A DNA stretch of 64,000 nucleotides, from the NCBI GenBank assembly GCA_016748015.1, contig JAAOMT010000376.1:1-64000 (forward strand), given 5' to 3'. Position 1 is the stretch's first letter. Each line of letters begins with the position of its first letter. The notes under the pieces were generated by a model. That model was not told the origin of the DNA, did no database searches, and saw nothing but the letters and a program-made list of their open reading frames with translations. Origin of the DNA: Geosiphon pyriformis uo1 (Eukaryota > Fungi > Glomeromycota). Positions 1 to 64,000 of the stretch are shown in pieces. The translations under genes were made by a program, and so were the position numbers.

Positions 1-3000
1 GTCTGGTATTTAATTTATTTATTATAGTCTTATTGAAAAAGTTAATAAGATTACTTAATTCTCTAATTTTGTTGATTTTATTGACTTGTAATTTGTTTTA
101 TCAGTCATGAAGTTAAAACTATAAAGGTAGGTTTTTTTAATTTGTTCTAATTTAAAGAAGACACAACTTTTAAAAATTAGTTTATGTTTGTAAATATATT
201 TATAGCAATTTATTAGAAGATGTCTTGCATTACAAGATAAAAAAAATAAGATCCAGAATTATGTAAGTATATGATTGAAAAACATTTGTTTTATTATATT
301 CTGTCCATAAACAATTGAAAGAAATATGAAAGTGAAATTGAGATAAGTACATAGTTGCTTTTTTTCCTGGCAATCTGGGTTAATTTGAATGTCAAAAAAG
401 CTAAGTTGTTGCTTGGCCTTAATTTTACTGTGGCGTGGCATGTTATGTCATGTCAAGAGCATAAAGTCATATTTTGTGCCAATCTGATAACTGATGACAT
501 TCGGCATTTTTGCTGGCTTTAAGTGGGAAGCATTCTATGATTTAGACCTTAGGTACTTTTATATTAATGCAGAATGAGATGAAATATAAAAGGACAAAAA
601 GAATCATGAGAATAAGAAAGAAGAGCTATTATTGATGAACCTTTTGATATGTTTTGGTTTCTTAATTTTAGCCTTCAGAAAAAGCAAACAAATGATCATT
701 ATTCACAAATTAAAGATTCCTTGCAAATTTAGTTTATTCATTGTGGGAATATTTATTTAAATACTATATAAGTGATGAATTCTATATTCAGAATATATAT
801 TGCCCCCCCTAAAAGCACTATTCATCGCTACTATAACCCTGATTTGTTGTAATAACCGAAAGTGATCATTATGCCGAAGTTTTATCAATTTAATAATGAC
901 CAATCTGTGTAGACCGGCGGGCTAGAATAATTAACTAGAATGCAACTATTTCATAAATGTGTACAAGCCCCTTTGGGTGGTGGAAAACTCTTAGTAATTA
1001 AAATTTCTGGCATAAAAATAGATGAATAAAGAAACAAAGTTTTAGATAGTATCAATGTATTTTAAAGCAAAAATTTTTTTAAACTAAATTGGAAATAAGA
1101 ATTAAAAGCCTTTACTATTTGAATTGAAAGTTCTTTTTTAAGATAATATAAGTGATGTAGAAAGCAAATTCATTCTGTATTGAAATTAGAAACAAAGACA
1201 ATAAGCAATAATACAATAAGCGATAAAAAATTCAAAAGCTTATATTTTGTACTATCATAATATTTGCAAACAAATAATATTTAATAGCATATTTTTCTTG
1301 GTTTTGTTTGTGACATGGATACAATTTTAATCATAATGGCAATCGAAATTCGAGATTTCTTACTGATTGGTAGTAAAATTGAGACTTATGTTGTTTACAT
1401 AATTCAAAAACTAGAATTTTAACGAAAAAAGTCGATGGATGACCGAAACTATTCATTTATTTACTTATAAATATACAGTAAAAATTTGAAAAATAATTCT
1501 TAGAACAATGTTTGTTACAAAAAATATTATGATACAGATCAAAATTAACAATCAAATGAATTAAAGAATGTTAAATTTAGATTTGTAAATTTATTCAAGT
1601 TTTTACTTTCAAAAAAAATTATGCTAGAAAAAATAAATGAAATATGTAATACAACTTTTAATTTCTAATAATTAGAAAGATCAAAGTTTAAGAAGTTGAA
1701 TGGATCTAAATGCATTTTTAAAAACCTCTAATCGTATCTAGAAGGTTTTCGTAACACTAATTATGTCAGCATTATTTCACCTAATAAAATTGGCTATTTA
1801 TTATAGCTCTTTTCAATACTTATTTAAAAAATAGAGGTTTTTTTAAAATATTTATAAAATTTATGAACAATTACTTTATTTAAGATTCCTTAAGTAAAAA
1901 TCACATTGTTAATATTAAAAAATCAAATATTTACTATTTTATAATAATCCAATAATTTTAAAAAGTTTTTATGTAAAATAATGTCAAATTTAAAATATGA
2001 ATTATTTTATACAAATAAATAATTATAACAATTTAACCTTAAAGTGTAATTGAAAAATTTATTGATCCAAATCTTATTAAATAAAAATTTGTAATATTTT
2101 TGGTTCTAAAATACAAAAATTAATTTATACTGAACTTGAATAATAAATATTAATTATTTTTTGTATAATTATTCATTAAATGTTTTTATTACAGCTTTTT
2201 TTAAATTTTAATTAAAAAATTATTTTTCTTTTGGTTAATTTTCTTCTGCTTGACAAAATTTAATTCATATATTATATCATAATTTATTAACAGCTCTATA
2301 TAAAATCTCTTTGCTATTAACAAAAGTTTTCTGTTTATTCTTATTCTTAGTCTAAATTTGGTAATTTATTTTAATAGAATATCCATTTTGGAGCATTATG
2401 ATTTACTATCAAAACAGTGCTATCATAAACTAGAATATGTTCTTCATCGTACATCAACCAGTTTTTTTTGCAAGTTGTGAAATATTGGTAATCTTGCTTC
2501 AGAATTATGGTTTAATTTCAGTCAAATTTTTGTTGGTTACTTAGATTATTTGTTTTCTTTTACCTTTTAATTCAATAGATTTATTACAATAAACATTCTT
2601 TGCTGCAGTTGGAAACTAAACCTCCGATCTTTGGAGTGTTTATTTAAAAGAACAAAACTATATCCCTGTGTATTAAGAGAGACATTTTTGTGGCATGGAA
2701 CTTAATGATCTTAAGTTACTTGATATAGAAGATCTATCGATCTATAAAGATCTAAGAGTTATCTTCCAATTCTTGAAAATGTAATTTTTAAGATGGATAT
2801 ATATGGAATACTTTCATTAGAGTTTATGGTTTAGAATTTTTCTTATTAAAATAACTTAAAGGTGAAATTGCCTAATTAACATTTAAATTTGTTAGGCATA
2901 TGCAAGTCACGAAAAAAAATCAGTTAATTATTAAATTATTTTTATTACCTTTTTAATCTAAATTACTTCTCTGTATTTCTCATTTGATATTCCGGGATAA

Positions 3001-3266
3001 ATATAAAAAAGTAAATAAAAATATTTTGAAATACTTGCAGCTTGATTTTCACAGAACTAGACCAAAGTTTATAAAGAGGCCTAGATTCTTTGTCAATACT
3101 ACTTTTTTAATTAAGTGAGAATTTTAAATAAAAGTGTATGTTTCTGAATCGGGAAAGATGCTGCCTTCTAAATAGCTCTTTTCCTTTTAAATATCAAAGC
3201 ATACTTTTTAAAGATAGCCAAGTAATCTTTTCAAGTAGATTTAGGAATAGGCAGATTACGCGAAAA

Positions 3267-4722
3267 ATGCACCAGTTCTTTTTATTTAAATCGAAGAAAA
3301 TTTATTCTATCTTATTAATATTTTTACTTCAAATATTTCTTCTGGTGAAATTTCTTTGCTATTTTAACTATCTCAAATACTTATATCCTTTTTCACGCCA
3401 TTTCTTAACTTTAAAGCAAAAAAATTATAATGAAATTGAAGAAATTCTTCAGTTCTCACTTCCAGTAAAAACATTTGAAAATAACAGCATTAATTTTTTT
3501 CCAAAAAGATCAGTTGATCATAATGAAGGGTACTCTAAGAAACGAGCAATTAGCCTTAGTAACCACAATGCGATCAGGGAATTAAAATTTATAGCTACAA
3601 TTTCTAATATTCCTTATTGTTTTCCTTTAAATAACATTGGAAAATTTATAAAGCTTGAGACTAGAATTACTGGTATTTTCTGAAATTAAGTATTATTCAA
3701 TTAATTAATTTCGGCATGTGTGAAACGCATTAATTATTTTAAAAAACTTTTCCTATCATTCATACGAACATAATAGCTGATGTAATAGAAGAATCCAAAA
3801 CCGAAACAGTCATTGCATTTTTTAAAGGCCCCGATTTGACAAAAACACAATGGGAAACTAGAAAAAACCAGCTTATAACATATTCTGTCCAAGGAATGAG
3901 GAAAAATGGACTAGTAAAAGTGGATAAGGAATGGTTTATTGATGTTTTAGTTATGTGGCCGCCTCTTTTAAAAAAAGTTGAATTTTTACTTAAAGGATCT
4001 GGATATAGAAAGCTTATTTTCTGTGGACATGGTGTTGGTGGTGGTTAGTTTTTTTAGGAAAGGGAAGTACATTATATATTATTTTACTAATTTCGACACT
4101 CTTTTTCTTTAATGAAAAAAAAACAAATAGCTTATGCCGCCATAGCAGGCCTATCATTTGCAATAATCAATCTTTTGAAGTTGAATTTATCAGTTGATAT
4201 TACTATTGGTACTTTGGGTCAACCAAGAGTCGGAAATATTATGTTTGCTAGAATGATGAATGAGATAGTAAGGGTTGTAAGGATAACTCGTTACGATGAT
4301 TATTTCCCACATTTTCCTCCAATTGAAGATCAGAGCACAATAATGCAACATCACGAAAGAGAAATATGGATTGGACCAGATGATTGTGATTGTCCTCAAA
4401 ACACAAATGAAGTTATATGGGATTGTGGAAAATTAGAGAAAAATAAAGAAAAAAGGCTAGCTAGAGTACAACAGTTTATTCAAGAAAAGTTCTGGATTCC
4501 TGGTGATGATTTAGCGATTGAAAATCAAGTTAGTGAAGAAATGATTTTATCTAAAATAAATTGATTCTTTCGCAATTTTTAAGTTAATTGAACGTTATAT
4601 AATTATTATATGAATAATAATTTTAGGAATGTAATGCTGGACAATCAATTACAGACTCCAGCAGGAATAATCACCTTGGTCCGTATATTGGGATCACGAT
4701 CGGTAATTGTGATATGGCCTAA
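3267..4722 (+). CDS. Class-3 lipase-like protein, copy A (nucleophile Ser->Gly, predicted catalytically inactive); 4 exons 3267-3672, 3777-4043, 4131-4528, 4627-4722
   Basis: Spliced GT-AG model is open: N-terminal basic plus hydrophobic anchor, IAFFKGP, FCGHGVGGAYAAIAG (canonical GHSLGGA), TLGQPRVGN, RITRYDDYFPHFPP (Asp motif), HHEREIW, last exon ECNAG...NHLGPYIG (His motif). Confidence 0.9.
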
Positions 4723-7700
4723 TTACTCAATGTAATAAAATGGCATCCTTATATCAATTAATGATTTGAGTGTGAGGCAAATTTTTTAGGAATCTTGATA
4801 ATCTTATAGTAATTTTCATTTTATAAATCTCTCTTTAGAGGTTACCTATTCATGCAAACTAACTAAAGTTTATTAATCAAATTCTTATAATATAATATTA
4901 GCTTTTAAGAATTTTATTATTTAACTGTTTTATAGATAATGTTAAATTAAAAGAAATAAAATAGTAAGATTTCTTTAAAATTTAAAATATTGAAAATGTA
5001 CACTGTTTATTTTTAAATATTATGACAAGGTGAGGTCCTTCCACTATCTATTCTAGATAGAACAAAGACAACTACCCGACTGTGAAAACAATAAAATAAG
5101 GAAAATATTTTAAATATTTCGGCTAATTTCAATGCAAAAGCACATATTGACTAATTTGGAAAATTGTACCATGTAAATTTTTTCAACCACTGTAATTTTC
5201 TTTAACATTTTATGTTTTTCGCTGCTTCAAACGAGGAAATTATAGTAATTTTGAGCTGAAAGAAAGGCGCCATTTAACTTGCTAGATTCGAACACGGTAG
5301 AATATTTTTTCAGAAAGATCAAAATTTTTCAGAATTTTTAATAAAGAAAAAGGCACAAAAATTTATAAAAGGTGTCTAAAGATAGTCAAGAACACTTCAT
5401 CGTATAAGAATGGAATTGAGAGAATCAAAAATTTTTAAGCTATTTCAAAAAGTAGCCTCACCTCATTTTTCTCATATGTTTCTGAAAGTTTTGTTACGCT
5501 TTGTACTAATGAGAATCAAGAAGTTGTGAAGTCCACAAAGTAATTATTTTTCTGTTACAATCTAGTAGTAATTTTATGATGTAGCAGCATAATAACAACT
5601 TACTAATCAATAATAATCATCATTTCTTTTTGAATGAAAGATGATAATTAAAATTACAGTAATTTTATGATTTTTTGTTATTTTTCAAATATTAATTTGT
5701 TAATTTTTATCATAATAAATATATTAAAGATGATAAATTGAATAAATTTTGCTTGACTAACTGTTAAAACAATTAATAGACTAAGAAAAACTGTTCACTT
5801 TTGAAATATTTGATCTAACCAGTTATTACATGAAAAATATAAACAGATTTAATTGTATAAATATCTAAAAATAACAAACCAAAATCGAACTAATATTAAA
5901 ATATTTTTATAGTTAGTTTTACTATTTAATTATTTATTATGTATTAGTCAATTATGTTATTCAAATGACCACCTTATTTTTAGCTTAATTAGTAACTTTA
6001 ACATTGATACATTTTTAATTTCTTTTTTGTATTAATAAATCATCTTAAATGTTAAATAAAATTGGTTTTGTAATTTGAAATTAACCAATAACTTGAAAAT
6101 TGATATTAAATTTATTAATTGAGATACAGAATTACGAAATTTTTAAAACTATTTTTACATTAAAAAAGTTTTTTATTAATATTTTGTGATGAATTTTTGT
6201 AATATCCGTTTGATCAATATTTTATGAAAATTTATATCTTATATTATTCTTATTTTAATTTTTAATTATTATTTAAATCAAAACAAACTCAAAATAATGA
6301 AAAATAAAGCATTTACGCCAAAAAACAAAAATAACTGTTTTTTTAAAATTATATAAAAACACTGTTTAAATACGCTGAAATCTAAAAATTAGGCTATTAA
6401 ACATTTAAATTGATTTTATAAAATAACTTAGTATTTAAATTTAACAAAATTAAATTAGTCAAAAAAACTTGATGCATTTTTAAAAAACTAATCCATTGTC
6501 TGTTAACTATTAAATTTGAAAATAGCAAAATAATAATTTAAAATATTTAACAGCCAATAGTATTGAGAATATTTTAAAACATAATATATATGAAATTTAA
6601 GATAACAAAAAAATAGCATCAATTACTTATTTTAATTTTTCAAAAACTGTTTTTAATTAAAATGGTAATATATTATTTATTAATTGTTTTATAAATTTTT
6701 TTACATTAAATAAAATTTTCAGCCTGATTAACAATCTCTCTATTTAATCTTGTTTATTCTTATTCTTAGTCTAAATTCTGTTAGATTAGACAAATGTTGT
6801 TTCGTCTGAAAATACTACTTGATTAATAAATTTTGGTCTGCCAAAATGTTTTTTTAACCATATATATTTAATTTTATCTTTACATAAACATTGTTAAATA
6901 GTGTTTATTGTATATTAACCAACTTTTTTTGCAAGTTGTACAATCTTGGTAGCTTGCTTCATAATTGTGATTTGATTTCAGTCAGATTTTTGTTGGTTAT
7001 TTGGATCTTTTGTTTTCTTTTACTTTTTAATTCAATAGATTTACTACAATAAACATGCTTTGCTGTAGTTAGAAACTAAATCTCAGATTTTGGTGTATTT
7101 ATTTAAAAGAACAAATACATATCGCTTGTGTATTAAGAGACACACTTTAGTATGGGAACTTAATGATCATAAAATATCTGATATGGAAGATCTATCGACC
7201 TATAAAGACATGAATAATCTGTGGAATTTTTTATGGCGCCACATGTAATCTATAGAGAGCTATTCGGTTGGATACTTCGTGGTGCACTGTAAATTAAAGA
7301 TAAAAGAAGATATTATTAAAGAAATAGTTCTGAAATTGGGGTAAGTTTAGCACTTTTTAAGTATCTCAGAATTTCTGTTTATATTTTTAGGAGTTATCTT
7401 CCAATTCTTGAAAATATAATATTAATATGTATATATTCGAATACTTTTATTACAGTTTTATGGTTTATAAATTTTCTAATTATAATAACTTAAAGGTGAA
7501 ACTGCCTAATATAACATTTAAATTTGTTAGGCATATACACAGTCACGAAATAAACCTAGTTAATTTTTAAATTATTTTTAATACCATTTTAATCTAGATT
7601 ACTTATCTTTATCTCTCGGTTAATATTCCGGGATAAATATAAAAAAAGTAAATAATAAATATTTTGCAGAGGGATTTTCACAGAACTGGCATAGATCTTT

Positions 7701-7872
7701 GTCAATAACTACTTTTTTGATTAAGAATTTTAAATAAGAATGTAAGCTTCTAAATCGGGAAAGATGCTGCCTTCTGAATAGCTCTTTTCCTTTTAAATAT
7801 GAAAGCATACTTTTTTAAGATAGCCAAGTAATCTTTTCAAGTAGATTTAGGAATAGGCAGATTACGCGAAAA

Positions 7873-9331
7873 ATGCACCAGTTTTTTTTATTTAAATCGA
7901 AGAAAATTTATTCTATCTTATTAATATTTTTACTTCAAATATTTCTTCTGGTGAAATTTCTTTGCTATTTTAACTATCTCAAATACTTATATCCTTTTTC
8001 ACGCCATTTCTTAACTTTAAAGCAAAAAAATTATAATGAAATTGAAGAAATTCTTCAGTTCTCACTTCCAGTAAAAACATTTGAAAATAACAGCATTAAC
8101 TTTTTTTCAAAAAAATCAGCCGATAGTAATGAAGGATACCCTAAGAAACGAGCAATTGGCCTTAGCAACCACGATGCAATCCAGGAGTTAAAATTTATAG
8201 CTATGATTTCTAATTTTCCTTATTGTTTTCCTTTTAATAACATTGGAAAATTTATAAAGCTTGAGACTAGAATTACTGGTATTTTCTGAAATTAAGTATT
8301 ATTCAATTAATTAATTTCGGCATGTGTGAAACGCATTAATTATTTTAAAAACTTTTCCTATCATTCATACGAACATAATAGCTGATATAATAGAAGAAAT
8401 CAAAACTGAAACAGTCATTGCGTTTTTTAAAGGCCCCGATTTGACAAAAACACAATGGCAGGCTAGAAATAACCAGCTTGTAACATTTAGTGTCCTAGGA
8501 ATGAAGGAAAATAGACTAGTAAAAGTGGATCAAGAATGGTTTAATGATGCTTCAATTATGTTGGATCCTCTTTTAAACAAAATTGAATTTTTACTTAAAG
8601 GATCTGGATATAGAAAGCTTATTTTCTGTGGACATGGTGTTGGTGGTGGTTAGTTTTTTTAGGAAAGGGAAGTACATTATATATTATTTTACTAATTTCG
8701 ACACTCTTTTTCTTTAATGAAAAAAAAAACAAATAGCTTATGCCGCCATAGCAGGCCTATCATTTGCAATAATCAATCTTTTGAAGTTGAATTTATCAGT
8801 TGATATTACTATTGGTACTTTGGGTCAACCAAGAGTCGGAAATATCATGTTTGCTAGAATGATGAATGAGATAGTAAGGGTTGTAAGGATAACTCGTTTC
8901 GATGATTATTTCCCACATTTTCCTCCAATTGAAGATCAGAGCACAATAATGCAACATCACGAAAGAGAAATATGGATTGGACCAGATGATTGCGATTGTC
9001 CTCAAAACACAAATGAAGTTATATGGGATTGTGGAAAATTAGAGAAAAATGAAGAAAAAAGGCTAGCTAGAGTACAACAGTTTATTCAAGAAAAGTTCTG
9101 GATTCCTGGTGATGATTTAGCGATTGAAAATCAAGTTAGTGAAGAAATGATTTTATCTAAAATAAATTGATTCTTTCGCAATTTTTAAGTTAATTGAACG
9201 TTATATGATTATTATATGAATAATAATTTTAGGAATGTAATGCTGGACAATCAATTACAGACTCCAGCAGGAATAATCACCTTGGTCCATATATTGGGAT
9301 CACGATCGGTAATTGTAGTAATATGGCCTAA
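7873..9331 (+). CDS. Class-3 lipase-like protein, copy B (Ser->Gly); exons 7873-8278, 8382-8648, 8737-9134, 9233-9331
   Basis: Near-identical tandem duplicate of copy A, 4606 bp downstream; same motifs (GHGVGG, GQPRVGN, DDYFPHFP, NHLGPY) and intron phases. Confidence 0.9.
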
Positions 9332-10798
9332 TTACTCAATGTAATAAAATAGCATCCTTATATCAATTAATGATTTGAGTATGAGACAAATATTTTTTAG
9401 GAATCTTAATAATCTTTTAGCAATAATTTTTATTTTATAATCTCTCTTTAGAGGTTACCCATTTATGCATACTAACTAAAGTTTATTAACCAAATTATAA
9501 AAATATAATTTTAGATTTTAAGAATTTTATTATTTAACTGTTTTATAGATAATGTTAAATTAAAAGAAATAAAATAGTAAGATTTTTTAAAAGTTCTAAA
9601 ATTTGAGATATCCACTGCAAAAAACAATAAAATGAGAAAATTTATAATTTAAGTTTATTTGATATTTGGTTGCTTGATTTTAATATTTCGATAATTCCTT
9701 GTAAAAGAACATATCAGCTAATTTGGAAAATTTTACCATGCGACTTTTTTTCGAACAGTAGTTGTAAACATTTCAAGTACGGGTTTTGATGAAAATTTAT
9801 ATTTTGAAAAATATATTTCAAATGGCTTTTCTCATGTATGTTATTGAAAAAATGTTGAGAGAAAATTTGGCAGATATAAATACTTTTGCTTTCTTTTGCA
9901 ATAATTTTAATTTTTTCTAATAAAGACAATTATTTTTTCCATAAAATATTATTATATTCATGATTAATAATTTTTAAAAAAAATTTAATAAATACTGAGT
10001 GTAATAAATATTTTATTAGATTACTTTAAAATTTACATTACAAATTTTTATTTTTATAAAATGAAAAAATAGTTTTAATCACACAATTTTACAAATTTGT
10101 CTTTATTAGACAAAAAAAATTAGAAAGTTTTTTTTTAATTTAAATTAATGAAAAAATTTTAGTATAATATATTCATCATATATTATGTTTTTCAATCCAT
10201 AATTCAATTAAAGTATATGTATATATTTTTTTAAATATTAAAAATCTTTAAAACAAAAGAAAAAAGAATTTTCAAAATTTTATTTATATTTAATTTATTT
10301 TTTTATGTGTTTATTTATTTGTTAAAATAATATTATGACATTAATTATTTAAAAATATATTTTTAATTTAAATAATAATCTCAATTATTGATTTCATTAT
10401 TGATTATAAATTAATTTAAATTTGTTTTATACGCTGACTATAAATGAAAAGTATTGCAATTTGAATAGATAAAATTTTTAATTGTAAATATTTTATAATT
10501 ATTGTTTTTATATAATTTGTTATAAATTAATACAAACTATTAAAAAAAGTTTCAATTTATGACAATTATATAACTAAGGTGAATTAAAATTACTTGAAAT
10601 TTGAATTATATGTTTTGAATTAAAGCATTTAATATATTTTTTATATCAAAACTAATATATATTGATGATTCAAACAAAAGATTAAATAATATTTTGGATA
10701 AAGATTTTAAGAATTAGATACTTGTTTGATATATGTAATTTTTATTGTTTAAAATTACTACATATGTAAAACTAATTAATAATGCTTTTGCCGTTGTT

Positions 10799-11710
10799 TT
10801 ATTATTTTCTTTTGAAAATATGGGAATAAAAAACAAAATCATTTGGTAAAAATATCACTTAAGTTATTTTCATATGATTAAATAAAAAATAATTAATGTT
10901 AAATCCACATTTTGATACAATATTTTATTATAGATCCAAAAAATTGATGTTAGGATGTCCCTTATTAGCAAATGAGAATTTAATATCACGAACATATAAT
11001 TTAATAAATAAGTTTAAACTCAACATGCAGAACTAAATCGAACACCTCTTTCGGTATATTTAGAGATTTATGTTGTTTATGTTAATGATTTTCAAAAACT
11101 CAAACTTTATTTGTTTTAAACAGAAAAAAGTTGATACACAGCATATTTATGAAAAGGAAAATTGAACTCTACAAACTTTTCCCATCAAATTACAAAATTT
11201 TCAGATAACCTAATTCATTTAAGTAATGAAAGCTAAATTAATTANNNNNNNNNNNNNNNNNNNNTTATTATTTTCTTTTGAAAATATGGGAATAAAAAAC
11301 AAAATCATTTGGTAAAAATATCACTTAAGTTATTTTCATATGATTAAATAAAAAATAATTAATGTTAAATCCACATTTTGATACAATATTTTATTATAGA
11401 TCCAAAAAATTGATGTTAGGATGTCCCTTATTAGCAAATGAGAATTTAATATCACGAACATATAATTTAATAAATAAGTTTAAACTCAACATGCAGAACT
11501 AAATCGAACACCTCTTTCGGTATATTTAGAGATTTATGTTGTTTATGTTAATGATTTTCAAAAACTCAAACTTTATTTGTTTTAAACAGAAAAAAGTTGA
11601 TACACAGCATATTTATGAAAAGGAAAATTGAACTCTACAAACTTTTCCCATCAAATTACAAAATTTTCAGATAACCTAATTCATTTAAGTAATGAAAGCT
11701 AAATTAATTA
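10799..11710. other. Assembly gap (20 N, 11245-11264) flanked by an apparently identical ~446-bp direct duplication; likely scaffolding artefact
   Basis: 10799-11244 repeats at 11265-11710 immediately across the N run. Confidence 0.85.
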
Positions 11711-11766
11711 ATACTCACAACAGATATTCTATTCATTTACTAGTAGTCTTGGTGGTGTTGAATTAA

Positions 11767-12504
11767 CTAATAGGGTCCCGTTTTCGGTCCTTTACGCCAG
11801 CAGCAGCAACAACAACGATTCTTACCCCATTTCTGTCCCTTACCCCAATTCTGTCCCTTACCCCAATTCTGTCCTGTACCCCAATTCTGTCCCTCATCCC
11901 AATCCTGTCCCTCATCCCAATTTTCGTAAGCCCTTTTCTGGGCAAAATTCGATTCGTTACCCCAGCTATCCCTCCCATTGCTTTCATGATGTTTTTTTCC
12001 TTTATTAGGCCATCCATGAGGCCAGTCATGATGACAATCATCATCACAGTCATCACGCCAATCACAATCACAGTCATCACGCCAATCACAATCACAGTCA
12101 TCATGATAACAGTCATCATCACAATCATGATGAGGATGTTGTTTGGGCCATTGGGATTTATGATGGTGGCAGCAACAACTACAAAAATGATTAGGATTAG
12201 GATGGGGGTTAGGATGGGGATGGGGAGGAGGAGAAGGAGGACTGCAACGAGATGGCGGATAACATGAATTTCCACCCCACCAATTGCTAGTTGGAGGTGT
12301 CTGAGGTGGTCCAAAAGAATATCCCTGATTGGGATTCGAAGGTTGTTGAGGGTATCCTGAAGTATTTTGAACATCGCCATGATTACCAGTGAAATTAGAT
12401 TGCCCGAAATCCTGAGCCTTCACACCGGTTAAAATGTCCATGGCAAGCAAAGTAAAAATAAGAAGTGCCATAAAAAATGGCTTGAAGATGAATTGATCAA
12501 ACAT
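11767..12504 (-). CDS. Predicted secreted low-complexity protein with Pro/His, Cys/Asp/His and Trp-Gly hexapeptide repeats (245 aa, single exon)
   Basis: Open 245-codon ORF, GC-rich versus flanks; signal peptide (MALLIFTLLAMDILTGVKA|Q); PPSPPPHPHPNPHPNP; FCSCCCHHH; DDCDCDWR repeats; QNWGKG-type repeats (18-bp units); C-terminal RCCCCCW. Confidence 0.8.
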   Translation of the reverse strand: MFDQFIFKPFFMALLIFTLLAMDILTGVKAQDFGQSNFTGNHGDVQNTSGYPQQPSNPNQGYSFGPPQTPPTSNWWGGNSCYPPSRCSPPSPPPHPHPNPHPNPNHFCSCCCHHHKSQWPKQHPHHDCDDDCYHDDCDCDWRDDCDCDWRDDCDDDCHHDWPHGWPNKGKKHHESNGRDSWGNESNFAQKRAYENWDEGQDWDEGQNWGTGQNWGKGQNWGKGQKWGKNRCCCCCWRKGPKTGPY

Positions 12505-15049
12505 TTTCTTTATGAGATTAACTTAATAAATTTATTAAAGAGATGAAGAGTCAGAATATAAGAATGTAGGTGTAATTATTTCACGAAAAGATGAGTGAAA
12601 ATTTTTGAAATTCGAAGGTGAATATTTATATTAATTTCAGCTAATTTCGATTTCTTTTGTGTAAAGACTTTTCATAGAAAATATATTTTTTAATGCATGT
12701 ACCTTCATTTTCAATATAATCAATATAAAATTGAATGAAAATTCTCTTTTTTAAATTTTTGTATGAATCAGTTAACCTGAACAAAAATTATTTTTAAAAA
12801 ATAGGTAACTACTCCCCAAAAAAGAAAAGGAGAAATACTGTGCTACCATTAGCGTGAATCATTTTTTCCAAATTTCTTATTTTCACATTAAATCTATTGT
12901 CAATAAAATTATTTATTAAATTAGCTTTTCATTCACAATATGTTTCAAATTTATTGTATTACTTTGAAAAGATAATTTTATCGCAACGTAAAACCTGTGT
13001 CAAAAGGTTTTTACTTGCAATGACCTAACCAATAAAATCCTGATTTTTCAAATATTTTATGCATTCATAGTTATTTCTGGTTTTTTACAAAAATTAATAT
13101 TGATGGCTTAGGATCGTAAAAGGTCCCAATCTATAATCACCAACATAATTTTTCCTATTTAGCGTTTATTTTCTCAATAGATAATGATCATTGTATATTA
13201 GCTATAAATGTTAAATATAGAATCTCCATAGTCGCGCAATTATACTACTATGAAATTTGAATGCATCTATATCGACTTGAATTTCAAATTTTGATTGGTG
13301 AATATGGTTGATCCAATGCAAAAAACTAGTTCTGTGAATTATTACGTAAGAATATCTGACAAAAGGAAGTTTTGAAGTTTTTTTTTCAATGTCAAAGAAT
13401 AAATTTTGGTTTTTAAAAGGGCTAACGACTTCATTAAGTTAGCATTTTATGGACATATTTGTGAATATAAAGGTTTTCTTATTCATTTTCTAAAAAAAAT
13501 TTTTGAATCAATCAAACTAAAAGTCTCAATAACCACATATATAAGGAAGACATTTAAGAAAAATGATTCATTTTTGAAGAATGTTTTTTTTTTCATTGTC
13601 TAGCCATTTGGCCTATTAATCTTATGAATGAGAAAAAAAAAATTAATTCATCCTTTCGATCAAACAAACACTCTTCTTGTAAATATCTAATATCTCAACT
13701 TGCTCATAATTTGAATCAAAATTTTAAAGCAAATTTCATTTTTTTTCTTTTGCATTCAAGTTTCATTTTTTCAAATATATTAATCCAAGACAGAAAAAAG
13801 GGTAATCAAACTTTCATTTTAAAGTTTTTTTTCTTTTTCACATCAATACACTTTATTTATTGCGGTAATCGATAATTACCAATAATACCCTTCACCTGAT
13901 ATGGTTTATGAAATTATTATTTCTAAAAGCTTCAAGCAAAAGAAGAAACTAGGAAGAAATTGGAACGATATATACCTAAAACATGAAAGGCTAGGTTAAA
14001 AAAGTTATAAATAAAGAAAAAACAAGATGAATTGAGAAATATCTGAAAGTAACTTTTTCTTCATATTTAAAAAAATTTCATTTATTGAAATTGAAAGTTA
14101 TCACTTTTACAATAAAATATGCCAACTTGAGCATCACATTAGCAAGAAAAAATGAAACAATAATGGTTTAAAAAAAGTGCTGAATTAAATTAATATGCTA
14201 AAAACAATACTATTTTTTAATGAAGAAAAAAAACAAGTTGTTTAAATTTATTTATTAAGTTTAGAAAAAAATAGTTTATAATAAATTTATAATTTTTTTT
14301 TACTTTTAACTAGGATAAAAATTAAAAAGAAGTTTGATAACATTTTCTATCTTGTACAAAATTAGATAATGAAATTATCAAAAATAAAATTTCTACTCAA
14401 TACTTTTCACAATATAGTTAATTTGAATTTTGTTGACAATAAATATTATAATCAAAATTGTTAAAGCTATTATTATTATTATTATTATTATATAATATTT
14501 GTTTATTTTTAAAAATTTTAAATAAATTTCAAAAAAATGGTTATATTTGATTTCATATAAATATAATCAAAAAATTAAACTAAAAAAATTTTAAAATTTA
14601 ATTTTTTATTATTAAAATCATGTACTTTAATATTTTGATAAATTATATTCAAAATAAAAAATGTATATAAATTTGTAATTATAAAAATAAATCTTTTTAA
14701 ATGGTTTTATTTTTTTCAAATACAAATATTTAATTAAAAAATCCATTTAAAAAAGTTTTTATTGTTCATTCATTCTTTGAAAAAATATCTTTGCTAAATT
14801 AATGAATCACCAGGTTTTCTTTTAAAATAAAATTTTGTTAGAAATTATAAGCGTTATCATATTGATGTGATCTGTATATACATTAGAGAAATTTAATAAT
14901 TAGAATATTTTATTCATTCATCACCTAACCTTTGTTGAAAACATGTTACAATATTTAGCAATTCTAGCTTATTATAAAAATTAAATCTTTGAAAACGAGC
15001 GGAATACAAAACTTTTGTTACAGGAATGCATTATGAAAATGAAATATTG

Positions 15050-16570
15050 ATAAATTTACAATTATACTTCACAGGAGTCTAGAGATGCCTTTTACTTTTT
15101 CATGCAAGAGAATTTCGAAACGAGTTTTCCCATTTTAAAAAAGCTTCCTTTCTTTGAAGTGTTTGAATTTTTTTCGTTGTTCGTATCATCTTTTTGAAAC
15201 CATTCATAAGAAGTTTGAGTTTTTATTTAAATTATAATTTCAAAATAAAAAATGGGTAAAATCCTTACTTGAGATACTTGGATTATTGTCTTCGGGTGAA
15301 TCTGGTTCTATTCAACGTTTAAATAAAATTCAGAGAGGGTTTCTATATAAGCTCTTGGATCAGGAGACAAGATCAGAAGGAAGATAGTAAACATACCATC
15401 AGATATATCCAGCCTTCGGATTGTCGACACTTTGTGAAAGTTATTTGTAAGATCTTGTAATATTTTCAAGGTCAGTCGGATGACAAAGAATAATGTTATC
15501 CAAAGTAAAAGACAGATTAAAAAGCACTTATAAATTCAATAATATACCTTTTTTTTCATTCTTTTTTGGATTTGGTGCCCAAAATTCGGGTCGCCAAATT
15601 TTTGATGATGATTTTCCATTTGGCGTCGAATTACTTCCTAGTTGATGAAAGTTGTGTGTGTCAAGAAATTTGAAAGAATTGAAGGTTTAAATTGATACAT
15701 TTTTTGAGCAATGAACTGTCTTATTTACCGTTCTGACCCATTAAATCTTGCTCTGCTTGTTTATTTATTGAATCTATCGCCCACGAATTGAAACAGGCTT
15801 CAGAAAGCTTTCAAGATATTCAAGATAATATTATAGTTCGTGAATTATTGACTTACTTGCATAAATATCGACAATAGTGTCTGCCTGATCAGTGTCCGTT
15901 TCAATGAAGAAGATAACTTTCGGAAGGAAGTAAGGAAGACTTTATATTTAAAAAAGGTTTTGATAATTTCACTAATTTGATTATTTCAAAAAAGTTTTAC
16001 CAGGTGACGTCGCCGAGTCATTGTTCGAGTCTTGAGAACTAAGTGTATTGTCTATTGAGATGTTCGTTGAAAATAAAAGTAAAAAAAGTTTTGAGTCATC
16101 AATCACAAAAAAATATTACCAAAAACATCGATTCTTTCCTTTACTATCGCTACATTTGCTTGAACTTAAAAATAAATATATAGATACCTCTAGATAAGGA
16201 CATAATAGAATTTTGAAATGTTAAGGACAAGGAATTATAAGAATTCTCACAAATATCCACTCTTTAATAGTTTGATGTTCTCTTTTCTGACGTACCATTC
16301 TCGCCACAGACTTTTATATATTCTTGACAACACCTCCTAAGACCTGAAACATCATTGTTGGGAACACTTTAAAACTAGCTTTATCCGTTTAGCAATGATG
16401 TCAGAAGTTAAAATGTATGGAACACGAATCGAATAAACTATTGAAACCAACTGCAGGATGAGGGCATGAGTTCAAGAGATCGAGTTTGGGAGTAGTTAGA
16501 CAAAAGCATGAATGATGCTACATTTGTACTAGACCTGATTAGGAAATAAAAGTTTTGGCGTACATACCTA
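15050..16570 (-). pseudogene. Decayed multi-exon gene relic of unknown product
   Basis: Series of GC-richer blocks ending in minus-strand donor-like GTAAGT/GTAAAT/GTATGT/GTGAG; protein-like fragments (LPYFLPKVIFFIETDTDQADTIVDIYA; IWRPEFWAPNP; LWREWYVRKENIKLLKSGY) interrupted by stops; no complete spliced frame found. Confidence 0.4.
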
Positions 16571-18261
16571 TTTGAGTTTTCCAAGCATGAGTTTGTATTT
16601 ACACACACCAAAAAAAAAATAGCATTTAATAAAAATTTTTGGGTTGATTATAAAGAAAACGTGATAATCAGGAACCTTGCAAAACTGATTTTTAATGACC
16701 TCTTCATTCCTATGATTGATACAAGATAGCATCAGAAATTTTGGAAAACAATTAAACCCTTAATTTACACTTTTACAATTATAAGCAATAAACAAATCCA
16801 CAAATAAAGAAGTTCTTTTCTAGTTTTTTATATTGGGCAAGAAATTGCTAGTGAAGAATTTCCCGAATTTCCATGAAACGTAAAAATGAAAATTTGTATT
16901 ACAATTAATGGAGGATTTTTAAAGTGAAAGAAAATAAAGTGTAATTGAGTGTTTCTCAATTCCGAAATTTTTTCAGTGATTGAATATAAAAATAAAAATT
17001 TTTGATCTAAATTAAATTTAATTTTAATTGTGAAACAGCGCGTTCTCATATAATCAAGACTGAAAAAGATCCCAAAAAATTAGGAGATCTTTATAATAAA
17101 AATCCCAAAATAGGTTTTTTTTATTGGCTGGAAGAAGAAATGAATCAATAATTTTTTTGTGACTGTGGCTAATACAATTAATCATATTGATAATCATTAT
17201 CAATAGAAAAATTGTTTATATGATTAACTGTGTGTTTTAAGAATTCTTAAAATTGCTATTACTGAAATAAAATAAATCAATTTATAGTTAAATATAAAAA
17301 AATTAATCTTAATAAATTTAAATTCAAACCAAAAAACTTTAGATTTTTTGAATTTGAGTAAAAATATTGTGCAATTAGTTATACATTTATTTAAGTTTAA
17401 TCATTTAGGTTTTCCAAAAAATCAAAAACTCAAGACTTTTGAATTAAAAAAAATATTATATTTGATTTTAGTATAATTATTATTTAAAATGATTGTCAAT
17501 TAAAAAAAAATAAAGCTAAAAATTAATTCCCCAAAATTTTTAAATAAAATTATGAAAAAATATGTTAAATCATTTAATTATATGTTTCATTCAATAAATA
17601 TTGCATTGAAATTTAAAATGTTTAATACCTTTACTTATCAAAAATCTTTGACATATGAATGAATTTTTCAAAAAAAAATTAAAAATTATTTAAAAATTCT
17701 TTTTATTATCAAATAAAATGAAAAATATCAAAACTTTTTTTTGGAATTTATTTCTTGTTTGATATTAAAAAGAATTTTAGTAACCTTTGAATTGAATCTG
17801 AAAAAAATTGACAAAATTTAAATATAGAACCGCTCTTAAAGAAAGAGAAAGAATTTTGTTTATTCTTATTTGCAATTTAAATAATTAAATAAATAATTTA
17901 TTTCTCTGAACTTTTTTTTTAACAGCTTTCTTTTTCTGAATATATTTAATAAAGAACTTTAAATCTCTAATCATATTTTCATAAAAACCAAGAAAAAAAT
18001 TAAAATTCATATTAATTTCTAAATATTAATGTTTATGAAAATAGTAAAAAGATATATTTACTCCAAAATGCATTTCTTATTTGAGTTAGAAAATTAATCT
18101 GTAAATAAAAGCAACCCATGGAAATGATTCATGAATTGTTTTTTGGAAATTAGCATAAGTTAATTAAAAATGGTAAGAGATATTTATATTTTCAAACTTT
18201 GAAACCAGAATTGCTTAAAACCCAATTTCCCAGTCTTACTTACAAAACGGCTTTCTTTTTC

Positions 18262-19370
18262 AGCTATTGTGTTAGGGATGCACGCGTCCATTCCTATTCA
18301 AGGTAAAAGTTTATTGACAAGAATTTGCATCTAATATCGAGATGGATTATAACTCGATACCCTTAGTTCAGCTTGCCTCTCATCAATAGAATTATTAAAA
18401 TAACTTCCATTTGATCCGATCAACCAACAATGTGGCTGAAGTTCGAGAAAACAGCTAAAATCAGCATCCGTCCATAAACATTAATCAACACTGTAGCATC
18501 TTTTTCTTCGACAAGAATGGTCTAATTAAAAAATAAAGTTTCCTTAATGGAATTCTTTGCTCAGAGAGATCGAGCTCCTAATAAACGTTCAATTAGAAAA
18601 CCATCAAGCATTCTCCCATTTATTTGATTTTCGACTTATTCATATGAAGATTTCTCCTCTTATAATCTATCCTCTTGGCACTTTGGAATCAGACCCAGTG
18701 TTAGATATACATTTTGCTTGATGAACGAAAATTTTAAACTGACTGAAAATTTAAGGCAGCAGAAAATATATTAATTAGAACTTTTTGTACTATTAATATA
18801 TGAGTAAAATGAAGGCTAGGCTTTTCCTCTTCTAATCGTAGCAGTTCTTTGAAGCGAGGTTCCTTTATCTTTATTTCATTTATTACAGTCAATAGTTTTG
18901 AGTAGAAGGCTAAGGATTCTTTTAATATCTGTTTCGCATCCCATAAAACCACATAACGAAAGGTATCATATTCACTAATGACACGATCTGTAGCTGTCTC
19001 TCTAGTATTTTGCTAGTCATTTTATCATAATATCAAGTCGCGTTTCTGCAACTTTCCTGTATACTAACAAATATAATTATTTTCGTCCTCTGACTAATCT
19101 TGCATAACTGCTCTAGTAAAAAATTCTAAAGATAACTCCATCTCAGTTTTAACTTTCAAGCCTATTTCTAAATATTGCATGATAAATTTGCCTATTTCGG
19201 GCAAAAGAAAATAATTGATTGCAACGAAACTTTCAAAGACACTTGAAGCTGTTAAGTTTTTAACCTAAATTGAGCCAGTATACAAAAATTCTAAGATTAA
19301 TTTCAAGGCCAAAGTAGACACATTCTGAAAATTAAAATCTTTTCACGACTCTTTCAGACCCTCAATCAAA
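18262..19370 (-). pseudogene. Pseudogene copy of the BTB-SPRY gene (5'-truncated, stops, deletions, replaced internal segment)
   Basis: ORF fragment 18734-18952 (VLWDAKQILKESLAFYSKLL...EEEK) matches the 25778-27193 protein; flanking DNA aligns to BTB (LKLILEFLYT followed by GAG->TAG stop) and SPRY (CWLIGSNGSYFNN) segments. Confidence 0.85.
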
Positions 19371-19849
19371 TAAAGACTGATATTTTGATGAAAAATTAAT
19401 TAAAAAAAATAAGCAGCTTAATACTTATATGTCATGGAGTTGAGTTGATTTGGGATTCTATTCCAACTTGAGTTAGTTTTAATATTTAATGCGTTTTTTG
19501 TTACATAATATGACCTCAACATCTTATAAAGCATGAATGACTTACTCAAGTAACATTTTTTGAGCTTCTTGCAAAATAATTATTAGCCAGAAATGAAAAA
19601 AATAGAATAACACCGTACTTTTTAAAGATTATATAAACAAAAACATTGATATGTTAGAAAACAATTAAAAGTAAATATGCTTAATGCACTAGATGTACTA
19701 TGTGACAATTATTGGCTCAACCAGTAGCTGCAAAAAGCTTTATGCGTTATTTACAAGAAAACTTAGTTGATATGTATAATTGGACAGATAATTCTTAAAC
19801 TATTTAGTATATTTTGATATTTTAATTATTTGGCAAATTAATAACAAAA

Positions 19850-21900
19850 AAGTTTAAGCAAATGTAAGTAAAGTTTTATTATGAATAAATGTTTAAATAA
19901 TTTCTAAGTTTAAAAATTAATGGAGCAAGCTAATAATATACTTTAAAACAAGGTTTTAAAATAAATAAAAGATAAAAAATTAATAATTAATTATATGGAC
20001 TTTATTTGAATGACATGTAAAATCATAATTTTTTATATTCTTTTGTTTGTTTTTTCTTTTTTTCAGATTTGGTAATTGGTTTTTCACAAATATAATTATT
20101 AATAAAATAATAACAGCAATTGTAAGATGATTAATAACCAAATAACTTATAAAACTGACAACAACAACAACAACAAAAGTTTTTATTAAAATAATCAACA
20201 ACAGTAACAATAACAAAATAACCAGCAGCAACAACAAAAAATAAACAAATAGCATTAACAAATAAATTAGCAACGACAATATTAAATTTTATAAAACAAC
20301 GTACAAAAATTGGCAATTTTTGAAAAAATATAAATATTCTATTTTAATAACTTTTATATTTCTTACTGAAATAATAAGAAATGTTTTTTTTTTTTATATC
20401 ATTTCTTATTAATATTTTTTAATAATATAATAATAACAACCAGAAAAATACACTTTATAGCATAATTAATTCATTTACCGATGCTATAAATATGTTAAAT
20501 TATTTGTAATTAATATAAAAAAATATCTCATAAACGTGAGAATTTTGAAAATTTTAAATTTAATTGTTTAAATATTAATAAAGCTTTTATAAACAAAATA
20601 ATTAGAATAATTAATAAAAATTGGATAAATTGAATACAAATCAAATATATTAAGCCATTTTTATTATGTAAGAAAATTAATGTTTATTATTTGTGTAAAA
20701 AATTTTTATTGTAATTGTGAAAGTTTAGAATATTAAATAGTGCACAATGTTAAAAATAATGAACGAATTATAGCAAATAAATATTATTAAAATTTTTAGA
20801 TAACAAAAAATCCAATTTATAAATTTTAATTGGTTGATAAAAAAACATTTTTATTAGGTAATCTTATAAATAATATAATTGGTTGTATTGATTCAAGGAT
20901 AAATTAAGATTAAATAAAAATTTTAACCTAATTTAACATAAAATTATTTAATGATAGAAACTTTAAATATGAAAAAATTATTTAGTTTTTATTTTAAACT
21001 TTATATGACAAATAAATTTTATTGTTACCTTTATGCCAACTATTTTATTAATTTTTTGCATGAATATATAAAACTATATTGTTTAAATTCTTTATTTATC
21101 TATTTACTTACTTTTAATAATAAAGCCATATAAATAACTATCAATCAAAATTTGAATCTATTTTTAAATATTGTTTTCATATAAAATTGAGCTTTACTAA
21201 TAATAATTAAATATTTTATAATAGTTTTGTGTTTAATGTGAAAATTTTTATAAAAATTAAAAATTTAATATCGTAAAGAATAAAACATAAATATTTATAT
21301 GTTATAATATTATTACAAATTAAAACTGTTACAAAGTGAAAATTTATTAAAATGATAATAAAATTTTGATATTTTATTTATATAATTATTGATAAAATAT
21401 AATTAATAAATATTAATAATGCATAAAAAAATTATAATCAATAATATAAAAATAATAAACTTAAAAATAATGTTATAATAAAACAATAAAAAAATTATAT
21501 AATAATTATAGAAAAAAACAAACAAACAAATTATTTAAATTATTTAATTAAAAATATTTAAAATGTTTAAATAATTTATAAATATATTTTATTTAAAAAT
21601 CTTAAAATTCAATTTATTTTAATTTTTAATTACAAAAACAGTTTTTATTGATTTTCAAGTTAATTTATTTATTAAATACCAAAAAATAAATTATAAAATA
21701 AGTAAGTTTCTAATTAATAAATAACCTATTTTTCATAACTTTGAAAACTTTTGTTTTTGTATTAATTAACTAATTTAGCAATTGAATTGACAATTAAATT
21801 AATAATCAAATTAATTTAAAATTTTAAAATTAGAATTATATTAAATAATATAATAAAATTAATAGTTAGTTAATAAGCTACAATTAATTATTAAATAAAA
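19850..21900. mobile_element. Probable heavily decayed repeat/transposon remnant (hyper-AT, CAA/TAA-rich)
   Basis: Almost G/C-free tract containing a degenerate CAA/CAG/TAA triplet run (20100-20280); no diagnostic TE domain recognisable. Confidence 0.3.
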
Positions 21901-22001
21901 AATTAACAATGAAAATCAAACTTTCCCCTTCTGAAAATCGAGAGCTTTTTTTAAACAATGTCAATCATACAATATATATAATTTGAAAAATTCTTATTTA
22001 G

Positions 22002-22006
22002 AAAAA
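22002..22006 (-). terminator. Pol III oligo-T terminator of the tRNA-like gene
   Basis: TTTTT on the minus strand ~10 nt after the discriminator; T-runs are common in this AT-rich DNA. Confidence 0.45.
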
Positions 22007-22015
22007 TTTTTGAGT

Positions 22016-22103
22016 AGCCCCCGCCTGGAATTGAACCAGGTCCTTCAGGAATGATGGTGAAAGCCGCATAAATTCTGATATGCAACGACTACACCACAGG
22101 GGC
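22016..22103 (-). tRNA. Atypical tRNA-like gene (Gln-like scaffold, ~17-nt insertion in anticodon arm, TTA in canonical anticodon register); functional tRNA or pseudo-tRNA
   Basis: Acceptor stem GCCCCTG/CGGGGGC, D-stem GTGT/GCAT, T-arm CCTGG-TTCAATT-CCAGG (perfect B-box), A-box-like TGGTGTAGTCG, discriminator T, T5 terminator ~10 nt downstream. Confidence 0.65.
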
Positions 22104-22179
22104 TCGAAATTTATACAATTCTACTAAATCAAATTTAATATATTCGAAATAATACCCAAGAGAATTGAGCATAATCTTA

Positions 22180-22219
22180 AAGCTGCACTAAGGAATAAGT
22201 CTATTCCTTAGCGCAGCTT
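22180..22219. repeat. 18-bp inverted repeat (hairpin, 4-nt loop, one mismatch)
   Basis: aagctgcactaaggaata-agtc-tattccttagcgcagctt; extends imperfectly to ~22164-22229. Confidence 0.85.
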
Positions 22220-22977
22220 ATGCCTCAATGAGTCTACATTTAGTCTTTGCTATAACAAGAGTTCCTACTTTTCATCTTCGTCAAATTATTAAGCTCAATT
22301 AATTTTGGTATTGTTACCTTCGTCGAACGAATATTCCTTTCCTGGATGACTTTTAGTCATATCAGGCACCATTATAGTTTCATAGTTTGCTCCTAGAACT
22401 TGTAAACCTCTTAAGTTCAACAGGAGAGGTTTAGATCTTGAATTATAAATAAAATATCTTATTCTTTAATATATATGAAATTTAAAATACTAGAACTTCT
22501 TGAGCTCAAAATTTCAAAATCTAAAAATCGAGAATTAGTAAATTCTAAAATGCATAAATTTTACCCAGAAGACTCTTTTAAGATTCGAAGAAATTGATGA
22601 TTTCACCTTAAGGGTCTAACTGCGTGATTATCTTTATGAAAGCTCCACATTCTTTAGCTATCTGTGATTAGAACAAGGCCACCTATCAAAATTTAATTTT
22701 GCCGAATACGAGTTTTTACTTGCAAAATTTTTCTCAATTATAATATATCTGGCTCTCGTCAGGTGATCATCCTGGATTATCAGACTTTAAGACAGGATAA
22801 TATTTTTCCCCGACCATCATCAATTAATCATTTCAAAAATTGTGAAACTGTCGTGGCTATCTATGACTGGTAAAATGAACTGTATACATTAAATTGCGTA
22901 ACGTTATATTCAATGTTCTAATTTTATTTTTGAACAACCTTCGGTTTCAATTTTTATTTCCAAATCTAAAAATCAAC

Positions 22978-24824
22978 ATGATCCCATTGCTTCGAATTTC
23001 TGCTCTTTTATTTCTGTTGGCCTCCTATATTTTTGTTGGTGTTAATTCAAATGTAATTGAATTGACACCTGACAATTTTGATGAGGTGGTCGGTAAAGAT
23101 CGAGCTGTATTTGTAAAGTTTTACGCTCCGTGGTGTACTCACTGTAAAAACTTAGCACCTGTATGTATTAAACTTGAGTTCCTTATACACTTCGAAAATT
23201 TGAATTCTTTACATATAAGGGATAATTCATGATTTTAAATTTTTAGATATGGGAAGAATTAGGAGAAGCTTTCGCCAGTGCTAAAGATCGTGTTGTAATT
23301 GCTAAAGTTGATGCCGGTAAGTTTAAGATTTTTTGCATCAGAATCTTTTTTGTAGTTTTATAATCATTTCTTAATATCAAAAATTACTTCGCAAGATAAT
23401 TACCATGACTTGGGAAGTCGATATAATGTTGGTGGATTTCCTACTTTAAAATGGTTTGATAAAGGGGTATCGGATAAACCGGAAGATTACTCAGATGGGC
23501 GTGATCTGGAAACATTGGCGAGCCATATTGAAAAAAAGACTGGTAACATTTAATCAAAGAATTTATTATTTGAAAGTTAATTAAATTGTTTAATCATTAT
23601 TTTTTTGTTCGCTCAAAGGTATTCGACCAAGTATTAAAAAACCTGTAGTCTCGGTAACAATTCTCAATTCACAATCATTTAATGAGATAGCTTTAGACCC
23701 GAAAAAACATGTCCTGGTAGGATAATACTTAAAGGTTGAATCAATCAGTTTACTATATATTCATTTATCTGATAAACGTCGTGATTGTTTAATGAAAAGG
23801 TTGAGTTTTATGCCCCATGGTGTGGTCACTGGTAAGTTAGGTTTCCTGTTAGCATTTCTTTGCCTTTTTTCAAGAAATTAATTTCGATTCTATTTTTTAG
23901 CAAGAATCTAGGTATATAACTTTTAAGAGATTTAAATGATAATTGAGAACTCAAATATTATTCTCTTTTCAGCTCCAATCTACGAGAAAGTCGCATCATA
24001 TTTTACCGAAGAATCGGATGTAAGTGAAAACTATTTTAAGTAAATGGCAAAAATATAAAGAAAAATTAAATACTTCAGCTTCTCCTTGCTTCATATGATA
24101 TCGCTTTCAGTGTGTCGTAGCTAACTTAGATGCTACAGCACATAAAGACGTTGCCGATAAATATGGTGTCAAAGGATATCCCACAATTAAATATTTCCCA
24201 AAAGGTGAGGGAATAGAACCTGTTGATTACGAGGGCGGTCGTACCGAACAAGATTTTGTGAATTTCTTAAATGAACATTGTGGAACTCACCGTCTTGTGG
24301 GTGGTGGCTTATCCGAAAAGGTACAAGTTAATTTTTTCGCGCGTAAAAAATCATTAATCTTCATGTAATTAAATTCTTTTTTCAATTAAGGCGGGTAAAA
24401 TTGCTGCTTTAGATGAATTGGCTCTCTTTTTTATCAAGGCGTCAAACGATGACATTGAAGATATAGTGGAGAAAGCTCGAAAAGTTGCAAAGAATCTAGA
24501 TACAAGGTATTTAGTTTTAACGTTTTTTTATTAATTATAAAAAACAACCTCCATAGTGGCAAAAGTCAATGTGAAAATTTTTGCGTTTTCAGATTTGCGA
24601 ATTACTATGTTAAAGTAATGGAAAAGAGTATGAACAAGAGCGAATATGTTAACAAGGAAACCGAACGACTCGAAAAGCTGTTAAAAAAATCCGGAAATGC
24701 AGTCGCCAAGACAAAAATCGATGACCTCACAATTCGAAGAAATATCTTGAGAAGCTTTAATAAGACTGAAGAGATTTCTATACTTGAGGATGAAGTTGAG
24801 GAAGGAGTTCACATCGAGTTATAA
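22978..24824 (+). CDS. Protein disulfide isomerase, ERp38/TigA type (two thioredoxin domains + ERp29-like C-terminal domain), 10 exons
   Basis: Signal peptide; [14 protein letters not shown] and [14 protein letters not shown] active sites; [22 protein letters not shown]; helical C-terminus (YYVKVM...ETERLEKLL...[10 protein letters not shown]); C-terminal HIEL ER-retention-like signal; spliced model open. Confidence 0.93.
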
Positions 24825-25777
24825 AAATTGGTATTTCAATTTTATATTCTTTGGCCTTCGTATTTTCTTCCAAAAATTTTTCTCCAATATAATAAAATTT
24901 AGGGTACAGATAATAAATCATGATTTTTATTTTTTGTGAAACTTCAGATTGTTCCAATTTTTTGGGAGATCAAGAAAAACCATGAATTCTTTGATTCACA
25001 TTTAAGTTTGGTGTTAAGTTTTTAATGACATGATTTTGTGGCAATAAGCGAATTGGATCACAAACTTCTTGGACTTGTCTCCTTAAATTGTAAATCACAT
25101 ACAATTTCCGCTTTTTATTATGTTCGATTCACAAAATTTGACAATAATTCTAATGCTTAATGCTATTAAACCGAACAAATTTAGCCAATTCCTTCCGCAG
25201 TAGACTTTCCAAAAAGGTTAAGCTGAATCTCTTAATTTTAGACCTTAAGAGTTGAGTTAATAATTAATGACAGAAAAATGTTGACAAAAAGTACAATCCA
25301 CAACTTTGTGAACATTACTAATTAAAATTTGTATTGAAATTTTTTCAGCTGTCACGCGGAAAACTAATAAATATGTTGTGTCTAAATCACAATTGCTCGA
25401 ATTTGGAATTAACACTGCGAGAATTACATATCAACAAATATACTCCTATATTAATGTGTACATACACATTCTGTTAAAAGTTGAATTTATTTGTTTGAAG
25501 TTAAATAGTCGGTTAAATCGTAACACAAGTTTTTTAAAGTGGATAATTATGAACTTGATGCATTTTCATTGAAAGAGCGGGAAAAGGTATTATACTAGGA
25601 TGTGACACATCCCAATTAAATAATAATAACAGGTTAATAACAAGTTTGTACACATTATGATTCCTTTGAACTGGTTAAACACTTTGAACTCTAAAGAGGT
25701 TAAATACCCTTGCTAGTTGTAGCTATTTCTTTTTACACGCTTGAAAAACCATTTTAATCATTCCTTTGAAATTAGAA

Positions 25778-27193
25778 ATGGCACTTCTTGCCGACCTTAA
25801 ACTCATGGTGAATAATCCTAAATTTAGCGATCTCAAAATTAAATGTGGAAATTGGAATGAAGGTGACGAGATACTCTATGCATCTCGTCTTCACTTGGCA
25901 GCTCGATCTGAATTTTTTGAAAGAATGCTTTTTAATGGAATGCGTGAAACAACTTCCAACGAAATTACTTTTCCCAACTTGTCTACTTCGGCTTTGAAGT
26001 TAATTTTGGAATTTTTATATACTGATTCAATTGAGGTCAAGAACTTAACAGCCTCCAGCGCATTCGACACTTTTGTTGCAGCCAATTTTTTTCTCTTGCC
26101 AGAAATAGAAAAAATTGTTACACAATATGTGGAAATAGGCTTGAAAGCTGAAAGTGCAGTGGATTTAGCTTTAGAATTTTTCACTAGGGCAGTTGAGCAA
26201 GATTACTCAGAGGACGAAAATGAATTATATTTATTGGTATACAGGAAAGTTGCAGAAACGCCACTTGACACTATCCCATATAATAAAATGACTGGAAAAA
26301 TACTAGAGAAACTCCTTTCTGAAACTAAAAATCATATCATCAGTGAATATGATATCTTTCGTTATGTAATTTTATGGGGTGCGAACCAGGTATCAAAAGA
26401 ATCGTTTGCCTTCTACTCACAACTATTGCCGGTAATAGATGAAATAAAGATAAAGGAACTTCGCTTCAAAGAACTCCTAAGATTAGAGGAGGAAAACTCT
26501 AACCTTCACTCTACTCATAAATTAGTAGTACAAAAAGTATCAAGCATTCTCCCGTTCATTGATTTTCGACTTATTCCTATGAAGATTTTTGCTCTTATAA
26601 TCGATCCTCTTAACATTTTAGAATCAGACCAAGTTCTAAATTTATATCGATATTTTGCAATTATCGAAGGGAATCGAAAAATTGAATGGGATCCAAAAAT
26701 CGCTCCGCAAAATTTCAAACTGACTGAAAATTTCACGGTTGCAGAAACTAAATCAAATGAAAGCTCTTTAGATAAACGTTTGCTAGGAGCTCGATCTCTC
26801 AGAGCGAAGAATTCCATAAAGGGAACTGGATTCTTTGACTGGACTATTCTTATTGAAGAAAAAGACGCTACATTGTGGATTGGAGTTTGTGGGGCGGACG
26901 CTGATTGCAGCCGTTTCCTCGGACTTCAGCCAAATTGTTGGTTAATTGGATCAAATGGAAGTTATTTTAATAATTGTGTTGTTGGGAGGCAATTTGAGGT
27001 GATATTTAATAAAGGGGATCGAGTTACAATCCATCTCGACATAAGACAGCGAACCCTCGCTTTTTCTATTAATGAAGTCCGGTATCCTACCATATTCACA
27101 GATCTTGTCAGTGAACTTTACCCTGCGGTCTGTTTGACTATGAATGGACGTGTGCGCCTTTGCAATAATAGCCAACAAAGATATTCCTTTTGA
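25778..27193 (+). CDS. BTB/POZ-(BACK)-SPRY/B30.2 domain protein, single exon
   Basis: BTB motif FSDLKIKC...YASRLHLAARSEFFERMLFNGMRE...LILEFLYT; SEYDIFRYVILWG; SPRY-like WIGVCG...FNKGDRVTIHLDIRQRTLAFSIN...LYPAVCL; first ATG at 25778. Confidence 0.9.
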   Translation: MALLADLKLMVNNPKFSDLKIKCGNWNEGDEILYASRLHLAARSEFFERMLFNGMRETTSNEITFPNLSTSALKLILEFLYTDSIEVKNLTASSAFDTFVAANFFLLPEIEKIVTQYVEIGLKAESAVDLALEFFTRAVEQDYSEDENELYLLVYRKVAETPLDTIPYNKMTGKILEKLLSETKNHIISEYDIFRYVILWGANQVSKESFAFYSQLLPVIDEIKIKELRFKELLRLEEENSNLHSTHKLVVQKVSSILPFIDFRLIPMKIFALIIDPLNILESDQVLNLYRYFAIIEGNRKIEWDPKIAPQNFKLTENFTVAETKSNESSLDKRLLGARSLRAKNSIKGTGFFDWTILIEEKDATLWIGVCGADADCSRFLGLQPNCWLIGSNGSYFNNCVVGRQFEVIFNKGDRVTIHLDIRQRTLAFSINEVRYPTIFTDLVSELYPAVCLTMNGRVRLCNNSQQRYSF

Positions 27194-30100
27194 TCTTGGA
27201 AAAAAGCTATGAAATAAAGGGTGTGCAGCTCTTCTACAGAAAAAGCCGAGATATTTGAAAATGGAACTTTTAACGTAAATTCAAAAAATTAAACTTATTT
27301 TAAATTTACAAGATTCAAAAGAACCGCGTTAAGATTGCTAATATTTTTGAGCTTATTAATTTTGACCTAGAAACCGTTTCATATGCAAAAAAAACATTTG
27401 GAATCTGTCAAGTTTTTGAAAAATTATTAAAAAAAACTTTTAAAGATTTTAGGTCATATTATGAATTTAATCAAGAAAAATTCATTAAGCGAAAATATGT
27501 GGTAAATTATTTCATTTTTTTAGACAAAAATTTGAGAAAAGAAAAACTTCATTAAAATTATTTAATAAGTTAAACAACTATGTAAACCTTTAATAAATAA
27601 TTTCAAATTAACAGGTTAAATAGTTGAGTTTCTTGAATATTGCAATAAGGAAAAATTTATGTTATTATTATGAAATGCTTTCATTAATTATTAATAACAA
27701 CTAAATTTAATGTTTAAAAATACAAATTCAAATAGAATGTAAACATGCCTCGCTGAATACTATTTCTAATTATAATTAAAATGCAATTTGTTATCAAGTC
27801 CTGTTTATCAACTATCCTACATTTAATAAATTATTATTAGTGGTGTAATTATGTTTAGCAGATAATTTTTAACATATAACTAAAATTTTTAGCAATAAAT
27901 TTATTCAATTATTTGACACAAATAACTGCCTAAAGAATTATTGCAAAATTTGACTATTTCCAGAGTACTTCTAATAATTTCTGCTATTTCGTTAGAATTT
28001 TTCTAATAAACATTATTAAATTCTCAGTCTAATTATATGTCAAAGTTTACTTATAATAGAATTTTCAAAATTAATCACTTTTCTCATAACTAAATTTATA
28101 TTTTAAAACAAACAAACAAAAAACAAGATTTCAGTATTTTTATTGAATAAAGCAATAAATCTTACACAAAGCAGAAGCAAAAATCTGAATGTTTCCAAGT
28201 TTTTTAAAAAGTGTAAAATTTATCATTAATTTGATTTTTAAAAATTGTGCACATTGTTTATATATTATGTGTTTTTAAAAATAAAATAGCTACTTTAAAA
28301 AAGCTACTTTTCATAATTTGTAAAAATTAGAGATCATCTTTATTACAAAAATATTATTTGTCATGAATAAGGAAACATTGAGTTTCGATAAAAAGGACCG
28401 AAAATAACAAATGATTGACATTATTAAGTTTCTAATTTTGACTCGATTAATTTATTTAATTTCTCATATTTTTTCCATTTATTTTTTAATGTTCATTTTT
28501 TTAATTTGTATTTTTGGTTAATTTAACTTCATATTATATATAACTTTTTAAATTGAAAATTTGCTATGAATCAATATTAAATTTACATTTTTACACTATA
28601 TCTTTGCTCTCTATTATTATTTTCAATTATTATTTTTATCATTAGAGGTTTATAAGAAATCTGCAATTAATTTTTGAGTTCCATTTATCAATAATTGCAA
28701 AATTTTTACTTACTCCTCATTTTCAGTTTGTTCAAAATTCTATTATTATCAAAATTAACTTCAATTTGAACTTGCGAAAAATTCTCAGCAAATTGTTTAT
28801 TAAAGTTTTTCACTTTATTAGAATTACTTAATAAGGCTTGAGCTTTTTTGTATATTTATTTATCTATTTAAATATTTAAATCTTAAAGGTAGTGAGAATT
28901 TTATTATTTTTTTGCGAAATTCTTAACCAATTTAGATATTATTCAAGTTTTTGTATTGTTAAAATTGCAACCAAATTGGGTTTTGTCAATATTATCAGAA
29001 TTTTTATTTTTGTTATTATTTAAACAAACAACAAAGTTGTAGAATAGAATATTAATTGCTAATAAACAATATTTTATTTATACGTTTCAAAAAGTTTTTA
29101 TTTATATATGACTATTTATTAAACATATTTTTATGTACATCTTTTTTTTGCTTTGTACATAATTTACAAGAATTTAATATTAAAATTCTTAAATATACAT
29201 AAATTTTTAAATAATTAATAACTACTGGTTTAATTTTTTTGTTTCTAAAACATTAAATACAAATAAAATAACAAATTATAATTTGTTTTAATTTGATACT
29301 AATAATATTGTTACAATTAAATTTTTAATTTAAATTAATTTTTTTATATTTTATTTCTATTTTTAATTATTTAATTATGTATTAATTATTAATGTTACAT
29401 ATTTAAGCTACTTTATATTAAAAATTAGTTGTTGACTTTAATTATTGATTCAATTGATAAGCTAATATTTAATTAAACCATTGATTAATTTTTAGTTTAA
29501 TTATTTATTCTTTTAAAAGCTATAAAAAATATTAATTACAATTTGGTTAATAATATTTTTAACAGTTTTTTCTTTAAATTAAGTTAATTCAATAGTTTTT
29601 TCTTAAATTTGTATTTTTAACATTAGCTTAAAAATAAAAAAAACTTGTTTTATAATTTTATCAAATAAACAATTCTTAAAATAATTAATATTTATTATTA
29701 AATTCTAAAAGTTTCAATTGAAAATAGTATTATTATTGAATTTTTTTAGCTTTTAGTTTATTTAATTATTCAATTTTAATAAAATTATTAACTTAGTTAT
29801 TGATTTGGTTGTTAATTCAATCATTGATTTGTTTGTTAATTTCTCTTAAAAATTATATATACAAAGCTTTCCAAAGCTATTAAAAAGTATTAATTGTTTT
29901 TAATTTTTTATAATGATTCAAGTTTATTCTTTTTTTTTTATTTGTATATTGTTAACTTTTATAAATTATATTAAATAAATATTTACCAAAAAGTACAAAT
30001 AATATTTGTAAAAAAATGCCAATTTAAAACATTGTGTTATCTTTATTAATAATATAGATTATTTCTCTATTTTTATAAGACTAGCCTCATATATTAAATT

Positions 30101-30952
30101 TTTACAAATTCAATTCACTTTTTTAGTTGAATTTTCACTTTTGAACATTTTTTTATCACACAAAATTTGATTTTTTTTGCTATTCAATAGCATATTACTT
30201 TAATCTGTAACATAAAAGTAATGCTTTCTGTGAGATTGTTAAAATTCTAATTTATCTATTATTATATAGGCAATTATTCTTTTCTGCTACAAAAAAACAA
30301 GACTTTTTGTATTGCTTACAACCAAAACAATTTGATTATATTAAACTTAATTCTCAATATTAGTTTTTTATTTTAAATTATTTAAATTAAATAACTTTAT
30401 TTGTAAAAAAAAACATCTTTTATAGATATTTAATAATTCTTGTCTTCTTTTCCAGAAACTTTAATCTGGTTCTTATACAAAAAAGTAAAATAGAAGTTTT
30501 TCATATTTTAAAATTAAATTATGAATTAATTTTATTATCTAGTACATTAAAAAATTAATAAATAAACTACATTTATTAAAGTAAGTTCGAACCGTGTATT
30601 ATTTATCTTTTGTAATATTTTATATCTATAACTTATAATATCAAATTGAGAAAGACTATTTTAATCAAAATTATTCCTAAAAAGTTTTATGTAGTTTTTC
30701 TGAAAAAAGCAATAAGCATAAGCTTAACATTTTTTATTGATAAAAAGTGGGATTGATTGGCTGTTCCAAATCAAAAATATCTTTTTGGATGTATCCTTAT
30801 AAAAATTTATTTTCAAAAAGAAATTTAAGGGTCATTCTTCACCGTTTCAGTATCATTATAACGTGAGCATGTGTTTGAAGATCTATTTTCAGTCAAACAA
30901 CAAAAAAAATTTTCAATTGTACAAATTACATATGATGCATTATGCATCGAAT

Positions 30953-31934
30953 TTAATGCGATCCATTGGACCCTATAAATATGTTAGCGGGGTATTGCAC
31001 CGTATCCCTAGCTACTAAGCATCTGCAATCGGCGTCAGACTCGTAAAGGCAAGTTTGAATACTTGCATCCAATTGTAGACTTGCAGTTTCATATTCGTGA
31101 ATTTCAGCTCTAAGCTTTGCATTGGATGTTCGAAGTTCTTGGATTGTTTTTGAAAAATCGATATTAGGACTATAATGTGTAGTAGTGGAATAGTCACCTC
31201 TTGAGAAAAAAACAAGAGAAGAAGAAGAAGAAAATGTGACAGGTAAATTTTATTGTTTAATTTAAACTGAAAGCATTGAAATAGTGGAACCTTTTAATTT
31301 ACCTCCATCTCACGTGATTTTTTGAATTTTTTTCTATCAACCCAATTCCCTCCAATACATTTGTGATGTCATATATTCTTCGTTTCTGTACAGATAATTC
31401 ATTTGCGGCGATATTGAGATCCAAGTCACCATCCCTGGCTTCTTTTAGGAGGCCGACAAATTTCTTTGTTAGCAAAGCTAATGAGTTATCAAAACGACAC
31501 GAAGCATTTGCTGTAGTTGTCCCGTTTGGAGTCTCTATTTTAACGTAGATGAAGTAAAATTTCAAAAATAATTTCTGTTAGCAAAAAATTAAATATTCAG
31601 CTAATATGACCATTGTGCAAAAATATATAGAGGACCGAACGACAATAATTTTACCATCAATCGGTGAATCTGGAGATGATGATTTCTTGTTTAGAGTTCG
31701 ACGACGATTTGGACGCGTCGTTGAAGAAGGATTGTTGACTGAAGTCTCTTTTCGTCTTGTATTGAAAGTGGACAAACTTTCAATTTCTTCGTCACTTATA
31801 TCATTAGTACTATCTTTGCGCTTGATAGATTGCTTCAGAAGGGATAAATATTTCATTAATCGCCGATATTATTTTAAGTTTTGATGTTTTTTTTACAAGA
31901 AAAAAAGTTAAGTTTTTACCTTTTTTTGTTGCAT
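30953..31934 (-). CDS. E2F: E2F-family transcription factor (winged-helix DNA-binding domain + coiled coil), ~220 aa, 4 exons; 3' end uncertain
   Basis: [17 protein letters not shown]...[42 protein letters not shown] is the E2F DNA-binding signature; start exon ATG CAA CAA AAA AAG|GT at 31934; last exon ([15 protein letters not shown]) is heptad-like. Confidence 0.88.
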
Positions 31935-34900
31935 ATCTTGCTTGTTTGTAATAACTTTTGTGAATTTTTGAAAGAATGAAAAAGATTCAAGAAAGTAAAG
32001 GAAAGAGAAAATGATTAATTATCATGAAAAGTTTCAAGCGTCAAAAAAACTAACAACTTCCACGATATTTTGATTTTCATGTTTTATTTATGGATTTTTG
32101 TGGGGGGCTTGTGTAATACCATTGAGTGGCTGAAGTCTGACTGATAACAAACGGTTGCATTTTTCCTGAAGAATTTCACATTGATTATCACTTATATCAT
32201 ACCTCCATGACTTCTTGTTAATGGCGGCATTTTTAGCAGATAGACGAAAGAGTAAGGAAGAGAGAAAGGAAAAAAGAAAGAGTATAGAGAAGGGGGAGAA
32301 AGAGAGATAGGTAGAAAGTGGTCAAGGAAGAAATAGAGGGGAGTTGATATTTTGAGGTGATGACAAAAGCCTCGCGACCAGTATTTTATTTTTTAAGTGA
32401 AATAAATATGTAAACTGGCGCAAAAAATTTCCTTTTCGAAAATTTAACGACATAAAGAAAAGATGAGAAGTAAAAAGAGTGGTTATTTTTCTTTGAATTC
32501 AGAGAACCAGACCGAGAAGCAACGGAGCTAGGGAGGCCGATTATTAGCGCTTAGAATAACCATAGAAAAATGATAAATGAAAGGAACGATAATGAGGGAT
32601 GTTTGATTATGAAAGGACATGGGTAGCGTGTAATGACCAAATATTGACCGAATATAGGATGCACGATTTTTGACCCAGGGCTATTTTGGCAAGCAGAACG
32701 GCAAGAGATAATTCAAGTAAAAATGAAATTAGACTGTGGTTGAGGTATTCTTTCCTACCTCAAATTATATTATCAAATAACTTGTAATTTCCCCTATTAG
32801 CTCTTTCAAATGTAAAATTAATTTTTCAGAGAAAAAAGAAAACATCGGTGAAATGCGAACCCGAAATATTATCATAAAGTAATATACTAACCATATTCAG
32901 TTGAGATAGAAAAAAACCAAGTTTTTGCTCCAACAAACCGTAATAACTTCCTAATGGAAGATTCTTTAATTTTTGGGGGGGTATATTGAAATGAAGATAG
33001 TATGAAAGAAGTGATTGAAGGAATTCGATAAATTATTAAGGGAAATTTTTGATTTTCAGGGACTCAAAATTTATCCAATGACTTAGTATCTTCCTTTACT
33101 CTTCGGCTGATGTAAAAGTTAGTAGGTGAGAAATTTGAATTCAGCTGACAATAGCTAGTTTGATTAAATGACCATGATTCTCTTTTTTGATAATTACTGG
33201 ATTGAGAGATGATTTGCCAAGAAGTTTCTGCGTTTTTCTTGCTAAGCTTTACTTGTGCAAATATCTGCTAGTGAAGGACATGATTGTAAATCTTTTAAAT
33301 AAAACCGTTTTTAGAATTTCGTCGAATTCATGCGGTAGGAAGAAGCCAAAATAATATCAGTATATTGACTATCTATCTTAAAAATTTAATCTTATACAAA
33401 TTTAATCGTATCCCTGCCTGTTGCCCCTTTTACAATATTTCTCGATATAAATAAAACTGCTGCCCAATAATTTTTTCTGTCGGGATAATTTTTGTATTAT
33501 TCTTTAGGATTTTTTGTTTGAATTTTGAAAGTTTACATCAAAGAATGGAAAAGCGTTTGACATTGTTATTTACCGAAACGGGGTTTTAAGTAAAAAACTA
33601 AAAAAAATGGTTCAATTATAACTTTATTAATACGAGTTATTTTAGAATAAAGATTTTCTAAATTATGTGGTTTATAGCGTTGTAAACTTTTGAAGAGCTG
33701 GCATATTTTCTTTAGAAAAGATTGTCGTTTCCTTCTTACCTAGTTTAAATAAATGTTAGAAAATGCATAGAAATGCAGGTCGGCAAACGAGAGCAAAGAA
33801 AGAGGTCAGTGAGGTTTTTTGTCATGATTAAATCTGTTACCTAATCAGTGCATATATATATATATGTTGATTAGAATGATGCATGAATTTTAATAATAGA
33901 AAATATAAAAAAAAAACACGATTAAATTAAAGTAGAAAAGAAATTTATAGTAAGAAAAAAAATTTGGGATTGACTTCATTCTTTTTTAATAATGAAATAA
34001 AAATATTTCGAAAACTTGCTACATAATTATGGGAAAAGCTAATTAATTAATGAAAATACGATATAGGATATGATTAGCAAGAATCTTTAATTAAGAAAGG
34101 CATGACAAGTTTGAAATCTTTGAATTAATTTAAATTAAAAATTTCTAATTTTTGAATTGAAAGAAAAAAAAAAGGACAAGGAAGATTTGTAGATTTCATA
34201 AACTTAAAATTCCAAAGAAATGTGTAACTTGGGTAGGGGAAAAAGAAAAACCATTGATGATGCAATGATTCTATATTCCCATTGTTATAATCTGACCAAT
34301 TAAATAGTCTTTTAATGTTGAAACAATATTATAATCATTATTTGAATGATCGAGTTTTTCCATAATAACGCCAGTTATATTTCAAAGATTTCTAAATAAA
34401 GTTAGTCTAACATGTAGAAAGGTTTAGAATTTCTTTGAACGTCATAATCTTTGGATAGCGTCTAATTATTAAAAGCTCAATTGAATGCGATTGAAAATCT
34501 TTGATATGTTCGGGGATACTTGATTTGTTTGAAATCAAGATTTAATACCCGTTTTTCATTAAATTTATACTTTCTAAAGGTCAAAGAGTTTCCTTATTTT
34601 GGAAAATAAAATTGAAGAATCTAATCCACAATGACACTGTTTTTAAAGTAAATTATGATGAATCTTTAAATTCGGCTTTTAACCTTTTGAAATAATATCA
34701 AAAGCAGGTGAAGGTCACGAATTTCTTATGCAAAAAAAAAGTTCGCAAAAAATAGGGCGTACTGAGAAGAACAATGAGTGAAGCAGGCTTTGTAAAGAAG
34801 GAATTTAAAATGCGGTATTACATTTGCTGCATGATTACCAATGAATGGTAATAGCCTTTTCATCTGTGTATTTATGATTGTCAATTAACCTTGTGCATTG

Positions 34901-36616
34901 ATTGGGAATTTTTGAAACAATGACATTTAACCGGCATAGACTCTTTGTATTACCTTCCATATTATGATATCGCTTTCTTTTCTAATGCTACTATTTCTTA
35001 ATATACGATACTTTCGGTCATCGACACTTGAAGATTAAAAAAGCAATCTATTTCTTTTGCTTTTATCTAAAAATAAAATATTGATACTTTTATTTTATAT
35101 TAATAAGTAATTTTTTAAAGCATTTAGTTTTTTAATTTCATGGTTCAAAAAAAAAATTTATTTCAATGAAACCAAGCAAAATTTCAGAATATTTTATAGA
35201 ATGACTATATTGATAAATTTAGAAAAATTTTTTACTTTAAATAAAGTTTTTACCCAAGATGAAGGTACTACTAAAATTCGCATAAAATATTTATTTCAAG
35301 TTTTATTTTAAAATAGCTTAAATTAAATTTCAAAAAAATAAGAAGTTTTAGAAAAAAAACTCAGATTTGCGAAAGAAGAATTGTTTAAATTTTAGTTACG
35401 AGATGGCTGAGTCACAAGATCAGCCCTAAATTGGAATAATTTTCTTTTGTTTTTTAGAAACTTCTAAATTTCTTGGGGAGTGATCCCGAGAGAAAAAGAA
35501 TCAAAATTTTTTGTAAACTTGTATTCGGAAATTAATAAATTTTTTCCAAAAAAAACTTGTATAGGAAGATCTCCTTTGATACTGGGAAAGGCTAAAAAAG
35601 GGTTATTATTTTGAAACATTCATGCGTTTATGATAATCGTATAAAAAACTTTAGTTTAAAATTATTAATTTTTTCATGTACAATTTTTTACTGATTACAA
35701 CTTTGTTAATTAATATTTCTTAAACCATTTATTTCAAATTGTGTATATGTTTAATTTTAAATTTTAGATAATAAATAACGATTTAACTTTTAAAATCAAT
35801 GACATCTTTTACCCGAGAAACAAGAAAACTTGTACAAATTTCTTTTCTCTCCTCAAGAGATTAATTAAACAAATTTAAGAATTATATGCATTCAGAATCA
35901 TAGCATTTATCAATTAAAATTTATCAATCTTATTATAATAGAAGAATTCTAAACAATTCACATTATATTTAAACCGATTTCAAGAGTAGTTGCTAAAGCT
36001 TAGAGAAATTTTCTCACTTTTAATAACTAATCTCTAATAAATGTTTAATATTTGATTTCTTTACTAATATCAAATTGAATAAAATCTTTTATGAAAAAAA
36101 TACTTTTTTTTATGTATTTGGTAAAATTCTAGCCATTATAAATTATTCCTGAAAAAAATTTTTGTTCTATCCTCACTAAATTATTAAATTTTAAAATTGA
36201 TATGAAAACTATTTAATTTCCTAGCATTTAATGAAAAAAGATTATAAATTGAAAGGTTGAATAGGAATTATCAGTTTTTCCATTTTTAAAAAGTTCTACA
36301 ATTAAGAATGAATTTCTTGAATAATTTTGCTGACCATATCAAAAAAAGTTTTTTTTTTAAAAGTGTATTATCTGAAAAGCTATTTCGGTTTAGGCTTAAT
36401 AAATGAGAAATGACAAATATATTAAAACGTGAGGGTTTTTAAAATAAAGAATTCTGTAATTTCAAACACTTTAACAATCATTATTTGAAAAACAATAATA
36501 GTTTTGCGCTAGGCCAAACTTGTCAAGACCGAGGTTTATAAATAAGTCGGTTTAATCAATAGCTAAGAAATTGAATCTACCATAGTAGCCTTTCTGAGAA
36601 AGACTCTGGAAATTTA

Positions 36617-38089
36617 CTAAAAAAAGTTCTTACAATCACCCATCGTGAGCCCAAAATAGGGACCAAAATGATTATCCCTGCTGGAGTCTGTAATTGGTTG
36701 TCCAGCATTACATACCTAAATTTTTAATTTATATGAAGTTTAATTAAGTTCATCAATTTCGAAAGAAACAATTTAGTTTAGATAAAATTATTTCTTCACT
36801 AACTTTATTTTCCATCGCTAAATCATCACCAGGAATCCAGAACTTTTCTTGAATAAACTGTTGTAATTTAGCTAGCCTTTTCTCTTTATTTTCCTCCAAT
36901 TTTCTACAATCCCATAGAGCTTCATTTGTGTTTTGAGAACAATCACAATCATCTGGTCCAATCCATATTTCTCTTTCATGATGTTGCATTATTGTGCTCT
37001 GATTTTCAATTGGAGGAAAATGTGGAAAATAATCATCGTAACGAGTTATTCTTCTAACCTTTACTATTTCATTCATCATTCTAGCAAACATTATATTTCC
37101 GACTCTTGGTTGACCCAAAGTACCAATGGAAAAATCAACTGATCCGTCTAAGAGATTAATTGGGAATTTAACCATGCGGAGAAGATTGACTATTGCGTAT
37201 AATAGGCCTGTTATTGTGGCATAAGCTGTTTGTTTTTCCATTTTAAAGGAACAGAGTCCTAAAATTAGTAAACTAAGTATATAGTACCTTCCTTCCCCCT
37301 TAAAAGAACTAACCGCCTCCAACACCATGTCCAGAAAAAAGAATCTTCTTATATCCATTACGCACTATTGCGTTGTAGACTAGGGATAAAAGAGGATTCA
37401 ACATAGCTGAAGCATCATTAAACCATTCTTGATCCACTTTTACTAGTCTATTTTCCTTCATTCCTGTGACACTAAATGTTACAAGCTTATTTTTTCGAGC
37501 CTGCCATTGTGTTTTTGTGAAATCGGGGCCTTTAAAATACGCAATTATTGTTTTGGTTTGGGATTCTTCCATAATATCCGCTATTATATTCGTATAAATA
37601 AGGAGAAAATTTTTTCAAAAAATTAATTCGTTTAACACATGCCGAAATTAATTGATTGAATAATACCTAATTTCAAAAAATACCAGTAATTTTATTTTGT
37701 AAATTTATATGTTCCCCAATTAGATTACGAGGATTACAATAAGGAACATTAGAAGCCGTAGCTATCAAATTTAATTTCTCGATTTCATCGTAGTTGCTAA
37801 GGCCAATTATTAGTTTTTTAGGGTACCCTTCATTACTATCAACCGATCTTTTTGAAAAAAAATTAATGCTGTTATTTTCAAATTTTTTTATTGGAAGTGA
37901 GAATTGAGAAATTTCTTGAATTTCATCATAACTTTTTTGTTTTATGATTAAAAAATGGCGTGAAAAAGGATTTAGGTATTTGAGATAGTTGAAATGACAA
38001 AGACTTTTCGTCAGAAGAATTATATGAAATAAAAATATTAATAAAATGAAATATATTTTCTTCGATTTGAATAAAAAAAGCTGTTGCAT
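36617..38089 (-). CDS. Class-3 lipase-like protein, copy C (Ser->Gly); exons 38089-37684, 37580-37314, 37225-36804, 36715-36617
   Basis: LFSGHGVGGAYATITG, TLGQPRVGN, DDYFPHFPP, DNHFGPYFG; same intron positions as A and B. Confidence 0.9.
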
Positions 38090-41000
38090 TTTTCACGTAA
38101 TCGAAGTATGCTCTGACAGTGAAAGGGGAAAAACCTTCTCAGAAGGCAGTATCTTTCTCGATTTGAAGCAAATGACTTTATAAACTTTGGTCTAGTTCTG
38201 TTATTATTACATGTGTTAATTTTACAAAATAGCGAAAATCCCTACTACCAGGCTGTAAGTATATCAAAATATTTATTATTTACTCTTTTATATATTTATT
38301 CCGGAATCTTACTCTACTACCCACCGAGAAATATATATAACTAATCTATATTAAAAATGCAATAGTAATCAATTAATAATTAAGTGATTCTTTCTCGCGT
38401 TAGACGCTAAATTAGGCAGTTTCGGCTTTAAGTTATTATAATTAGAAAATTTTTAAACCACAAAGCTCTAATAAAAGTATTCGAATATATACATCTTAAA
38501 AATGACATTTTCAAGAATTGGAAGATGATTTTAGAAATATAAAAAGAAATTCTGATGCACTTAAAGAGTGCTAAAACTTCAAACAATAATATTTTCTTTT
38601 CTTTGTTGAAGGAATGTAAAACTCTACTCGCAATTTATAAACAGTATGATAAAAAATTGCGACAAATAATTGTCAAGACAATTAACCCATCTCGTATTGT
38701 GGTAGATAAATATTTCAAGTATGTTTTCTTTTTAGTTAATTTTTTAAGAAATCGATATTCTCACGCTTTGAATATGGTTAAATTAATCATTTACCTTTGA
38801 CACATGTTAAAAAACGTTACATCCTGCTTCGAGTAGCTTCTTCATGTCAATTTAGTTTACTAAATTGGGTTCAAACATCCAAAAAACTTTTAAATTAGAT
38901 TTAAGAATGAAACCATTGCGATCTAAAAACTCTCTCTATATTATATAATCCAGCATAGAATCGACCAACTTTGGGATATATTATAAAATGAGTTTCTGTT
39001 TAAGATATCAATTTAATTATTATCAAGTCTTTGGATAGCAAATGAAATGAATAAATTTTAAAACCACTTTGAATGATAAAATGCTTGGAAAATAAGAAAA
39101 GAAAATTAAGTTTTTTCTCCAATAATTTTTTTCAACATTTTAGTTGAATTTACGCTAAAAAATATTAATTCATGAATAATTTTTAGTTATTTGTTCACAT
39201 TAGTAGAAAAATTACATGATATCTTAATAATTAAATCAATGTTTTATTCAAAAAAAAAAACTGTAACAGAAAATTTTATAAAATTTTATAAAATAAATAT
39301 ACAAATAAAATTATTTTTGATTCTTGAATATTGAAATATTAATCTTTTTATTTATTTTTGCTCTAATTTTATATTAAAATACTCTTATATAGTTTAAATT
39401 AAATTGTTCTAAAAGAAGTTTTAAAACTGGAAATATATTTTTTATTTTTTAATTATTTTATTTTAATTCCCAAAATAAAACTATTGATAAATCACTAAGT
39501 TGAAAATACACAACGATAAATAAAATTTTATCGTTTCCTGAATTATTAATTGTGGGTTTTTTATTAATTTGTTTCTACATATAAAATATTTCTTCAATGT
39601 AAATGAAATGGTAAAATAAAAGAAAGAAAAGAGAACCAAAATCATTAAAAAAGTATTAACCAATTTTCTTTAGCATGATTACTTCTAAGCAGGTCTCATG
39701 TACATGACAAAATATATCATATTAATTTTCTTTCCAAGAAAAACTTTATTTACAACTTTAAGTATCGATAAACTAACCCAATTCATGGAGATTTAATATA
39801 ACTTAGTCAAATAAAAGCAAAGTCTGATATGGTATTGAATTAGTTCGACAATCCAGCAACGGTATTTGGAGGTGGTAGAATGAATCTTGGTTGATTTTGA
39901 AGAACAATGACCATCTTACCTCACTTTTTAAATACTATGCTAAAAAAATAAAAAATTATTATTAGTCAAGGAAATTCAAGTGGTAAATGGGTTTGAAAGT
40001 GTATGAGATGTTTTGTTTCAAGTTTTGCTGGACAGCTTGTTGATAATTTATTGGATTAATTACGTCGGCAATAGGTAGAATGGCAAAGACATTTGAAATA
40101 TGAGATGAGAAAATTCATAAGATCGGGAATTTCTAAAATAAAATTTTTTAAGTTTCCGGATTGCTAGTTTTCCACAATATTTGAATCGAGAGAAAAAGAA
40201 TCAAAATTTTTTTGTAAACTTGTATTCGGAAATTAATAAATTTTTTCCAAAAGAAATTTGTATAGAAAGATCTCCTTTAAGACTAAAAAAAGGGTTATTA
40301 TTTTGAAACATTCATGCGTTTATGATAATCGTATAAAAAAATTTAGTTTAAAATTATTAATTTTTTCATGTACAATTTTTTACTGATTACAACTTTGTTA
40401 ATTAATATTTCTTAAACCATTTATTTCAAATTGTGTATATGTTTAATTTTAAATTTTAGATAATAAATAACGATTTAACTTTTAAAATCAATGACATCTT
40501 TTACCCGAGAAACAAGAAAACTTGTACAAAATTCTCTTCTCTCCTCAAGAGATTAATAAAACAAATTTAAGAATTATATGCATTTAGAATCTCAGTATTT
40601 ATATATTAAAATATTTCAATCTTATTACAATAATAAAATTCTAAACAAATGATCTTATATTTTAACCGATTTTAAGAGTCGTTACCAAAGCTTAAATTTT
40701 AGCACCAAATTTCCCAATCAAACTTTGCTCAAATATTTAGAGGAATTTTTTCACTTTTAATAATAGATGTTTAATATTTGGTTTCTTTACTGATATCAAA
40801 TCGATTAAAATCTTTTATGAAAAAAGAAGCTAATCGTCAAAACACTCTAAGAGATACTTTTTTTATTTACGTGGTAAATTCTAAGCATTTTTAATCAATC
40901 TTGAGAAAAGATTCTTATTCTACCCTCACTAAATTGTTAAATGAATTGTTAAAAGCGCATACAATGAAGTAGATTTTACATCGATAGGAAAACTATTTAA

Positions 41001-41273
41001 TTTCCTAGAATTTAATGAAAAAAAGATTATAAATTAAAATTTTGAAAAAGAATTATAGGGTTTTCAATTTTTTACAAGTTCTACAATGGAGAATTTATTT
41101 AGGTAAACTTTTTGGAATATTTTTTTGCTGACCATATCAAAAAAAGATGTAAATTATTTGGAAAAGCTATTTCGCTTCAGGCTTAATAAATTAGAAATTA
41201 AATCTACCCTAATAGCCTTTTTGAGATAGACTCTATGAAAACTTATTACAAAAAGTTTTCCTACAAAAGGTTT

Positions 41274-42761
41274 CTAATATAAGTCCCTACAATCACCCAT
41301 TCTGATCCCAAAATAGGGACCAAAGTGATTATCCCTGCTGGAGTCTGTAATTGGTTGTCCAGCATTACATTCCTAAGATTTTATTTATATAATAAAAATA
41401 TAAGGTTTAAGCAGGTTCATAGATTTCGAAAGAAAGAATTTATTTTAAATAAATTATTTCTTCACTAACTTTATTTTCCATCGCTAAATCATCACTAGGA
41501 ATCCAGAACTTTTCTTGAATAAACTGCTGTAATCTATATTGCTTTTTTTCTTTATTTTCCTCGAATTGTCCACAATCCCATATAACTTCATTTGTGTTTT
41601 GAGGACAATCGCAATCATCTGGTCTAATCCATATTTCTCTTTCGTGATGTTGCATTATTGTGCTCTGATTTTCAATTGGAGGAAAATGTGGGAAATAATC
41701 ATCGTAACGAGTTATTCTTCTAACCTTTACTATTTCATTCATCATTCTAGCAAACATTATATTTCCGACTCTTGGTTGACCCAAAGTACCAATGGAAAAA
41801 TCAACTGATCCGTCTAAGAGATTGATTGGGACTTTAACTATACGGAGAAGATTGACTATTGCGTATAATAGGCCTGTTATTGTGGCATAAGCTGTTTGTT
41901 TTTCCATTTTAAAGGAACAGAGTCTTAAAATTAGTAAACTAAGTATATAGTACCTTCCTTTCCCCTTAAAAGAACTAACCGCCTCCAACACCGTGTCCAC
42001 AAAAAAGAATTTTTTTATATCCACTAAGCACTACTGCATTGTAGACTTGAGATAAAAGAGGATTCAACATAGCTGAAGCATCATTAAACCATTCTTGATC
42101 CACTTTTACTAGTCTATTTTCCTTCATTCCTTTGACATTAAATGTTACAAGCTGGTTTTTTCTAGCTTCCCATTGTGTTTTTGTGAAATCGGGGCCTTTA
42201 AAAAACGCAACTATTGTTTTAGTTTCAGTTTCTTTGGTTACATCAGCTATTATATTCGTGAAAATTTGGAGAAAATTTTTTCAAAAAATTAATTCGTTTA
42301 ACACATGCCGAAATTAATTGATTGAATAATACCTAATTTCAAAAAATACCAGTTATTTTGTTTGGTAAATTTATGAATTTCCCAATTAGATTACGATGAT
42401 GGCAATAAGGATAATTAGAAGCCGCAGCTATCAATAGTAATTCTAAACGATCGAGTTCATCGCTATTGGCAAGGCTAATTACTCGTTTTTTAGGGTACCC
42501 TTCATTACTATCAACTGATCTTTTTGAAAAAAAATTAATGCTGTTATTTTCAAATTTTTTTATTGGAAGTGAGAATTGAGAAATTTCTTGAATTTCATTA
42601 TAACTTTTTTGCTTTATGATTAAAAAATGGCGTGAAAAAGGATATAGGTATTTGAGATAGTTGAAATGGCAAAGAATTTTCACCAGAAGAGTTATTTGAA
42701 ATAAAAATATTAATATGGTAGAATAAGTTTTCTTCGATTTGAATAAAATAAACTTTTGCAT
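41274..42761 (-). CDS. Class-3 lipase-like protein, copy D (Ser->Gly), 4 exons
   Basis: Exon 2 open when read by hand (VAFFKGPDFT...LFCGHGVGG); exon 3 and last exon (DNHFGPYFGIRMGDCRDLY*) homologous to C. Confidence 0.9.
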
Positions 42762-45540
42762 TTTTCACGTAATCTGCCTATTCCTAAATCTACTTGAAAA
42801 GATTAGACGAATATCTTGAAAAAGTATGCTCTTGTATTTAAAGAGAAAAGCCCGATTCAGAAGGTAGCATCGTGCCCGATTTTAGAAGCATATATTTTTT
42901 TTCACAATTCTCACTTAATCAATTAAAAATTAATTTTATTTTCTTAAAAAAGTAGTTATTGACTAAAAATCCATGACTTTACAAACTTTGGTCTAGTTCT
43001 GTTTTTATTACATGTGTTAATTTTACAAAATAGCGAAAATCTCTACTACCAGGCTGTAAATATTTATTATTTAATCTTTTATATATTTATTCCGAAATAG
43101 TAATAAATTGATTCTTTCTCTCCTACTGTGATAGATAGATATTTCAAGTATGTTTTCTTTCAAAGTTGGTTTTTTTAAGAAACTGATATTCTCACGATTT
43201 GAATATGGTTAAATTAACCATTTACCTTTGACACATGTTAAAAAACGTTATATTTCTTCTTTGAGTACCTTCTTCATGTCAATTTGGTTTACTAAATTGG
43301 GTTGAAACATCCAAAGAACCTTTAAAAAAAGGATTTAAGAATGATACTGTCGCGATCTAAAAACTTTCTCTATATTAGATAATCCAGCTAGAATCGACCA
43401 AAGCTTGGGATATGTTATAAAATGAGTTTCACTTCAAGATATTAAGATCATTATCAAGCCTTTGGATGAAAATGAATAAATTTTATAACTATTTTGAATG
43501 ATAAAAAACTTTGAGTACTAAGAAAAAAAAATTAGGTTTTCTCTCAAATAATTATTTAAATTTTAGTTGAATTCACGCTAGAGAACATTAATTAATTAAT
43601 AATTTTTAGTTATTATTCAGATTTAGCGTAAAAATCATATGATATCTTAATTATGAAATTAATTTTTTATTAAAAAAACCCAATAACAGAGAATTAGTAA
43701 ATTCTTATACAATTAAAATTTATTAATCACAAAGATCAAATTATTTTACATTCTTTATAAAGTATATAAATAATAAACAACTCGTTTTTCAATTTAAATT
43801 ATCTATGATTCTTAAATATTGAAATACTTATATTTAATTATTTATTTTGTTTTCTATTCTATTTCCATTTTTATTTTATAATAATTTTTTTAATAATCGG
43901 TTTCTGAACAAAAGAACTACTGATAAATAAAGCTGAAAATATACAACAATAAATAAAGTTTTTTATTCATATTTATCAAAAAATTTAATTTTATGTATCT
44001 TTTAACTATTAATTTTGGATTTTTTATTAATTCGTTTTTATATATAATATATTTCATCATTTAAAAAATATAAAATTAATTGTTCAAGTTAATTTGACAA
44101 AGTTCACAACTTTAAATCCCTATATTGTGTGTTTCATAATACATTTTAAGTATTTATATATATTTATTGGGAATTCTATTCAACACAGTTAAACAACTTT
44201 GTCATTTTTTGAAATACTAATTGAGAATTTTTTAAATGTATTGAAATCAGTTAGTTAAAATAAAATTATTCAAAATATTAATGTATTTTAGTGAATGTAA
44301 TAATAATGACCAGATTTTGGTTTATAATAAAATAAGTTAACAGGGCTTTTCCATTTTTTTTTAATCTGCATTTTTTCTTTAATGTAAATATAAATGCCTT
44401 CAACATATTTAATAATAAGAGATTTTTGTTTTATTCAAAATTAACCAAAGGTTGAAAATAGAAAAAATGAAAATATTTCAAGTTTATTCTTAAAAAGTAA
44501 AAATTGGTGAAAACGCTAGCAATTAAACCATCATTCATTATTTGGTGCATCTAAAAGTCAATTTTTATTAACGAGAAATATCATTTTGGGGAAGGGAGGA
44601 AATTTGATTGCGAGAAAATTTTCTTAAATCAATGCATCGCACTCTTTGATATATATATATATATATGTGAATTTTATTTAAAAGTGAAATATTACTTGAA
44701 AAACTCTGAAATTTATTGTCAAAATTAAGAAATCTAATTTTTACGAAAATTTTATGCCTTTTTTATCTAATAATAATTGAGTTTATAAAAATTGCTGTAA
44801 ATCAATAAAACTTTTGTAATAAAAACATGTTCATCATTTCAAAAGAAATAAAACACCTTTTTCAGTAGTGTAAAAACTTATAGAAAATGCTCAATAGTAA
44901 TGATAAGCTCTAAATTTACAGAAATTACATTTTTAATCAATGCCTTAGAAAATATATGTTTATATTTTGTTAAGAAACACAATTAAAATAAATTGATCTC
45001 CCCTTCATTTTTTTTTATTATGAAAAAAAAAGAAATTTAATAAATATTTTATTCAAATCAAGATTAGTAGTAATATGCTTCAAGGCTTTTAGACTACACC
45101 ATTTTTTAAGAATTGGTGAAATAAATAGTTAGTCACATCTCTAGCATGTTTTGTTGTGGTATTACCAAGAAAAATAAATAAAATCAGTCATTACAAAATT
45201 TAAAACTTTCTATCTTGAAAGATTTTAGTATGTATAATATATTTTGTTTTGCAAATCAAATTTCCAATATAAATTTATTGTACTGCTTAAATAAATCTTT
45301 TTCCGTTGATTCTAAAAATCAGCAAAAAGTCTATTGTTAAAGGAAAAGCTTAGCATATATATGAAAAAATTTAATTGTTTTGATGAGTAGTTTTAAATTT
45401 CAAAGATTCTAATATTCAATGAAAATCTTTGCTGTTTTTCGGGGTTATTAACGAATGCATTTTCCGTACTGGTTCTTTAGAAAAAACCGCTTTAAACTTT
45501 TTTTTCAACAAAAAACTTGGGCCTTTTTGAAAAAAAAATC

Positions 45541-47112
45541 ATGTCACAAAATATATTAATACTTCTTTTCTTTTCTCTTCTAATCATTTGCTTTTCATTT
45601 TTCAAAGATCAAAAAGAAAACTTTTTAGCTGAAAAACTTGCTCAACTAACAAAAAAAACAAATGCAACAAAATGCCATAAAACAATTTTCCAACTTAAGT
45701 CAAAATTTAAGCGCCGAGGAAAAATTTTTCACTATAATGAACAAAAACAACAAGAGCCACTATTGATTAGTAGTGGAGGATTTGGGAAGAAAATAGAAGC
45801 TCCAAAAATGCTGATAAAAGATTACAAGATTCTTAAACTTTTCAAAGAAATGGCATATACGGCAAATGAGCCCTATTGTAAAAAAGAAAATGATGATATA
45901 ATTGGTAAAGGATTCATTGGTACGATAATTTTAAGTAAAATATTTGACTTTGAAACTTTCTTTCATATTTTAATCAAATTGTTTATTAATTTTACATAAC
46001 AAATGATTCGATTAGGTAGAGTTTTTGTTAAGATTGAATCGCGACAAATTACTGGAATTCTGAGAGGAAAGTCTTTGGAAATAATTACTGTTATTTTTAA
46101 TTAAAATATAATCAAACTTTTTTTTATACTCCAAAAGTATTTTTTCGTCTTTAGTTTAAAAAAAATCATATTCTCTTAATCACTAGGGTTAGAAGTGACT
46201 AAAAGCCAAATGGAAAAAATTAAGTTCACACTAGGAAACTTCTTCCCCGATATGGGAGTAAAAAGTAACCTCAGAATTGATTCAAATTGGTGGAATTCAT
46301 GGCCAGAGGATTGTTTAACATCAGTTAACGACAAAATAGAAGCCTCTATAAACACATTAAAAAATGGAACAGAGGCGAATAAGCCAATTCATGTTTTTCT
46401 AACTGGACATGGTATTGGTGGATGTAAGCAATTATTTAAAATTTTAATTCATTTTTTTAAAGTAAAAAGTTAAAAAGTTAACAGCTGGGATCCTCTAACT
46501 ATATATTTTAATAATTATGATATTAGTTTATGCACAAATATACGGCATATACCTAACACTGTATACAAGATATGATGAAAAGATTGCTATTACTATTATA
46601 ACTTTTGGCTCTCCACGTCCACGAGATGTTCAGCTTGAAGCTGAATTCCAGCAAAAACTTGAAGGTAATCTCAGAGTCTACAGGATCACACATAGTAATG
46701 ACTATTTCCCCCATTTTCCAAAAAAATCACGTGATGATAAACCATATATGTACCGTGGCACTGAGTATTGGATTCCAGATAGGAATTGTAATTGTGAAGA
46801 TCCTGATGCTTCCAGACTTCTTGGTGAAGGTTATGATATTATCTATGAATGTCCGGGATTTTCACGACGGGATAAAAAAAAATATGACGAAAATCAGGTA
46901 TGATTTGGTTTTTATTATAAAAAAAAGCTTTTATATAGAAAGCTAATTTAATTTATTAGTTTAGAATGATATTAAGTAAATATAAATTTTGTCTTTTTTT
47001 GTAGGGATGTAATTTAGGCACTGATGGTGAAGGAATAAGAGCTCATTATGGCCCTTATTTTGGAGTGACATTTGGAAATTGCGAAAATAATTATCCTATT
47101 GGTAGAATTTAA
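45541..47112 (+). CDS. Divergent class-3 lipase-like protein, copy E (GHGIGG; Ser->Gly), 5 exons; intron 2 needs a non-canonical GA donor, otherwise a pseudogene
   Basis: Signal/anchor MSQNILILLFFSLLIICFSFF; MAYTANEPYC; GILRG; FLTGHGIGG; TFGSPRP; RITHSNDYFPHFP; AHYGPYFG. Confidence 0.8.
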
Positions 47113-48475
47113 ATTGAAAAGTTTTCAAAAAGTTTAGAAACTGTGAAGAAAAAGTAAAAATATTTCATCATATGCAGTGTGGAAAGAAATATTTTGCCCT
47201 TTTTGTAAATAATTTTTCAAATAGCTAGTTTAAACCACTAATTATATTAATTAACGATTAGTAAGGGATTTGTTCAACACCTCTTTTTGAGTATCATCTC
47301 GCATCGTCTTTTCATAGATTTTATTCAATTCTTTTTAACGAAATCCGGAACACTTGCCCACTTCTCGATCATAAAATGCTCTAATTCTAAAAGAATGCTT
47401 TAGCAACACACAACTATTATTTTTGGATAATTATTTTGTTTAAAATGCCAGACACGTCTCGCCATTTTTAGATTACAGGTAAGTGTTTTTGCAAAATTTC
47501 TCAACATAATAAGAGCCTGCATTATTTGCTGGAAGCAGAACAGACTCGTTTTTCCCTTTAAGCAACTCCAGCGGATTCAAATATTTTTCCACAATTTTTT
47601 GGGAACTTGTGAAGAATAACTAAAAATTATTCATGAATTAATATTTTTTATCGTGAAGTCAACTAAAATATAGAAAAGAAATTATAAATAATCACTTGAG
47701 AGAAAACTTAGTTTTCTTTTCTTAGTTCTCAAAGCTTTTTATCATTCAAAATTAAGATACTTATTAAAAATGTTATAAGCCTTATTAATTTTTATTTGCT
47801 ATCGAAAGGCTTGATAATAATAATCTTGATATCTTGAAGTGAAACTCATTTTATAACATCTAATATAGAGAGAGCTTTTAGGTCGCGATGGTTTCATTCT
47901 TAAATCTAATTTAAAGGTTTTTTGGATGTTTCAACCCAATTTAGTAAACCAAATTGACATGAAGAAGCTACTCGAAGCAGGATATAACGTTTTTTAACAT
48001 GTGTCAAAGGTAAATGGTTAATTTAACCATATTCAAATCGTGAGAATATCGGTTTCTTAAAAAAACCAACTTTGTAAGAAAACATACTTGAAATATCTAT
48101 CTATCACAGTAGGAGAGAAAGAATCAATTTATTACTATTTCGGAATAAATATATAAAAGATTAAATAATAAATATTTACAGCCTGGTAGTAGAGATTTTC
48201 GCTATTTTGTAAAATTAACACATGTAATAATAACAGAACTAGACCAAAGTTTATAAAGTCATATATTCTTTGTCAAAAACTACTTTTTTAAGAAAAATAA
48301 AATAAAATTATTAATTGATTAAGTGAGAATTTTGAATAAAAATATATGTTTCTAAAATCGGGCACGATGCTACCTTCTGAATCGGGCTTTTCTCTTTAAA
48401 TACAAGAGCATACTTTTTCAAGATATTCGTCTAATCTTTTCAAGTAGATTTAGGAATAGGCAGATTACGTGAAAA

Positions 48476-48760
48476 ATGCAAAAGTTTATTTTATTCAAAT
48501 CGAAGAAAACTTATTCTACTATATTAATATTTTTATTTCAAATAACTCTTCTGGTGAAAATTCTTTGCCATTTCAACTATCTCAAATACCTATATTCTTT
48601 TTCACGCCATTTCTTAATCATAAAGCAAAAAAGTTATAATGAAATTCAAGAAATTTCTCAAATCTCACTTCCAATAATAACATTTGAAAATAACAGCATT
48701 AATTTTTTTTCAAAAAGATAAGTTGATGGTAATGAAGGGTACCCTAAAAAACGAATAATT
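48476..48760 (+). pseudogene. Truncated lipase-like copy F (exon 1 only, premature stop TCA->TAA at 48719-48721)
   Basis: N-terminus nearly identical to copy D (MQKFILFKSKKTYSTILIFLFQITLLVKILCHF); homology ends abruptly at ~48760; upstream ~47615-48475 is an inverted copy of the C/D upstream region. Confidence 0.88.
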
Positions 48761-49875
48761 GAAGAGAAACATTTGAATACTCTCATTAAATATCCAACAT
48801 GTCTGTAGCATATTTTTTTTTCTTCTATTTTAAAATCAATAGTGTTGTCACCCAACAAAATTTTTTATCATAAGTTGACCTACTATTATTATTAATAATT
48901 TCATCTAAAATTTATCTTGTGTAAAATATACAACTGCATCAATGAATTTGAATAGATCAAATAAAAAGTTTTAGCCTTTATTTAAAATGCTATAGTAGTT
49001 ATAAATATTTTCTAAAAATTTATTTATAAAAGCCTAATAAATGATAAGAATCTAGGAAAATAATTGCAAAGTTTTGCTATTGTTTGCATTCAAGGAAGAT
49101 TTAAAGAAACTTTATAATACTCTGTAAGTTTAACCTTTTGATTTTTCAATTAAAAAGTAAAGTCCTTCTAAAAGGGCGTTGGCTTTTATAAAAAATAAAA
49201 ATATTATTTAAATTAGATATTTCAATTATAAACTACATGTAATATCATACGCAGTCTTATCTTTACAGAATATTTCAGGTTGCCTCCACCCACACCATGA
49301 CCCTTAAATATAACCCTGAATTTTTCGATACAATTGAGACAATATAACTTGTACATTCATAACCCAAATTTTGTCAACCCATGTATTATCAGGAGGCCTA
49401 TTAAAGAGAGGACCAAAATCAAATTTATTAAATATTTTGGTCGCATTTTTCATTCGCTGTGACTCAAGTTTTTTCCTCGAAAATAGATTATAATTTCTTT
49501 TTCTTTTAGGTCTAGATGAATATCACCTATAGAAAGTAATTAAATCAAATTCAAAGGAAATCTAAAAAAAGTTGCATTTAAGTCTCCAGCCTGAGAATAC
49601 CTTTAAAAAAAATTTAGTTATCAATTGTACCGGGAACCTCGTTTCCAATATCAATTTTATGGCTACAGTACCCTAGTGCTATGCGGGCAAGTAAATCCCA
49701 TGGCTACTTATGAGGAAGGAGAGACCTCAATAATTTTCTGCATTTTTAATGTAACTTGAGGTTTTCTTTTGTTGGATGTGAATTTAACTAATGGCTGATG
49801 TTATATTTGTTTTCTTTAGGGTTCAACTTATAAATTCAAAAGATTTGTGGGAGGTAAAAAATAATATTATCACTA

Positions 49876-49876
<1 letters not shown>

Positions 49877-49910
<34 letters not shown>
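49877..49910. repeat. (TAAA)n microsatellite
   Basis: Direct reading of tandem taaa units. Confidence 0.9.
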
Positions 49911-50533
49911 AAATAAAAAGAATGTATAAAGTGAGGTTTTTATGAAAAACTGCTCTGAATTTTTTTTTCTGACTTTACTCAAAGAAAATTTTGTGAAATA
50001 GATTGAGATTAAATTTAAAAAATTGTTTCATTCATTATGAAAAAAAACTTATCCCATATTTTGTAGAGATTTTGTGTGCAGAAAAATTCTCTTAAAATAC
50101 AGAATATTTCTTTGAAATATTTATTTGGATTTTCATTGACGAAATTTTCACATATTTTGATTAATGCATGTATATATATCATCAATCGGGAAATTTTTAT
50201 CCTTTATTGTTTTTGGCTAAATATTAAGATTTGACAAGAAAAAAGAGATAAAATATAAACTATAGTGTTAAACCAAAACTTATTACCCACCTGATTAACT
50301 TTGGTTTCAACAAGATAATCCAAGATCACACAACTCTAAAAAAATTTTTCAAAGAAAACAAAGTTTGAATGTTGAGGTCAAGAATAAAAGGTTTGACCAA
50401 AACTAGATCATTGATCTTAAACCGTTTTGTTCAAAAAAATTGACGTGACATATCATCTGAATTTATTTTGAACCAGAAAAAAGTGTAATATATAATAAGT
50501 TATCAAAGTAAAAGCTAATTTATTTTTGCCAAA

Positions 50534-51918
50534 TCAAAAAAAATTATCGCATTGACCAAAAATAACTCCAAAATATGGTCCATGATGAGCATTGACACCA
50601 ATTCCATTTGTTCCAGCGTTGCATTCCTAAATTTTATAAAGTAGAGTCAAAATTTAATTTATCATATAACTTAAAACATTCAACACTTGCCATATTTTCA
50701 ACAGCTTTTTGTGAAGCCTTTTTTGCAGAAGAACATTTGTACACCTGATAATTTTTTTCATTTTTGATCTTTTTATCAGCTGTTTTGTCATAGCACTCAC
50801 AATCTTCAATAATCCAGTACTCAGTCTCATGATGCACGTATTTGATACCAGATTGAGATTTTTTAGGAAAATGTGGAACATAGTCATTGGTATGGGTGAC
50901 ACGAAATATTGGCATTAATGATGCTAATCTTTTAGCATAATAATCATTTCCAATCCTTGGCTGTCCAAATGTGACAACTGTGATAGAATTTATATATTTG
51001 TCGAATGGATTTTGTATTTTTATTGTCCCTAAAATCATCATTGCCAATAACATGGCATACGCTATGAGAAAGAATAAAATTCCAAAATTTAATTTCTGAA
51101 ACCATAATTATTTTAAAAAAATAAATTATGAGAGCATCACTTACCACCTCCAATACTATGACCAGTTACAACTATAGAAACGTTATTTTTAGGAATCAAT
51201 TGGCTTAATAGTAATACCTTTGCGATTAATCTATCTTTAAGTGGGGTATCAATTACTTTGTGTAAATTTGTATCAATAAGATGTGGGGGATTATCTCGAA
51301 GTTTCGTGAAATAACATTTTCTGGATTGCCATTGACTTAGCGTCAATTCAGGTCCTTTTCAGAATTTTAATAAAGCTTTTTAGAAACTTGAAAAAATTTT
51401 TAATTCATAAAATAAATTAATATATCGTACCTCGAGCGTATATTAATATATCTTGACTTTCTGGGTCCACAAAAGCGTCAGCTTTAAGAAAGATGAAGTC
51501 AGGATGAAAATATTAAAACTCAAAATATCATCTGAACTGAATAAATATCAAAGGAAAGCGGCTTACTTATTATTTGTGGACTCCCAGCTCCAATTTCGTC
51601 ACTTTTAGAACAATATGGCGTATTGGCTACATGAGCCATTCGCTTCAAAAAGGCTAAAGTCATAGGATCGGAGACTGGTACTATGGGAAATGTATTTTGC
51701 TTCAAATCGAAACCTTTTCCGCTACTGATAAATATTGGTTCTTTATGCCTTGAATCTTTAGACCAAGAGATTCCACTATCTTCTAAAGTGAGTTGTGAAG
51801 ACGTAAAATTTGATGATAATCTTTCTGCAAGTACTTGTGTATTGTCATTAAAGAGACTCATTATCAGTGTCAATATATTGTTGAAGAAAATACAGTATTT
51901 GAAATCCGAAGAAATCAT
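50534..51918 (-). CDS. Class-3 lipase, copy G; the only copy with an intact nucleophile (GHSIGG); 5 exons, last intron GC-AG
   Basis: MAHVANTPYC; LIYARGP; VVTGHSIGGAYAML; TFGQPRIGN; RVTHTNDYVPHFP; HHETEYW; AHHGPYFG; Ser-Asp-His all present. Confidence 0.9.
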
Positions 51919-53305
51919 TTTTAGGAATATATTCTAAAATGTATATTCAAGTTCGCGTTAATAAAAAAAGATTTATTTAAATTATTAATTCATCAGGCTC
52001 AATACCATATTTATTATTTCTTTTCGGAATTATGATGATTAGATACTTCTGGAAAAAAATACTCGCAATAAAAGCTAACTCACTAATTTGAAAATTTTTT
52101 TTATGCAGGATTTTTGAATTAATCCTTAGGTGACGATTTTGCTGATCAGATATTATTGGAAAGGGCCGAAAGTAACAGATTTTATTGATAATCAATATAA
52201 CATGTGTCATAAATTGCTCCAAAACATTTTTCTACTCCCCTTTTTAACGATCACCCATAGGATTTAGATTCGAACTACCGGTAAAGGACTTTCTCCGCAA
52301 GAAACGCCTTTAGCTTTCAACTCTTATGCTTGGGGGTCGTTATCTTTTTGAAAGGAAAGAATTCTCTAAACATGCTGTCGTAAAAGCTTAGCGTAAAACT
52401 TTGCATCAATGATACGCCGAAAACAAAATAAGCTAGTTTTTCCCTTCATACAAAACCACCAGACGCAAAAATTTTTTGTAAGATCCTTTGGTCTTTAAAG
52501 ACCTGTACCAATGTTCAATTATGTGTCAGGAACATAATTAATTGTTGTTTCTTCAGAAATCAATGTTTTTTTCCAGCTATCGTCAAAATGAAATTTAGCC
52601 CATTGGACACTTTTCTGTTTTTGAGCCTTTGTCAGCATGTGAGTAGTAATTGATAGATTTTTTGTATATCCAATCGATTTTAAATGTTTGCCAATTGTGT
52701 AATATAAGCTTTCTACTCCCTATCTATCTAGTTTAGTAGCAATTTTTCGCAGAGACACTGAATAATCTTTATGAAAATATTATTCGATACATATGCCGTA
52801 ATCTTGTGAAGAAAATTATTGCCTTTGTGTTCAATTATACTTAATTTTTTACTTTCTATCTAGGATTTTGAGACAGGCATCTTGGTGAATTTATTTGATC
52901 TCATCCCAGAAATATAATAGCTTTTGCTTGTTACGTTTCTTGACCAACAGATTCAACTCCAAACGTAAAATTATACATAACATTGCAAATTAATTCTATA
53001 TTGGGAATAAAATCTTTCACATGGGTACTCAATTGGTAAAAAATGAAAAGGTTATATATGCTAAATATTTATTCTTTTTTATGAGACAAATAAAAGCGGA
53101 TATTAGTAGGGTGTAATATTATAAGCTAGTTAAAAATTTTCTATAATTAAAATTTGGTAAAAGATTTAAAGGGTTCAAATCTTTTTATAAAAAAATTGAT
53201 CAAAAAAATAATGGCCTTTGAGATATTTGAAAACAATTTCTTTGTTAAAAATAATTTCATATTAAATTTTCCAATTATTGTTAGAGAGAAAATTAAAATT
53301 GTTTT

Positions 53306-53975
53306 CCTCTTGTCCTCTCAAAGATTTGAGATAAAATGGTTTTATTTGCTCTCATCACAATCTTTAATTTTTCTATTTTTATCTTTCTTTTTATAATATC
53401 ATAAAGAATTGAATTTAAAACAAAATTGATGTCAAAAAATTGGGAAATATGATTTTGGGATTATGTTTTCTTATGAAACAAAATATAAAATAATTCATTA
53501 ACTAACAGGTTAATAAAAATTTAGTTTTTTAAATTTTTCTTATTTTTATTCTATATAATCAAAAATGATCGAGAGCAGGAAAATTAGTTATTTCAAAAAA
53601 AAGATATCGAATAAATGAAAAAGTGAAAAAATAAAATAAAATTGTCTGCCTCTTGTCCTCTCAAAGATGTGAGATAAAATGGTTTTATTTGCTCTCATCA
53701 CAATCTTTAACTTTTCTATTTTTATCTTTCTTTTTATAATATCATAAAGAATTGAATTTAAAACAAAATTGATGTCAAAAAATTGGGAAATATGATTTTG
53801 GGATTATGTTTTCTTATGAAACAAAATATAAAATAATTCATTAAATAACAGGTTAATAAAAATTTAGTTTTTTAAATTTTTCTTATTTTTATTCTATATA
53901 ATCAAAAATGATTGAGAGCAGAAAAATTAGTTATTTCAAAAAAAAGGATTTCGAATAAATGAAAAAGTGAAAAAA
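53306..53975. repeat. Near-perfect tandem duplication, ~343-bp period
   Basis: cctcttgtcctctcaaaga... starts at ~53306 and ~53649, with few substitutions between the copies. Confidence 0.9.
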
Positions 53976-54095
53976 AAATTTATAAACTTTTTGATTAATT
54001 GAACTTTCGTTTTAACATCTAATTTTAAGTAAGTTATGCTAATTATTCTTTAGAAAAATTTAATTTTAAAATCAAGTTTTGAAAAATTCTTATTT

Positions 54096-55664
54096 TCACC
54101 ACCATCTCTGCCACATTGGAGCGCAATAACCCATCGTAACACCAAAATATGGGCCTTTATGTTTCATATATCCAATTTCTTTTGATCCCATTTGACTAGC
54201 ATTACATTCCTAAAACATGATCAAATAATAATTTCAAAATACTTTTATTTTAATGTTACATTCAAAAATAAATAATTTCAAAAAGAGAATTTACAAATTT
54301 TTTCTACAAACCTCATTTTCTCCGGCAAAAGCTTTCTCTTCATAAAATCCATCACATTGATAAAGAATATAACTCCCGTCAATTATAATCGGTTTTCGAT
54401 CACCAGTTGCACTATTCAAACAATCACAATTCAAGAAGGATAACCAAAATTCTTGTTCATGATGATAATAGCTATCATCTCGTGGATATTGAGGAATTGG
54501 ATCAATAGTATGTGTCAAGCGGTAAACTTTCAAAAGCTGATTCACAAGTAATGCAAAAATTTTGTTTCCTATTCGTGGTTGACCATAGGTTTGAACCAAT
54601 AATTGTACACCATGTAATTCATTCATTCGACTAAATTCCGCAGCTTCAACTTCTTTATAAAATGCCAAGGCTGCCAGGACGGCGTATGCTATGATAAAAT
54701 TAGATTAAATTTATGAAAAAAAAAAACTCCCAAAAAAAAATCTGCTGAAACAACTTTCTTCAAATCTTAAAGAATAGCTGAATAAATAACTTACCACCCC
54801 CTATTCCGTGACCTGTAAAAATTACATTTGTCTTGAAATTTATTTTTCTTGGTAAATTCATTTCCCTTTTTAATTTTCTAATTTTTTGAAATAATTTTGG
54901 TAACATTAATTCTACATCTTGATAGAAAATTTTATCCACTTTCATCTCTCGAGTCGAATGAAATCCAGAATGATGATAAGTAATTAAAATATTTTCTCGT
55001 GTTTCCCACTCTTTGATCGTCATTTCTCTTCCTTTGAAAAACGCTATGATTTCGTTTTTTTGTTCGTTTATTATTACATCAACTAATTTTGAATTTAAGT
55101 ATTTAAAAATGATATGAGAATAGAGTTCAAAATGTTTTAGAAAGTGATTAAATTTCAATTAGCAAAAAAAAATTATTTTTTTAAATCACCATTAGCACCC
55201 ACTACCACTTTGCCAATTTCATTATCTGGAAGACAGTAACCATAATTTGCGAATCGTGCATAGCTTGTCAAATAATCAATGATTAAATGATCTATAACAG
55301 GATTTTTGGGAGGAGAACTAGCCGAACGACCAAAGGATCTTGGATATTCAGCAATTGAGTATGTTTGACTTTTATTATCACTTGATCTGGTTTTCGAGAA
55401 ATATTAATTTTTTTTTTAATGAAAATTTTTGATTAAAATATTTTACCTTTGAAAAAGATGATTCATTCCTCTGGTAAAATTTTTTAAATGGTTTTCCTTT
55501 TTGACCCCACTTAAAATTTTCTCTTCTTTTTGATTTAAAAATTTTTTTATCATTATCTCTTTAAGAAAACAATACATAAAAAAAAAAGTTAAAAAAATTA
55601 TCCCAAAAAGCAAACTTAATTTTCTTTTATAATTTTTATATCCTGTTCTATTAAAAAAGAACAT
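54096..55664 (-). CDS. Divergent class-3 lipase-like protein, copy H (GHGIGG; Ser->Gly), 5 exons
   Basis: Type II anchor (KRKLSLLFGIIFLTFFFMYCFL); YARFANYGYC; IAFFKGR; IFTGHGIGGAYAVLAAL; TYGQPRIGN; RLTHTIDPIPQYP; KHKGPYFG; spliced model open. Confidence 0.88.
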
Positions 55665-57335
55665 GATTTCAATTCTTGAAAAGATAACTGTAACAGAATT
55701 TTTTTAAAATTTATATATTAAGATATCTTTGGTATTTAGGAGAGTTTACTTTCATCCCAAATAATGGTAAACATGTTTTGACCGACTAGATCAGCCGACA
55801 AGTTTTTAATTTTTCCGTATCAGGTTGTTTTTAAAAGATAAGGTGAAATATATATATTTCCTGATGAAAATATTACACAATGATAGTCTTATATTTCGTT
55901 GGACATATAATTGAGATAATTAAAATGTTTTAAACACTTTCAAAAAATACATTTATTGTACGCTTGGTGCATTAAATTTTAAGGGTTTCTAGCGAAATGA
56001 AATTTTAGTTGTAAATTTTATAAAGTATAAGAGTTTAAAATAAATATCACAAGATTTAGAACTTCAAAGGGCTATTATAACACGGTTCAGAGACTATTTG
56101 ATTTATCAAAAGTTATTGAAAAATATAAACAACTGGGTTTTTATATTTGTTTGTGAGACGAAATTCGATTTGATCTTTTTATATATGATGTGAATAATAT
56201 TCTCTTGTCAGACAATATATGAATAAAGTTGTTAAACAAAATGATTTAATAGAATTCTTTTTTTTTTTTCACAAATAACTAATTATTTCTTTATAAACTA
56301 TGAACTCTGTAGTGAAAATAGCATAAATTTAATGTTTACACCTGAGTTTTTTTTTAAAATTTTATGTGGTTATAATATAATCACAAAATAAAAATTTTAT
56401 TCACTAATAATACTTTTTATTATTATTATTATTATTTTCATTTTGAATACTATTGTAAATAATTAATTGTAGACACACATAGTTGTTGTTTTTCTTTTCT
56501 GTTTATTTAAATATTTATTTTATAAAAATATAAAAAGATTTCAAAAATGTGTATTTTAATATGATTCATACATATATAATATCTAATAAAAAAGTTTAAA
56601 TTAAACAATATATTTAATTAAACAAATTTTTACAAATCTTTATCAAATAATATTTTAGAAAAGATTTTTTTTTCTATATACTGTATCTTAAAATAATAAG
56701 TTATTTAAAATCTCAAATTCTTTTAAGAATATAAATTTATTTTTTTATAAATTGTCATATTTTAAAAATATATTTAACCATTTTAAAACAATTATTAATC
56801 ATTAATAATATTAATATTAATAATAATATATAAAAAAATTTGTTATATATAACTTTATTTTAAAAGATCAAAAATTATTGTATAAAATTTATATATCTGT
56901 CAACCTATTTTTTGGTATACATACATCAAAAAAATTATGTTTATTAAAATCTTTTATAAAAACCTAATACTAATCGTTTAACACTATAAAAGATATTTAT
57001 TTTTATGTGTTTTTTAAATATTAAAATTTAGAAAGAAACAAATCTAAAATACTAAATACTAAATACCTGTAAACGAATTGAGAAATTAAAAACAAGAAAA
57101 TTAGAAAATAAGAATTATATATATATTAAAAAGTGAGGGTTTGAAATAAAAAATTCTTTTAAAAGTTCCCTTTCTTATTTCTAAATTTACTGTCAAAAAT
57201 TTAAAAAATCATTATTTGAAGATCAAACAATGAGTTTGTGTTAGGTCAACTTGTAAAAGACCGAGGTTTACAATTAAGACGGTTTAATCAATAATCCATT
57301 TTAATTAAGAAACTGAATTTACCCTCATTGCCTTT

Positions 57336-58767
57336 TTAAGAGAAGGAAAACTGAGTACAGTCACCGATCGTTGTACCAAAATAAGGACCAAAGTGATTAT
57401 CCCTGCTGGAGTCTGTAATTGTTTGTCCAGCGTTACATTCCTAAAAATTATTATTTATTCATAAAATAAAAATATAAAATTTTATTAAGCTTTTATAAAT
57501 TTCAGAAGAAGAAATAATTTATATTATAGATAAAATTATTTCTTCACGAACCATATTTTCCATCGCTAGATTATCACCAGGAGTCCAAAACCTTTCCCGA
57601 ATAAATTGTTGTATTCTAACTAACTTTTTTTCTTGATTATCTTCTAATTGTCCACAATCCCATATAACCTCGTCTGTGTTTTGGGAACAATTACAATCTA
57701 TTTCAATCCATATTTCTCTTTCATGATGTTGCATTATTGTGCTCTCATTTTCAATTGGAGGAAAATGTGGGAAATAATCATTGTAATGAGTTATTCTTAT
57801 AACCCTTACTATTTCATTCATCATTCTAGCAAACATAATATTTCCGACTCTTGGTTGACCCAAAGTACCAATAGAAATATCAAGTGGTAAATTTGCATCC
57901 AAAAGATTCATTATTGCAAATGATAGGCCTGTTATGGCAGCATAAGCTATTTATTTATTTTTCATTAAAAAAATGTAAGAATGAGTAAAACAATATATAA
58001 TATATGTATATATATATATATATATATACATAATATCATTTCCTCTCTTAAAAAAACTAACCGCCACCAACGCCATGTCCACAAAAAAGAATTTTTTTAT
58101 GTCCAGTCTCCTTTACTGCCACTATGACTTTTTCCAAAAGCATATTCATCAGCGATAAAACATCAAGAAACCAATCTTCATCTACTTTTACTAGGTTGTT
58201 TTTCTTCATTCCTACGACCTCAAATGTTGTAAGATTATTTTTTCTAGCTTCCCATTCTATCGTTGTCAAATCGATGCCTTTAAAAATAATAACGATTGTT
58301 TTGGTTTGGTATGAAGTTATTACATCAGCTATTATATTGTATGAATAAATAGATAAGAAAATTTTTTTAACACAAGTTAATTTGTTTCATAAATAATACT
58401 TTTTTCATAAAATACCAATGATATTATTCGGCATTGAATTCCCAAGCCCATAAAGTGGAATGCAATAAGGAATATTGGAAAGGGCAGCTATCGCTCTTAG
58501 TTCCTCAATTTCATCGTAGTTGCTAGAATTAATTGCTCTTTTCTCTGGGAACCCTTTATTACTATCATCTGATCTTTTTAAAAAAAAATTAATATTGTTA
58601 TTATCAAAATTTTTTACTGGATAATTTTTTTGCTTTATAGTTAATAAATAATTTGAAAAAGGATATGTATATTTAAGATAGTTGAAATAGTAGAAAATAT
58701 TTGCTAGAAAGATTATTGATAAGATAGAACAAATTTTCATCGATTTGAATAAAAATAACTGTTGCAT
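57336..58767 (-). CDS. Class-3 lipase-like protein, copy I (Ser->Gly), 4 exons
   Basis: MQQLFLFKS start homologous to paralogs; LFCGHGVGGAYAAITG; TLGQPRVGN; NDYFPHFPP; DNHFGPYFG. Confidence 0.88.
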
Positions 58768-61700
58768 TTTTAGCGTAATCTTCCTATTCCTAAATCTACT
58801 TGAAAAGATTAGACGGATATCTTGAAAAAAGTATGCTCTTGTATTTAAAGGGAAAAGGCTCATTCAGAAGGTAGCATCGTTCCAGATTTAGAAGCATAAA
58901 TTTTCCATTAAAGTCTCACTTGATCAAATAAAAAATAAAAAATATCTAAAAAAGTAGATATTAATTAAGAATTTATACCTTACATTCACATGTATTAGAC
59001 TGTAAGTATGTCGAAATATTTATTATTTATTTATTTTATTTATTTTTTAAATTTATTCCAGGATCTTTTACTTTACCTTCAACCGATAAATACGGATAAC
59101 TTATGTATATATATATTAAAAAGGCATTAATGAATTAACTGTTTTTTTTTTTGGAATTGTGCATATACCTAACAATTTTAAATATTACACTAGTCAGTTT
59201 CGCTTTTAGGTTATTGTAATTAAAAAATTTACAAACTATAAAACTTTAACCAAAAGTATTCGAATACATTTATCTTATAACTTTTATTTTCAAGGATTAA
59301 AGATGATTTTTAAAATATATAAAATGAAATTCTGAGGTACTTAAATAACACTAAAATTAAAAAACTTTTTTTTTAGAACTATTACTTTAATAATAATAAT
59401 AATAATAATAATAAATTTACTTTTAAAGGAAGATAATAGTATAATAAAGAATTGCTTTCAAAAATTATTGCTGAAATAATACCACATCTTACTATTAAAT
59501 CCTATTATACTTCATATGAGTCGTTCAAGTATGTTTTCTTTTCTTTCAAAGTTAATTTTTTTAAGAAACCAATATTTTCACGCTTTGAATATGGTCAAGT
59601 TTAACCATTTACCTTTTACACAAGTTGAAAAACGTTATATTTCTTTTTTGAGTACCTTCTTCATGTCAATTTGGTTTACTAAATTGGGTTCAAAATATCC
59701 AAAGAACTTTTTAAAAAGGATTTAAGAAGGATGTTATTGCAATGTAATTTTTTTTTTCAATAATAGACAATTCAGGATAGAATATGATGTTTTAAAAGAT
59801 GATGGAAAATTAAACAGAATCAAATCAAGTTTAGTAAATATTTCATTATTTGGGTAGGCCTTTAATACAAAAGTTCAAAAAAAGAAAACATGAATGGTGA
59901 AAGTTCTTCAAATTTTAGTCTTTTTATCTAAAATCTTTTAATTATTCTAAATGGAATTCAAAATTCTTTATGATTTTGTATGTATCTGGATGAGATAATT
60001 GTTAAGATAGGTTTGGCTCCAATGCTAAGATGAGACTGACTAAATGTGTAGACAGTAATTTGATATTTACAAATTTTCTTATGCTAATACAAGGAAAGGA
60101 ATACTGCATGACCTGGATATAGTAATTTGAGATTATTTTTTAAATTTTTTATTAATGTTTGTGAATTAGAAATTTCTTAAGATAATTCGAAAATCCCAAG
60201 TCATATCCGAAAAAATGAGATTCGTATTCTTGTTTTCAGCTTGATCTAATTGAAAATCAAACCCTTTAAATCAATCAGTTTTCAGCTTTCAGATATTTAC
60301 CATATAATATTGATGCACGTATAAACCTTTAACTCCATGTGGGCTGAATTCGGTATCAAAAATTTTCGAATCATGTGGATTAAAATTGGGTCTTTGACTC
60401 GAATGAACTCAATAATCTCATTATAGAGATTCAAAATTGTCTTAGTTGGATTTTAAAATTTTGAAGTATATTTAATCATTTGAAAAGCAGAAATAAAAAA
60501 AATTTAAAACCTTCAGAAAGGATTATCATAGTCTCTCGTCAAATTATTATCTTAAAATGAACTCAAACAATAGGCTAGATCCGTGAAGTTGAGGTATTTC
60601 TTAAAATAATAGAGTATTCTTCGACTCTTAATTTGAATTCAAAAGTTCTCAGGATTCTCGTCTGTAGGATGTATCAAATAAAATAGCACGGTTAAAACAT
60701 CACAGTTGACCGAATTTCGCAAAGATTTCTTGATGAATTAATGACAATTTGAGGTTTCTCCAATATTGTATTGAAAGTTGTAAAAGGTTTGGTATATATA
60801 GTATTTTGAATTAATTAAACAGATAATTTATATTCATTAATTTTATCAGTGATTAGATAAACTTTAATATTTATCATCCCATTTAACATTTCAAACTCAT
60901 ATATTAGATATCAGATAGAATGATTGAACTGAGTTTTAAATATAACCGATAAAATTTTATTGGAAAGACCCACGCTTAGAAATTAAAGCTAGTCAAAAGT
61001 TTATAAATATTTTTGATGTTCTAAAATTCATAATAAATTTGGCAAAAATATTTTATTTGTTGTAGAAAATAACAATATTTAAATCATAATATTATTTAAA
61101 ATTAGCTTTTGAAAAAATTTCATGATTTCCAAGTTTTTTCCGGCCGTCGAAACGTCTCAAAAAATGAAAAGCAAAAAAAGTGTAGTTATTAAATGTTCGA
61201 AATTACATTATTTAATTGCAGTAAAATGAGACTTTAAAAAACTTTCATTAGTCGTAAAACTATAGAAACCATAAAAGATCCCGTTAATCATTCCTAAATA
61301 ATCACGACTAATGTTCAAAAGTTGGGATATTTTATTTATCAGATTTACACGTGTTTACATAAACATATTATAAATATGAAATTCAAAAAACAGATAAAAC
61401 AAACAAAAACCGTAAAAAATTTGGTTTATAAACATACATTATAAATCTAATGTTGAAAAAATTAAAATTCCCTCCTATTATTTGTACATTGTTTATATTC
61501 ATTTAAATTCAGCTTTTTTCCATAAAAATCTGACTAGGTATCAACAGTATATTTTTTTTTTACATTTACAATTCAATTTAATTTTCAGATTTCATATTAA
61601 TCACAACTAATAAAATTAATGTGAAAATTCTTTTTTTATTAATAAGTCAATAAACCTAATAAAGTAATATTGTATTTTAATTAAAATTAAATATAATTAA

Positions 61701-62217
61701 AAGTTTACATGATTTTTGTTTTTTTTTTTAAAGTACTATAAAAAATTGTTTATGTTTTTGTTATTATGTTTGAACAAATAATTTAATTTTAATAAATTAT
61801 ATTTTTTTTTTGTAAAATAGAATTAAAAATTTGATAAATAAAATATGTTTACATTATTTGAAATTTTAATTATATCACAATCAAATCTTATACTATAAAC
61901 AAAACTAATTATAATTAATATAATACTTATTCGCTATATTCATAAATTTATTTTAACTTAGAAAAAACAATATAAATCAATTTATATATTTTTCTAAAAT
62001 ATTATTATTATTAAATATTATTATTTTATTGTTGTTTTTTAAAGTAATTTATTGAAATAATTTTATAATTATAAAAAAAAAATTTTACAAATTTAATAAA
62101 AAATTTTTTTATCTTCCTTTGAAAAAAGAAATAGTTTTAAAATTGGTTTTTCTTTAAATTTCTCAGAGTTTCGTTTATATTTCTAAAAATTATTTTTTAC
62201 TTCTTGAAATATAAGTT

Positions 62218-62220
<3 letters not shown>

Positions 62221-62250
<30 letters not shown>
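62221..62250. repeat. (AT)n microsatellite upstream of copy J
   Basis: Direct reading. Confidence 0.9.
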
Positions 62251-62252
<2 letters not shown>

Positions 62253-62674
62253 GAAAACTTTTATCAAGGTTTTTTATAGTTTGTAAATTTTCTAATCACA
62301 ATAACCTAAGATGAAACTGCCTGATATAATATTTAAATTTCTTAGGATATACGAAAATGAATCAGTTTATTTACTGAGTTTATTATTATTTGTCTTTTTT
62401 TATCGGTTTAAGATACCGGAATAAATGTACAAAATAGTTTTAGGGATTTTCAGTGTTTTGTAATTTAATAAAAACAGAACTGGATCAAATGGCTTCAAAG
62501 GAATGAATTCTAATCGATTAAGTGAGAATTTAAAGAAAAAATTTATTTTTCTAAATCTGGAAAGATACTTCTTTTCCATTTAAATATCAAAAATATACCT
62601 TTTTAAAATATCGTTTAATCTTTTTTAAAGTAGATTTAGGAATATACGGTTTACTCAAAAAAAAAAAAAAAAAA

Positions 62675-62830
62675 ATGCAAAATTTCTTCTTAATCAAATC
62701 GAAGAAAATTTTTTTTCCAATTTTATTAATATTCTTATTTCAATTAATTTTTCTGGTGAAATTTTTTTGTTATTTCAACTATCTCAAATACACTAGTCCT
62801 TTTTCAAACCATTTATTAACTATAAAGCAA

Positions 62831-62882
<52 letters not shown>

Positions 62883-64000
62883 TTCAAGAAATCCCTAAGC
62901 TCTTACTTCCTGTAAAAACATTTGAGAATAACAGTATTAAATTTTCCTCAAAAAGGTCAGTTGATAGTAATGAGGGTTACCCTAATAAAAGAGCAATTGG
63001 CCTTCACAACTACGATGAAATCAAGGAACTAAGGGCTATAGCTCAGTTTTCCAATATTCCTTATTGCCTTCCTTATAATGAAATTGGGGAATTCATATTG
63101 CAACCGACTAGAATCACTGGTATTTTATGAAATTGAGTATTATTCAATTAATTAATCCTGGTTTAAGATTCTTATCTATTTATTCATACAAACATAATAG
63201 CCGATGTAGTAGACTCAATCGAAAGCGAAACACTCGTTGCTTTTTTTAAAGGCCCCCACTTGACAAAACCACAATGGCAAACTAGAAAAAACGAGCTTAT
63301 AACATTTAGTATCGCAAGAATGAAAATAAATGAACTAGTAAAAGTGGATCTAGAATGGTTTAAGGATGTTTTAAGGATGATGAGGCCTCTTTTATTTAAA
63401 ATCAGGACTTTACTAAAACTTAATGGATTTAAGAAAATTCTTTTCTGTGGACATGGTGTTGGTGGCGGTTAGTTTTTTTAAGAGAATGAAGCATATTATA
63501 TACATTAAGTTGACTAATTTTTATTTTTTCTTTTAAATGAAAAAAAAATCAAATAGCTTATGCCGCCATAGCAGGCCTATCATTTGCAATAATGAATCTT
63601 TTGGATTTAAATTTATCACTTGATATTTCTATTGGTACTTTGGGCCAACCAAGAGTCGGAAATATAATGTTTGCTAGAATGATGAATGATTTCGTAAAGG
63701 TTATAAGAATAACTCATTACAATGATTATTTCCCACATTTTCCTCCAATTGAAAATGAGAGCACAATAATGCAACATCATGAAAGAGAAATATGGATTGA
63801 AATAGATTGTATTTGTCCCCAAAACACAGAAGGGGTTGTATGGGATTGTGGACAATTAGAAGAAAATCAAGAACAAAGGCTATCTAGATTGCAACAGTTT
63901 ATTCAAGAAAAGTTCTGGATCCCTAGTTATAATCTAGCGGCGGAAAATAAGGTTTGTGAAGAAATAATTTTATCTAAAATAAATTGTTTCTTTCGAAATT
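62675..64000 (+). CDS. Class-3 lipase-like protein, copy J (Ser->Gly), with a 16-Asn tract; last exon lies beyond the window
   Basis: Exons 1-3 homologous to A and I; LFCGHGVGGAYAAIAG; TLGQPRVGN; NDYFPHFPP; (AAT)16 at 62831-62878. Confidence 0.88.

What the first reader, a model, noticed from the sequence alone, without database searches (positions are those of the whole stretch)
3267..64000. Cluster of catalytically dead class-3 'pseudo-lipases' (Ser->Gly) maintained under selection: candidate lipid-binding/recognition system
Seen: ten Lipase_3 paralogs in ~61 kb. Eight of the nine with a nucleophile elbow read GHG(V/I)GG rather than GHSxGG, including very divergent subfamilies (A/B/C/D/I/J, E, H). 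The Asp motif (DYFPHFP), His motif (H.GPY), cysteines and intron phases are conserved and the ORFs are open. The oxyanion-hole FRG(S/T) motif is also altered (FKGP, FKGR, LRGL). Established: the GxSxG Ser is essential for hydrolysis, and alpha/beta-hydrolase folds without a nucleophile have been co-opted as binding or adhesion proteins (neuroligins carry the same Ser->Gly change; neurotactin; dipteran yolk proteins). Inference: this is an expanded family of surface or secreted lipid-binding proteins rather than enzymes. In a Glomeromycotina fungus, which lacks cytosolic fatty acid synthase and relies on partner lipids, they could capture or shuttle acylglycerols or recognise the symbiont. I recall Lipase_3 over-representation being reported for Geosiphon pyriformis (from memory, unverified); the loss of the nucleophile would change how that expansion is interpreted.
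Basis: partly seen in the sequence, partly recalled or inferred. Interest (0 to 1): 0.9.

Follow-up and report, generated by a model that had tools for sequence, protein, structure and literature searches.

The report
Serine-less secreted lipase look-alikes of Geosiphon
This stretch of the genome of Geosiphon pyriformis, a fungus that houses Nostoc cyanobacteria, holds ten lipase-shaped genes, nine lacking the serine needed to cut fat; they belong to a family of at least about 280 such genes that selection keeps while their outer parts change fast, so they most likely bind something rather than digest it.

Summary
Observation confirmed with corrections. Ten class-3 lipase genes lie in the window; nine elbows read GHG, one GHS. 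Nine genes are intact (J runs past the window; E uses a conserved GA-AG intron); F is a truncated pseudogene. The genome is Geosiphon pyriformis. It holds about 244 Gly, 39 Ala and 42 Ser elbows of this exon type. The odd family is one deep clade, most likely derived from canonical Geosiphon lipases, with which it shares three intron sites. The oxyanion residue is also lost, even in the Ser copy G, which sits among Gly copies and probably regained its Ser. About half of the codons are strongly constrained (omega 0.05-0.1). The rest change fast; copies are mosaics, and positive selection on two helices is probable, not proven. Best reading: secreted non-hydrolytic binding proteins forming a variable interaction repertoire; nutritional lipid shuttling fits less well. 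Not shown: expression (no RNA run listed), ligand, inactivity, absence from Ambispora. The assembly gap is outside all genes. The scan noted this family before on other contigs of this genome; I found no paper on it, but the genome paper was not available.

The parts
3267..4722 (+). Gene A, 388 aa, 4 exons (3267-3672, 3777-4043, 4131-4528, 4627-4722); GHG elbow, Gly codon 4031-4033; KGP at oxyanion site
7873..9331 (+). Gene B, 389 aa, tandem copy of A; introns differ from A at 1 of 288 sites, exon 2 at about 25 sites
11245..11264 (.). Assembly gap between two identical 446-bp stretches; outside all lipase genes
36617..38089 (-). Gene C, 397 aa, GHG, intact
41274..42761 (-). Gene D, 399 aa, GHG, intact (NCBI model G9A89_001454 = P0005, used for the fold)
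45541..47112 (+). Gene E, 386 aa, GHG, 5 exons, with a GA-AG intron (46067-46186) conserved in paralogs
47610..48760 (+). Inverted copy of the 5' region of D; holds only codons 1-95 (48476-48760)
49284..49760 (-). Gene F, pseudogene: GHG elbow kept, stops and frameshifts, no exons 3-4 (5' limit approximate)
50534..51918 (-). Gene G, 358 aa, the only GHS copy; RGP at oxyanion site; nested among Gly copies (G9A89_001456 = P0003)
54096..55664 (-). Gene H, 389 aa, GHG, KGR at oxyanion site, intact
57336..58767 (-). Gene I, 372 aa, GHG; exons 3-4 nearly identical at silent sites to a copy on contig C19, exons 1-2 not
62675..64000 (+). Gene J, GHG; last exon lies beyond the window, complete 401-aa frame on the contig
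   Evidence: L038

Best explanation
A canonical secreted class-3 lipase of the Geosiphon lineage lost its nucleophile and oxyanion hole early and then multiplied by tandem duplication, segment exchange and gene death into at least about 280 genes. The products are made as pre-pro-proteins (N-terminal hydrophobic segment, stalk, mostly a dibasic site before the domain) and act outside the cell or in the symbiotic compartment as non-hydrolytic binders. The constrained core keeps the fold and the old pocket, which may still hold an acyl chain; fast-changing positions on helix 1 and on the helix before the nucleophile strand set specificity towards another organism's surface or proteins (Nostoc, other microbes, or a plant). 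Shown: fold, loss of catalytic residues, copy number, single clade, constraint on the core, mosaicism. Inferred: export, inactivity, binding, partner.
For: Fold: Z 25.9 and 25.4 to Rhizopus and Rhizomucor lipases, rmsd 2.4 A. Elbow census 244 Gly, 39 Ala, 42 Ser. Oxyanion column P 71, K 26, R 11, S 9 of 206 domains; His of the VHxGF motif is Asp in 131. One clade, support 95-98. 20 of 23 loci of the A-type subfamily give full open models. About half of codons at omega 0.05-0.1. Exon-2 positive-selection test LRT 18.4 against a maximum of 6.0 in 48 null simulations, 8.4 and 11.6 in two other subfamilies. Triad His is Asn in 7 of 87 members. Hydrophobic N-terminal segment in most models and a dibasic site in all but H.
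Against: No expression data. No ligand or activity test. Whole-gene selection tests are inflated by segment heterogeneity (null LRT 6-38, observed 75), and a tree-free test was not significant. Signal segments were judged by hydropathy only, and are weak in G.
Confidence: 0.45

Rival explanations
1. Nutritional lipid carriers: the dead pocket captures acylglycerols or fatty acids from the partner and hands them to uptake systems.
For: Lipase fold; a Ser-to-Ala lipase mutant binds oleic acid (PDB 1gt6, listed); lid Trp and a following Arg are kept; AM fungi import host lipids (PMC9620820).
Against: A carrier does not need hundreds of divergent copies; no such family was seen in other lipid-dependent AM fungi among the best 150 hits; the fast change is concentrated on two helices.
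Confidence: 0.2
2. Largely neutral gene-family inflation in a repeat-rich genome, with selection only on folding and frame.
For: Pairwise whole-gene dN/dS 0.6-1.1; about 40% of codons fit omega 1; broken copies and fragments exist (F, 47610-48760); tree-free test not significant.
Against: Invariant Asp, Arg, Glu and Cys across 96 members at about 30% identity; 20 of 23 loci intact; branch lengths near 0.8 changes per site with frames kept. Such constraint needs a useful product.
Confidence: 0.12
3. A new chemistry using the His-Asp pair without a protein nucleophile, as in some alpha/beta-hydrolase decarboxylases.
For: Asp invariant and His 90% kept; tomato MKS1 is an active decarboxylase with Ala at the elbow (PMC3531081).
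Against: Oxyanion residue often Pro; His is Asn in 7 of 87; PMC3531081 notes the His is often kept in non-catalytic members too.
Confidence: 0.1
4. Decoys or regulators for the fungus's true lipases: they soak up partner inhibitors or pair with active copies.
For: Active-type lipases coexist in the genome (L004, L005, L007-L009); fast surface change fits an arms race.
Against: The copies are far from the active lipases in sequence and outnumber them greatly; no inhibitor is known.
Confidence: 0.1

Closest known systems
Rhizomucor miehei / Rhizopus secreted class-3 lipases (PF01764; PDB 3tgl, 6a0w)
   Same: Fold (Z about 25), pre-pro layout, Asp and His positions, elbow geometry motif.
   Different: Ser is Gly or Ala, oxyanion Ser/Thr gone, VHxGF is VDxxW, extra Cys-rich loop, hundreds of copies.
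Non-catalytic alpha/beta-hydrolase proteins: neuroligins, neurotactin, glutactin, yolk proteins (PMC3531081)
   Same: Hydrolase fold kept without catalysis and used for binding.
   Different: Other hydrolase families, animal, few copies; no homology claim beyond the fold.
EDS1/PAD4/SAG101 lipase-like plant immune proteins
   Same: Class-3 lipase-like domain (Z 16-19) whose role is, from my own knowledge, non-catalytic.
   Different: Cytosolic/nuclear, carry an EP domain, small family; no EP domain here.
RALPH effectors of Blumeria powdery mildews (PMC7857584)
   Same: Expanded, secreted, catalytically dead enzyme scaffold with a shared intron in a biotrophic fungus. Best 'works like' analogy.
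   Different: RNase fold, pathogen effectors with shown inactivity and known receptors; none of that is shown here.

Membership tests
Class-3 lipase fold family (PF01764) | Lipase_3 profile match above cut-off | tested here: met
   47.9 and 79.3 bits against cut-off 22
Class-3 lipase fold family (PF01764) | Fungal lipase fold | tested here: met
   pLDDT 91.5; Z 25.9, 233 aligned, rmsd 2.4
Active class-3 lipase | Ser in GxSxG | tested here: not met
   Gly in 9 of 10 window copies; Ser only in G
Active class-3 lipase | Oxyanion residue RG(S/T) | tested here: not met
   P, I, R or L in all intact window copies, including G
Active class-3 lipase | Triad Asp and His | tested here: met
   Asp 96/96, His 78/87
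Active class-3 lipase | Ester hydrolysis | not testable with these tools
   needs assay
Non-catalytic hydrolase-fold binding proteins | Nucleophile lost, fold under purifying selection | tested here: met
Non-catalytic hydrolase-fold binding proteins | A shown ligand or partner | not testable with these tools
   none
EDS1 family | EP domain after the lipase-like domain | tested here: not met
   only Lipase_3 in Pfam scan; protein ends after the His segment
RALPH-like effector repertoire (analogy) | Diversifying selection | tested here: inconclusive
   site models positive, tree-free test not
RALPH-like effector repertoire (analogy) | Expression at the symbiotic interface | not testable with these tools
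   no RNA run was listed

The most novel reading that the evidence does not exclude
Geosiphon evolved a lineage-specific repertoire of several hundred dead-lipase receptors, diversified by duplication and exon-scale exchange, that recognises and sorts cyanobacterial partners or other microbes by their surface lipids or proteins, and is part of how the only known fungus-cyanobacterium endosymbiosis picks or holds its Nostoc.
Probability: 0.2. Interest if true: 0.9.

Novelty: new variant of a known kind. Interest (0 to 1): 0.64.

Why it matters
Domain counts would read this family as a boost in fat digestion; most copies cannot be ordinary lipases. A dead-enzyme family of this size on a lipase scaffold, so far seen only in the one fungus that engulfs cyanobacteria, gives concrete, expressible candidates for partner recognition or lipid handling in that symbiosis, and a natural series (Gly, Ala, regained Ser) for studying how an enzyme becomes a binder.

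Tried and rejected
Splice artefact at the elbow: rejected, the intron lies four codons downstream. Gap affecting a gene: rejected. A and B as an assembly duplicate: unlikely, they differ at 47 codons. G as a surviving ancestral lipase: rejected, AU p 6e-5 (long branches are present, so not final). E as a splice-site pseudogene: unlikely, the GA donor is shared by 7 of 7 readable copies. Whole-gene positive-selection p-values: discarded after simulation showed inflation. RNA evidence: no run was listed. Word-index searches reached only Geosiphon and three plant lipases. Metagenome scan gave two unrelated lipases. FAS test uninformative. Genome paper not held; paper searches found nothing on this family. 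Spliced models were built from coordinates inside scripts for local alignment only; searches used single exons by reference or database proteins, and the search with a joined model was left out.

Full report
Observation. The window holds ten lipase-type elbows. Nine carry a Gly codon at the nucleophile position and one (G, 51163 minus) carries AGT. The intron in this region falls after the two Gly codons of the elbow, so splicing cannot bring the Ser back. Spliced frames built from coordinates are open for A, B, C, D, G, H and I with GT/GC-AG introns. J is complete on the contig. E is open if one intron starts with GA; the same GAAAGT donor stands at the same place in all six readable paralogs, so it is probably a real non-canonical intron. 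F keeps GHG but has stops, frameshifts and no downstream exons. The gap at 11245-11264 lies outside all genes, between two identical 446-bp stretches.

Source and scale. Paralogs and the window's own products carry Geosiphon pyriformis locus tags; the assembly size fits the published 129 Mb and 795 scaffolds (PMC9453076). A DNA pattern for the elbow plus its splice donor finds 244 Gly sites (control 9), 39 Ala (control 0) and 50 W-S-N codons of which 42 are Ser. These are lower bounds, count domains rather than genes, and include some broken copies. A profile search of 1.84 billion representatives gave 150 best hits; 26 of the non-canonical ones were looked up, chosen in part from the longest branches, and all were Geosiphon; the four foreign hits were ordinary Ser lipases. 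This suggests a lineage-specific family but does not prove absence from Ambispora, the sister group (PMC11134847), since only the top of 1880 hits was seen.

Anatomy. The model of D is confident (pLDDT 91.5) and matches Rhizopus and Rhizomucor lipases at Z 25.9 and 25.4, rmsd 2.4. Catalysis is broken at two places. The nucleophile is Gly in 156 of 206 domains, Ala in 14. The oxyanion Ser/Thr is most often Pro (71), which has no backbone NH to offer. The VHxGF motif has become VDxxW and the lid carries a conserved Trp-x-x-Arg. The triad Asp is invariant and the His is kept in 78 of 87 but is Asn in 7; the His is often kept in non-catalytic hydrolase-fold proteins (PMC3531081). Most models begin with a hydrophobic segment, then a stalk, and all but H have a dibasic site before the domain, like pre-pro-lipases. 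Export is inferred from this, not shown.

Origin. The genome also has canonical lipases with FRGT, H-x-GF and GHSLGG (L004, L005, L007-L009). They share the elbow intron, an intron before the last Cys segment, apparently the first core intron, and the HxGPYFG tail with the family. With the nucleophile masked, the family is one clade (support 98 and 95) with end branches near 0.8 changes per site, so the loss is old. Ser copies are scattered inside it. G lies three well-supported nodes deep, and joining it with the canonical lipases is rejected (p-AU 6e-5). Its AGT is one transition from GGT and it has RGP at the oxyanion site, so a regained Ser in a still-dead site is the simplest reading.

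Selection. Tree-based codon models (own implementation) give omega about 0.5 overall, with half of the codons at 0.05-0.1. Twenty of 23 loci of the A-type subfamily give full open models. Purifying selection on the core is therefore secure. For positive selection, whole-gene tests are unreliable: nulls with segment-specific trees gave LRT 6-38 against 75 observed. Exon 2 alone gave 18.4 against at most 6.0 in 48 nulls, and two other subfamilies gave 8.4 and 11.6. The flagged sites fall mainly on helix 1 (108, 111, 115 in A) and on the helix before the nucleophile strand (194, 197, 201, 206, 209), with helical spacing. A stricter tree-free count was not significant. Copies are mosaics: B shares a run of exon-2 alleles with C and D while its introns match A at 287 of 288 sites, and I shares exons 3-4 but not 1-2 with a copy on another contig. 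Finer recombination than I simulated could inflate the signal, so diversifying selection is probable, not proven.

Mechanism. Most likely (0.45) these are exported, non-hydrolytic binders forming a variable interaction repertoire, working like the RALPH dead-RNase effectors of powdery mildews (PMC7857584) but on a lipase scaffold. Rivals: nutritional lipid carrier (0.2), near-neutral inflation (0.12), His-Asp chemistry without a nucleophile (0.1), decoys for the true lipases (0.1). That they are not ordinary lipases I put near 0.9. The link to Nostoc rests only on the family having been seen so far in this one fungus.

Limits. No RNA run was listed. No model coordinates were available, so pocket shape and site exposure were not measured. 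The genome paper was not held, so I cannot say whether it remarks on the missing Ser; the searches run found no paper on this family. The search with a joined spliced model was left out; exons were searched by reference. Earlier scan notes on other contigs of this genome report the same family and one note on this window reports the mosaic exon. I saw them after my own tree, selection and mosaic analyses and count them as agreement, not evidence.

Verdict. Real, large and apparently undescribed; a new variant of a known kind (expanded pseudoenzyme family). Interest 0.64.

Noticed in passing
window 46067-46186 (+), and L068-L073: GA-AG intron with donor GAAAGT at the same place in 7 of 7 readable E-type paralogs; a conserved non-canonical splice site that annotation misses.
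   Followed up: partly
window 11767-12504 (-): 245-aa ORF with a signal-like start and His/Cys/Asp-rich and Trp-Gly repeats; no Pfam match; looks like a secreted repetitive protein.
   Followed up: partly
window 25766-27193 (+): Intronless BTB plus SPRY gene; part of it has an inverted relative at 18330-19335.
   Followed up: partly
window 53290-53978: Tandem duplication of a 346-bp unit at 97% identity between genes G and H.
   Followed up: no
L054:1-1210 (metagenome contig Ga0247613_10024904, 55% GC): An unrelated class-3 lipase-like frame also reads GHG at the elbow and lacks the oxyanion Ser/Thr, so Ser-to-Gly copies have arisen elsewhere too.
   Followed up: no
P0001, P0002, P0015, P0017 and others: Many NCBI models hold 2-4 lipase domains; some may be true tandem-domain proteins, others fused neighbours (P0061 joins a malonyl-CoA decarboxylase, P0106 Kelch repeats, probably annotation fusions).
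   Followed up: no
genome-wide: Most Ser elbows use AGY codons, one transition from the GGY Gly codon, which makes loss and regain easy.
   Followed up: partly
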